DNA of 24,000 bases from Clostridium arbusti SL206 (GTDB taxonomy: Bacteria; Bacillota; Clostridia; Clostridiales; Clostridiaceae). Position numbers and translations under genes: made by a program. Under the pieces are notes generated by a model. The model saw only the letters and a program-made list of their open reading frames with translations. It was not told the origin of the DNA and ran no database searches. Location: positions 2,849 through 26,848 of the forward strand of contig NZ_BAEV01000033.1 in the NCBI RefSeq assembly GCF_000246895.1, in the 5' to 3' direction. Below are positions 1 through 24,000 of the stretch, in pieces; positions within the stretch are counted from its first letter, which is position 1, and each line of letters opens with the position of its first letter.

Positions 1-1061
1 TGTGCAAATCAATCAAGTGCATTTTTAACCGCTGTTAATCCACCCTTTGCAAGTCCTAAAAGTTGATTACTTAAATTAGATCCACTGCTACCCATCTTAG
101 GGAATAAATTAGTAGCTATTTGTATAACATCTTTTATAATTCCTGAAATTATAGGTGATAATGTAGTTATTGCCTGGCTTATAAATTTCATCCCATTGCT
201 AATAATATCTTTAGAGCCATTTATTGCATTTTTTATAGCATCTTGTATCTTTGGCATGTTGCCATTAAACCAAGTAACCGCACTATTAAAAGCTGGTAAT
301 AATAATGTACCAACACTTTGCCCTAATGTAGCAAGATTCAATTGTGCAACTCTAATCTGATTCGCAAAACTTCCACTTAATGTTCTGCCAAAATCCCCTT
401 GAGCATCTTTTGTAACGTTCATAAGATAATTATATCTTAATATAGTTTGTTCTGATTGACTCATTTGAGCATATGGCTTTTTAATACCTTCAGATAATGC
501 ATAAGCTTGTAAATTAGCTACGGACATGTTAATACCAAGTGCTTTTAATGGCTCCGTTTCTCCAGATATACCAGATCTGATTTTTTCCCACATATCAGAA
601 GTACCTACATTATAAAAAGAACTCATGTCTCCTGTTAGTTGTACAAGTTTCTTGGACATATCCCCAGCTTTTTGTTCAGTAACTCCACTAGATTTAAGCA
701 TAGCACCCATGAATCCAACTCATTGTGTACTAGCTGTTTGAGATATACCAGCACTTTTAGCTGTTGTTTGTGTCCAATCTTCAATAGATTTTGCACTATT
801 CTTATATGTCTGTTGGACTACATTCTGTGCTTCCGATAAATTGCTAGCACTTTCAGCCAGTTTATATCCCTGATCTATTAAGGCTTTAAAGCCAAAACCC
901 ACACCTAATACAGCGCCTAATTTAAGAGCAAGACTCCCTATTTTCCCAAAAGAGCTTTCAAATATTCCTGATAGCCCTTTTGCTTTTTCTCCTGCTTTAT
1001 CAAGTTCTGTACTTGCATTATCTTTTAGTAATAATTCTCCAAATATACTAAATAATTTCAT
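1..1061 (-). CDS. tail tape measure protein (partial, runs off the left edge), read with TGA=Trp
   Basis: Track ORFs 720..1061 and 9..710 share a frame and are separated only by TGA at 720-722 (..TASTQ-W-VGFMGAMLK..). ORF 9..710 also ends in TGA (9-11) and stays open to base 1. ATG at 1061 follows a GGGGGTG RBS. The gene lies directly downstream of the chaperone pair and has TMP-like sequence (ALGINMSVANLQAYALSEG..). Confidence 0.8.
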
Positions 1062-1064
1062 TCG

Positions 1065-1412
1065 TTAATCACCCCCTTTTTGATTATTTCTATTTAAGTT
1101 ATCTAATTTTCGTATTCTTTCCGCTTCTGCTAATGCTTCTTCTTTTGTTATTTTTTTAGAACTTTTTGTATCTGTATTTGTATTTTTAAATGCTTTATTT
1201 TTATAATCTTCAAAACTCATATAATTATTTTTATCCATATAAATATGCTCTATATTCCATTGTTCAAAGAGTCTATCTTCAGCGATCTTTATATTCATCT
1301 TTTCAATTAGTTTAAATCCATCAAAAAATCTTAAATTAATTACATAATCAATATTATTGTATCTACTTAAAATTGTATCCATGCACTCATATTCATCAAA
1401 ATCTTCAGGCAC
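1065..1412 (-). CDS. tail assembly chaperone frameshift extension (gpT-like, likely made as a G-T fusion)
   Basis: This ORF is in the -1 frame relative to 1433..1777. The -1 frame is open with no stop from the slippery site at 1460-1466 through the GTG at 1412. It ends in TAA 3 nt before the TMP ATG. Confidence 0.65.
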   Translation of the reverse strand: MPEDFDEYECMDTILSRYNNIDYVINLRFFDGFKLIEKMNIKIAEDRLFEQWNIEHIYMDKNNYMSFEDYKNKAFKNTNTDTKSSKKITKEEALAEAERIRKLDNLNRNNQKGGD

Positions 1413-1432
1413 TATACTATGTGCAAATTGAA

Positions 1433-1777
1433 TTATTTTGCAGAGTTCAGTGCCTGTCCGAAAAAATCAGAAAATTGGTCATCATTAAATATTGAATTTA
1501 CTATCTCCATAACATCTTTTAATTCCATGTTTTCTACTTCACCTATAGACTGGCTACTTATATCTGCAAATAATTTATATATTTCTTGTTGTGCATCTCC
1601 TAAATGTTCTACAAATAACATTGTTAATTCTACTTGTAGATTTTGCTGTGCTTCTTCTTTTTCTTTAGGAGTTTTGTTTGATATATCTGTTATTAATCCT
1701 TTTATTTCTGCCTTTATATTCATTTTTTTAATAATTCTAGTTAATGTAAATAGATCTCCAAATTGTAATTTTCTCAT
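1433..1777 (-). CDS. tail assembly chaperone (gpG-like)
   Basis: 114-aa ORF between the major tail gene and the tape measure gene. It ends in TAA and carries a slippery heptamer near its 3' end. Confidence 0.7.
   Translation of the reverse strand: MRKLQFGDLFTLTRIIKKMNIKAEIKGLITDISNKTPKEKEEAQQNLQVELTMLFVEHLGDAQQEIYKLFADISSQSIGEVENMELKDVMEIVNSIFNDDQFSDFFGQALNSAK
1460..1466 (-). promoter_or_regulatory. -1 programmed ribosomal frameshift slippery heptamer U_UUU_UUC
   Basis: The minus strand reads GAT TTT TTC in the zero frame, giving X_XXY_YYZ = T_TTT_TTC. A -1 shift reads TTT TTT CGG ACA GGC ... ATA GTG CCT GAA, which joins ORF 1065..1412. Confidence 0.65.
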
Positions 1778-1827
1778 ATTATTATTACCTCTTTCTTATA
1801 TTTATTTTTATTTAATTTTCTAACGTA

Positions 1828-1853
1828 AAAAGTACCTATTGAAAGGTACTTTT
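1828..1853 (-). terminator. rho-independent terminator after the major tail gene
   Basis: Perfect 10-bp stem AAAAGTACCT/AGGTACTTTT with a 6-nt loop, starting 3 nt after the TAA at 1856-1858. On the minus strand it is followed by a T-run. Confidence 0.6.
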
Positions 1854-1855
1854 AA

Positions 1856-2752
1856 TTAGTTGTTCGTTACAGTTGTTGTTGGAATTGAATTTAAATACAA
1901 TCCGTTTGTAGATTTAACATTGTTAAGCATATTTGTATTTTTATTATATGCCACTGTAACTATTTGACCACTTGTTGGTACTGTAGTTAATGTTAATTCT
2001 ATTGTATTTTGGTTATTAACCCCTATTTCTGCATCTGTAATAACATCTGTTGTAGCAATACCATCTATTGTATCTGCTACTGTTACCGTAAAGCCATCTT
2101 TTGGTACTGGAGTCGTTACTGTATCTGTAAATGTTAATAATACCTTATTATTAGATATAATAGGTGTTTGGCTTAATGTAAATATAGTTGATACATTTGC
2201 TTTTGGGAACCTAATTTCGAATGGCAATTCATCTATAGCATAAGGATCTATATAAGCTGTAAATGTACATGCTAAAACGTTATCATTATCGTCCTTTGTA
2301 TTTCATTTGAGTCCATCTGTATTTGCTGCATTCTTTAGAATTATAATAACTGGTAATTCACTTCCACTTATTTTTCCCACTAATGCTAGATTTTCTAAAT
2401 AATCCGATTCATCTAAACTAGTTTTACCTGTTATAATATCATAACTTGCATCTGAGTCGGTGTCTATATTTCCTCTCAATAATAATGTTAATATTTCTGC
2501 TGTAACTTCCAATAAATTTGTTGCCAAAGTTACTGTTGTATTCGTAATAATTTCTCCATACTTCATATCACCTTTAATTCCATCGATCTTAATTGTACGG
2601 GTATTACTTTTTACTGTGAACGTATTTCCACCTGCTGTAGCACCAATTAAAGCTTCTTTATCTGTACCATAATTTTTATATAATGCTCCAGCATCTATTA
2701 ATAAATTATTAGGTGTATTGGGTGTAAAACCAACTGTTTTTGTATTATTCAT
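1856..2752 (-). CDS. major tail protein with C-terminal Ig-like domain, read with TGA=Trp
   Basis: Track ORFs 2303..2752 and 1856..2227 are in one frame. Between them the sequence reads TGA (2303-2305) AAT ACA AAG GAC ... GAA TTG CCA TTC with no other stop. The total of 897 nt is 299 codons. The N-terminal part resembles siphovirus major tail proteins. The C-terminal part (FTVTVADTIDG..IELTLTT..GQIVTVAY) resembles a bacterial Ig-like repeat. Confidence 0.75.
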
Positions 2753-2779
2753 ATATTTATTACCTGCCTCTCTATTTCT

Positions 2780-3166
2780 TTATTGATCTCTTTCGTATGT
2801 TTTAACTAAGAAACGTAATTGTCGTCTCTTTAAGTTAACGTCTGGATCATTCAAATTAAGACGACATGGGTTATACCTACTTATTTGTATAAACATATCG
2901 TCTTTTATTATTGTTATTTTATTTAATTTCTTATATATAGCATCTGTTAAAGTCTCAACTTCTTCTATACCATGCTTATTGCTCCATATATCTATGTACA
3001 CTAAGTTATTATTAGAATATTCATTATTGGGAATGGCGCTGTACATTAAAACCGTAGCATATGGATATACTTTAGCTCCATTTTCTGCACTTTCCTTATC
3101 TTGTGGATATTCGTCTGTATAGCATGTAACAATAGGCTGTATTTGTTCGATTAAATAATCATACAT
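2780..3166 (-). CDS. tail completion/terminator-like neck protein (putative)
   Basis: 128-aa ORF immediately upstream of the major tail gene. The call rests on synteny only. Confidence 0.4.
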   Translation of the reverse strand: MYDYLIEQIQPIVTCYTDEYPQDKESAENGAKVYPYATVLMYSAIPNNEYSNNNLVYIDIWSNKHGIEEVETLTDAIYKKLNKITIIKDDMFIQISRYNPCRLNLNDPDVNLKRRQLRFLVKTYERDQ

Positions 3167-3177
3167 ATTTAATATAA

Positions 3178-3519
3178 TTAATCACCTATTTTAGACGCTA
3201 TAATCTTATCTGCTATTTCAGTTATTTTACTTGAACTATCATTAATGGTATTTTGCAGTATATGCTGTGCCTTTTGCTTGGAACTTCCAAGTTCTACCCA
3301 TTCGGAGTAATACGCTTCTGGCGTTGTTCCTATTCTAATACCACTATTATTATCAAGGGTATCAAAGGTTTCTGACCTTCTCATATTTCCACTTACAACT
3401 GGTGTTCTTAATTGATATTCAGCCACTAAAGCTGTGCCCCATGCATTGCATATTTCTTTTTTACTTGCATTAATAGCCGCTTTTACTTCTGAACTATAAT
3501 CTTTAAAAGTAGATGACAT
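3178..3519 (-). CDS. HK97 gp10-like head-tail joining protein (putative)
   Basis: 113-aa ORF in the neck module. The pattern TPVVSGNMRRS is typical of the gp10 family as I recall it. Confidence 0.5.
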   Translation of the reverse strand: MSSTFKDYSSEVKAAINASKKEICNAWGTALVAEYQLRTPVVSGNMRRSETFDTLDNNSGIRIGTTPEAYYSEWVELGSSKQKAQHILQNTINDSSSKITEIADKIIASKIGD

Positions 3520-3535
3520 TATATCACCATCCTTT

Positions 3536-3862
3536 CTATTTTATTTGATATACAAATATCTCTGTATAAGTATCCCATCGAATAAATTTTCTTATCTCAT
3601 ATTCTTCTGTATCATCTGTAGTTTTAAGTATAGAATTGATTTTAATATCTTCATCAACTCCATAGTGCTCATAGAATAATCGGTTTGTAACATCTACATC
3701 ATAGCCATATGTCTTTAACAGTAATTCTTTATTATAAGGTTGTTTGTCCAAATCTATATTTTTTATAAATATATCTGTAGTAACATAATCACCATGGCTA
3801 TTAATAGAGCCTTGTCCTTTATTCCATAGGGCATATGTTGTATTTTTTAGCATATTATCCAA
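3536..3862 (-). CDS. head closure/adaptor protein (putative)
   Basis: 108-aa ORF in the neck module, ending in TAG. The call rests on synteny only. Confidence 0.4.
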   Translation of the reverse strand: MDNMLKNTTYALWNKGQGSINSHGDYVTTDIFIKNIDLDKQPYNKELLLKTYGYDVDVTNRLFYEHYGVDEDIKINSILKTTDDTEEYEIRKFIRWDTYTEIFVYQIK

Positions 3863-3882
3863 CCTCTTTTTTATATATTTAA

Positions 3883-4578
3883 TTAAATTGCTTTTTTATA
3901 TTTCTCTAAATATTCATCATAATACATCCAAACCATTTTAGTTCTATTAGGTAATCTACCTGCTGTTTTGTATTTACCTTTACAACACTTGGATATACTA
4001 GATTGTGGTATACCATATTTTTTAACAGCTTGATTAATATAACCAAATATTTCACCTGTAGTACTACAAATTATTTTTCTTGCCTGCGGATGATTTGCAC
4101 CACTGAAATTAGCATGACTTTCTCTTAATTTTTTTCTTATCTCTTCTGAAGTATTATAATATTTTTTAGCTTCACTTATTTTTTTCTTCGCTTCCTCTGA
4201 ACAATGATGACCTTTATGTGATTCACTGATCTTATATCTAATTTCATTCATTTCTTGCTCTGTTTTACCAGCATAAGTATTTCCACCATCTCCACCATCA
4301 GCAATATTATAATAATCATCTGATTTAACTGCATTATGTAATTTAATAAATTCAATCTCTAATTTATTTGATTCTTCTCGTGAATAAGTAATTGCAACTA
4401 TATCTCTATGAAAATTTTCTTTACCATATTTTTCTATAGCATGATTTAAATAAATTCCACTACCTAAATAATTTTCTCATTTATTCCTAATGTCAAACAT
4501 CTTTTGACCTATGTATTTTTTACCATTAACCATGTTAGTTGTTATGTATATAAAACCATATGGATTTTCTATCTCCAA
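3883..4578 (-). CDS. free-standing GIY-YIG homing endonuclease (I-TevI-like, NUMOD3 repeats plus C-terminal HTH), read with TGA=Trp
   Basis: A TTG start at 4578 follows a GGGGGTG RBS. The N-terminus, absent from the track, reads LEIENPYGFIYITTNMVNGKKYIGQKMFDIRNK-W-ENYLGSG, with TGA at 4477-4479. It runs in frame into track ORF 3883..4251, which has SEEAKKKISEAKK-type NUMOD3 repeats. The total of 696 nt is 232 codons. Confidence 0.85.
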
Positions 4579-4639
4579 TCAAACACCCCCTGATTTTTTA
4601 CATTAAAAAAGAGCAAGACTACAGTTACTACTGAAAATC

Positions 4640-4939
4640 TTAACCCATTAAACGTATATATGGTAGTGGTAGTAATGCTTTTACGTCATTTGATAATCCA
4701 TCAGTAAAAGTACCACTTCTAGAACCTTGGCTAAATTGTTTAGTTCCCTCAAGACCATGCTTTCTAAAGGTTTCAACGGTATATTGAAGTAAAGAATCAG
4801 GATAAGTAGCTTCTACATCTAAATTATCAATCTTTAAATAATTCTTAATTAAAGTAGAACCTTGCCTTAAATAAAGATTTATAAGAGCATCTTGATTGCT
4901 AACATTTAATATAATTTTTGCATCATCTAAAATTGCCAT
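4640..4939 (-). CDS. gp6-like head-tail connector (DNA packaging) protein
   Basis: 99-aa ORF downstream of the capsid gene. The N-terminal pattern (L..AK..L.V...D.....LI) is typical of the gp6-like family. Confidence 0.6.
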   Translation of the reverse strand: MAILDDAKIILNVSNQDALINLYLRQGSTLIKNYLKIDNLDVEATYPDSLLQYTVETFRKHGLEGTKQFSQGSRSGTFTDGLSNDVKALLPLPYIRLMG

Positions 4940-4959
4940 AAGACTTACCTCCTATTTAA

Positions 4960-4988
4960 AAGGGTAAGGTTTATTTACCCTTACCCTT
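4960..4988 (-). terminator. stem-loop downstream of the capsid block (possible attenuator/terminator)
   Basis: Perfect 10-bp stem, with 4960-4969 pairing with 4979-4988 (AAGGGTAAGG/CCTTACCCTT) and a 9-nt loop. It overlaps the stop of small ORF 4971..5123. The downstream U-tract is weak. Confidence 0.35.
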
Positions 4989-5123
4989 GTTTTTTTCATC
5001 TTCTACTAATTTTTTAGTAACTTCTTTAACTTCCTCAACTTCTTTAAAACCCTTTGAAATTAAATCTTCTATGATTTTTTTATCTTCACTTATTCTCACA
5101 ACATTTAACTTTTTAAGCTTCAT
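4971..5123 (-). CDS. small K/E-rich hypothetical protein (50 aa)
   Basis: ATG at 5123 lies 7 nt after a GAGGTG RBS. The ORF reads MKLKKLNVVRISEDKKIIEDLISKGFKEVEEVKEV... and ends in TAA. It is below the track size cutoff. Confidence 0.3.
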   Translation of the reverse strand: MKLKKLNVVRISEDKKIIEDLISKGFKEVEEVKEVTKKLVEDEKNKGKGK

Positions 5124-5141
5124 ATACAATCACCTCTAATA

Positions 5142-6065
5142 TTAAGCTAAAGCTTCTTTAATATTTGCAAAACAATGTGCTAACATATTGTCTGGAATCC
5201 AAAGATCATGATACTTTCTATAGTCTAATTTATATGCTCTTGCACTCTGATTAGTCTCAGGATCAAATATTCTTATAGCATCAGTTTTAGAAACTGCTAT
5301 AGGACAAGTCTGTGCACAAATTAACCAATTAATATTTTTAGCTGCTGCATCTGCTACAAAACCACCTGCTGTTTGTCCTGCTGTCTTACCATCATTGAAT
5401 ACATAAGCTGTCTTTAATCTACTTGAAGGCGCTGGAATAATAGGATTATCGTCTACCATAGTAACTTTAGTAGAAAAAACTCCGCTTGCAAAATCAGTAA
5501 CTTGAAGCTGTTTTGCTATTTCTGTAGAACTTTCAAGAATATTTTTAGTTATTGAACTCATTGTAATAACTAGTGGTACATCACCTACAACATCCTTTAC
5601 TGCTGCAATATCAGCTTTCAATTTAGAAAGTATAGTTTCTGCTGCTGGAAGATAACCACCACTCGCTCTATTTCCTTCTATTGCTAAAGATGCTATTTTA
5701 CTATATCTGTAAGCATCTATCTCAGGAATAACTTGTGTTCTCTGAAACTGTGCCATAACATTACTTGCAGTTACAACAAAGTTACTTTCATCTACTTCAT
5801 TTTCATCTATGGAAAAACTTCTACCTCTATCCTGTGTCATAGTCTTTGTTTCATATTCATGTGTTACATCTCCTGCTGTAAAACCCAGTGCTCTATCATA
5901 ATTTGCTAAACCATCCATACTAATGTTAGGTATCTTTATTTCTTTACCGCCACGATATATAACTTGTCCAGCATTTGCTTCCATTCAGCCACTTGTAGCA
6001 CCTGCCACTGCTTGAGCATCTAATGCGTTTTGAAATAAACTTGCGTATTCTATTGTATTTGCCAT
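5142..6065 (-). CDS. major capsid protein, read with TGA=Trp
   Basis: ATG at 6065 gives MANTIEYASLFQNALDAQAVAGATSG-W-MEANAGQV..., with TGA at 5985-5987, in frame with track ORF 5142..5984. The total of 924 nt is 308 codons. The gene follows the scaffold gene. Confidence 0.85.
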
Positions 6066-6141
6066 AATTTAAATTACCTCTTTCTTATATAAATTTATTT
6101 TTTATTTCTTGTTCTTTAAAGACTACAATTACAAAAAGTCA

Positions 6142-6720
6142 TTATTTAATACCAAATATTTTATTAATTTCAGCTTTTGCTTGTTCTTCAGCTGTTAAAT
6201 TTGTATTAGTATTTTTAGGTGGTTTATATCCGCCTTTAAGCCTTTCTTCTGCTAAATCATTAACCTTAGTATTTAAAACATTCTCTAAGCTTTCCAGATT
6301 CTTGGTTGTTGTTTCTTCATCTGCTCCAATAAAATAATCGACTAATTCAGAAGGTAGCTTCTTATCTGTAGCCATTTTAAGAGCCTTATTTCTTAGTGTT
6401 TCATGAGCCTTTTCTTTTTCAGATTTGTTAATTCTCTCAGTAAGTTCTCTAATTTGTTTTTGTTCTGCTGTTTCCTGTGGATTAGCTTTTGCTACTGCAT
6501 CATCAATAAGTTTTTGAAGATTATTAGTCTTCCAGCTATCTAACCCTTTATTGAAATTTTTATCCAACTTAGGTTGTAATAACTTTTTACCATCATCAGT
6601 GCTTAAAAAACTCTCAACTCTATCAGGTGAAATTAAACCCCCAACATAATTTTTAACATCTTCACTATCTTTGTTTGTTTCAAAATAATCTGTTATCTCT
6701 TTAAAATTTTCTACTGCCAT
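6142..6720 (-). CDS. capsid scaffolding protein (DUF4355-like)
   Basis: 192-aa acidic, coiled-coil-type ORF between the gp7-like head protein gene and the capsid gene. Confidence 0.6.
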   Translation of the reverse strand: MAVENFKEITDYFETNKDSEDVKNYVGGLISPDRVESFLSTDDGKKLLQPKLDKNFNKGLDSWKTNNLQKLIDDAVAKANPQETAEQKQIRELTERINKSEKEKAHETLRNKALKMATDKKLPSELVDYFIGADEETTTKNLESLENVLNTKVNDLAEERLKGGYKPPKNTNTNLTAEEQAKAEINKIFGIK

Positions 6721-6818
6721 TTAAATATCTCTCTCCTTTTCGCCCTTTATGTACTAATAGTCCGTAAAGTGCATTTAATTTTTTGTATAATAAAGAAGCC
6801 TTATTTCTAAGACTTGTT

Positions 6819-7724
6819 TTAATCTATTCCCTTTTCTTTTGCCCAAGAATCATAATCTTGATAGTCTATTAATTCTCTACTTTCATTATCAAGTCTTTTA
6901 CTTGGCTTCCAATCATCACTAGGCATATTTATAAGTACACAGCGACATCCTGGATGATTTTCAGGAGGAACTACTTTATCTGGATCATCAATATCATAAA
7001 CGTGCCCATCAAGTGCTGCACATTCTTCACTTGTTTTACCATCTAAAGTAGCAGTATACATTTGTTTCTCTACACCTACATTTCTTCCTAAATCATCTAT
7101 AGCCTGTGATTGAACCCTAGCATTTTCAGTATTAACTAGCCTTTGACTTTCATAAGCACTTACATTAAACTGCTGTCTTATATTTCGTGCTAATTTATCT
7201 AAATGAATATCTCCATTCATGGCATCAACTATTCCCTGTTTAACATTGTCCACTAAATTAGCTTTGTTAGTCCATATTCTATCTGAAAATATCTTACCAT
7301 CAATAGGATTGTTTACTGCTGCGTCAATGTATTCCTTTTTTAAGATACCAAAGTTAAGCACATCCTTCATACCGCTATCAAGTATATAAGCATTGTGATA
7401 ATAAACCATAGGATAAGTGTCAGCTAATATATTAATTACCTGGTCCACTTCTTGCTGACCTAAATTTTTACCCATATCTTTAAGCTTTTTATCTATATCA
7501 GCTAATAAGACTTTTTTCTGCTGTAGTGTTACATTTAATAATCCATTTTCAGCATTTTTTATATACAGCATACCTAAATATTGATGCAATTCTTCTAAAT
7601 TAGCTTTTTGATTAGAATATACACTCTTCATTTGTTCATCAGCATATTTTTCAGCATCTAACTTAATTTGTTCAATCATCTTTTGATACATAGGATTTAA
7701 AGTATTAACCATCTGTACCACCAC
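6819..7724 (-). CDS. minor head/morphogenesis protein (SPP1 gp7 / Mu F-like)
   Basis: The C-terminal motifs NTENARVQSQ and TATLDGKTSEECAALDGHVY..PPENHPGCRCVL are typical of the Mu F / gp7 family. The start overlaps the portal 3' end. Confidence 0.8.
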   Translation of the reverse strand: MVVQMVNTLNPMYQKMIEQIKLDAEKYADEQMKSVYSNQKANLEELHQYLGMLYIKNAENGLLNVTLQQKKVLLADIDKKLKDMGKNLGQQEVDQVINILADTYPMVYYHNAYILDSGMKDVLNFGILKKEYIDAAVNNPIDGKIFSDRIWTNKANLVDNVKQGIVDAMNGDIHLDKLARNIRQQFNVSAYESQRLVNTENARVQSQAIDDLGRNVGVEKQMYTATLDGKTSEECAALDGHVYDIDDPDKVVPPENHPGCRCVLINMPSDDWKPSKRLDNESRELIDYQDYDSWAKEKGID

Positions 7725-9015
7725 TTAATAAGTCTGCTCCTATAGAATTAGCTTTATTTTCTTCCTGCAATTGCTTCATTTCAGCACCTGGATTAGAAAC
7801 AAAACTTAATTGACTTAATCCAGTTTTAATAGATAGCTTTCCATTAAGTTGAGATATTATTTGAGCCATCATTAAATCATCACTTGGTATGTTTGGAGTA
7901 AACTTAGAATCTATATCTTTCCACTCATAAGACTTGTTTTCTTTAATTTTAAGATATTCAAATAAGAATTGTAATCTTAATTTAATAGCATCAGCTAAAG
8001 CCTGAATATTATCACTGCATTTCTGCTCTAAGCTTATAAGTCTATTCTTTAAAGCTAAACTAGATGTATTACTAGCTAATTTCTCATTGTGGTTTATATG
8101 GGAACTTAATTGATATATTTTATCTTCCTGGGTAGATAATGTATTTTGTATAAAGCTATCATTTATATTTTTTATTACCCATGCCGCATCTGAATCCTTA
8201 TTAGGCATATTTAAGATACCTAATTCTTTCATTTTATCTAAATCTGTTTTTCCATTTTCATCTTTCGTTTCATCATCTAATTCACAACCTGTTATTTTTA
8301 AATAGGCATTACGAAAATCAGATATTTCGTTACTTATGTCACTTAAATTAGTTTCATAAGCATCTTGAAGTCCTTTTATCTTTTTATATAAACTCTCATA
8401 ATAAGAACCTATTTTCACTATACTTACTGGCACTTTAGAGAATATATTTTCATCTACTTTAGAACCCTTTATAAGTTCAAAACTTGAGCCTACACAAGTA
8501 TAGTGTGTTATATCTTCGTTAGTATAAACATCAGCATATAATGTCTTTGATTCATCAAACTTCTTACTAAAAAATCTTATAAATAATTCTATATTGCCAA
8601 AATCATCTTGTAAAATATAACTATCTCTTGGAGTACATATAAGACTATTAAATAATCCATCTGAATCTATATAATATAATTCATAGGCTTCATTATAAAT
8701 CAAAGCTTCTTTACACAACTCTTTATCATGATTAGTATTTCAATGCTTAAAATTAAGTCTTAAATCTTCTATAACATTACTGTCATTACTGTGGCTTGAA
8801 TAAGTAATTTTATTTCCACAACAATAAGAAGCTTCTTCATTAACAAACTTCTGAATAAAGTTACATGAGAGTTTATTATTACTTCTCTTAGTAACCATTT
8901 GATAATGTAGCATAGCATCTGTATATCCATCATAATATCTTCTCATGGTTTCATATCTATGTAACTTTAAATCAAAATCAGTTTTACATTGTGTTAGTAA
9001 ATTATTATTAATCAA
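7705..9015 (-). CDS. portal protein (SPP1 gp6-like), read with TGA=Trp
   Basis: Track ORFs 8740..9015 and 7705..8718 are in one frame. The junction reads ..LNFKH-W(TGA 8740-8742)-NTNHDKELCKEALIYNEAYELYY... The total of 1311 nt is 437 codons. A TTG start follows an AGGAGG RBS. Confidence 0.85.
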
Positions 9016-9053
9016 TAAATATTACCTCCTGTTCTTTTGCAAAATAAAAAAAG

Positions 9054-10793
9054 CTATAATCCTAGCTTTCTTCTATCTAAAATCTTTATTTTTTGTATAA
9101 CTTCAATTTCTTTAATATCAATTGTTGATTGTGCTACTGCATCTGGAGCATCATCATGTTCTGAATACTCCTGTCCACAAAAACTCATTATTTGCTCTAT
9201 AAAATCTGTATCATCTTGATTAAATATAATTCTGCCATTATTTACATCACTTATGATAGTAGATATTTTTTCATCTTTATTTTTCTTCTGCATTCTGTTT
9301 ATAAATGTGATATTTCTATATTTTAATTCATCATCTTTATTAATTAATTCTTTAATCTTTAATACATCAGCACTCATATATAGATTTTTTTCTATAGATA
9401 CATGAGTTATTTCGGGGAAATCCCTTAAAAGCTTTATAACATGATTACAAAAATCATCAAAACCTACTTTTAATAATTCACCTTTTTTAATATAAAGAAA
9501 ATCATTGTCAGCTAAACCACCAACTGCAAAAGCTGAATAATCGGCTTTATTGCTTATACTATTAGCTGGATCACAAACAAGGATATTTTTAATAAAATTA
9601 TGGCCTTGAATTTCTTCTAAAGATTGAGTTCTATTAGATATGAACCACTTTTCACCTATTTTTGATGCATCGTTCATCATTTCCTGTTTAAATGCCACTG
9701 GATTATTATAGTAATCTATAGCTAAATCTAAACAATCATATTTATCGGGCCATAAGGTTTTATATTGCATCTCTTTTTCGTGGTGATAATAAAATTCTTT
9801 GGCATCTGCAACACTATCCTTAGATTTATCATCAAAATAAAGCTGTCTGAATTTCTCTCAGATACCTTCATGGAAATATTCATCAACATTAAAGTTAACT
9901 ACTCTTTTAACTATATGTTTATAATCCTTATTCTTAAGTAATCTACTCATAAAACAATCTCTATGTAAAATAGTTCCAAGTACAATAAACTTTGTAGCCA
10001 TTTTTATCTTATGTCCATCACGGACAACTGCTTTATCTCCAGCATATTGAGAATCTTCTACCCATGTATTATACTTTTTATCTCTTGCTTCTGCTGTAAT
10101 ACAATCACTTTTTGATTGATAATCGTCTGCAATAATTACGGAAGGTCTATAACCGGAATATTTCTTACCTCTCATACTAGATGTACTAGAAATAGCTTGT
10201 ATTTTCGTTTTATTAGATAATTCCAATTCTAATTTATTTACTGTATACCTTTTTGGCTCGATAAGTTTACCAAAAGATTTTATTATGTATTTATTTTCTT
10301 CAAAGGCTTGTCTAGTTTGTGCTATAAACTCTGTAGCATCTTGCTCTGTTTTTCCTGCAACCAATGTATATATAGACTTCTTATAACAATGTAATCATAC
10401 AGATATTGCAAAATCACAGACCGTTGTCTTACTACTCCCTCTAGGCATAATTAATTCTAATTTATCTATAGTATCCTTTAAAAATGCATTTTCTAATTGT
10501 TCCCAAATCTCATAATGTACTGGTGCTAATATTCTAGCTGTATTATCTTCTTTAGGTAGAAATGTATCTTGAAGGTAATATAAACAGAAAAATTCTATAG
10601 AATATGCTCCAAGTTGTGCTGCTAAAGAATTTATTCCAAATAAGTTGTCCGCATGGGACGATACTATTTCTTCTGCTTTCATTTCTGCATCTGATTGATT
10701 AAATCCACTTGATATTAATTGCTTAGTTGTATATTTATATAGCAGATATCTGTTTTTTTCGTCTTCTGTGCTAAAATTTATATTATCTATCAA
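9054..10793 (-). CDS. terL: terminase large subunit, read with TGA=Trp
   Basis: Three track ORFs (10395..10793, 9858..10364, 9054..9770) share one frame. They are joined by TGA at 10395-10397 (..PRGSSKTTVCDFAISV-W-LHCYKKS..) and TGA at 9858-9860 (..FHEGI-W-EKFRQLYFDD..). There is a Walker A-like GSSKT motif. The total of 1740 nt is 580 codons. Confidence 0.9.
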
Positions 10794-11003
10794 TTCATAT
10801 ATTGCCTCCCTTCCATTATCCCAAGTTTAAAAAATATTATAAAAAATTGTCTGACTCTATGTGGGCATTTTGAAAATTTTACAAAATAGAAAGCCACCCC
10901 TTGACCTCTTTGTCGAACCATGTAAAATTGTTTCCATAAAAATAAGACATAGAAACTCTATATCTTATTAATAATAATTATTATTTGATTATTCATCTTA
11001 TAA

Positions 11004-11585
11004 TTATATTCTAAAACTCTTCAATGCATCTTCATATTCATCATCAACTATATGTGTATATATCATTGTAGTAGATAAATCACTATGTCCTAATGCCTTC
11101 TGTACTAATCTTATGTTCTTTGTATCTCTTAATAAATCTGTAGCAAATGAATGTCTTAACGTGTGAGGCGATATGGTCTTTGTTATACCTGCTTTACCTG
11201 CATAATTAACAACCATTTCTCTTACATCTCTATCAACTAATTGTTTGCCAGTTCTATTTGTAAATACATGGGATACTTTACCTAATTGTTCCCCCTGTCT
11301 TTGTTTCCAGTCCTGTAATAATTGTAGGGTATTTTCTCCAAGCCATAGTATTCTATCTTTAGATCCTTTACCATCTACTACTTTTAATTGTCCAGTAAGT
11401 AAATTAATATCCTGCCATTTTAAATTAATCATTTCAGATAATCTTAATCCTACTGCAAGAAATAACTGTATCATCATCTTATTTCTATGACTATTAAAAT
11501 ATCTTACATTAAATATATTTATCAATTGTTCTTGCTCTTCTTTAGTCAAGAACTCTGGTATTTTTTTATTGCTCATAACTATCAC
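11004..11585 (-). CDS. small tyrosine recombinase (XerC/D-integrase catalytic domain only, 193 aa)
   Basis: The catalytic residue pattern is present: GLRLSE (Arg), HTLRHSFAT (H-x-x-R) and LGHSDLSTTMIYTHI (His...Tyr). The ORF has no in-frame TGA. Confidence 0.8.
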   Translation of the reverse strand: MIVMSNKKIPEFLTKEEQEQLINIFNVRYFNSHRNKMMIQLFLAVGLRLSEMINLKWQDINLLTGQLKVVDGKGSKDRILWLGENTLQLLQDWKQRQGEQLGKVSHVFTNRTGKQLVDRDVREMVVNYAGKAGITKTISPHTLRHSFATDLLRDTKNIRLVQKALGHSDLSTTMIYTHIVDDEYEDALKSFRI

Positions 11586-11609
11586 CCTTTTATAATATAT
11601 TATAGCTTT

Positions 11610-11703
11610 CCACCTATTTTATGTATTATAGGTGGTTATTCACTACAATTATTAGTATATGCCTACTTGATATAAAATTCAAGTATAATCGGTGGTTATT
11701 CAC
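11610..11703. repeat. inverted repeat plus 13-bp direct repeat upstream of the recombinase gene
   Basis: An inverted repeat, CCACCTAT (11610-11617) and ATAGGTGG (11628-11635), has a 10-nt spacer. The 13-mer GGTGGTTATTCAC occurs at 11631-11643 and again at 11691-11703, exactly 60 bp apart. Confidence 0.7.
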
Positions 11704-11727
11704 AATAAAATAAAAATATTTATGTAC

Positions 11728-12132
11728 TTACTCAACCTTCTTTAACTTATACTTTTCAAACTCATTATGAATAATTTTAGGATCTATGCTTTCATCTTTC
11801 TTATCTGATATATCCTGTGTCTTAGATGTTGGCAATCCATATATCCTATTCAATAAATAAATTAGTATATCTTTCTTTGTATTTTCTGACTTACTTGTCA
11901 ATGCTATCTTTTCTAATTCACTAATATAGATATCAACTTTCGACATTATTTTTTGTTCGCCTTGTTTTTTGAGTTGTGTCACGTACTCGTCTACTGTTGC
12001 CTTCCATTCTGGTCTTTTCATATCGTTATATATTGTCTGTCTAGCAACTCCACATAACTTAGCAATATCAGTAATTTCTGTACCTTGGGCATACAACTCT
12101 GCTTCCTTTTGTTGTCTCTCATTTAATGGCAT
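11728..12132 (-). CDS. terminase small subunit-like HTH protein (phBC6A51-type HTH)
   Basis: The N-terminus LNERQQKEAELYAQGTEITDIAKLCGVARQTIYN is an HTH. The gene is the first of the packaging block and has a GGAGGTGG RBS. Confidence 0.5.
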   Translation of the reverse strand: MPLNERQQKEAELYAQGTEITDIAKLCGVARQTIYNDMKRPEWKATVDEYVTQLKKQGEQKIMSKVDIYISELEKIALTSKSENTKKDILIYLLNRIYGLPTSKTQDISDKKDESIDPKIIHNEFEKYKLKKVE

Positions 12133-12197
12133 TTTACCACCTCCACTCTATTTACAAGTTTACATTTTTCTTGATCATTTTTATCATATTTCAGTAT

Positions 12198-12226
12198 TGT
12201 ATAACTATATATATAGTACACTTCAA
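12198..12226 (-). promoter_or_regulatory. possible sigma-A-type promoter of the packaging/structural operon
   Basis: The minus strand reads TTGAAG (12226-12221), 17 nt, then TATACA (12203-12198). It sits about 65 nt upstream of the TerS-like start. Confidence 0.25.
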
Positions 12227-12260
12227 AAAATATATAAGGGGGGGTATATTTTTGTACCCC
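12224..12260 (-). terminator. rho-independent terminator
   Basis: The minus strand reads GGGGTACA-AAAA-TATACCCC (12260-12241), followed by CCCTTATATATTTTTT. It separates the accessory genes from the packaging operon. Confidence 0.55.
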
Positions 12261-12351
12261 AATAATTTACCAGCTAACTTTACCACTCATAATATATTAA
12301 TCGACTATTTAATCAAATGTTCCCTCATATATTTTTTTATGTAATTTTGCA

Positions 12352-12621
12352 TTATCCACACATTTGCATATTTGTTGTAATAGCATCTTTTATATCACTT
12401 TCACAAATATTATCTAAATCAATTATTTCATCAGATAATGTCATATTTCCTTTTAAGCTTCCATATATATATTCAACTTCAATATTTTTTTTAGCATATG
12501 TATCAATTAAAAAGTAATCATTTTTATCTTCCTGTTTTGCATAATTAATTTTAATATTTGTAATTATTATTGTATCTTTTAATTTATATCCGTTATTTAT
12601 TAAATGATTTAATTTTCTCAT
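12352..12621 (-). CDS. hypothetical protein
   Basis: 89-aa ORF with an AAGGAATGGTG RBS region, ending in TAA. Confidence 0.45.
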   Translation of the reverse strand: MRKLNHLINNGYKLKDTIIITNIKINYAKQEDKNDYFLIDTYAKKNIEVEYIYGSLKGNMTLSDEIIDLDNICESDIKDAITTNMQMCG

Positions 12622-12692
12622 TATTTATTCACCATTCCTTATCTCTTTTTTTAATCAGCTTAATTTTTTGCATTAAAAAAGAACCTACATTC

Positions 12693-13166
12693 CTATAGAT
12701 CCTCCCCTATTATTTTTCCCTCTTTATTTGCTTGTAACCGTTTCTTAATGATAGTAAACATAGTTCCAAAACATATTACTACATCAATAATACCTACAAT
12801 CCAAAGTAATACTGTACTTTGCAATGTAGCTGCATCACCTATAGCTACCACAAAATATACTATTAAGCACATCTTAATTAACTTCATTACAGCTTTATTT
12901 GTTATCTCACTATTTCTCTTACGTAATAGCTTATCATTAGCCTTTATCTGATTTGTGCTATAAGAATTATTAGTACTCTTATTATTACCACCTAATTCTT
13001 TTCTAAAATAAATACCATCTTTACCACCAGCAATATAAGTCTTGCCTTTACTATTAGCACCAATCCTAGCACCCTTTACACCTGTTGAAATACCCAATCC
13101 ACTTTTACTTAAATTTAATCGTGTATGTTTTCCAAGTTTTATAGATTTTCTAAAGAATACTCCCAT
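12693..13166 (-). CDS. DUF4236-like protein with C-terminal transmembrane segments
   Basis: The N-terminus FRKSIKLGKHTRLNLSKSGLGISTGVKGARIG resembles DUF4236. The C-terminus is hydrophobic (LIVYFVVAIG...LLWIVGIIDVVICFG). Confidence 0.5.
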   Translation of the reverse strand: MGVFFRKSIKLGKHTRLNLSKSGLGISTGVKGARIGANSKGKTYIAGGKDGIYFRKELGGNNKSTNNSYSTNQIKANDKLLRKRNSEITNKAVMKLIKMCLIVYFVVAIGDAATLQSTVLLWIVGIIDVVICFGTMFTIIKKRLQANKEGKIIGEDL

Positions 13167-13239
13167 TTATAACACCTTCCTATAGGAATATTATACTACT
13201 TTAGGATTAACAAAAAAGAGTTAATTAATTATTTTCTTT

Positions 13240-13668
13240 TTATAATTCAAGTTCTTCTTTTTTATTATTATACCCATCAACAGTATTATTAAATTTATTA
13301 ACAAATTTAATTGCTTCATATTTTATTTCAATAGCTCTATCAATATTTTTTAAAATTTGATTAGCTTTATATAAAGTTACTTTATTATGATTCCATATAC
13401 ATACTTTTTCAGAATAATATTTATTATCAACAAAATCAACAATACCTATTGGAATAACATTCTCATCTTCAATTATATAATCTATATTATGTTCTTTTAA
13501 AAAACTTTCATCTAATAGATTATCAATATTAACCCAAACTGAGTCTTTTTCTTCAGTTATATTATCTGTATTTATAAAAATACTTTTATAATCATCAGTA
13601 TGATATACTACACCATAGTATTTTATAGATTTTGTAGTATAAGTTTCAAAGCTTTTTACTATTTTCAT
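13240..13668 (-). CDS. hypothetical protein
   Basis: 142-aa ORF with a GGGAGATGG RBS, ending in TAA. Confidence 0.45.
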   Translation of the reverse strand: MKIVKSFETYTTKSIKYYGVVYHTDDYKSIFINTDNITEEKDSVWVNIDNLLDESFLKEHNIDYIIEDENVIPIGIVDFVDNKYYSEKVCIWNHNKVTLYKANQILKNIDRAIEIKYEAIKFVNKFNNTVDGYNNKKEELEL

Positions 13669-13774
13669 AATCCCATCTCCCTAATATTGTATTTTTATTT
13701 ACTATTCTACAACATTAGGTTAAATTCCTTTATTTGTTTAATTATTCTTTACAGTATCACTTATTAATTTACTC

Positions 13775-13808
13775 AAAAAATAAAAAAATTCCTGATAAAC
13801 ATCAGAAA
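13775..13808 (-). terminator. rho-independent terminator downstream of structured RNA A
   Basis: The minus strand reads TTTCTGAT-GTTT-ATCAGGAA, followed by TTTTTTTATTTTTT. Confidence 0.6.
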
Positions 13809-13825
13809 CACATTTATGATATATT

Positions 13826-13924
13826 AAGATAGATTACTGAGTAGGTTGGCAACCCTACATCTCTTGAAAGACCTTATTTCTAAGGCGTGGCAGCTGCCCG
13901 TTCTGCCCTTCAATAATCTATCCT
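13826..13924 (-). ncRNA. candidate structured RNA A (unclassified; stand-alone sRNA or cis-regulatory leader)
   Basis: A 15-bp closing helix (minus-strand AGGAUAGAUUAUUGA with UCAGUAAUCUAUCUU) encloses a GC-rich 69-nt core. The core holds three hairpins: GGCAG..CUGCC, GCCUUA-GAAA-UAAGGU and GUAGG..CCUAC. Two G-U pairs in the closing helix would be A-C mismatches on the plus strand. Confidence 0.5.
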
Positions 13925-13940
13925 TACTTACTATATGTTT

Positions 13941-13969
13941 ATTATATAATTATAATGCATTTTTGTCAA
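13941..13969 (-). promoter_or_regulatory. consensus sigma-70/sigma-A promoter driving RNA A
   Basis: The minus strand reads TTGACA (13969-13964), exactly 17 nt, then TATAAT (13946-13941). Confidence 0.6.
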
Positions 13970-13986
13970 TTATTATTTACAAAATC

Positions 13987-14415
13987 TTATTTTACTTTCC
14001 ATGCAGTATTAGATTCAATATAATCTTTCAATTGTTTTTCAGTTAAAGGATATGCAGTTCTAAAGCATAACTTACCTTTATATTTAATTCTAACTGCAAC
14101 AATCATTAGTTTATCTAGCTGTTTAATATATTGGATACTATTATCTTTTGGATGCCTTCCAACATAATCAGGATTTTCTATTATATCAGGAATTAATTCT
14201 ATATGCTTAATAAAGCTTTCTTCAGATTCAAAATTTTCTTTATGTTTCTCAATATACTTAAATCTATCTTCCCATAATACTATATCACATTCATCTCTAT
14301 CAAGTTTAATTATATCTGCAATCTCTTTTGTCAACATCCCAATTTTTATATTTATAAATCCTTTTTTAAGTGATTTAACATCCAATTTATCAGCCATTTT
14401 TTTCATTCCTCTCAT
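13987..14415 (-). CDS. PBECR-family (phage Barnase-EndoU-ColicinE5/D-RelE-like) nuclease, putative
   Basis: The pattern ..FKYIEKHKENF...IELIPDIIENPDYVGRHPKDNSIQYIK...IVAVRIKYKGKLCFRTAYPL matches my recollection of this family. An extended -10 (TGCTATAAT) lies at 14438-14430. The true start is probably the third ATG (MADKL), after GAGAGGAA. Confidence 0.45.
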   Translation of the reverse strand: MRGMKKMADKLDVKSLKKGFINIKIGMLTKEIADIIKLDRDECDIVLWEDRFKYIEKHKENFESEESFIKHIELIPDIIENPDYVGRHPKDNSIQYIKQLDKLMIVAVRIKYKGKLCFRTAYPLTEKQLKDYIESNTAWKVK

Positions 14416-14498
14416 GCAATCCTTACATTATTATAGCATAAAATGTATAATGATATAATATTACACAATAAGATAGAATTATTATTTGTCGAATTATT

Positions 14499-15331
14499 TT
14501 ATTCTGTTAATCCCATTCTCTCTAGTAATAAATCTATTTCTTCCTTTTCTTGTGGTATGTCATAATTACTTATAATCAACTCACCATAATGTTTCCTACT
14601 ATCCTTTGAAGCACTATAAAATACTTCATGCTCCATAATATTAAAATCTTTAAATAGCTCTCTTATATATTCATCATTATTAATTGTATATAAAAATTTG
14701 CCTTTAGCATTTCTACAACATTCTGCTAGTAATCTATACTGTTCATCTGTAAATTTACCTACTGCATATTGCTTTGTATTTCTATAAGGACTATCAACAA
14801 AGAAAAATGTATCTGGTTTATCGTATATTCTAAATATATCCTCAAAAGATTTATTCTCTATAACTACAGTTTGTAGTCTCATATATGCTGCAGTAATATC
14901 TTCTTCTATTTTATCAATTTTTAAACCATTTCTACTTTCTGCACCCGTACCAAATATAGGATTACGCATATCACTGGCAAATCCTGCCTTAACTAAATAA
15001 TAAAATATATGTGCTCGCTGTATAGCATCCTCATATATTCCTTCTTTATATATCTGTTTATATTGATTAAATAGTTCTCTACTAACTAGAGTATAGTCAA
15101 AACTATTTATAAATTGGTCTGGAGCATTCTTTACTACACTCCAAAAATTCATTAAGTTACTATCAAAATCGTTTAAAATTTCTACTTTAGAAGACTCTTT
15201 ACCGAATAATAAATGACCTGCCCCCCAAATACTTCAACATATGTTTTATGCTCTGGAATTAATGGCAACAGCTTATGCACCATTCTTGATTTGCCTCCAA
15301 CTCAACTTAAAGGACTTTTTATTTTAGACAT
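14499..15331 (-). CDS. Dam-type (D12 class) N6-adenine DNA methyltransferase with an in-frame TGA=Trp, interrupted by a frameshift in a G6 tract
   Basis: ATG at 15331 gives MSKIKSPLS-W(TGA 15302-15304)-VGGKSRMVHKLLPLIPEHKTYVEVFGG. The frame then breaks at GGGGGG (plus C6, 15221-15226). One extra G would give ..FGGAGHLLFGKESSKVEILNDFDSNLMNFW.., joining track ORF 14499..15152. That ORF has a catalytic DSPY motif in VDSPYRN. The length of 833 nt is not a multiple of 3. Confidence 0.8.
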
Positions 15332-15352
15332 TTGTTTACTCCTCCTATCACC

Positions 15353-15769
15353 TTACACATACATAAATTCCAATAAATCATCATAAAACTCATCTTCTCT
15401 AGCTGTTTGTATTGCCCTTGTACAATAATCTTCTGTATCTTTTATTTCTTCTAATACATCATTAAGTATAACAATAGCTGCATGGTTGTCTCTCTCTATT
15501 TGCTTCTGGAACCACTCAATATCTCTATCCACTTCTATATCTGTTATTATTGGTAAGGCCTCATATACTTTTCTAATCTTATTAAAATCTTTAAGCCTAT
15601 ATAATCTATGTAATAACAACATACTGGGATCTTTATAAGTAATTTTAATTACTGGTTTTCTTCCTTCTTGTACCTTTTCTTTCATCTCTAAATTTTTACT
15701 TTTTATTTTCTCTATATTACTTAATTTCACTATTCTTTTACTCCCCTTATTTTTTAATTTAATCAGCAT
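15353..15769 (-). CDS. hypothetical protein
   Basis: 138-aa ORF whose ATG overlaps the end of the upstream gene. It ends in TAA. Confidence 0.45.
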   Translation of the reverse strand: MLIKLKNKGSKRIVKLSNIEKIKSKNLEMKEKVQEGRKPVIKITYKDPSMLLLHRLYRLKDFNKIRKVYEALPIITDIEVDRDIEWFQKQIERDNHAAIVILNDVLEEIKDTEDYCTRAIQTAREDEFYDDLLEFMYV

Positions 15770-15968
15770 TTAAAACAAAATCATGGTTATTATCTATAGT
15801 AATTTCTTTAATTTCACTTATATGCTTTGGATTTACGTATATATCATTATCCAGTTGCAATAATTTATTACCATTTAAAGCCATATGGTAATATACACTC
15901 AAACTTGATAAAGTCTTATCTTTTACTATATATGTGTTACTATTGTCCATTGTAATTTTAATATTCAT
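15759..15968 (-). CDS. hypothetical protein
   Basis: 69-aa ORF with an AAAGGAGA RBS, ending in TAA. Confidence 0.45.
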   Translation of the reverse strand: MNIKITMDNSNTYIVKDKTLSSLSVYYHMALNGNKLLQLDNDIYVNPKHISEIKEITIDNNHDFVLNAD

Positions 15969-15981
15969 ATTGTCTCCTTTT

Positions 15982-16302
15982 TTACTTATGTAACAAACTC
16001 AATAACAATAATATAATTGACATAGCTATAGATATTCCTATTCCAGCTTGCCACTGCCAACTAGCATTATCTTGTTTACCACTATCCATTAAATAACCAT
16101 CAAATTTATCCGCTCATTTATTAATTGTATCTGTTAATCTCTCCATACTTTTATTTAAAGTTTTAATTGTTGCGTCTTGTGTTGCTGAGGTCACCTTTAT
16201 ATCACTAATATCATCCTCATTCTTTGTAATTCTTTTATCGTGATCATCTAGTCTTTTATCATGATTTTCTAATTTCTCTAATATAACATCTTCTTGCTGC
16301 AT
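15982..16302 (-). CDS. XhlA-like (hemolysin XhlA family) coiled-coil protein with a C-terminal membrane anchor, read with TGA=Trp
   Basis: ATG at 16302 follows a GAAAGGTAGG RBS and gives MQQEDVILEKLENHDKRLDDHDKRITKNEDD...TDTINK-W(TGA 16114-16116)-ADKFDGYLMDSGKQDNASWQWQAGIGISIAMSIILLLLSLLHK, ending in TAA. The transmembrane tail appears only if TGA is read through. Confidence 0.55.
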
Positions 16303-16311
16303 AATAAGCAC

Positions 16312-16559
16312 CTACCTTTCTATCCCCTGGCATGGGGATTTACTTTTACTTCTTGTATATCCTAGTCGGTTAAAACGTCCACGGATTTTATAATAGGTAT
16401 TCGCCATAACGGAGAATACCATAATACTGTTATGGGATTAAAAGGGTATCTATAATGTGCAACCCTACGCAAAATTTTGTGGAGGGTACAAAATAGAGTA
16501 AGATTTGCTTTTACTTTTTTTGCCCCTTGCAAGAGGAATTGCTCAACCATGCGATTTCC
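16312..16559 (-). ncRNA. candidate structured RNA B (unclassified)
   Basis: A 248-nt GC-enriched non-coding gap. It contains a perfect 7-bp hairpin (AUUUUGU-ACCCUCC-ACAAAAU) and a loop ACCCU complementary to a downstream AGGGU. The helices CCAUAAC/GUUAUGG and GGUAUUC/GAAUACC interleave in a pseudoknot-like way. There is also an AUCCCC-AUGCCA-GGGGAU hairpin. Track ORF 16362..16550 has atypical codons. Confidence 0.35.
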
Positions 16560-17234
16560 CTAGTCTGGGAATTTTACCACCTGAATATGGTCACCTTTGA
16601 GGGGGAGCGTTATAATTTCTCTTAAAAGTTGATCTGCAAAATCTTCTTGATTATCGTCTTTAACATTACTAATATCTTTATTTATAATATAATATCCGTA
16701 TTCATCAACAAATAATTTCCTTTGAGATAGATTATATTGTAACTTCTCCAGGTCATTATACAGTTCATATGTATTCATATTATATAGGTGTACAAATACA
16801 TAATCATCATTTTTTATATGTATACCTATAGGTCAATGTAAGGCTGCCTTTTTACCTTTACATCTATCATCTATATAGTCTATCTCAAAATCAATTATGT
16901 CATCTAATTTATCCAATTTATCACATATATATCAGACTATATCATCCTTAGCGGAAGGTGTATTATATAACTTATACCCAAGCTTTCTATATTTATCTAT
17001 TTCCTGTAATTCCCTGAATTTTGATTCCTTATTACTGGAGCATTCATCAATGACCTCAAATTTAAAATTATCTGCTCCATATTCATCTCAATCTATCTGT
17101 AAATCTTTATTTATATGTTTACCATTATTTAATTCACTAATATGAGATTCTCACCGATGCTTAATATCTAAACTTCTTCCTATGTATATCTTATTTGTAT
17201 CTTGTAAATTTGTAATCTTATAAATACCTATCAT
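16560..17234 (-). CDS. second free-standing GIY-YIG endonuclease, read with TGA=Trp (4 in-frame TGA)
   Basis: ATG at 17234 follows a GGGGAGG RBS and gives MIGIYKITNLQDTNKIYIGRSLDIKHR-W-ESHISELNNGKHINKDLQID-W-DEYGADNFKFEVIDEC...YNTPSAKDDIV-W-YICDK...AALH-W-PIGIH... It runs into track ORF 16560..16778. The TGA codons are at 17151-17153, 17088-17090, 16932-16934 and 16833-16835. The total of 675 nt is 225 codons. Confidence 0.85.
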
Positions 17235-17272
17235 TATGTGTTATGCCTCCCCTTTCTGCTATACTGGTCTGT

Positions 17273-17545
17273 TTATATACTTATTCTACGTATTGTTTCC
17301 ATAGAAAAGTCAATAATATAGGCGTAACCTGTTGAAGTATAAAAAGTTACATAAGATTCTATAATATCGACATACATTTTTTCTACTGTATCTAAATCCA
17401 GTGTAATCTTATCATCTCTAGATTTATCAGTATAAATTACTCCATATTTCATTTTTAAATTAGTACACTGACACTCATTCATTAACTCTCTAATAAATTT
17501 TTCTTCTTTTCCTGGTTCATAATAATAATCGTCCATTGTTTCCAT
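17273..17545 (-). CDS. hypothetical protein
   Basis: 90-aa ORF with a TGGAGGAA RBS, ending in TAA. Confidence 0.45.
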   Translation of the reverse strand: METMDDYYYEPGKEEKFIRELMNECQCTNLKMKYGVIYTDKSRDDKITLDLDTVEKMYVDIIESYVTFYTSTGYAYIIDFSMETIRRISI

Positions 17546-17624
17546 TATAAAAATTCCTCCATTTATTTTTTATTTTATTTTAATTGATTATTTTCTCTAT
17601 AGATAATAATAACTACCATCTTAA

Positions 17625-17805
17625 AATTTGACGATGCTCGTTTTGAATATATTCGTGTTGCGGTTGTATGCACGGTAAGCTGTAACTACCACAAATTTAA
17701 CCTGACTAATATTGGGCGCCGATTTATTAGCTGGCAAAACCCGCCATCTAATAAACCAACACCCCTTGCATAAAATTTTAAATATTGTTCGCAAAAACCA
17801 GCTCA
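17625..17805 (-). ncRNA. candidate structured RNA C (unclassified)
   Basis: A GC-enriched island in a 390-nt gap. It contains a strong hairpin (UUAUUAG-AU-GGC-GGGUUUU-GCC-AG-CUAAUAA) and a possible long-range AGCUGG/CCAGCU pairing. Track ORF 17621..17806 uses CGG, GCG, CCC, CGC and ACG codons, which are atypical for this genome. Confidence 0.3.
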
Positions 17806-17877
17806 CATATTTAAACCTTTTATTGCAAGTAGATGTTTTTATTATATTTTTCTATAACATAAAGTTGTATTATAAAA

Positions 17878-17932
17878 TGTAACTTTTTTGAGCACAGTCC
17901 TATAATTAGGGAGTGCGCCCAAAAAAGTTACA
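17878..17932 (-). terminator. long stem-loop/terminator after the helicase gene
   Basis: 13-bp perfect outer arms TGTAACTTTTTTG/CAAAAAAGTTACA enclose inner GCAC/GTGC and TCC/GGA pairs. It starts about 6 nt after the TAA and is followed on the minus strand by TTTTATAAT. Confidence 0.5.
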
Positions 17933-17937
17933 AAAAT

Positions 17938-19437
17938 TTATTTATCTACATTATATATAATTTTACCTACTATCCAGTAAGATTTTTCCCTTTTAACTTT
18001 TCCATTTTCGTCTCTATATGTTTTTGTTTTAGGTACGTCAATAACATATGGTATACCCTGCTCTTTAAAACTAGCATTAAAACTATTAGGACTTTTAAGT
18101 TGTTTTCTATCTTGCCTTAAGTCAATAAATTCAATTAATTCCTTTTGCTTATCTTTATATAATTTTTGTCCAGTAATTTCTTTGAGTAATTCTTCTAAAC
18201 TCATGATTTCTGTAGTTGTCTCAAGTTCTAAAATAAAAGTTTTATCAACGCTTAATGCTGTTGCAATCATATTTTTATAATTAAAATTATTTTTCTTACT
18301 AAGAATTGCATTATATAAAATTAAATCTTCCTGATATTTTGTATACATACACTCATTAACAACCTTTTTTATACTATTATCAGTATTTAAAATATCATCA
18401 ATAATCCTAGTATCTGTAAATCTTTCATTTTTAAATTTATGCTTTACATATTCCTCTTGTCCATGATCTAATAAATAATCTGCTCTTTCAAGAGAATTCG
18501 TAATTTTACTTTTAAATCCATTGATTCTCCTATTATCTTTATAGTTATAGAAATATAAATTTATTGATTCACCTTCACCTATCCGTTTTCTACCCAAACA
18601 CTGAATAAATTCATCTGGATCAAATATATCTATTATAATATGCTTTACTGGAGTACCTTCTTTTACATTTACACCATTATCTAAAGCTGTAGTTATACAT
18701 AGTAAATGGTTTTTAAACTCTCCGTTTTCTATTATATTAGTTCTTTCTTCCTCATTCTCAGTATCTTTTACATATTTATCGTAATATTGATTATACTGAC
18801 TACAGATAAAAGCACCGTTATGTTTCTTACTTATTTCTAATGCTCTCTTGGCGCTGGTAAATAATAAGATCTGTTCCTCTTGGGGAATATCTTCTATAAT
18901 ACTATCTATACTTTCATATGTACTAAAGGCTGTTATATTTCTTATGTAACTATAATCTGTAGATAATTCATATTTGTAATCTATAATAATATCGTTACTT
19001 TTAAAATAATTCTCTAATATCCTTGGAGTAGCAGTTAATAGTATTTTGCATATAGTATTATCTTTTATCATTCTTTTAAAAGATAAATCTGTTTTTATAT
19101 TGAACGTTGAATCTGAAAAATAGTATTGACTCTCATCAAATATTACGTAATCATAGTTATCAAAAGATATATTATTCAATATAAACGTTTCTATCTTCTG
19201 ATAATTCATCACGGTTATATTACTAAATTCCCCTATATCTCTTTTAACTTGATCTTTTAAAGCATTTCTATTAGTTAAATAAAGAATATTACTTCCTTGT
19301 ATGCTGCAATATGTATTTAAAATGTTTTTAATAAAATAACTTTTTCCCCTGCCCGTACCTGCTTTAATTAAAATTAAATTTCCTTTGCTCCATGATTTAT
19401 ATTCTTCTTGTATAACATCTGTAATTCATTTTTTCAT
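17938..19437 (-). CDS. SF2 (DEAD/DEAH-like) helicase, read with TGA=Trp
   Basis: ATG at 19437 gives MKK-W(TGA 19426-19428)-ITDVIQEEYKSWSKGNLILIKAGTGRGKSYF (Walker A) ..., in frame with track ORF 17938..19212. That ORF has VIFDESQ (motif II) and QCLGRKRI (motif VI-like). The total of 1500 nt is 500 codons. Confidence 0.85.
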
Positions 19438-19469
19438 CAATCAAACTTCCTTTCACAAATCATTTTTTA

Positions 19470-19655
19470 TTAATTATATTTTCTACTTACCCATTGATGG
19501 AATACATTTTGTAATTCTTTAGAGTCTTTAAATTTTATATATACATCATTTTTACCACCAACACCAAATTCCACTGGTACTTGTCCATTTTCCAAATAAA
19601 AATTTGCTTGATCCATATTATAGATATATCTATAATCTTTTATTGTTTGATTCAT
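19470..19655 (-). CDS. small DUF5659-like phage protein
   Basis: 61-aa ORF. The pattern YIYNMDQANFYLENG..VYIKF......VFHQW resembles DUF5659. It is a paralog of 20541..20708. Confidence 0.45.
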   Translation of the reverse strand: MNQTIKDYRYIYNMDQANFYLENGQVPVEFGVGGKNDVYIKFKDSKELQNVFHQWVSRKYN

Positions 19656-19717
19656 AATTTAATATCTCCCCTTATTTTTTATAACATATTAATTTTGTTT
19701 CTTCCAATTTGGAAGAA

Positions 19718-19918
19718 CTAAGTTATATCTACTGTTTTAGTTTTCCCACTTACTTTATGGGGCTGCGAGACGAAATCTTCACGATCCTCTGAAGGTACGT
19801 CAAGTAATGCATAAAGTTTTGATGTCGTTAAACCTGCCAACGTTGGCACATTTCCAAACTCTTTAGCCAATCTCATAAATTTATTAGCTGTGGTTTGGTG
19901 GAAATCAACTTTCCACAA
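19718..19918 (-). CDS. DUF3102-like C-terminal fragment/protein
   Basis: The sequence WKVDFHQTTANKFMRLAKEFGN...LYALLDVPSEDREDF resembles the second half of DUF3102 proteins. There is only a TTG start, no clear RBS, and an in-frame TAA 14 codons upstream. Confidence 0.35.
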   Translation of the reverse strand: MWKVDFHQTTANKFMRLAKEFGNVPTLAGLTTSKLYALLDVPSEDREDFVSQPHKVSGKTKTVDIT

Positions 19919-19994
19919 GTTTTTGTCAGAAGTTAAATTGTAACAGCGTTGTTACATTTCCAAATTCTTAACCGGTTCAGAATTTGAAAATTCC

Positions 19995-20189
19995 TTAACC
20001 ACTCGGAAGATTAATCCGAAACCGGTTGCGTATTGTTCTTACATCAACTCCTAATTCCTTAGCCATTTGTTCTTGAGTAATCAAACCTGCATTTTGCTTG
20101 TTTGATTTTCTGTCTCCACCTCTTGTAATCCCACAGAGTTTCTCATATTCCTGATAAACTTTACCTTGTTTTATCGGATTATTGGTCAT
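19995..20189 (-). CDS. small HTH DNA-binding protein (putative)
   Basis: 64-aa ORF with ..RGGDRKSNKQNAGLITQEQMAKELGVDVRTIRN.., an HTH-like segment. Confidence 0.4.
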   Translation of the reverse strand: MTNNPIKQGKVYQEYEKLCGITRGGDRKSNKQNAGLITQEQMAKELGVDVRTIRNRFRINLPSG

Positions 20190-20252
20190 TAAGATTATCT
20201 GTATGGGAACTTTATATTTGCTTCGGCGAAATTATTTCCATTAAGCAATATG

Positions 20253-20315
20253 TTGGACAATTAAATCATTTTGGTCACCAACATGTTGTCCAAATTTTGG
20301 ACAACTAAATCATTT
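20253..20315. repeat. TTGGACAA box cluster (direct repeats plus a perfect 21-bp palindrome)
   Basis: TTGGACAA(T/C)TAAATCATTT occurs at 20253-20271 and 20297-20315. A perfect palindrome GTTGTCCAAA-T-TTTGGACAAC lies at 20285-20305. A second palindrome, TTGGTCACCAA, lies at 20271-20281. Confidence 0.7.
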
Positions 20316-20533
20316 CCGTATATTGATTGTTCACAATAATCTGCAAAAATATTATAACCTAATACCTGATATAATCTCGTATCTCTCATTTGTTTTAGTT
20401 CTAAAGAAAATTCTACTAGTGCCTGTGCTGCTATCTTACCACTGTTTAATATTTTCTTATGTAAATCTTGTGCTGCTTGTACTTCTTCCACATTAAGTAC
20501 TTTATCTTCCATTAAATCTTTTAATTGATTCAA
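20261..20533 (-). CDS. hypothetical protein (helical; start uncertain)
   Basis: 90-aa ORF with a TTG start and no clear RBS. An internal ATG (MEDK) is possible. It ends in TAA. Confidence 0.4.
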   Translation of the reverse strand: MNQLKDLMEDKVLNVEEVQAAQDLHKKILNSGKIAAQALVEFSLELKQMRDTRLYQVLGYNIFADYCEQSIYGNDLVVQNLDNMLVTKMI

Positions 20534-20540
20534 CTTTTTA

Positions 20541-20708
20541 TTATTTATTTAGTAAGTATTTATCCCACTTGTCTTGTAATTCATTAAATAAATCATTTAC
20601 TTTAAATTCTATATAAGCCTTGTATTTATCTATTCCGCATCCAGTTACAGACGCACCTTTATTAATAAATATATTTGCTTGATATAGATTAAAAAATCTT
20701 TTTTTCAT
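20541..20708 (-). CDS. small DUF5659-like phage protein (55 aa, paralog of 19470..19655)
   Basis: ATG at 20708 follows an AAGGAGA RBS and gives MKKRFFNLYQANIFINKGASVTGCGIDKYKAYIEFKVNDLFNELQDKWDKYLLNK, ending in TAA. It is below the track size cutoff. Confidence 0.45.
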   Translation of the reverse strand: MKKRFFNLYQANIFINKGASVTGCGIDKYKAYIEFKVNDLFNELQDKWDKYLLNK

Positions 20709-20806
20709 CTAATTGTTATCTCCTTAATTTATATGTATCATCATTACCCTGCTTGAAATTCCACAGTGCTCACAAATTTGAAGTGTTTAAAAATATTGAT
20801 TTATGC

Positions 20807-21007
20807 TTACTCTAAATACTTGACATCTTGGAGTAATTTAACTACTTTTTCAAAATTCTTTGTTCTCATATCTCTATCACCTAATATAAAATGTGATATT
20901 GTACTTTTAGCTAAATCCAATTGCTTAGCTATATGTATATATTTAATGCCTTTATCTGTGCAATAATTTATAAGTTGTTTTCGTACTCCTTCCTGACCAT
21001 AATCCAT
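20807..21007 (-). CDS. XRE/Cro-like HTH transcriptional regulator
   Basis: 66-aa ORF with an HTH segment (IKYIHIAKQLDLAKSTISHFILG) and an AAAGGAGA RBS. Confidence 0.6.
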   Translation of the reverse strand: MDYGQEGVRKQLINYCTDKGIKYIHIAKQLDLAKSTISHFILGDRDMRTKNFEKVVKLLQDVKYLE

Positions 21008-21057
21008 TTTGATCTATCTCCTTTGTTAAAATTCTTTATTAAAGTTACTAAAGTTGC

Positions 21058-21094
21058 TTAAAAAAAATATATAAAGGGACTAACTCTAGTCCCT
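21058..21094 (-). terminator. rho-independent terminator
   Basis: The minus strand reads AGGGACTA-GAGT-TAGTCCCT, followed by TTATATATTTTTTTT. Confidence 0.65.
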
Positions 21095-21157
21095 ATGTAC
21101 TCAAAAAAAGTTGCATGACATTAATTCCCCATGCGCAGTATATTATTTCAATTTAAA

Positions 21158-21181
21158 GGAGGCGGTGAGATTTGAACTCAC
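21158..21181 (-). other. tRNA 3'-end-like fragment (T-arm plus acceptor 3' strand); possible att core or tRNA mimic
   Basis: The minus strand reads GTGAG-TTCAAAT-CTCAC-CGCCTCC-T. This is a 5-bp T-stem with a canonical TTCAAAT loop followed by 7 nt. I found no matching 5' acceptor strand, D-arm or anticodon arm upstream. Confidence 0.4.
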
Positions 21182-21262
21182 ATAAAATATACAAAATTAC
21201 CAAATTAACACATAGTTCATTCGTGAATTTAGTTAAGTTTCATGTCTTAACTAAATAGATAA

Positions 21263-21282
21263 GGGGAGAAATAAATCTCCTC
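21263..21282. terminator. stem-loop terminator after the RNA polymerase gene (possibly bidirectional)
   Basis: GGGGAGA-AATAAA-TCTCCTC forms 7 bp including one G-U pair. It is T-rich on both sides and lies about 115 nt downstream of the TAA at 21398-21400. Confidence 0.45.
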
Positions 21283-21397
21283 TTTCCTTATACCCACCAT
21301 TTTTGAGACATTTTGACGATAACATTCTTATATTCGTTTTAGAACTATTTTTAATTTACATAATTTACAAGTCTGCACGTAAATTACAAAAACGCTC

Positions 21398-23836
21398 TTA
21401 TTTTTCAGTTTCCAATTTTTTACTATCACCTTCTTTAAATACTGATAGAAATATATCTTTATCCAATTTATACAATATATTTAATAACTCTAATTTATAC
21501 TTAAAATCAAATTTCTCTTCTAATATATCCATAATAATGCTATGTATTGTTTCTTTATTCATTATAAACTTGCTTAAATTGTCAAGATAAATAGATCGTA
21601 CTTTACTTATCTTTCTATATTTTTCCTTTTGTTCTTCTTTATCATTATTGTCTACTTTATTATTATATGTGCTCTGTATCTCCTTAAATTTATTAATCAT
21701 CTTTTTAGCAATCTCTATTATATTTTTCCTTTTTCTACTTTCAGCTTTACTGTCTATGTTATCAATGTAATTTTTAATAGGTTTAGCATGTGTAGTATCT
21801 GCTGGCTTAATTCCATTCATTATTTCTTGTAAATAATCCATTGGGCAATTGTACTTTATGAACCTAATTTTTTTATCTTTATCTTTCTTTTTACCTTTCT
21901 TTTTATTTTGACTTACATATTTAAAAAATAAAGGTTTAGATACATGTAATAGATTACTTTTGTTCAAGCTATCAATTTGCTCTTTTATATTTACATCATA
22001 CATTCTCTTAGCATTGTCTATACAAATCTCTGATAAGATGGTACATATATCAATTTTCTCTAATAACTCATTCAATCTAGTATCATTTTTATCTTTACTA
22101 TATAAATCCCAGTAAGTTGACATAAATAATTGTCCTAAATTTACTACAGTACCTATATTTTTCTGACTCTCTGCTAGTATATTATCTATTACTGCCATAT
22201 CTTTAGTACCTACAGTATAAGAATTAATGTTTTTATTTACTCCATTCTCACAAACTCTATATTGGCTCTCTGGACTTTTAATATAACATTTTCTTGCTCT
22301 AGATAATAAAGTATCATTATTTATTAATAGTAAATTATCTGAATCACAATCCTGGCCTGATAATATTCTATTTATTGGAAAATTTATAGCATTTGTGTAA
22401 ATGATGTTGTTAGTGAGATTAAAATATTTAGATATAAAATCATTATCTTTATTCTTAAGGATTAGTACGTTGCTTTGGCTTGTGTGTGGATTTCTAAATG
22501 AAACATACTCATTATTAAAAGGGTGTAGTTTTGTATAAGCTTCATTTTCCTTTAAGATCATTCTATCTTGCCATTTATCATAATCAAGGATTAACTCACC
22601 TTTTTTATTTCTATTTGTTGGTAATTGCTTCACGACATGATATAATAATTCCTTGCCATTTTGAACAATTGTTGTATAGTCCCCGGGTAATCTTATTTTC
22701 CCATGTTTTATATATTTAACATAATTATGGATATCTGATTTTCTTTTCTTTTTAAATAAGTCTGTATATATAAGTTGGTTATTATGTTTATATAGATCTA
22801 CTATCATCTCATTAGTATTGTTATCATTTACGTTTTTAAATAAATAATCTATGTACACATCATTATTATTTTTTAACTTTTGTATGTAATTTACTTCAAA
22901 TTCACTTAATTTCTTCATATCTTCTTGATCTAAAGGAATACTATTTAATTGCTGATATGACATTTGGTTTATTATATTTCCTTCTACATCATACCCTCTT
23001 TGGCTCTCATGTTCTACCTTCACGATACCGAAAATATGATCTTCATCTTCAATTTTTCTTTTCCAGTGATCCCACATCTTGGGTTTACTACCTTTTACCT
23101 TATTAAATTTTAAGGCCTTAAGGGAATTTGGTGTGGTTATCATAAGTATATCTTTAGCTAAAATTGTATCTCCAAACATATTAGTTAATTCCCATGTATC
23201 ATAATCTATATGATGTTCTGTTGCATAATCCTTTAAAAATTGCTGTATATTAGTATTAAAAACTGCACATTTAAACATATGCTGCCTTAATAGTAAGAAT
23301 CCAGTATTTTCATATTTTCCTACAAATTGACTCGAATCTAAAAGACCTTCGCCATCGAAAATATCATTTGTCATCGTATAATCATTTTGTTGCTTACTTA
23401 CTAATAATACTGGTTTCTTATCTTTTCCCTCTGTATCTAAATTTTCTTGTGTGTTTTCAGCTTCGGCAGAAATCTGCACAACCTGAGGATTATCATTCTT
23501 TTCTTTTTCCTTTTCCACTATATTACAATTAATTTTAAATACAGATTGTACATCGTCTACAAGCAAAATATTTTTAGGATCTATTTTAATAGTGCCCTCG
23601 ATACTACTGCTTACCAAGCTTTCGTAGGTCAGAAGACCTGGATAATCTATATCATTTTTACCTTCTAAAGTCATTCCTAATCTTTGCCATTTTATCATCT
23701 TATCTCTAAGTTGCTTCCTTATAAATAACACCTGGCCTGTCCGGCTCTTACTCGAGGTTCGACTATAGACTACATAATCAATTGTTTTTTTACCTATAAT
23801 AAGAGAAAAGCCTTCTGTGTACAACTTTTTTCTCAA
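21398..23836 (-). CDS. YonO / cellular-RdRP-like single-subunit (double-psi beta-barrel) RNA polymerase, putative
   Basis: 812-aa ORF. It contains VSFRNPHTSQSNVLILKN...NIIYTNAINFPINRILSGQDCDSDNLLLINND. This parallels the RdRP/QDE-1 catalytic region (..RxPxxxxxD(I/V)....(I/V)xF....LSGGDxDGDxxxVxWD). The N-terminal YSRTSSKSRTGQVLF resembles the RdRP S-S-x-x-R-x-x-x-x-F element. The frame stays open upstream to a TAA at 23981-23983 with no canonical start, so the N-terminus is uncertain. There is no in-frame TGA. Confidence 0.6.
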   Translation of the reverse strand: MRKKLYTEGFSLIIGKKTIDYVVYSRTSSKSRTGQVLFIRKQLRDKMIKWQRLGMTLEGKNDIDYPGLLTYESLVSSSIEGTIKIDPKNILLVDDVQSVFKINCNIVEKEKEKNDNPQVVQISAEAENTQENLDTEGKDKKPVLLVSKQQNDYTMTNDIFDGEGLLDSSQFVGKYENTGFLLLRQHMFKCAVFNTNIQQFLKDYATEHHIDYDTWELTNMFGDTILAKDILMITTPNSLKALKFNKVKGSKPKMWDHWKRKIEDEDHIFGIVKVEHESQRGYDVEGNIINQMSYQQLNSIPLDQEDMKKLSEFEVNYIQKLKNNNDVYIDYLFKNVNDNNTNEMIVDLYKHNNQLIYTDLFKKKRKSDIHNYVKYIKHGKIRLPGDYTTIVQNGKELLYHVVKQLPTNRNKKGELILDYDKWQDRMILKENEAYTKLHPFNNEYVSFRNPHTSQSNVLILKNKDNDFISKYFNLTNNIIYTNAINFPINRILSGQDCDSDNLLLINNDTLLSRARKCYIKSPESQYRVCENGVNKNINSYTVGTKDMAVIDNILAESQKNIGTVVNLGQLFMSTYWDLYSKDKNDTRLNELLEKIDICTILSEICIDNAKRMYDVNIKEQIDSLNKSNLLHVSKPLFFKYVSQNKKKGKKKDKDKKIRFIKYNCPMDYLQEIMNGIKPADTTHAKPIKNYIDNIDSKAESRKRKNIIEIAKKMINKFKEIQSTYNNKVDNNDKEEQKEKYRKISKVRSIYLDNLSKFIMNKETIHSIIMDILEEKFDFKYKLELLNILYKLDKDIFLSVFKEGDSKKLETEK

Positions 23837-24000
23837 ATCTTCTTGATTAATCTCTTGATAACTTGGATCTTGCGTTTTGCCAACGAGAAAATCTGTATAT
23901 TCTTTTAATTTTTTATCATAATCTTGATCTTTCTCTAGCAGTTGACCGTCAACCTTTTGTTTTTCTAATTCTAATCTTTTTTATTTGTATATTCAATTAT

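What the first reader, a model, noticed from the sequence alone, without database searches (positions are those of the whole stretch)
1..24000. TGA is read as Trp (genetic code 4) across the window; the standard-code ORF track fragments at least 10 genes
There are fifteen in-frame TGA codons on the minus strand. They lie at 9-11, 720-722, 2303-2305, 4477-4479, 5985-5987, 8740-8742, 9858-9860, 10395-10397, 15302-15304, 16114-16116, 16833-16835, 16932-16934, 17088-17090, 17151-17153 and 19426-19428.

Each one sits between two same-frame ORF pieces, and reading through restores recognisable full-length proteins. These are tape measure, major tail, GIY-YIG #1, capsid, portal, TerL (two sites), Dam methyltransferase, XhlA-like, GIY-YIG #2 (four sites) and helicase.

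Several TGA codons fall exactly at family-conserved Trp positions:
- Dam: SPLS-W-VGGKS
- GIY-YIG: KHR-W-ESH and NK-W-ENYLGSG
- Capsid: TSG-W-ME

Every reconstructed gene ends in TAA or TAG and none ends in TGA. No in-frame TAA or TAG is needed to join fragments. This is the signature of a TGA-recoded genome. The source is either a phage of a code-4 host or an alternatively coded phage of a standard-code host, as described for gut phages.
Basis: partly seen in the sequence, partly recalled or inferred. Interest (0 to 1): 0.9.

Follow-up and report, generated by a model that had tools for sequence, protein, structure and literature searches.

The report
TGA-as-tryptophan phage in Clostridium arbusti
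This is a phage carried by a cultured, standard-code soil bacterium (Clostridium arbusti) that has very recently started using the stop codon TGA for tryptophan; the phenomenon is known, but here it sits in a host that can be grown and tested.

Summary
All 15 sites read TGA on the minus strand and lie in frame in ten genes: tape measure, major tail, capsid, portal, TerL, helicase, Dam, two GIY-YIG endonucleases and an XhlA-like gene. In about 100 related loci the aligned residue is Trp in 79% of cases, against 74% at the window's own TGG columns, and Gly is essentially absent. Sequence downstream of the TGAs is under purifying selection (dN/dS 0.04-0.3). No gene ends in TGA.

One correction: reading through does not restore Dam on its own. 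It also needs a -1 frameshift at a G6 run.

Exact window proteins are RefSeq entries of Clostridium arbusti on a 36,288-bp contig, where table 11 splits TerL into 132 + 168 + 238 aa. The host is therefore a standard-code Clostridium.

Recoding is recent and narrow. Apart from a 1.5-kb contig carrying a diverged GIY2 homolog, only two IMG/VR contigs share in-frame TGAs. Relatives up to 87-92% identical in TerL have TGG, and TGA makes up only 23% of Trp codons.

No suppressor tRNA lies in the 24 kb, so how TGA is decoded remains inferred. This is a new member of a known kind (Borges et al.).

The parts
1..1061 (-). Tape measure protein, N-terminal 353 codons (the gene runs off the window at position 1). 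In-frame TGA at 720-722 and 9-11.
   Evidence: phrog_1535 tape measure. The L001 homolog has TGG at both columns. L005 has TGG at 114 and TGA at 351.
1856..2752 (-). Major tail protein with a C-terminal Ig-like/SWM repeat. TGA at 2303-2305.
   Evidence: phrog_885, spanning the TGA. PF13753 at residues 189-273. L001, L110 and L113 have TGG at this column. RefSeq splits the gene into 149 + 123 aa.
3883..4578 (-). GIY-YIG homing endonuclease #1. TGA at 4477-4479. It sits on an insertion (3845-4661) that is absent from L005.
   Evidence: PF19835, 52.9 bits. W in 5 of 8 homologs. Absent from L005.
5142..6065 (-). Major capsid protein. TGA at 5985-5987.
   Evidence: phrog_422, positions 1-295 of 297. 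W in 25 of 29 relatives. L005 and L025 have TGG here, so this TGA is specific to the window's lineage. RefSeq calls only 280 aa.
7705..9015 (-). Portal protein. TGA at 8740-8742.
   Evidence: PF05133, positions 3-413 of 416. W in 50 of 65 relatives. TGA is shared with L004, L005 and L025.
9054..10793 (-). Large terminase. TGA at 10395-10397 and 9858-9860.
   Evidence: phrog_38. W in 53 of 65 and 68 of 68 relatives. dN/dS downstream of the first TGA is 0.09-0.11. RefSeq has three fragments: WP_050993347.1, WP_050993346.1 and WP_050993345.1.
14499..15331 (-). Dam (D12-class N6-adenine methyltransferase). TGA at 15302-15304, plus a required -1 frameshift at the G6 run 15221-15226.
   Evidence: Translations in both frames. 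The same G6 run and two-frame layout occur in L001. The corrected protein matches PF02086 over positions 1-252 of 253 and aligns with DpnM and E. coli Dam across both the W and the FxGxG motif.
15982..16311 (-). XhlA-like small membrane protein. TGA at 16114-16116.
   Evidence: Weak PF10779 match. The TGA is shared with L004 and L005, which carry two further TGAs. No outgroup homolog was found.
16560..17234 (-). GIY-YIG homing endonuclease #2. All four Trp codons are TGA (17151-17153, 17088-17090, 16932-16934, 16833-16835).
   Evidence: PF01541. I-TevI alignment. W in P0132 at 4 of 4 sites and in P0133 at 3 of 4. The homolog on L127 itself has TGA at residues 28, 49, 74 and 101.
17938..19437 (-). 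DEAD/ResIII-type helicase. TGA at 19426-19428, codon 4 counted from the likely ATG.
   Evidence: Pfam DEAD, ResIII and Helicase_C. L002 has TGG at this column, and the L002 start aligns with M at 19437. The RefSeq fragment of 423 aa lacks the Walker A segment.
19470..23836 (-). TGA-free upstream block: an 812-aa phrog_8308 protein and small HTH regulators (9 TGG, 0 TGA).
   Evidence: The absence of TGA here is not statistically significant (about 0.08, my own hypergeometric arithmetic).

Best explanation
**What it is.** The window is 24 kb of a 36.3-kb siphovirus-type phage or phage-plasmid. It is resident in Clostridium arbusti, a standard-code Clostridium known only as strain SL206.

**What is shown.**
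- In this phage lineage TGA is a sense codon for tryptophan.
- It arose recently by TGG-to-TGA (G-to-A) changes in an AT-rich genome whose ancestors already rarely used TGA as a terminator.
- TGA now accounts for about a quarter of Trp codons.
- These codons sit in genes from every module downstream of the TGA-free leftmost block: helicase, Dam, two homing endonucleases, a lysis-like gene, TerL, portal, capsid, major tail and tape measure.

**What is inferred.**
- Translation needs an opal-suppressing activity that inserts Trp efficiently. The most likely candidate is a tRNA-Trp with a UCA anticodon, encoded in the 12 kb of the element outside the window or missed by tRNA finders.
- In an unsuppressed standard-code cell, none of the virion, packaging or helicase genes can be completed.
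- Recoding may therefore also act as a translational lock on lytic functions.
For: **Sites and restored proteins:**

**Trp identity**
- W in 79% of homolog cells at TGA columns against 74% at TGG columns; Gly about 0.
- PDB alignments for Dam and I-TevI.
- GIY2 homologs.
- Fourteen of the 15 sites have outgroup Trp.

**The genes are functional, not decaying**
- dN/dS is 0.04-0.3 downstream of the first TGA. This holds even between the window and L005, which both carry TGAs.
- All 15 breaks are TGA, none TAA or TAG (P about 6e-10).
- There are no TGA terminators.

**TGA behaves as a synonymous codon**
- Between the window and L005, TGA and TGG differ at 5 of 42 shared Trp sites (12%).
- Lys, Glu, Gln and Leu A/G-ending codon pairs differ at 6.5-13%.

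**Standard-code host**
- Exact window proteins, both the table-11 fragments and the TGA-free genes, are RefSeq proteins of Clostridium arbusti on one 36,288-bp contig.
- Taxonomy places it in Clostridiaceae; the genome is BAEV00000000.
- The nearest relatives are in Clostridium genomes and MAGs, with TGG at these columns.

**Recency**
- About 100 related loci have no in-frame TGA. Only L004/L005 and L025 share them.
- P0121, 92% identical over the TerL segment, has W called under the standard code.
- The TGA share of Trp codons is 23%, against 71-84% A-ending in comparable codon pairs.

**Precedent**
- Borges et al. describe TGA-recoded phages more than 90% ANI from standard-code relatives, recoded prophages in standard-code hosts, and detectable suppressor tRNAs in only 35% of code-4 phages.
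- Cook et al. report 15%.
Against: - No tRNA of any kind, no release factor and no TrpRS was found in the window or in the clade contigs L004, L005 and L025. The decoding agent is therefore not shown.
- One third of the element (about 12 kb) could not be read.
- TGA is not confined to late genes: the helicase, Dam and both homing endonucleases carry it. The TGA-free state of the early block is not significant, so the 'lytic lock' role is weakly supported here.
- The host's own code was taken from RefSeq annotation and taxonomy, not examined directly.
- There is no protein-level evidence.
Confidence: 0.85

Rival explanations
1. There is no dedicated suppressor. The host tRNA-Trp(CCA) reads UGA at a low natural level, as reported for Bacillus subtilis (from memory: Lovett et al. 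1991). The TGAs then act as attenuators that throttle expression of phage genes, especially the toxic homing endonucleases.
For: No suppressor tRNA in 24 kb of window or in the clade contigs. GIY2 carries 4 of 4 Trp as TGA (about P = 0.002 by my hypergeometric arithmetic). TGA is still a minority Trp codon.
Against: High-copy structural genes (capsid, major tail, portal) carry TGA, and TerL has two. Within the clade, TGA and TGG interchange at about the same rate as other synonymous A/G pairs, which argues for near-neutral and therefore efficient decoding. No special nucleotide context follows the TGAs.
Confidence: 0.1
2. The host itself uses genetic code 4 (TGA = Trp), and the phage simply follows its host.
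For: TGA = Trp and the absence of TGA terminators would both be expected. Most cultured code-4 phages are Mycoplasma or Spiroplasma phages.
Against: The source is Clostridium arbusti, annotated in table 11. Relatives with TerL 85-87% identical sit in standard-code Clostridium genomes with TGG. TGA is only 23% of Trp codons at 28% GC, whereas other A/G pairs are 71-84% A-ending.
Confidence: 0.03
3. This is a decaying, defective prophage, and the TGAs are ordinary nonsense mutations (pseudogenes).
For: RefSeq annotates fragments. Dam also carries a frameshift.
Against: All 15 of 15 stops are TGA, and 14 lie at columns where homologs have Trp. dN/dS downstream is 0.04-0.3, including between two TGA-bearing genomes. 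Ten TGA sites are conserved in independent metagenome contigs. G-to-A hypermutation would also produce TAG from TGG, yet none is seen.
Confidence: 0.015
4. This is a sequencing or assembly artefact, or TGA encodes Gly (code 25) or selenocysteine.
For: None beyond the bare presence of TGA.
Against: The same TGA sites occur in independent assemblies L004/L005 and L025. Gly appears in 1 of 273 and Cys in 1 of 273 cells at TGA columns.
Confidence: 0.005

Closest known systems
TGA-recoded (code 4) 'alternatively coded' phages of standard-code hosts, such as the Agate and Jade clades (Borges et al., bioRxiv 10.1101/2021.08.26.457843)
   Same: In-frame TGA at Trp positions in structural and other genes. 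Close standard-code relatives exist. TGA terminators were already depleted ancestrally. The host is predicted or shown to use the standard code. A suppressor tRNA is often not detectable.
   Different: Those are mostly large (about 127 kb) virulent gut phages known only from metagenomes. This is a roughly 36-kb siphovirus-type element in a cultured Clostridium strain. Recoding here is at an early stage (23% of Trp codons) and also affects the helicase, Dam and homing endonucleases. No code-change operon (TrpRS, RF1, tRNA) is visible in the window.
TAG-recoded Garnet and Topaz prophages integrated in standard-code Prevotella and Oscillospiraceae genomes (same paper)
   Same: A small (about 24 kb) temperate element with recoded stops inside a standard-code bacterium. 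The recombinase or integrase gene is free of the recoded codon (g11004 here has 3 TGG and 0 TGA).
   Different: Those recode TAG to Gln. Here TGA is recoded to Trp. Integration of this element is not shown.
Clostridium phage vB_CpeS-1181 and Clostridioides phage phiSemix9P1, plus C. perfringens and C. difficile phage-plasmids
   Same: They are the closest cultured or annotated relatives by TerL (58% and 47.5% identity).
   Different: No in-frame TGA is reported or seen in the standard-code relatives examined.
Mycoplasma and Spiroplasma phages (native code 4)
   Same: TGA is read as Trp.
   Different: Those hosts use code 4 themselves. This host and all relatives are standard-code Firmicutes.

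Membership tests
Alternatively coded phage, TGA to Trp, in a standard-code host | Several in-frame TGAs in conserved genes, with read-through restoring full-length homologs | tested here: met
   15 sites in 10 genes, with full-length profile matches. Dam additionally needs a frameshift.
Alternatively coded phage, TGA to Trp, in a standard-code host | TGA columns correspond to Trp in homologs | tested here: met
   W in 215 of 273 cells, against 595 of 801 at TGG columns. Also.
Alternatively coded phage, TGA to Trp, in a standard-code host | TGA is not used as a terminator | tested here: met
   0 of 37 gene ends. The test is weak: low-GC relatives use TGA for only 7.7% of stops, so P is about 0.05.
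Alternatively coded phage, TGA to Trp, in a standard-code host | Sequence downstream of the recoded stops is under purifying selection | tested here: met
   dN/dS 0.04-0.3.
Alternatively coded phage, TGA to Trp, in a standard-code host | The host uses the standard code | tested here: met
   Indirect. The window proteins are Clostridium arbusti RefSeq entries fragmented under table 11. The lineage is Clostridiaceae. Relatives sit in Clostridium genomes with TGG. The host chromosome itself was not examined.
Alternatively coded phage, TGA to Trp, in a standard-code host | Code-change machinery is present (suppressor tRNA-UCA, RF1 or TrpRS) | tested here: inconclusive
   None in the window or in L004, L005 and L025. 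About 12 kb of the element was not available. Only 15-35% of known code-4 phages show such a tRNA.
Alternatively coded phage, TGA to Trp, in a standard-code host | Peptides spanning the recoded codon carry Trp | not testable with these tools
   Needs proteomics.
Phage of a native code-4 host (Mollicutes) | The host belongs to a code-4 lineage, and TGA is the predominant Trp codon at low GC | tested here: not met
   The host is Clostridium arbusti. TGA is 23% of Trp codons.
Code 25 (TGA to Gly) phage | TGA columns align with Gly | tested here: not met
   Gly in 1 of 273 cells, at an out-of-frame position.
Degraded prophage (pseudogenes) | A mixture of stop types and frameshifts, with relaxed selection downstream | tested here: not met
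   Only TGA is seen, and dN/dS is well below 1.

The most novel reading that the evidence does not exclude
A cultivable, standard-code Clostridium strain carries an active TGA-to-Trp phage that has no conventional suppressor tRNA of its own and recodes by a mechanism not yet described.

One specific version is suggested by a side observation. A standard-code relative from the same metagenome (L110) carries an att-type partial copy of tRNA-Trp that includes the anticodon. Integration of a copy with a mutated anticodon would convert the host's own tRNA-Trp(CCA) into a UCA opal suppressor that still reads UGG.

Nothing here shows this for the window's lineage. The UCA variant of that sequence was not found in viral contigs.
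Probability: 0.1. Interest if true: 0.85.

Novelty: new member of a known kind. Interest (0 to 1): 0.6.

Why it matters
**A tractable model.** Stop-codon recoding in phages of standard-code hosts is known almost only from metagenomes, and its mechanism and purpose are still argued from genomics. This example sits in an isolate genome, Clostridium arbusti SL206. Induction, virion proteomics, reporter assays and tRNA sequencing could therefore test directly how UGA is decoded and whether recoding gates lytic genes.

**An early snapshot of a code change.** The evidence points to a very recent event:
- Standard-code relatives are 85-92% identical.
- Only 23% of Trp codons have been converted.
- TGA and TGG are still interchanging between sister genomes.

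**A practical point.** The RefSeq annotation of this contig is fragmented. TerL is in three pieces, and the capsid, major tail protein and helicase are truncated. It would be repaired by using table 4.

Tried and rejected
**Looking for the source contig and the rest of the element**
- megablast of the whole window against phages found nothing.
- Against plasmids it found only an 82-bp portal match.
- An exact 43-mer search in viral, genome and metagenome contigs found only the relative UViG_3300042922_000484.
- The look-up of encoding contigs for window proteins and for P0131 returned nothing on record. The missing 12 kb could not be read.
- The source was finally identified by exact protein look-up.

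**Looking for a suppressor tRNA**
- ARAGORN on the window and on 115 loci found none.
- An Rfam scan at E <= 1 found none.
- The tRNA-Trp(CCA) at the end of L110 turned out to be a prophage-boundary or att copy, not a phage tRNA.
- Its UCA variant is absent from viral contigs.

**Patterns tested and not found**
- An early-versus-late bias of TGA is not significant in this window (0 of 9 Trp codons in the early block, P about 0.08).
- There is no nucleotide-context signal after TGA.

**Explanations rejected:** code 25, selenocysteine, pseudogenisation and G-to-A hypermutation.

**Other**
- A search with the TerL middle fragment found no further clade members.


Full report
**1. The observation**

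The window is 28.3% G+C. All plausible genes lie on the minus strand. All 15 listed positions read TGA on that strand.

With TAA and TAG as the only stops, the code-11 fragments fuse as follows:
- TerL: three pieces become 579 aa.
- Portal: 91 + 337 aa become 436 aa.
- Capsid: 280 becomes 307 aa.
- Major tail protein: 149 + 123 aa become 298 aa.
- GIY-YIG #2: 72 becomes 224 aa.
- Helicase: 424 becomes about 499 aa.

The fused proteins match family profiles end to end and across the TGA positions:
- SPP1_portal, profile positions 3-413 of 416.
- phrog_422 major head protein, positions 1-295 of 297.
- phrog_885 major tail protein, phrog_1535 tape measure and phrog_38 terminase.
- GIY-YIG twice, and DEAD/ResIII/Helicase_C.

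Minus-strand ORF coverage rises from 81.8% to 87.5%, and mean ORF length from 148 to 177 aa. All 37 gene ends are TAA or TAG.

If the 15 interruptions were random nonsense changes, about 24% would be TGA. Fifteen of fifteen then has P of about 6e-10.

**2.

- *Dam.* The Dam TGA (15302-15304) lies in a short frame (15182-15352) that ends at TAG. The rest of Dam (14499-15245) is in the -1 frame. The two join only by a -1 shift at a G6 run at 15221-15226. The corrected protein matches PF02086 over positions 1-252 of 253. It aligns with DpnM and E. coli Dam through both the W and the FxGxG motif.
- *The frameshift is not an assembly error.* The relative L001 has the same G6 run and the same two-frame layout, with synonymous differences on both sides.
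- *Helicase.* Two further in-frame TGAs upstream of the helicase are probably before the true ATG at 19437.

**3. What TGA encodes**

I aligned the code-4 proteins to about 100 related loci fetched from public collections. At the window's TGA columns the homologs have W in 215 of 273 cells (79%). At the window's TGG columns they have W in 595 of 801 cells (74%). Other residues at TGA columns are mainly aromatic or hydrophobic. Gly occurs once, at an out-of-frame position.

| Site | Residue in relatives |
|---|---|
| TerL 312 | W in 68 of 68 |
| TerL 133 | W in 53 of 65 |
| Portal 92 | W in 50 of 65 |
| Capsid 27 | W in 25 of 29 |
| GIY2 28, 49, 101, 134 | W in P0132 at 4 of 4, in P0133 at 3 of 4 |
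| GIY2 28 | aligns with the W of I-TevI 'EKRW' |

Only the XhlA-like site lacks an outgroup. Code 25, selenocysteine and random decay are excluded.

**4. The genes are alive**

dN/dS downstream of the first TGA is as low as it is upstream:
- TerL: 0.09-0.11.
- Portal: 0.12-0.14.
- GIY2: 0.15.
- Tape measure: 0.04-0.17.

This also holds between the window and L005, which both carry the TGAs. The read-through parts have therefore been translated since those two lineages split.

**5. Where the sequence comes from**

Exact look-up shows that the window's proteins are RefSeq proteins of Clostridium arbusti on a single 36,288-bp contig. These include both the TGA-free genes and the table-11 fragments:
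- TerL: WP_050993347.1, WP_050993346.1 and WP_050993345.1.
- Capsid: WP_010236286.1 (280 aa).
- Major tail protein: WP_243441470.1 and WP_243441469.1.
- Helicase: WP_010236325.1 (423 aa).

C. arbusti belongs to Clostridiaceae and has a single strain, SL206, in the taxonomy. Its genome is BAEV00000000.

The closest TerL homologs are from Clostridium genomes, MAGs and plasmids. L002/L073 is a prophage inside a 157-kb Clostridium sp. contig. The nearest cultured phages are Clostridium phage vB_CpeS-1181 (58%) and Clostridioides phage phiSemix9P1 (47.5%).

The host is therefore a standard-code Clostridium.

**6. How old and how wide the recoding is**

Among the related loci, only three carry in-frame TGAs: L004/L005 (IMGVR_UViG_3300042922_000484, 92-95% nucleotide identity) and L025 (UViG_3300042934_000122). 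All others have none. That group includes:
- L001, with TerL 87% identical.
- L002, with TerL 85% identical.
- L110, from the same metagenome as L005.

A TerL fragment 92% identical (P0121) also has W under the standard code.

Ten TGA sites are shared between the window and L005. Two are specific to the window (tape measure 114, capsid 27). Three are specific to L005. That gives 5 of 42 shared Trp sites differing (12%), the same range as Lys, Glu, Gln and Leu A/G-ending pairs (6.5-13%). TGA therefore behaves as a near-neutral synonym of TGG.

TGA is still only 23% of Trp codons, whereas comparable A/G pairs are 71-84% A-ending. The change is young, and TGG-to-TGA drift under AT pressure is still in progress.

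TGA terminators were already rare in the low-GC relatives (7.7%). This fits the 'ancestral depletion' step of Borges et al..

A 70%-identical homolog of GIY2 on an unrelated ENA contig (L127) has TGA at residues 28, 49, 74 and 101. Further recoded elements therefore exist, and they share this homing endonuclease.

**7. Mechanism: what is shown and what is inferred**

*Shown:* TGA is a Trp sense codon in a phage of a standard-code host.

*Not shown:* what decodes it.
- No tRNA, release factor or TrpRS is present in the window or the clade contigs.
- There is no context bias after TGA.

*Inferred:* near-neutral TGA/TGG interchange, and TGA in high-copy structural genes, argue for efficient suppression. 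I therefore favour a dedicated tRNA-Trp(UCA) elsewhere in the element. Known code-4 phages often lack a detectable one.

*The 'lytic lock' idea is only weakly supported here.*
- In favour: TGA-bearing genes occur in every module downstream of the TGA-free leftmost block. The recombinase and the leftmost regulators have none.
- Against: the helicase and Dam also carry TGA. The early-block depletion is not significant (P about 0.08, my own arithmetic).

**8. Comparison with what is known, and verdict**

This matches the alternatively coded phages of Borges et al. in every defining feature that could be tested. The recoded codon (TGA to Trp), the closeness to standard-code relatives and the residence in a standard-code bacterium all have precedents. 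It is a new member of a known kind.

Its value lies in three things:
- The host is cultured.
- The recoding is at an early stage.
- The public annotation can be corrected.

Interest is 0.6.

Noticed in passing
window 15221-15226 (G6 run, minus strand), within Dam 14499-15331; L001 about 5150: Dam needs a -1 frameshift at a GGGGGG run. The same run and the same two-frame layout are conserved in the standard-code relative L001, with synonymous changes on both sides. This suggests programmed slippage or a phase-variable tract rather than an assembly error.
   Followed up: partly
window 1460-1466 (minus strand T_TTT_TTC), between g1433 (1433-1777) and g1065 (1065-1412): A canonical -1 slippery heptamer sits in the overlap of the two small genes between the major tail protein and the tape measure. 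This is the usual G/GT tail-chaperone frameshift. The last -1-frame TGA lies just upstream of the site, so no TGA decoding is needed here.
   Followed up: partly
window 13833-13917 (-): A strong match to the skipping-rope RNA motif (RF02924; 64.6 bits against a gathering score of 36.7) lies in the intergenic region between g13987 and g13240.
   Followed up: no
window 17615-17850: A G+C-richer intergenic stretch folds unusually well on the minus strand (z = -5.5) and contains a long hairpin. The segment 17707-17848 aligns to L004 and L005 in the opposite orientation from its flanks. The ORF listed there (17621-17806) looks spurious. It could be a non-coding RNA, an origin, or an invertible or palindromic element.
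   Followed up: partly
window 11004-11585 (-); L002 9211-9783: A short (193 aa) tyrosine recombinase (PF00589) lies between the TerS-like HTH gene and TerL. The arrangement is conserved in the Clostridium sp. prophage L002. It carries 3 TGG and no TGA.
   Followed up: no
window 3845-4661 and 13243-15349: Two blocks are absent from the sister genome L005. One holds GIY-YIG #1. The other holds g13240, the PBECR3 nuclease and Dam. Both look like mobile or accessory insertions, and the genes on them already carry TGA.
   Followed up: partly
L127 (ENA ERZ1760298 NODE_4145) 984-1445: A 70%-identical homolog of GIY-YIG #2 on an unrelated short contig has in-frame TGA at residues 28, 49, 74 and 101 and TGG at 134. 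This is evidence for other TGA-recoded elements that share the endonuclease. In the window, GIY2 has 4 of 4 Trp codons as TGA.
   Followed up: partly
L110 15153-15227 (IMGVR_UViG_3300042922_000922): A standard-code relative from the same metagenome as L005 ends in a tRNA-Trp(CCA) copy. Its first two acceptor bases do not pair (TT instead of AG). That makes it an att-type partial copy that includes the anticodon. Other phages (L117-L119) carry internal 3'-partial tRNA-Trp copies. The UCA version was not found.
   Followed up: partly
window 21398-23836 (-) and 23837-24000: The 812-aa phrog_8308 protein matches its family profile only from position 126 onward. It has about 50 open codons upstream with no ATG, GTG or TTG. 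Its N-terminus may be encoded differently or may lie beyond the window.
   Followed up: no

What the first reader, a model, noticed from the sequence alone, without database searches (positions are those of the whole stretch)
1..24000. Mixed and uneven TGA/TGG usage argues against a classical Mollicute-style genome and raises the host-versus-phage code question
By my hand count of W in the track, about 46 Trp codons are TGG and 15 are TGA, so TGA is roughly a quarter. AT-rich code-4 Mollicutes are known to prefer TGA strongly.

Strong AGGAGG-type RBSs and an XhlA-like lysis-associated membrane protein also suggest a walled Firmicute-type host.

Usage is uneven across genes:
- GIY-YIG #2 (16560..17234) uses TGA for all 4 of its Trp codons and has no TGG, which may indicate horizontal origin from a more deeply recoded genome.
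- The 812-aa RNA polymerase, the recombinase, the TerS-like gene, gp7 and the scaffold gene have only TGG.
- The helicase carries TGA at codon 4, so it cannot be made without TGA decoding.

This pattern fits phage-specific recoding with partial temporal structure. It is not proof of that.
Basis: partly seen in the sequence, partly recalled or inferred. Interest (0 to 1): 0.65.

Follow-up and report, generated by a model that had tools for sequence, protein, structure and literature searches.

The report
Clostridium-type phage newly reading TGA as tryptophan
This is part of a Clostridium-type phage that has only recently begun using the stop codon TGA for tryptophan while its closest relatives still use the standard code: a known phenomenon, caught here at an unusually early stage.

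Summary
TGA means Trp. Nine TGA sites align with TGG in standard-code relatives, and two more match invariant Trp residues in solved Dam and I-TevI structures.

The window is a siphovirus of a family found in Clostridium and other spore-forming Firmicutes. The closest relatives (TerL 85–87% identical, one in a Clostridium MAG) and 66 others use the standard code. Only a sister strain (~92% nt) shares the recoding. TGA and TGG swap at orthologous sites between the two strains, and every change that can be polarised is a TGG→TGA gain.

TGA's 25% share is far below other A-ending codons here (71–87%) and below a Mycoplasma phage (87%). This argues against a long-standing code-4 host and for recent, phage-lineage-specific recoding.

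"Temporal structure" is not significant within the window (module p=0.77). Only GIY-YIG #2 (4/4 TGA) is an outlier, and a homolog elsewhere is also TGA-rich.

No suppressor tRNA lies in about 34 kb examined, and the host was not directly identified. This is a new member of a known kind (Borges et al.).

The parts
1..24000 (-). 24-kb segment of a siphovirus-type phage genome (source contig 36,288 bp). All genes are on the minus strand and are read with TGA = Trp.
   Evidence: GC is about 28%.
21398..24000 (-). YonO-like single-subunit RNA polymerase gene: 6 TGG, 0 TGA. The N-terminus lies beyond 24000. An A6 run at 23982..23977 breaks the frame, where the sister strain has A7.
   Evidence: Homologs are 850-970 aa, and several carry PF05183 or are named 'RNA dependent RNA polymerase'. 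Frameshift.
17938..19437 (-). DEAD/ResIII helicase. TGA at codon 4 (19428..19426), 2 TGG.
   Evidence: Pfam. Start and RBS. Codon 4 aligns with TGG in L002.
16560..17234 (-). GIY-YIG homing-endonuclease-type gene #2. All 4 Trp codons are TGA (17153..17151, 17090..17088, 16934..16932, 16835..16833).
   Evidence: Pfam GIY-YIG. W28 matches the Trp of I-TevI's R-W motif (1mk0). Homologs. Outlier test.
15982..16302 (-). Coiled-coil plus transmembrane protein, weakly XhlA-like. TGA at codon 63 (16116..16114), 2 TGG.
   Evidence: Pfam XhlA E=3.4e-5, below the gathering cut-off. The sister-strain copy has 3 TGA.
14499..15331 (-). D12-class (Dam) adenine methyltransferase. TGA at codon 10 (15304..15302) is the kWxGGK tryptophan. 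The gene needs a -1 shift at the G6 run 15226..15221.
   Evidence: Pfam full-length match after joining the two frames. PDB 2dpm and 2g1p alignments. TGG at this site in L001. The same G6 site occurs in L001.
11004..11576 (-). Small tyrosine recombinase, 3 TGG and 0 TGA. It is 97% identical to the copy in the Clostridium sp. MAG prophage (L002).
11728..12132 (-). Terminase small subunit (1 TGG).
   Evidence: phrog_2538, E=1e-30.
9054..10793 (-). Terminase large subunit. TGA at codons 133 (10397..10395) and 312 (9860..9858), 4 TGG.
   Evidence: In a 21-sequence alignment, codon 133 aligns with W in 18 of 20 homologs and codon 312 with a nearly invariant W. Both are TGG in L001 and L002 and TGA in the sister strain L005.
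7705..9015 (-). SPP1-type portal protein. TGA at codon 92 (8742..8740), 2 TGG.
   Evidence: Pfam E=3e-98. TGG in L001 and L002.
5142..6065 (-). Major capsid protein. TGA at codon 27 (5987..5985), 2 TGG. The same site is TGG in the sister strain.
   Evidence: phrog_422, E=2e-109..
3883..4578 (-). GIY-YIG endonuclease #1 (SegE-like), inside a 0.8-kb insertion absent from the sister strain. TGA at codon 34 (4479..4477), 1 TGG.
   Evidence: Pfam. Insertion.
1856..2752 (-). Major tail protein with a C-terminal Ig-like extension. TGA at codon 150 (2305..2303).
   Evidence: phrog_885. TGG in L001.
3..1061 (-). N-terminal 353 codons of the tape-measure protein. TGA at codons 114 (722..720) and 351 (11..9), 3 TGG. 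Codon 114 is TGG in the sister strain.

Best explanation
The window is about two thirds of the genome of a temperate-type siphovirus belonging to a family of prophages and phage-plasmids of Clostridium and related spore-forming Firmicutes.

Shown:
- One narrow sub-lineage (this contig plus a sister strain from two sibling metagenomes) reads TGA as tryptophan and has no TGA stops.
- Its nearest relatives use the standard code.
- The change is recent and still in progress. Ancestral TGG codons are being converted to TGA one by one under the genome's A/T mutation pressure, but more slowly than other synonymous G-to-A changes.

Inferred:
- The host is a standard-code Clostridium-type bacterium.
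- During infection UGA is decoded by a Trp-tRNA able to read UGA in competition with host RF2. The most likely source is a phage-borne tRNA-Trp-derived opal suppressor encoded in the ~12 kb of the source contig outside the window (only ~4.3 kb of that, on the upstream side, is represented by the sister strain's contigs). A host tRNA-Trp variant is the alternative.
- Imperfect decoding would keep TGA rare.
- GIY-YIG #2 is a mobile gene imported from a genome that has used TGA = Trp for longer.
For: TGA = Trp:
- Nine window TGA codons align with TGG in standard-code orthologs: TerL 133 and 312, portal 92, MCP 27, Dam 10, tail tube 150, TMP 114 and 351, helicase 4.
- In TerL, W aligns at codon 133 in 18 of 20 homologs and is nearly invariant at codon 312.
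- Dam W10 and GIY-YIG W28 match Trp residues in solved structures.

Lineage-specific and recent:
- L001 and L002 (TerL 87% and 85% identical) gain nothing under code 4 and use TGA as a stop.
- Of 68 IMG/VR relatives, only the two ~96%-identical loci carry in-frame TGA in TerL or portal.
- A further standard-code relative (L172) occurs in the same metagenome as the recoded sister strain.
- Window and sister strain differ TGA/TGG at 5 Trp sites (2 TGA in the window, 3 TGA in L005). The 4 with an outgroup are all TGG-to-TGA gains.

Not at equilibrium:
- TGA is 24.6% of Trp codons, against 71-87% A-ending for Lys, Glu, Gln, AGR and TTR.
- Where L001 has a G-ending codon, the window has A in 55-73% of those pairs but only 24% for Trp.
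- Since the split from the sister strain the figures are 14-37% against 7-10%.
- A true code-4 baseline, phage phiMFV1, has 87% TGA and in-frame TGA in 11 of 14 genes. The window has it in 10 of 35 genes.
- Borges et al. (10.1101/2021.08.26.457843) report 26-71% of genes with in-frame stops for recoded phages of standard-code hosts, and ~90% for phages of recoded hosts.

Host type:
- All named relatives are in Clostridium, Desulfosporosinus, Desulfotomaculum, Bacillus, Paenibacillus and similar genera.
- The closest cultured relative infects C. perfringens.
- The recombinase is 97% identical to one in a Clostridium MAG prophage.
- Two genome-wide screens report no UGA = Trp in Clostridia (PMC8629427; PMC13092985).

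Other:
- A stop that is TGA in L001 is TAA in the window and TAG in the sister strain.
- The only tRNA-Trp in about 100 family loci is a tRNA-Trp(CCA) in L172. One anticodon change would make it an opal suppressor.
Against: - No tRNA, RF1 or TrpRS was found in the window, in the 28 kb of sister-strain contigs, or with permissive Rfam scans. None of the unknown proteins looks translation-related.
- The host was not identified directly. There are no host flanks and no CRISPR match, and the source contig could not be retrieved.
- In-frame TGA occurs in replication genes as early as helicase codon 4, so a simple 'late genes only' switch does not fit.
- The L172 tRNA has a mismatched acceptor-stem top and sits at a contig end, so it may be an attachment-site copy of a host tRNA.
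- GIY-YIG #2's TGA-rich relatives imply that a more deeply recoded gene pool exists somewhere, and that could be a code-4 host.
Confidence: 0.65

Rival explanations
1. Host-level code 4. The phage infects a bacterium that itself reads UGA as Trp, either a Mollicute or an undiscovered recoded Firmicute. It jumped there recently from standard-code Clostridium hosts and is now drifting toward TGA.
For: - There are no TGA stops, and TGA occurs in early replication genes (helicase codon 4) as well as late ones.
- No phage suppressor tRNA was found in about 34 kb.
- Only gains of TGA are seen.
- GIY-YIG #2 and its L181 homolog are 80-100% TGA, which implies a deeper recoded gene pool.
Against: - All relatives, including ones 85-87% identical in TerL and 97% in the recombinase, are in standard-code walled Firmicutes.
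- A standard-code relative co-occurs in the same metagenome.
- TGA share (25%) and the fraction of genes with TGA (29%) are far below a Mycoplasma phage (87% and 79%).
- TGG-to-TGA is slower than other synonymous G-to-A changes, which is unexpected if UGA were a fully normal codon.
- The sister strain's earliest block has 0 of 17 TGA.
- No code-4 Clostridia are known from two large screens.
Confidence: 0.14
2. The host is standard-code but there is no phage-encoded factor. The host's own tRNA-Trp(CCA) reads UGA appreciably, for example a variant with a weakened top anticodon-stem pair as described in some Clostridia. The phage simply tolerates and exploits that leakiness.
For: - No decoding gene was found in the sequence examined.
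- The low TGA share and the slow TGG-to-TGA rate fit inefficient decoding.
Against: - Two TGA codons in TerL and four in GIY-YIG #2 would compound losses if read-through were only a few percent.
- Co-occurring relatives in presumably similar hosts have not accumulated any TGA.
- That paper notes RF2 still wins at UGA in such genomes.
Confidence: 0.15
3. Artefact or decay. The TGA codons are nonsense mutations in a degenerating prophage, or sequencing and assembly errors, and are not translated.
For: Two homopolymer frameshifts (Dam G6, RNAP A6) show that the sequence is not pristine.
Against: - Every TGA that can be tested sits at a Trp position.
- There are no in-frame TAA or TAG codons.
- The same TGA sites recur in independent assemblies from other samples.
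- Proteins stay 89-99% conserved between the two strains across the TGA sites.
- The Dam G6 site is conserved in a standard-code relative.
Confidence: 0.02

Closest known systems
TGA-recoded (code 4) phages of standard-code Firmicutes described by Borges et al. (bioRxiv 10.1101/2021.08.26.457843; clades such as Agate, Jade and Sapphire)
   Same: - In-frame TGA aligns with Trp.
- Close standard-code relatives exist (they report >90% ANI pairs).
- Only a minority of genes carry the recoded codon.
- Hosts are predicted to be standard-code Firmicutes.
- A suppressor tRNA was detectable in only about 35% of their code-4 genomes.
   Different: - Those TGA clades are mostly large (127-200 kb) gut phages with recoding concentrated in structural and lysis genes.
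- This one is a small (contig 36 kb) cI/cro-type siphovirus of a Clostridium prophage and phage-plasmid family.
- TGA is spread evenly over the replication and structural modules.
- It is at a very early stage (25% of Trp codons).
- It carries a YonO-like RNAP.
Small TAG-recoded temperate phages Garnet and Topaz (same paper)
   Same: They have small genomes (22-34 kb), a temperate lifestyle, and a standard-code-compatible lysogeny or early gene set proposed to act as a switch.
   Different: They recode TAG to Gln, not TGA to Trp. They were shown integrated in standard-code hosts, whereas no integration junction is available here.
Phages of true code-4 hosts, e.g. Mycoplasma phage phiMFV1 (NC_005964)
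   Same: Low GC, TGA = Trp, and only TAA or TAG stops.
   Different: phiMFV1 has 87% TGA among Trp codons and in-frame TGA in 11 of 14 genes. It shares no relatives with this family, and its host has no cell wall.
Clostridium phage vB_CpeS-1181 (MW478292) and the ~50-kb C. perfringens and C. estertheticum phage-plasmids
   Same: They are the closest cultured or complete relatives by TerL (58-59%), with the same head-module type and a Clostridium host.
   Different: They use the standard code, their replication modules are different mosaics, and they are distant.

Membership tests
Code-4 (TGA=Trp) recoded phage of a standard-code host | In-frame TGA in conserved genes at positions occupied by Trp in homologs | tested here: met
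   At least 13 of the 15 TGA sites were checked individually and all align with Trp.
Code-4 (TGA=Trp) recoded phage of a standard-code host | TGA is not used as a terminator, and genes have normal length under code 4 | tested here: met
   All genes end in TAA or TAG and reach ortholog length. A stop that is TGA in L001 is TAA or TAG in the recoded strains.
Code-4 (TGA=Trp) recoded phage of a standard-code host | The host uses the standard code | tested here: inconclusive
   The evidence is indirect. All relatives lie in standard-code Firmicutes and no code-4 Clostridia are known. No host junction or CRISPR link was obtained.
Code-4 (TGA=Trp) recoded phage of a standard-code host | Phage-encoded code-change machinery (suppressor tRNA-UCA, RF1, TrpRS). 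This is frequent in the family but not universal. | tested here: inconclusive
   None was found in the window (24 kb) or the sister-strain contigs (28 kb). About 12 kb of the source contig was not available.
Code-4 (TGA=Trp) recoded phage of a standard-code host | Earliest-expressed or lysogeny genes remain compatible with the standard code | tested here: inconclusive
   Window: 0 of 9 TGA upstream of the helicase, p=0.10, and the run is not unusual. Sister strain: 0 of 17, p=0.007, chosen post hoc.
Phage of a code-4 (Mollicute-type) host | TGA is the dominant Trp codon, in line with the genome's A/T bias | tested here: not met
   24.6% TGA, against 71-87% A-ending in the other A/G codon pairs. 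phiMFV1 has 87%.
Phage of a code-4 (Mollicute-type) host | Most genes contain in-frame TGA | tested here: not met
   10 of 35 genes here, against 11 of 14 in phiMFV1.
Phage of a code-4 (Mollicute-type) host | Relatives or prophage copies occur in code-4 genomes | tested here: not met
   No Mollicute or other code-4 organism appears among the hits.
Code 25 (TGA=Gly) phage of Absconditabacteria or Gracilibacteria | TGA aligns with Gly | tested here: not met
   TGA aligns with Trp at every site tested.
Selenocysteine or isolated programmed read-through | TGA at Cys or Sec positions, in only a few genes | tested here: not met
   There are 15 sites in 10 unrelated genes, all aligning with Trp where an alignment could be made. 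Rfam found no SECIS-type element.

The most novel reading that the evidence does not exclude
The recoded clade has no canonical tRNA(UCA) suppressor and instead depends on a tRNA-Trp(CCA) that 'superwobbles' onto UGA. This could be a phage-borne copy like the odd tRNA-Trp(CCA) in the co-occurring relative L172 (27-43 G.U, mismatched acceptor top), or the host's own weakened-anticodon-stem tRNA-Trp. That would make it the first phage-host system in which incipient stop-codon reassignment rests on near-cognate decoding in competition with RF2. A second possibility that the evidence does not exclude is that the host is an undiscovered UGA=Trp lineage within the Clostridia.
Probability: 0.2. Interest if true: 0.8.

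Novelty: new member of a known kind. Interest (0 to 1): 0.55.

Why it matters
Stop-codon recoding in phages is established, but how it starts is not. Here a recoded strain, a sister strain and several standard-code relatives (76–87% identical, one from the same sample) sit side by side. Individual TGG→TGA gains can be counted, and their rate compared with that of ordinary synonymous changes.

The family has cultured members and culturable Clostridium hosts. Questions such as 'what decodes UGA, and how well, at the onset of a code change?' could therefore be tested with reporters and proteomics.

There is also a practical point. Standard-code gene calling breaks 10 of the 35 genes in this window, including terminase, portal and capsid.

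Tried and rejected
- **Source contig.** Exact-protein look-ups for the scaffold protein and P0121 were not on record. The RNAP protein scan of GTDB genomes found nothing.
- **IMG/VR RNAP scan.** Nothing was found.
- **Walking downstream.** An exact 31-mer from the end of the sister contig re-found only that contig.
- **Distal-tail protein query.** This found a different, standard-code relative (L172/L175), not the recoded clade.
- **GenBank phages.** Megablast of the whole window found no match.
- **Literature.** A search for the sample accessions returned nothing.
- **ORF-length ratio (code 4 over code 11).** It was too crude as a recoding screen, since the window itself scores only 1.07. I replaced it with in-frame TGA counts in TerL and portal.
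- **Group I intron around GIY-YIG #2.** Rfam finds none.
- **Skipping-rope RNA as a cryptic tRNA.** Rejected. It is a three-hairpin fold, not a cloverleaf.
- **L172 tRNA against phage records.** The BLAST showed only generic tRNA-Trp similarity.
- **Dam_C frame error.** My first coordinates for Dam_C gave 13 spurious TGA codons. This was corrected.

Full report
**What is in the window**

All genes lie on the minus strand of a 28% GC sequence. Read from 24000 down to 1, the order is:
- a YonO-like single-subunit RNA polymerase gene;
- small early ORFs;
- a DEAD/ResIII helicase;
- a GIY-YIG endonuclease (#2);
- a weakly XhlA-like membrane protein;
- a Dam-type methyltransferase;
- several unknown ORFs;
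- TerS and a small tyrosine recombinase;
- TerL, an SPP1-type portal, a MuF-like head protein, a scaffold protein and the major capsid protein;
- a second GIY-YIG endonuclease (#1);
- head–tail connectors, the major tail protein and the tail chaperones;
- the first 353 codons of the tape-measure protein.

Under table 11 several of these genes are broken. Under code 4 they fuse into full-length genes: TerL 579 aa, portal 436, MCP 307, helicase 499, tail tube 298.

**Checking the observation**

My curated gene set gives exactly 15 TGA and 46 TGG codons, or 24.6% TGA. The per-gene statements are also correct:
- GIY-YIG #2 has 4 TGA and 0 TGG.
- The RNAP, recombinase, TerS, MuF and scaffold genes have TGG only.
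- The helicase has TGA at codon 4 from ATG 19437.

Shine-Dalgarno motifs of at least 5 nt precede 20 of 33 starts, against 4.9% of random positions. The XhlA assignment is below Pfam's threshold.

**TGA means tryptophan**

- Nine window TGA codons align with TGG in orthologs from standard-code relatives: TerL 133 and 312, portal 92, MCP 27, Dam 10, tail tube 150, TMP 114 and 351, helicase 4.
- In a 21-sequence TerL alignment, codon 133 aligns with W in 18 of 20 homologs (Y in the other 2). Codon 312 aligns with a nearly invariant W.
- Dam codon 10 is the Trp of the kWxGGK motif in DpnM and E. coli Dam.
- GIY-YIG #2 codon 28 is the Trp of I-TevI's R-W motif.
- Three of the four GIY-YIG #2 TGAs are TGG in a homolog from a standard-code phage.

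Glycine (code 25), selenocysteine and decay are therefore excluded.

**Who the relatives are**

- The TerL family sits in Clostridium, Desulfosporosinus, Desulfotomaculum, Bacillus and Priestia genomes, and in ~50-kb C. perfringens and C. estertheticum phage-plasmids.
- The closest cultured phage is C. perfringens phage vB_CpeS-1181, with TerL 58% identical.
- The RNAP family is likewise confined to Clostridium, Paenibacillus and Bacillus genomes.
- The nearest relatives are L001 (TerL 87%) and L002, from a Clostridium sp. MAG (TerL 85%, recombinase 97%). Both use the standard code: code 4 adds nothing to their ORFs, and TGA terminates some of their genes.
- Among 68 IMG/VR relatives, only two loci carry in-frame TGA in TerL or portal. 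Both are ~96% identical in TerL, come from sibling metagenomes 3300042922 and 3300042934, and have the TGAs at the same sites as the window.
- A further standard-code relative (L172/L175, 76–78% nt) occurs in the same metagenome as the recoded sister strain.

**Recoding is recent and ongoing**

- The window and its sister strain (~92% nt) share 10 TGA sites and differ at 5 (2 TGA in the window, 3 TGA in L005).
- Where an outgroup exists, every difference is a TGG→TGA gain: MCP 27 and TMP 114 in the window, gp10-like 74 and chaperone-T 52 in the sister.
- TGA is far from compositional equilibrium. The A-ending share is 71–87% for Lys, Glu, Gln, AGR and TTR but 24.6% for Trp.
- Where L001 has a G-ending codon, the window has A in 55–73% of those pairs but only 24% for Trp.
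- Since the split from the sister strain the figures are 14–37% against 7–10%.
- A genuine code-4 baseline, Mycoplasma phage phiMFV1, has 87% TGA, matching its 90% AAA share, with in-frame TGA in 11 of 14 genes. Here 10 of 35 genes carry one.
- Borges et al. report about 90% of genes with the recoded codon in phages of recoded hosts, against 26–71% in recoded phages of standard-code hosts.
- Two genome-wide screens list no UGA=Trp lineage in the Clostridia.

Together these points argue for phage-lineage-specific recoding in a standard-code, walled Firmicute host, probably Clostridium. This remains an inference, because I obtained no host junction or CRISPR link.

**Unevenness and temporal structure**

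- Within the window, usage is statistically homogeneous: gene heterogeneity p=0.33 and replication versus structural module p=0.77.
- The only outlier is GIY-YIG #2, with permutation p≈0.003. Without it, p=0.92.
- The 9-TGG stretch upstream of the helicase is not unusual, because an 11-TGG run occurs elsewhere (P=0.46; Fisher p=0.10).
- Contig L154 adds the sister strain's upstream genes and gives 0 of 17 TGA against 17 of 53 in the rest (p=0.007). That is suggestive of a standard-code-compatible immediate-early block ending at a terminator after the RNAP gene. The block was chosen after seeing the data, and the two strains are not independent.

**GIY-YIG #2**

- Its GC3 is typical of the window, so base composition does not mark it as foreign.
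- It is mobile in type, and all 4 TGAs are conserved in the sister strain.
- A 70%-identical homolog sits in an unrelated 1.4-kb contig with different flanks, and has 4 TGA and 1 TGG.

**Mechanism**

- No tRNA, RF1 or TrpRS is present in the window or in 28 kb of sister-strain sequence, even with permissive Rfam scans. None of the unknown proteins looks translation-related.
- One lead stands out. The only tRNA-Trp in about 100 family loci is a tRNA-Trp(CCA) in L172. It has its own promoter, a G·U top anticodon-stem pair and two mismatched acceptor pairs.
- A C34→U change would turn it into an opal suppressor. It could instead be an attachment-site copy of a host tRNA.
- Recent work shows that weakened-stem tRNA-Trp(CCA) variants exist in some Clostridia and promote UGA read-through in E. 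coli. Host-assisted decoding is therefore a live alternative.
- The slower-than-neutral TGG→TGA rate fits decoding that is still imperfect.

**Verdict**

The main interpretation (not Mollicute-like; phage-specific recoding) is supported by new comparative evidence. The temporal-structure idea is at best weakly supported. This is a new member of the known class of TGA-recoded phages (Borges et al.). It is notable for being small, Clostridium-associated, evenly recoded across modules and at an early stage, with standard-code siblings available for comparison.

Noticed in passing
window 13833-13917 (minus strand); promoter at 13969..13941: A strong match to the skipping-rope RNA motif (RF02924, 64.6 bits against a gathering score of 36.7). 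A perfect TTGACA-17-TATAAT promoter lies immediately upstream, in an intergenic gap of the replication module. The function of this RNA family is unknown.
   Followed up: partly
window 15221-15226 (G6 run) within the Dam gene 15331..14499; also L001 5147-5160: The D12 adenine methyltransferase is split over two frames at TTTGGGGGGCAGG, and a -1 shift restores the full-length enzyme. The identical G6 site is present in the standard-code relative L001. This points to a conserved slippery or phase-variable tract rather than a sequencing error.
   Followed up: partly
window 23977-23982 and beyond 24000: The YonO-like RNAP ORF is interrupted by an A6 run, where the sister strain has A7. Homologs are 850-970 aa, so the true N-terminus lies outside the window and the '812-aa' ORF is a truncated view. 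It could be a real frameshift, slippage or a homopolymer error.
   Followed up: partly
window 3844-4662: GIY-YIG endonuclease #1 (true start TTG 4578, which includes the GIY motif) lies in a 0.8-kb insertion between the connector gene and the next head-tail gene. The insertion is absent from the sister strain, so this is a recently mobile homing-endonuclease gene.
   Followed up: partly
window 19712-20807: Four small ORFs (55-90 aa, including an excisionase/HTH-like one) are absent from the sister strain's otherwise collinear contig L154.
   Followed up: no
L172 15153-15227: A standard-code relative from the same metagenome as the recoded sister strain carries a tRNA-Trp(CCA). It has its own extended -10 promoter, two mismatched pairs at the top of the acceptor stem and a G.U pair at the top of the anticodon stem. 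It is the only tRNA-Trp among about 100 family loci.
   Followed up: partly
L005 18746-19134: In the sister strain the tape-measure gene is followed by a terminator-like hairpin and a promoter plus a small two-TM protein gene, not by the distal-tail (Dit) gene seen in relatives. This could be a moron insertion, a deletion of the tail tip genes or an assembly join.
   Followed up: no
window 1856-2752: The major tail protein is about 110 aa longer than in relatives (298 against 186-188 aa). The extra part is a Thr/Val-rich C-terminal Ig-like extension.
   Followed up: no
window 4640-4642; L001 14659-14661: The head-tail connector gene ends with TGA in the standard-code relative L001. At the same codon position the window has TAA and the sister strain has TAG.
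   Followed up: yes
window 1433-1777 and 1065-1484: These overlapping tail-chaperone ORFs have the usual G/GT arrangement, which suggests a programmed frameshift. TGA triplets in the overlap upstream of the second ORF's first start codon were not counted as coding.
   Followed up: no
L178 (MW478292) 839-3793: In the cultured relative vB_CpeS-1181 the large terminase is annotated in two pieces separated by an unrelated 780-bp ORF. This suggests an intron or homing-endonuclease insertion in TerL.
   Followed up: no
L181 1400-1456: The ENA contig carrying the TGA-rich GIY-YIG homolog ends in Nextera adapter sequence (CTGTCTCTTATACACATCT...), so its last ~50 bases are not biological.
   Followed up: yes

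What the first reader, a model, noticed from the sequence alone, without database searches (positions are those of the whole stretch)
13775..13969. Self-contained unit of consensus promoter, closed multi-helix RNA and intrinsic terminator (candidate novel sRNA or riboswitch-like leader)
A perfect TTGACA-17-TATAAT promoter (13969-13941, minus strand) is followed about 10-15 nt after the predicted start by a 99-nt element. In that element a 15-bp helix (13910-13924 with 13826-13840) closes a GC-rich core of three hairpins, one of them capped by a GAAA tetraloop.

The two non-Watson-Crick positions of the closing helix are G-U on the minus strand and A-C on the plus strand. This points to a minus-strand RNA.

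About 17 nt further on is a clean rho-independent terminator (13808-13775). The next gene (13240..13668) starts about 105 nt after that.

The architecture is that of a riboswitch or attenuator, or of an independent sRNA. I do not recognise it as any known riboswitch class or as a tRNA.
Basis: seen in the sequence. Interest (0 to 1): 0.7.

Follow-up and report, generated by a model that had tools for sequence, protein, structure and literature searches.

The report
Skipping-rope RNA beside phage RNase gene
The element is a copy of an already catalogued but functionally unexplained bacterial/phage small RNA (the "skipping-rope" RNA, Rfam RF02924), and it travels as one small cassette with a predicted ribonuclease gene, which suggests, but does not prove, that the RNA keeps that ribonuclease in check.

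Summary

It is not a new class. Rfam places 13917..13833(-) in skipping-rope RNA (RF02924) at 64.6 bits against a gathering score of 36.7. Weinberg et al. described this family in 2017 and its function is still unknown. A riboswitch or attenuator role is not supported.

What I add:
- The upstream gene (14415..13987) is a PBECR3 BECR-fold endoribonuclease.
- In 103 informative loci found through that protein, 99 carry a skipping-rope RNA just after its stop codon (typically about 45 nt). It is usually on the same strand and is convergent in 8.
- No protein partner is conserved next to the gene.
- A second phage contig shares only the 834-bp gene+RNA block (97% identity), so the pair is a mobile cassette.
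- Family-wide, the helices and a loop-loop pseudoknot covary, and near-consensus promoters are conserved.
- Found through the RNA, only 12 of 38 distinct contexts have PBECR3. Others follow complete toxin-antitoxin modules with an RNase toxin (CptIN, Panacea-PemK, Gp49/HigB-like plus HTH).

Best guess (about 0.45): an abundant RNA that binds and neutralises or buffers the adjacent RNase, in the manner of a type III antitoxin.

The parts
14430..14438 (-). Candidate extended -10 promoter (TGcTATAAT) of the PBECR3 gene. It lies inside the shared 834-bp cassette.
   Evidence: Read directly from the sequence. The cassette's left boundary is at 14499. Consensus match only; not tested.
13987..14415 (-). 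PBECR3-family (BECR-fold) predicted endoribonuclease, 142 aa as the ORF is listed. The true start is probably ATG 14398, behind the RBS AGAGGA at 14412..14407.
   Evidence: - Pfam PF18812 PBECR3 E = 1.2e-20; PF18810 PBECR2 E = 1.3e-9.
- His58, Tyr84 and Lys98 are (near-)invariant and Ser/Thr93 is conserved in about 150 homologues.
- AF2 model pLDDT 86.7. The best PDB folds are HigB, BrnT and CdiA-CT RNase toxins, but only at E = 0.06-0.3.
13941..13969 (-). Perfect sigma-70-type promoter TTGACA-17-TATAAT of the RNA gene. Predicted transcription start is near 13934.
   Evidence: -: 12/12.
- Family-wide, 64 of 148 distinct contexts score at least 11/12 upstream of the RNA, against 2 of 740 shuffles.
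13826..13924 (-). Skipping-rope RNA. The Rfam core is 13917..13833; here the closing stem P1 is extended to 15 bp. It has three inner hairpins and a loop1-loop3 pseudoknot (GGCA 13902..13899 with UGCC 13855..13852).
   Evidence: - Rfam RF02924: 64.6 bits, gathering score 36.7, E = 1.1e-13, model positions 1-80 of 80.
- Own covariance model: 78.3 bits.
- MFE and z-score.
- Covariation in 85 distinct homologues: 96% of cells paired and 22 of 26 pairs with compensatory changes. The pseudoknot pair is UA 42 / CG 33 / UG 7.
13775..13808 (-). Intrinsic terminator: 9-bp AU-rich hairpin followed by U7AU6.
   Evidence: -.
- Not called by the stricter scan.
- In the family, 58 of 146 contexts have a hairpin plus T-run 30-50 nt after the RNA, against 29 of 730 shuffles.
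13667..14499 (-). The whole PBECR3 + skipping-rope cassette (promoter, RNase gene, promoter, RNA, terminator), shared as one block with another phage contig.
   Evidence: L001 2917-3749 is 97.1% identical over 834 nt to exactly this interval. The flanks are unrelated.

Best explanation
**What it is**

13924..13826(-) is a skipping-rope small RNA (Rfam RF02924). It is transcribed from its own consensus promoter and ended by its own intrinsic terminator. Together with the PBECR3 endoribonuclease gene directly upstream, it forms an 830-bp two-part cassette in a phage genome.

**Proposed mechanism (inferred, not shown)**
- The RNA folds into a compact four-way junction locked by a loop-loop pseudoknot.
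- It is made in excess of the protein. It is transcribed from its own strong promoter. In addition, no terminator was recognised in the 17-nt gap between the gene's stop codon and the RNA promoter, so readthrough of the RNase mRNA probably also carries it.
- It binds the PBECR3 RNase directly and keeps it inactive or buffered. This is how a type III antitoxin acts on its toxin.
- The RNase is freed when RNA supply falls, for example on transcription shut-off by a superinfecting phage. The cassette would then act as an addiction or abortive-infection module.
- Skipping-rope genes without PBECR3 in other phages would then be orphan antidotes or decoys.
For: **Shown**
- Family membership.
- Strand-specific stable fold.
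- Covariation of all helices. The pseudoknot also covaries and was not part of the search model.
- Near-consensus promoters conserved across the family. Terminators are enriched about 10-fold.
- The neighbour is PBECR3, with conserved His/Tyr/Ser/Lys.
- In loci found through the protein alone, 99 of 103 informative loci (25 viral contigs, 80 genomes, the window) have the RNA. It starts at a median of about 45 nt after the stop codon and is convergent in 8.
- The same arrangement occurs in Streptococcus suis prophages: lysin, 'spbA', RNA, att.
- No protein family other than an integrase recurs next to PBECR3, and the integrase is present in only 12 loci. A protein antidote is therefore not evident.
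- Gene and RNA move together as one 834-bp block between unrelated phage backbones.
- Four loci keep an intact RNA beside a disrupted PBECR3 ORF.

**Inferred**
- BECR RNases are toxins that are normally paired with an inhibitor (Iyer et al. 2017).
- The abiF-motif RNA RCd22 neutralises its neighbouring toxin AbiF by direct binding, like a type III antitoxin (bioRxiv 10.1101/2025.04.15.648962). From my recollection, which I did not check, the abiF motif comes from the same 2017 survey as skipping-rope.
Against: - Nothing here shows that PBECR3 is toxic, that it binds the RNA, or that the RNA inhibits it.
- The RNA does not need PBECR3. When searched through the RNA, only 12 of 38 distinct viral contexts have the gene.
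- In several other contexts the RNA follows toxin-antitoxin modules that already have their own antitoxin. Examples are CptN with canonical 46-nt CptI repeats, Panacea plus PemK, and Gp49/HigB-like plus HTH. Adjacency to an RNase therefore need not mean 'antitoxin'. It could reflect a shared accessory-gene hotspot.
- Three intact PBECR3-like genes lack the RNA (L011, L046, L066).
- The layout differs from every characterised type III system, which has tandem repeats upstream of the toxin.
- The structural match of the model to RNase toxins is weak.
Confidence: 0.45

Rival explanations
1. The RNA is a substrate, cofactor or scaffold of the RNase rather than its inhibitor. PBECR3 would need the RNA to be active or targeted (an RNP effector), or would cleave it to release a signal.
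For: - The same near-obligate linkage and cassette structure.
- A highly conserved single-stranded core (AG linker, GAA..GG loop, AGAU junction), as expected for a specific protein-RNA interface.
- Weinberg et al. judged the motif to have features of a 'sophisticated biochemical function'.
Against: - The RNA has its own promoter and terminator, so it needs no processing to be released.
- It has no variable single-stranded segment that could act as a guide. Only P1 and hairpin 2 vary, and both are paired.
- Two thirds of RNA-first contexts lack PBECR3. This is hard to explain for a dedicated cofactor.
Confidence: 0.2
2. The RNA is an autonomous trans-acting phage RNA, for example a decoy against host RNases or anticodon nucleases, or a regulator. 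Its linkage to PBECR3 and other toxin genes would only reflect co-residence and co-transfer in prophage accessory ('moron') hotspots.
For: - 26 of 38 RNA-first contexts have no PBECR3. The RNA sits between tail-fibre genes, after lysins, beside integrases, and after complete toxin-antitoxin modules.
- It has its own promoter and terminator.
- The module lies at prophage ends next to att or integrase.
Against: - Hotspot co-residence does not explain why 96% of solo PBECR3-like genes keep the RNA at one fixed position, typically about 45 nt after the stop, across hosts ranging from Streptococcus to Clostridia to Veillonella.
- It also does not explain why the exchanged block ends exactly around gene plus RNA.
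Confidence: 0.25
3. One reading: a riboswitch-like leader or attenuator that controls the downstream gene 13668..13240 by terminated versus readthrough transcription.
For: - The order promoter, structured RNA, terminator, gene on one strand, with 107 nt to the next start codon.
Against: - The downstream ORF is a singleton among 106 loci.
- The 97%-identical cassette in L001 ends at that gene's start codon and is followed by unrelated sequence.
- The RNA is on the opposite strand in 8 loci.
- The RNA is closed by a 15-bp helix 17 nt upstream of the terminator, and the MFE fold shows no alternative pairing with it.
- The discoverers found the family only rarely in 5' UTRs.
Confidence: 0.03

Closest known systems
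Skipping-rope RNA motif (Rfam RF02924; Weinberg et al. 2017, NAR 45:10811, PMC5737381)
   Same: - Full-length match, 64.6 bits against a gathering score of 36.7.
- Closing stem plus three hairpins.
- Conserved AG, GAA..GG, AGAUG and GCC nucleotides.
- 3' intrinsic terminator.
- Phage and Firmicutes setting.
- Linkage to one protein family encoded nearby, in either orientation.
   Different: - Nothing essential differs. This copy has an unusually long P1 (15 bp) and a GAAA-capped, extended hairpin 2.
- The published main text gives no function ('no specific hypothesis'). It names the linked protein only in a supplement that I could not read.
Type III toxin-antitoxin systems (ToxIN, CptIN, TenpIN)
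   Same: - An endoribonuclease gene next to a non-coding RNA gene.
- Phage, prophage or defence setting.
- No recognised terminator between the two genes, and the RNA has its own strong promoter.
- A real CptIN module lies directly upstream of a skipping-rope RNA in L130.
   Different: - Known antitoxins are tandem 34-46-nt repeats upstream of the toxin, cut out by the toxin. Here there is one 80-100-nt four-way-junction RNA downstream, with its own promoter, sometimes on the other strand.
- The toxin fold is BECR, not the ToxN/MazF-like fold.
- Neutralisation is untested.
AbiF-RCd22 of a Clostridioides difficile prophage (bioRxiv 10.1101/2025.04.15.648962)
   Same: [quoted passage not shown]
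- By my unchecked recollection the abiF motif was found in the same 2017 survey.
- It is the best experimental precedent for the logic proposed here.
   Different: - A different RNA motif (abiF) and a different protein family (Abi_2/AbiD/F, HEPN-like).
- Nothing experimental exists for skipping-rope.
Colicin D/E5 with their immunity proteins; RelE/HigB toxins (BECR-fold RNases)
   Same: - PBECR3 belongs to the colicin-like group of BECR RNases.
- From general knowledge, these enzymes are always kept with a tightly linked inhibitor, and ImmD and ImmE5 mimic the tRNA substrate.
   Different: - Those inhibitors are proteins. Here no conserved protein partner exists, and the linked partner is an RNA with a cloverleaf-like topology.
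tRNA / tRNA-like structures
   Same: - Four-way junction with 2-nt, 1-nt and 4-nt linkers.
- Hairpin 3 is contiguous with the closing stem.
- Loop 1 (AA..GG) pairs with loop 3 (..CC), reminiscent of the D-loop/T-loop contacts.
   Different: - ARAGORN finds none, and the Rfam tRNA model gives nothing at E <= 10.
- There is no anticodon loop (hairpin 2 is a variable tetraloop hairpin with a bulge) and no CCA end.
- It carries a 5' leader and a 3' terminator.

Membership tests
Skipping-rope RNA (RF02924) | Covariance-model score at or above the curated gathering score, over the full model | tested here: met
   64.6 bits against 36.7, model positions 1-80 of 80, E = 1.1e-13.
Skipping-rope RNA (RF02924) | Closing stem enclosing three hairpins with the conserved junction and loop nucleotides | tested here: met
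   - MFE fold.
- Alignment to the consensus.
- Conserved columns in 22 and in 85 homologues.
- Covariation: 96% of cells paired, 0 of 500 shuffles reach the observed values.
Skipping-rope RNA (RF02924) | Loop1-loop3 tertiary pairing. That the family description includes a pseudoknot is my recollection only. | tested here: met
   - Window: GGCA pairs with UGCC.
- Family: 3 pairs, 98.4% paired. The third pair switches between U-A (42) and C-G (33). These pairs were not part of the search model.
Skipping-rope RNA (RF02924) | Rho-independent terminator at the 3' end | tested here: met
   - 9-bp hairpin plus U7AU6 at 13808..13775.
- It is weak in G-C, so the strict scan misses it.
Skipping-rope RNA (RF02924) | Association with one protein family encoded nearby, in either orientation | tested here: met
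   - A PBECR3 gene ends 69 nt upstream.
- 99 of 103 protein-first loci have the RNA; 8 are convergent.
- Whether this is the same domain named in the 2017 supplement could not be checked.
Riboswitch / transcription attenuator | Located in the 5' UTR of a conserved downstream gene or operon | tested here: not met
   - The downstream ORF is unique to the window.
- The cassette boundary falls at its start codon.
- Opposite-strand cases exist.
Riboswitch / transcription attenuator | Terminator stem competes with an alternative (antiterminator) pairing in the aptamer | tested here: not met
   The aptamer-like domain is closed by a 15-bp helix 17 nt upstream of the terminator. MFE and centroid structures are identical, with no overlap.
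Riboswitch / transcription attenuator | Ligand binding | not testable with these tools
   This would need in-line probing.
tRNA / tRNA-like | Recognised by tRNA detectors or covariance models | tested here: not met
   ARAGORN finds 0 genes. There is no RF00005 match at E <= 10.
tRNA / tRNA-like | Cloverleaf four-way junction with D-loop/T-loop-type contact | tested here: inconclusive
   The topology and the loop-loop pairs are present. However, hairpin 2 has no anticodon loop, and the 3D shape is not modelled.
Type III toxin-antitoxin system | Toxin is a protein endoribonuclease | tested here: inconclusive
   - Predicted only: Pfam PBECR3 E = 1.2e-20 and conserved His/Ser-Thr/Lys/Tyr.
- Fold matches to RNase toxins are weak.
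- No activity data exist.
Type III toxin-antitoxin system | Antitoxin is an array of short tandem RNA repeats upstream of the toxin, separated from it by a terminator | tested here: not met
   It is a single structured RNA downstream of the gene with its own promoter. Tandem copies occur only in L003, and L065 has a weak second match 0.9 kb away.
Type III toxin-antitoxin system | RNA binds and neutralises the toxin protein | not testable with these tools
   This needs co-expression and rescue, plus binding assays.

The most novel reading that the evidence does not exclude
Skipping-rope RNA is a tRNA-shaped RNA antidote for BECR-fold (colicin-like) ribonucleases. PBECR3 plus skipping-rope would then be a new kind of protein-RNA toxin-antitoxin / abortive-infection cassette. 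In it, a single pseudoknotted four-way-junction RNA mimics the enzyme's tRNA-like substrate, doing with RNA what ImmD and ImmE5 do with protein. The many orphan skipping-rope genes in phages would be counter-defence decoys against such RNases.
Probability: 0.25. Interest if true: 0.8.

Novelty: new member of a known kind. Interest (0 to 1): 0.45.

Why it matters
The RNA class itself has been known since 2017, so the window adds only another member. Its function has stayed open for nine years, however. The discoverers singled it out as structurally sophisticated and offered no hypothesis.

The main text I could read does not name the linked protein, and I found no later paper that gives the RNA a function. 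These data identify that protein as a predicted BECR endoribonuclease. They also show three things:
- The linkage is near-obligate from the protein's side.
- Gene and RNA are exchanged as one 830-bp cassette.
- The RNA recurs behind other RNase-toxin modules.

Together these turn 'unknown RNA' into a two-plasmid toxicity-and-rescue experiment. If the RNA proves to be an antidote, it would be a new architecture of RNA antitoxin and a new phage defence or counter-defence pair.

Tried and rejected
- **DNA similarity to GenBank phages.** A megablast of 6 kb around the locus found nothing. A sensitive blastn of the 206-nt unit hit only AT-rich promoter-like stretches and no homologous RNA.
- **tblastn of the window's PBECR3 against GenBank phages.** No hit. 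A more common family member as query found six Streptococcus prophages.
- **RNAalifold on a MAFFT alignment.** It recovered only hairpins 1 and 3. I therefore imposed the full structure by hand, built a covariance model and re-aligned.
- **tRNA hypothesis.** ARAGORN and a permissive Rfam scan were both negative. I kept it only as a resemblance in topology.
- **Iterated HMM search.** I looked for diverged PBECR3 genes in the 76 RNA-first loci that lacked one. There was no gain over four rounds, so these are true absences within the stretches held.
- **Catalytic residues in RNA-less genes.** I tested whether RNA-less PBECR3 genes had lost catalytic residues. This was not clearly so: L011 and L046 keep His/Tyr/Ser-Thr/Lys, and L066 is ambiguous in the alignment.
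- **'Sole antitoxin of any adjacent RNase'.** Weakened. The CptN neighbour has its own CptI repeats, and the PemK and Gp49 neighbours have protein antitoxins.
- **Supplement of the 2017 paper.** It names the associated protein domain but is not held.

Full report
**1.

On the minus strand the window has a 12/12 TTGACA-17-TATAAT promoter at 13969..13941. It is the only perfect site in 13000..14600.

Folding 13935..13770(-) gives -47.2 kcal/mol, z = -4.46, and none of 200 shuffles fold as well. The plus strand gives z = -2.1.

Its two wobble pairs are G-U only on the minus strand. Inside it lie three conserved hairpins, the middle one capped by GAAA.

Seventeen nucleotides further on is a 9-bp AU-rich hairpin followed by U7AU6 (about 13808..13775). 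The tool's strict terminator scan requires at least 3 G-C pairs and does not call it. My looser scan does.

**2. What it is**

Rfam's curated models place 13917..13833(-) in skipping-rope RNA, RF02924. The score is 64.6 bits against a gathering score of 36.7, with E = 1.1e-13 over the full model. No other family and no tRNA is present in the window. The element is therefore not a new class.

Weinberg et al. 2017 (PMC5737381) described the family. They reported:
- It is highly conserved and is followed by Rho-independent terminators.
- It is rarely found in 5' UTRs, so it is an improbable riboswitch.
- It did not self-cleave in their tests.

For the related DUF3800-associated motifs they wrote that no specific hypothesis was obvious to them, and they offered no function for skipping-rope either. 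The supplement that names the protein is not held. The only later mentions I found do not concern function.

**3. The neighbour**

The ORF ending 69 nt upstream of the Rfam core (14415..13987) is a PBECR3 domain protein: PF18812 at E = 1.2e-20 and PBECR2 at E = 1.3e-9. [quoted passage not shown]

Iyer et al. [quoted passage not shown] A 2026 preprint groups PBECR3 with colicin D and CdiA-CT-EC869.

In about 150 homologues:
- His58 is present in 130 of 133 aligned sequences.
- Tyr84 and Lys98 are invariant.
- Ser/Thr93 is conserved.

An AF2 model is confident (pLDDT 86.7). Its best PDB matches are HigB, BrnT and CdiA-CT RNase toxins, but only at E = 0.06-0.3, so the assignment rests on the Pfam profile.

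The gene has its own candidate extended -10 (TGcTATAAT, 14438..14430). It probably starts at ATG 14398, behind the RBS AGAGGA. The gap between its stop codon and the RNA promoter is only 17 nt, and I recognised no terminator in it. Its mRNA should therefore read into the RNA.

**4. Protein-first test**

I collected 105 loci that encode relatives of this protein (25-99% identity) from viral contigs and from one-genome-per-species bacterial contigs. The hosts are mostly Clostridia, Lachnospiraceae, Oscillospiraceae, streptococci, Gemella, Veillonella and bacilli.

- Rfam found a skipping-rope RNA directly after the gene in 19 of the first 20 loci scanned.
- My own covariance model, built from 22 of these RNAs, found one in 99 of the 106 sources.
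- Of the seven sources without an RNA, three are cut by the contig end. One is a gene fragment (L041). Three are intact genes followed only by a terminator (L011, L046, L066).
- The informative total is therefore 99 of 103.
- The RNA starts at a median of about 45 nt after the stop codon (most within 16-255 nt). It is on the same strand in 91 loci and convergent in 8.
- Four loci keep a high-scoring RNA beside a PBECR3 ORF broken by stop codons.
- No other protein family recurs next to the gene apart from a tyrosine integrase in 12 loci. The window's downstream ORF is a singleton.
- Six annotated Streptococcus prophages have a homologue, labelled 'spbA protein' in five of them. In the two I examined the order is lysin, spbA, then a skipping-rope RNA 19 nt after the stop, then att.

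**5. The pair is one mobile unit**

Contig L001 shares a single 834-nt block at 97.1% identity with the window. The block is window 14499..13667. It runs from the stop of the preceding methylase gene to the start codon of the following gene. It therefore holds exactly promoter, PBECR3, promoter, RNA and terminator. The flanks are unrelated.

**6. RNA structure across the family**

On 85 distinct sequences aligned to the model:
- 96.1% of cells form standard pairs, against 72% in shuffles and 30-52% when partners are slid.
- 22 of 26 pairs show compensatory changes.
- 0 of 500 shuffles reach any observed measure.

The nested helices were fitted by the model, which favours them. The loop1-loop3 pseudoknot was not in the model, yet it is 98.4% paired and its third pair switches between U-A (42), C-G (33) and U-G (7).

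Near-consensus promoters lie upstream of the RNA in 64 of 148 distinct contexts (at least 11/12, and 34 are perfect), against 2 of 740 shuffles. Terminator-like hairpins with T-runs follow in 58 of 146 contexts, against 29 of 730 shuffles. The RNA is thus a strongly and independently transcribed small RNA throughout the family.

The topology recalls a cloverleaf:
- an 8-bp or longer stem, then a 2-nt AG linker;
- a hairpin with an AA..GG loop, then a 1-nt purine linker;
- a second hairpin, then a 4-nt AGAU linker;
- a third hairpin that stacks on the closing stem, with loop 1 pairing to loop 3.

However, tRNA detectors reject it. This is a resemblance, not membership.

**7. RNA-first test**

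A 23-base degenerate pattern from the family found 117 stretches in viral contigs.
- The 100 loci I scanned with the model all carry a true skipping-rope RNA (51-79 bits).
- Only 40 of the 116 new loci (12 of 38 distinct contexts) have a PBECR3-like gene.

The other contexts vary: between tail-fibre-like genes, after an endolysin, and near portal, scaffold or integrase genes. Several follow other RNase-toxin modules:
- a CptN homologue (PDB 4rmo, E = 3.8e-22), with the RNA 40 nt after its stop;
- a PemK/MazF-like toxin, with the RNA 5 nt after its stop;
- a Gp49/HigB-like toxin plus an HTH antitoxin;
- SocA/Panacea-domain proteins.

Importantly, the CptN gene has its own canonical CptI repeats (46 nt, two copies). 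The PemK gene is preceded by a Panacea antitoxin. Those toxins therefore already have antidotes.

**8. Interpretation**

*Shown:* this is a skipping-rope small RNA gene. It forms a discrete cassette with a predicted RNase gene, and that gene family almost never occurs without the RNA.

*Inferred:* the dependence is asymmetric. The protein needs the RNA, but the RNA does not need the protein. Added to this are the lack of any conserved protein partner, the strong constitutive RNA promoter with likely co-transcription from the RNase gene, RNA retention beside decayed RNase genes, and the RNase-toxin neighbourhood. All of this fits an RNA that binds and neutralises or buffers the RNase, in the manner of a type III antitoxin.

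The abiF-motif RNA RCd22 gives an experimental precedent. It neutralises AbiF in a C. difficile prophage by direct binding.

Three points count against the inference:
- No biochemical data exist.
- The layout differs from that of known type III systems.
- The RNA also follows toxin-antitoxin modules that are already complete. This could mean a broader decoy or buffer role, or simply a shared accessory hotspot.

I put the antidote reading at about 0.45, an autonomous RNA with positional linkage at about 0.25, a cofactor or substrate role at about 0.2, and the riboswitch/attenuator reading at about 0.03.

**9. Verdict**

The class is already known and its function is unknown. The useful new lead is the PBECR3-skipping-rope cassette, which makes the function of this RNA directly testable.

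Noticed in passing
L003:3421-3499 and L003:3528-3607; L065:3288-3368 and L065:4113-4202: One PBECR3-like gene in L003 is followed by two tandem skipping-rope RNAs 29 nt apart. They are of different sequence subtypes (loop 1 GGUUC with loop 3 ACC, versus GGCAG with GCC). L065 has a weak second match (26 bits) 0.9 kb downstream.
   Followed up: partly
L130:1623-1714 (repeats), about 1113-1577(-) (cptN), 996-1073(-) (RNA): A canonical CptIN type III toxin-antitoxin module lies directly upstream of a skipping-rope RNA. It has two 46-nt CptI repeats, a terminator-like hairpin and a CptN homologue of PDB 4rmo. The RNA starts 40 nt after the cptN stop.
   Followed up: yes
L133:2629-2735(-) and L133:6429-6507(-): The same viral contig carries a DUF3800-I RNA (RF02969, 99.6 bits) 3.7 kb from a skipping-rope RNA. 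The latter sits 5 nt after a PemK-like toxin gene that is preceded by a Panacea-domain antitoxin. Weinberg et al. treated the two motifs as possibly related.
   Followed up: partly
L002:3795-3876, L031:1342-1505, L038:2751-2831: tRNA genes lie within 0.2-1.7 kb of the PBECR3 + skipping-rope module in three loci. L002's skipping-rope copy is divergent: 33.8 bits with my model, and not reported by the Rfam gathering-threshold scan. This may be chance, since phages often carry tRNAs.
   Followed up: no
window 14398..14415: The listed ORF starts at ATG 14415. However, the RBS AGAGGA (14412..14407) and the homologues' N-termini (MA.KLD) point to ATG 14398 as the real start, giving 136 aa.
   Followed up: partly
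window 11004..12132: A short tyrosine-recombinase ORF sits immediately downstream of a small-terminase-like HTH protein (phrog_2538) on the same strand. It is 193 aa and matches only the catalytic domain of Phage_integrase. This is an unusual place and size for an integrase, so it is possibly truncated or a Xer-like resolvase.
   Followed up: no
window 14499..15152: The Dam-type N6-adenine methyltransferase ORF matches only positions 55-252 of the Pfam profile, so its N-terminus appears to be missing. Its stop codon coincides with the left boundary of the mobile PBECR3-RNA cassette.
   Followed up: no
window 21398..23836: An 812-aa ORF matches a PHROG family of unknown function almost end to end (phrog_8308, E about 1e-215). 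It has no Pfam domain.
   Followed up: no
L222 (KX077891.1 42735-43112) and L223 (KX077890.1 433-846): In five of the six matching Streptococcus prophage records the PBECR3-like gene is annotated 'spbA protein'. In the two I examined it is the last gene before the att site, after the lysin, and the skipping-rope RNA there is not annotated. I found no paper on 'spbA' in the library.
   Followed up: partly
L066:4980-5064: A ZMP/ZTP riboswitch (57 bits) lies 1.7 kb downstream of one of the rare PBECR3-like genes that lack a skipping-rope RNA. The gene right after the PBECR3 gene looks like a host permease, so this copy may be a chromosomal remnant.
   Followed up: no

What the first reader, a model, noticed from the sequence alone, without database searches (positions are those of the whole stretch)
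21398..23983. Phage-encoded YonO/RdRP-like single-subunit RNA polymerase with a DCDSD catalytic loop
The mid-protein segment FRNPHTSQSNVLILKN-(about 30 aa)-ILSGQDCDSDNLLLINND matches the double-psi beta-barrel catalytic region shared by eukaryotic-type RdRPs (QDE-1 LSGGDYDGD) and by the SPbeta YonO family of phage DNA-dependent RNA polymerases.

Here the usual DxDGD motif is DxDSD. Such polymerases are rare and poorly characterised. Their promoters and terminators are essentially unknown.

Finding one in a TGA-recoded phage suggests the phage controls both transcription and decoding. The gene itself is TGA-free (6 TGG). However, at about 25% TGA usage this outcome has roughly an 18% chance probability, so it is only suggestive.
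Basis: partly seen in the sequence, partly recalled or inferred. Interest (0 to 1): 0.75.

Follow-up and report, generated by a model that had tools for sequence, protein, structure and literature searches.

The report
YonO-like phage RNA polymerase gene
The finding is real: a phage found in a Clostridium genome assembly encodes a single-chain "two-barrel" RNA polymerase, a distant cousin of Bacillus phage SPbeta's YonO and of eukaryotic RNAi polymerases, that most likely transcribes the phage's late genes, which read TGA as tryptophan; the enzyme family is common rather than rare.

Summary

**The gene**
- It lies on the minus strand, open from 23980 to the stop at 21398-21400 (860 codons, 0 TGA, 6 TGG).
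- Both quoted motifs are present, 28 residues apart.

**Homology**
- Profile-profile comparison with the YonO family gives 98.9% probability (E 1e-17).
- A high-confidence AlphaFold model (pLDDT 85) hits only cellular RdRPs (RDR2, QDE-1) in the PDB.
- All eight residues invariant in two-barrel polymerases are conserved.
- DCDSD aligns residue-for-residue with QDE-1's catalytic DYDGD.
- D-x-D-S-D is the hallmark of this clade (PHROG 8308, "unknown function"). YonO proper has D-x-D-G-D.
- The clade is not rare: about 1,700 clusters at 50% identity.

- 23983 is not the gene start. An A6 run (A7 in an 87%-identical relative) shifts the frame, and about 105 N-terminal codons lie beyond the window.

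**Context**
- TGA=Trp recoding of the late genes is confirmed.
- The contig comes from a Clostridium arbusti assembly.

**New lead**
- A conserved 20-nt motif sits about 100 nt after the polymerase stop. It is single-copy and is the top hit in 35 of 81 loci.
- In many relatives a covarying three-way-junction RNA that is absent from Rfam follows it.
- The motif is a candidate late promoter and leader.

**Novelty:** new member of a known kind.

The parts
21398..23980 (-). Open frame of the two-barrel (YonO/RdRP-like) RNA polymerase: 860 codons plus a TAA stop. This is the C-terminal roughly 90% of the gene. It has 0 TGA and 6 TGG.
   Evidence: PHROG 8308, E 8e-217. hhalign to the YonO family, 98.9% probability. 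AlphaFold pLDDT 85.2. Foldseek hits to RDR2/QDE-1.
23977..23982 (-). A6 homopolymer where an 87%-identical relative has A7. This is an apparent 1-nt deletion that breaks the reading frame.
23971..24000 (-). Tail of the N-terminal part of the gene in the other frame (IIEYTNKKD*). The remaining roughly 100 codons lie beyond the window edge.
   Evidence: versus P0002. The PHROG profile match starts at position 114 of 847.
23270..23359 (-). First-barrel catalytic residues: FDGEG (D209) and LLRQHMFK (R232-x4-K237). These match the D709/R738/K743 pattern of QDE-1.
   Evidence: Invariant in 45 sequences of both families. Definition of the invariants from PMC2919709. Coordinates.
22451..22498 (-). FRNPHTSQSNVLILKN. 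R496-x-P498 is the R-x-P of the second barrel.
   Evidence: Aligned to QDE-1 RSPAHFPSDI and to YonO LRSPHLFREH.
22337..22351 (-). DCDSD, the metal-binding aspartate triad (D544, D546, D548).
   Evidence: Invariant. Aligned to QDE-1 DYDGD and to YonO DNDGD. YonO's triad was shown to be catalytic in PMC5467207.
21280..21299 (-). TGGTGGGTATAAGGAAAGAG, the window's copy of a conserved roughly 20-nt motif (consensus about rGTTyCyTAwATGGAAGrGrG) found just downstream of this family's polymerase genes. It is a candidate cognate (late) promoter or leader start. This role is inferred.
   Evidence: Best PWM hit in the whole window with a PWM built without the window (16.8 bits). The top same-strand hit falls within 250 nt after the RNAP stop in 35 of 81 loci. 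Alignment.
21261..21287 (-). Hairpin GGAAAGAGGAGA-TTTATT-TCTCCCCTT. It occupies the place where relatives carry the outer stem of a three-way-junction RNA.
   Evidence: The covariance model finds only a stem-like match here.
21060..21134 (-). Two terminator-like hairpins with T-runs (21134-21103 and 21094-21060), lying between the polymerase gene and the next gene.
   Evidence: The whole intergenic region folds with z = -2.87.
20807..21007 (-). First downstream gene, a 66-aa helix-turn-helix-like protein. It is 100% conserved in relative L081.
9054..10826 (-). Large terminase with two in-frame TGA codons that align to Trp in standard-code homologues. It is the representative proof of TGA=Trp recoding of the late genes downstream of the polymerase.
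   Evidence: phrog_38 matches as one stretch, residues 33-573, across both TGA codons. Trp at the aligned positions.

Best explanation
The gene encodes a single-chain polymerase of the two-barrel (double-psi beta-barrel) superfamily. It belongs to a large Firmicutes-phage clade (PHROG 8308) that is a distant sister of SPbeta YonO. The clade is marked by D-x-D-S-D in place of D-x-D-G-D.

**Shown**
- Homology, fold and conservation of the whole active-site residue set.

**Inferred, by analogy with YonO and from gene order**
- It is made early from a standard-code-compatible (TGA-free) gene by the host machinery.
- It then transcribes the roughly 21 kb of co-oriented genes downstream of it: helicase, methylase, packaging, head and tail genes. 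Many of these need TGA read as Trp.

**Inferred more weakly**
- Its start site is the single conserved 20-nt motif about 100 nt after its own stop codon (21299-21280). That motif is followed by a 5' hairpin, or by a three-way-junction RNA in relatives.

**Caveat for this assembly**
- The gene carries a 1-nt homopolymer frameshift in a poorly conserved linker near the 5' end.
- This may be a sequencing or assembly error, a recent mutation, or a tolerated split.
For: **Homology and fold**
- PHROG 8308, E 8e-217.
- 273 homologues, mostly from Clostridium, Paenibacillus and Bacillus prophages; several are tagged PF05183. 11 of 37 pass PF05183.
- hhalign to the YonO family: 98.9% probability, E 1.2e-17, 546 columns.
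- The eight two-barrel invariants (D209, R232, K237, R496, P498, D544, D546, D548) are invariant in 45 sequences.
- A joint profile aligns RNPH and DxDSD onto QDE-1's RSPAH and DYDGD.
- AlphaFold pLDDT 85.2, pTM 0.80.
- In the PDB search the top 21 hits are all RDR2 or QDE-1. In BFVD the top hit is a phage 'RNA dependent RNA polymerase', E 1e-51, TM 0.74.

**Function by analogy**
- YonO is a processive DNA-dependent RNAP that transcribes SPbeta late genes as one operon. Its Asp triad is essential (PMC5467207).
- SPbeta has the same layout: yonO lies upstream of, and co-oriented with, the terminase, portal and structural genes.
- Every ORF of at least 100 aa downstream in the window is on the same strand, running up to the tape measure gene.
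- In relative L081 the polymerase lies about 2.5 kb downstream of a divergent cI-like HTH gene, which is an early position.

**Recoding**
- TGA=Trp in the late genes.
- The RNAP has 0 TGA and 6 TGG. The early block of L081 has 0 TGA and 18 TGG.

**Motif**
-.
- RNA element covariation: 18 of 19 pairs show compensatory change; 91% of cells are paired versus about 52% in the slid controls.
- The element always lies 20-190 nt after the RNAP gene.
Against: **Activity and homology limits**
- No activity, template preference or transcript data exist for this clade.
- Identity to YonO is only about 17-20%.
- The window protein has no Pfam, NCBIfam or PADLOC hit.
- Its closest solved structures are RNA-dependent enzymes.

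**Integrity of the gene**
- The gene is frameshifted at 23977-23982 and lacks a conserved N-terminal segment in frame.

**Weaknesses of the promoter reading**
- The motif score (16.8 bits) is within the range of the best hits in shuffled windows (mean 13.8, max 19.8). Its significance rests on position.
- Only 7 of 38 loci show a canonical terminator between the RNAP stop and the motif.
- In the window the motif is followed by two terminator-like hairpins.
- The three-way-junction RNA itself is absent from the window.

**Recoding**
- No suppressor tRNA is present in the window.
Confidence: 0.72

Rival explanations
1. The enzyme is not a transcriptase for late mRNAs. Instead it acts on RNA or single-stranded DNA, like QDE-1 and the RDRs. 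It might make primers for replication, double-stranded RNA, or a specific small RNA such as the structured RNA encoded next to it in relatives.
For: - The best structural matches are RNA-dependent polymerases, and QDE-1 has dual DNA/RNA-dependent activity (PMC9508822, title and abstract).
- Clade members hit PF05183, whereas YonO itself does not.
- No primase or DNA polymerase is recognisable in the 24 kb.
- A conserved structured RNA is tightly linked to the gene in relatives.
Against: - The only characterised bacterial or phage member, YonO, is DNA-dependent and transcribes late genes.
- The gene sits at the head of a long co-oriented late array, as in SPbeta.
- No second activity is needed to explain the layout.
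Confidence: 0.12
2. In this genome the gene is dead or crippled. The A6 frameshift is real, only a truncated product is made (812 aa from TTG 23836, or 766 aa from ATG 23698), and the element is a decaying prophage.
For: - The window has A6 where the relative has A7.
- N-terminal residues lost from the frame are at least 90% conserved in the family.
- Public annotations start at internal codons (766 and 812 aa).
- The other large genes in the window show no frameshifts, so the assembly is not generally indel-prone.
Against: - 860 codons remain open downstream in 26% GC DNA (P about 1e-38). Any inactivation is therefore very recent.
- All catalytic invariants lie downstream of TTG 23836.
- The break falls in a poorly conserved linker, so a two-piece enzyme or low-level -1 slippage on AAA-AAA-G could still yield activity.
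- A single homopolymer miscall cannot be excluded.
Confidence: 0.15
3. The conserved motif and RNA after the polymerase gene are not a promoter and leader. They would instead be a terminator or attenuator at the early-late boundary, or an independent small RNA gene. The polymerase's true promoters would lie elsewhere.
For: - The outer stem is followed by a T-run in several relatives and in the window.
- In L010 and L035 a terminator and a sigma-70-like promoter follow the element before the next gene.
- Only 7 of 38 loci have a separate terminator upstream of the motif.
Against: - The unpaired 5' half of the motif (GTTyCyTAwAT) is conserved in sequence without covariation and lies outside the stem.
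- It is retained in the window even though the three-way junction is lost.
- In SPbeta the YonO start site likewise precedes a non-coding RNA ahead of the late genes.
Confidence: 0.3

Closest known systems
YonO of Bacillus phage SPbeta (single-chain two-barrel DNA-dependent RNAP; Forrest et al. 2017, PMC5467207)
   Same: - Size is similar (about 840-950 aa) and both are phage or prophage encoded in Firmicutes.
- The catalytic core is collinear (hhalign 98.9%, 546 columns).
- The active-site invariants are the same.
- An N-terminal 'VYI-S' segment is shared.
- The genome position is the same: upstream of, and co-oriented with, the packaging and structural genes.
   Different: - Identity is only about 17-20%.
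- tblastn of the window protein or of P0114 does not find SPbeta.
- The loop is D-x-D-S-D versus DNDGD.
- The C-terminal Cys cluster of the YonO clade (C799, C802, C816, C819) has no counterpart among the invariants of this clade.
- The window phage is small (36-kb contig, versus 134 kb for SPbeta) and TGA-recoded.
- The motif found here is not present in the yonO-yonK region.
Eukaryotic cellular RdRPs (QDE-1, RDR2; Pfam PF05183)
   Same: - The predicted fold matches over about 870-940 aligned columns (E down to 1.5e-12).
- The R-x-P and LSG-D-x-D-x-D motifs align residue by residue.
- The R-x4-K spacing in the first barrel is shared.
   Different: - Identity is about 10% and TM-score only 0.42-0.47.
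- The window protein is below every Pfam threshold.
- It is encoded by a dsDNA tailed phage with no RNAi context.
- The fourth loop residue is Ser rather than Gly.
Stop-codon-recoded phages of standard-code hosts (Borges et al., bioRxiv 10.1101/2021.08.26.457843)
   Same: - TGA is read as Trp (code 4) in structural and packaging genes, while early genes stay compatible with the standard code.
- The host is a presumed standard-code Firmicute, Clostridium arbusti.
   Different: - That survey covers gut metagenomes; its main text contains no occurrence of the term 'RNA polymerase'.
- No suppressor tRNA or release-factor gene is visible in this window.
T7-like single-subunit phage RNAPs (functional analogue only; from general knowledge)
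   Same: One polypeptide, made early, proposed to transcribe later genes from a short specific promoter that starts in a purine run.
   Different: The fold is unrelated (right-hand Pol I-like versus two-barrel). No sequence or structure match was seen in any search here.

Membership tests
Two-barrel (DPBB) RNA polymerase superfamily | Eight invariant active-site residues: the D-x-D-x-D triad, R-x-P, a first-barrel Asp, and two basic residues spaced R-x4-K as in QDE-1 (Ruprich-Robert & Thuriaux 2010) | tested here: met
   D544/D546/D548, R496/P498, D209 and R232/K237 are all invariant in 45 sequences spanning this clade and the YonO clade.
Two-barrel (DPBB) RNA polymerase superfamily | Overall fold with two double-psi beta-barrels and the Asp loop at their interface | tested here: inconclusive
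   - The model is confident (pLDDT 85.2) and full-length Foldseek hits go only to RDR2 and QDE-1.
- The strand pattern around 491-553 fits a barrel.
YonO family (SPbeta YonO and close relatives) | Detectable sequence-family membership (HMM or BLAST level) | tested here: not met
   - BLASTP gives only E 0.003 and 0.068 fragments.
- tblastn against phage genomes misses SPbeta.
- Homology appears only at the profile-profile level.
- This is a sister clade, not a YonO orthologue.
YonO family (SPbeta YonO and close relatives) | D-N/x-D-G-D catalytic loop | tested here: not met
   The YonO clade has DxDGD in 115 of 115 sequences. This clade has DxDSD in 99 of 102. The window has DCDSD.
YonO family (SPbeta YonO and close relatives) | DNA-dependent, processive RNA synthesis and dependence of late-gene transcription on the enzyme | not testable with these tools
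   Shown only for YonO. Here it is inferred from gene order.
Pfam PF05183 (RdRP) | Score at or above the gathering threshold (23.8 bits) | tested here: not met
   The window protein has no PF05183 hit even at E<=10. 11 of 37 clade members do pass, with a best E of 8e-12.
PHROG 8308 (phage protein family, function unknown) | Profile match | tested here: met
   E 7.9e-217. Protein residues 38-859 match profile positions 114-819 of 847.
Code-4 (TGA=Trp) recoded phage | In-frame TGA inside conserved genes, aligned to Trp in standard-code homologues | tested here: met
   - Single HMM stretches span the TGA codons in the terminase, portal, capsid and tail genes.
- Trp is found at TerL 144 and 323, GIY 30, 51 and 42, and portal 94.
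Code-4 (TGA=Trp) recoded phage | Phage-encoded suppressor tRNA(UCA) | tested here: not met
   ARAGORN finds no tRNA in the 24 kb. About 12 kb of the 36,288-bp contig lies outside the window and could not be retrieved.

The most novel reading that the evidence does not exclude
The conserved, single-copy 20-nt motif just after the polymerase gene (window 21299-21280) would be the cognate promoter of the D-x-D-S-D clade of YonO-like polymerases. In relatives it is followed by a covarying three-way-junction RNA that Rfam does not hold. That would make it the first sequence-defined promoter and leader for any bacterial or phage single-chain two-barrel RNAP.

In this Clostridium-associated phage the motif heads an operon that also needs TGA=Trp decoding. 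Late expression would then be gated twice, by an orthogonal polymerase and by an orthogonal genetic code, while the polymerase gene itself stays readable in the host's standard code.
Probability: 0.3. Interest if true: 0.7.

Novelty: new member of a known kind. Interest (0 to 1): 0.48.

Why it matters
Single-chain two-barrel polymerases are the minimal relatives of all cellular RNA polymerases, yet only YonO has been characterised and its promoter is still unknown.

This work adds three things:
- **A second clade.** It shows a large clade with its own catalytic-loop signature.
- **A testable start site.** It gives a concrete, position-conserved sequence motif and an associated structured RNA that can be tested directly as promoter and leader.
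- **A tractable system.** The window places such a polymerase in a TGA-recoded phage found in the genome assembly of a culturable, standard-code Clostridium. That is a possible system for asking how phage transcription and code switching are coordinated.

As a gene identification alone it is ordinary. Related proteins are already auto-annotated as 'RNA dependent RNA polymerase'.

Tried and rejected
**Searches that found nothing**
- Single-sequence searches of the window protein against Pfam, NCBIfam, PADLOC and PDB sequences.
- The clade profile alone against PDB sequences. Only the joint YonO-plus-clade profile reached QDE-1.
- Megablast of the gene region against GenBank phages.
- Retrieving the rest of the source contig, to see the N-terminus, a suppressor tRNA and the lysogeny module. 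Exact look-ups of the 766-aa, 812-aa and 66-aa products, and the genome-contig scan, did not return the Clostridium arbusti contig.

**Ideas rejected**
- A tRNA or tmRNA-like T-arm at 21181-21165. I rejected it as a tRNA or att remnant. ARAGORN and Rfam give nothing. L081 keeps only the stem, through a compensatory change, with a different loop.
- High conservation of the intergenic region versus L081 as evidence of constraint. I rejected this because the block of near-identity also covers the 3' end of the gene and the next gene, so it looks like a recombination mosaic.
- The three-way-junction RNA in the window. It is absent even with filters off.
- The same motif in SPbeta. It is absent from the yonO-yonK region.
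- A repeat search for multiple promoter copies in the window. There was nothing above noise.

**Test that was uninformative**
- A crude coding-density test for recoding in related loci. Whether other phages with this polymerase are recoded therefore remains untested.
Full report
**1. The observation**

The plus strand of 21398-23983 is littered with stops. The gene is on the minus strand. Reading 23980->21398 gives 860 sense codons followed by TAA.
- FRNPHTSQSNVLILKN is residues 495-510 (nt 22498-22451).
- ILSGQDCDSDNLLLINND is residues 539-556 (nt 22366-22313).
- The two motifs are 28 residues apart.
- The frame has 6 TGG and no TGA.
- In DNA of this composition an 860-codon open frame has a probability of about 1e-38.

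**2. The 5' boundary is not a gene start**

- 23983-23981 is an in-frame TAA. The first canonical start is the TTG at 23836 (812 aa).
- That 812-aa product is identical to WP_138990631.1, 'hypothetical protein [Clostridium arbusti]', on a 36,288-bp contig.
- The PHROG profile match begins only at profile position 114.
- The 87%-identical homologue P0002 (948 aa) reads ...IIEYTNKKRLKLEKQK... through this point. Its DNA has AAT-A7-GAT (L081).
- The window has A6 (23982-23977). IIEYTNKK is therefore in another frame (24000-23971) and RLELEKQK opens the main frame.
- The gene thus carries a 1-nt homopolymer frameshift, and its first roughly 105 codons lie beyond the window.
- The break is in a poorly conserved linker. 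The lost N-terminal segment contains positions that are at least 90% conserved.
- All catalytic residues lie downstream of TTG 23836.
- I cannot tell whether this is a miscall, a recent mutation or a tolerated split.
- The other large genes in the window show no frameshifts.

**3. What the protein is**

Single-sequence searches are silent in Pfam, NCBIfam, PADLOC and PDB. The protein does match PHROG 8308 ('unknown function') at E 8e-217.

*Sequence homology*
- A search of 5.8 billion proteins returns 273 homologues. Apart from two near-identical entries, they are 38-54% identical. The named ones come from Clostridium, Alkaliphilus, Paenibacillus and Bacillus genomes.
- Several carry a precomputed PF05183 tag or the name 'RNA dependent RNA polymerase'.
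- In a 37-sequence alignment, 11 members pass PF05183 (best E 8e-12).
- SPbeta YonO (NC_001884, 61356-63875) gives only weak but collinear BLASTP matches (E 0.003 and 0.068). These pair FRNPH with LRSPH and ILSGQDCDSD with LLQF-DNDGD.
- A profile-profile comparison of this clade with a 20-member YonO alignment gives 98.9% probability, E 1.2e-17, over 546 columns.

*Active-site residues*
- In the joint 45-sequence alignment these residues are invariant: D209, R232, K237, R496, P498, D544, D546 and D548.
- They form the set of eight, with the R-x4-K, R-x-P and D-x-D-x-D spacings, that Ruprich-Robert & Thuriaux defined for all two-barrel polymerases (PMC2919709).
- The joint profile reaches QDE-1 in the PDB (E 0.024). 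It aligns RnPhtspsnv with RSPAHFPSDI and LsGsDvDsD with LSGGDYDGD.

*Predicted structure*
- An AlphaFold model built on the alignment is confident (pLDDT 85.2, pTM 0.80).
- Its 21 significant Foldseek hits in the PDB are all RDR2 or QDE-1 (E 1.5e-12 to 7e-7, about 740-970 aligned columns, most 870-950). The largest subunits of multisubunit RNAPs follow at E>0.2.
- In BFVD the top hit is a phage 'RNA dependent RNA polymerase' (E 1e-51, TM 0.74).
- I could not inspect coordinates, so the geometry of the Asp loop is inferred from alignment and not measured.

**4. The D-x-D-S-D loop and how common the family is**

- Ser at the fourth position is the clade norm. 99 of 102 homologues with a recognisable loop have D-x-D-S-D. 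115 of 115 YonO-clade proteins have D-x-D-G-D.
- Only the Cys at position 2 is peculiar to this gene. The 87% relative has DVDSD.
- The clade is not rare. An exhaustive HMM search of 1.84 billion cluster representatives finds 1,691 at E<=1e-3 and 739 at E<=1e-30.
- IMG/VR holds 218 relatives. 40 species-representative genomes carry one.
- The YonO clade gave more than 4,600 hits.

**5. Context and recoding**

*Gene order on the minus strand, running from the window's high coordinates down to position 1*
- All ORFs of at least 100 aa from the polymerase down to position 1 are on the minus strand.
- In that order they are: polymerase; a 390-nt non-coding region; a 66-aa HTH-like gene and small ORFs; an SF2 helicase; a GIY-YIG endonuclease; a DNA methyltransferase; a skipping-rope RNA; a small-terminase-like gene; a short tyrosine recombinase; the large terminase; portal; minor head; scaffold; major head; a second GIY-YIG; the major tail protein; chaperones; and the tape measure.
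- This mirrors SPbeta, where yonO precedes the co-oriented late operon.

*TGA recoding*
- Under the standard code the terminase, portal, capsid and tail genes are broken by TGA. Yet single HMM stretches span those codons.
- The TGA positions align with Trp in standard-code homologues: TerL 144 and 323, GIY 30, 51 and 42, and portal 94. TGA=Trp is therefore confirmed.
- TGA supplies 34-40% of Trp-type codons outside the polymerase. That gives P(0 of 6) of about 0.05-0.08.
- In relative L081, the six ORFs upstream of the polymerase plus the polymerase itself have 0 TGA and 18 TGG. The polymerase there lies about 2.5 kb downstream of a divergent cI-like HTH gene.
- This fits the published model that early genes of recoded phages remain readable in the host's standard code (bioRxiv 10.1101/2021.08.26.457843).
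- No tRNA is present in the window. The rest of the contig could not be retrieved.

**6. How it most likely works**

*Shown*
- The protein has the fold and the full active-site set of a two-barrel polymerase.

*Inferred from YonO*
- YonO is DNA-dependent and processive. It transcribes SPbeta late genes as one operon from a single start site, and its Asp triad is essential.
- From this and from gene order I infer the following. The enzyme is made early by host machinery from a TGA-free gene. It then transcribes the long co-oriented array downstream, whose translation additionally needs TGA=Trp decoding.

*A lead on where it starts*
- In 11 relatives with 48-54% identical polymerases, the sequence just after the stop codon contains a conserved element of about 85 nt.
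- RNAalifold folds it as a three-way junction.
- A covariance model finds it in about 30 IMG/VR loci and in 9 independent bacterial genomes. It is always on the gene strand, 20-190 nt after the polymerase gene.
- 18 of 19 pairs show compensatory changes. 91% of cells are paired, versus about 52% when partners are slid. The caveat is that this alignment was fitted to the model.
- Rfam has no such family.
- The window and L081 lack the junction. They keep the unpaired, sequence-conserved block just 5' of it (consensus about rGTTyCyTAwATGGAAGrGrG).
- TGGTGGGTATAAGGAAAGAG at 21299-21280 is the best hit in the whole window for a matrix built without the window.
- With leave-one-out matrices, the best same-strand hit of a roughly 20-kb locus falls within 250 nt after the polymerase stop in 35 of 81 loci. 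About 1% would be expected by chance. Second-best hits are several bits lower in most of these loci.
- In the window the motif runs into a hairpin (21287-21261). Further hairpins and two terminator-like structures follow.

*Reading of the motif*
- I read the motif as a candidate single late promoter whose transcript begins with a structured 5' leader. This parallels the YonO start site, which lies upstream of a non-coding RNA and yonK.
- This is an inference (about 0.3-0.4).
- The alternatives are a terminator or attenuator at the early-late boundary, or an independent small RNA.
- The evidence on these is mixed. T-runs follow the outer stem in some loci. A terminator plus a sigma-70-like promoter follow the element in L010 and L035. 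Only 7 of 38 loci have a canonical terminator between the stop codon and the motif.

**7. Comparison with what is known, and verdict**

- The protein works like YonO and belongs to the same superfamily.
- It fails two tests for membership of the YonO family proper. There is no BLAST- or HMM-level relationship, and it has D-x-D-S-D rather than D-x-D-G-D. It is a sister clade.
- The existence of YonO-like proteins in Firmicutes phages has been known since Iyer et al. 2003 and Ruprich-Robert & Thuriaux 2010. Relatives are already auto-annotated as RdRP.
- The gene is therefore a new member of a known kind.
- The added value lies in four points: the clade signature; the frameshift caveat; the confirmed pairing with a TGA=Trp late region in a phage from a Clostridium assembly; and a concrete, testable candidate for the still-unknown promoter and leader of these polymerases.

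Noticed in passing
L002:6118-6201, L005:5264-5346, L010:3689-3772, L042:9432-9535, L083:12562-12644 and about 30 further loci: A conserved three-way-junction RNA of about 85 nt lies immediately downstream of the polymerase gene in relatives. 18 of 19 base pairs show compensatory changes. Unpaired GAACAAAAG and UAGUAG stretches are conserved. No Rfam family matches it. It is absent from the window, from L081 and from SPbeta.
   Followed up: yes
window 13833-13917 (-), with 13941-13969 (-): A skipping-rope RNA (Rfam RF02924, 64.6 bits versus a gathering score of 36.7) sits in a 306-nt gap between late-region genes. A perfect sigma-70 consensus (TTGACA-17-TATAAT, 12 of 12) lies about 24 nt upstream of it.
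   Followed up: partly
window 11004-11618 (-): A short (about 190 aa) tyrosine recombinase (PF00589, E 3e-43) is wedged between the small-terminase-like gene (11728-12147) and the large terminase. Its homologues sit at the left end of many related IMG/VR prophage loci, so here it is in an unusual place.
   Followed up: partly
window 16560-17240 (-) and 3883-4602 (-): Two GIY-YIG homing-endonuclease genes are inserted in the late region. The first uses TGA for all four of its Trp codons (4 TGA, 0 TGG), the strongest recoding bias in the window.
   Followed up: partly
window 19426-19473 (-): The SF2 helicase gene (DEAD/ResIII) needs a start upstream of its Walker A motif. That stretch holds three TGA codons within 16 codons, with TGA as codon 4 if the ATG is used. 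At least two of them are conserved in L081. This is the first TGA-dependent gene downstream of the polymerase.
   Followed up: partly
window 21371-21397 (-): A second conserved non-coding block lies directly after the polymerase stop codon (GAGCGTTTTTGTAATTTACGTGCAGAC). Similar sequences occur in L003, L010 and L042, and many relatives show TTGGTGGACA here. Its function is unknown.
   Followed up: no
window 21165-21181 (-): A hairpin resembles a tRNA or tmRNA T-arm (GTGAG-TTCAAAT-CTCAC followed by CGCCTCC). L081 keeps the stem through a G-C to A-T compensatory change but has a different loop. It is not a tRNA by ARAGORN or Rfam.
   Followed up: partly
window 9054-10826 (-): Three PHROG families of 'unknown function' (phrog_14112, 13328, 11978) match consecutive pieces of this terminase, with breaks near its TGA codons. 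They look like fragments created when recoded phages were gene-called with the standard code.
   Followed up: no
window 1065-1795 (-): Two overlapping ORFs in different frames lie just upstream of the tape measure gene. This is the usual position of the tail-assembly chaperone pair made by programmed frameshifting. The downstream ORF contains three in-frame TGA codons.
   Followed up: no
L001:19409-19474 (-) (SPbeta record 59409-59474): A DUF3800-VIII RNA (RF03075, 47.5 bits) lies in the yonK-yonN gap of SPbeta. [quoted passage not shown]
   Followed up: no
whole window: The window belongs to a 36,288-bp contig of a Clostridium arbusti assembly; the 812-aa ORF equals WP_138990631.1. It is thus a TGA=Trp phage associated with a cultured bacterium presumed to use the standard code. 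The contig was not present in the species-representative genome collection.
   Followed up: partly
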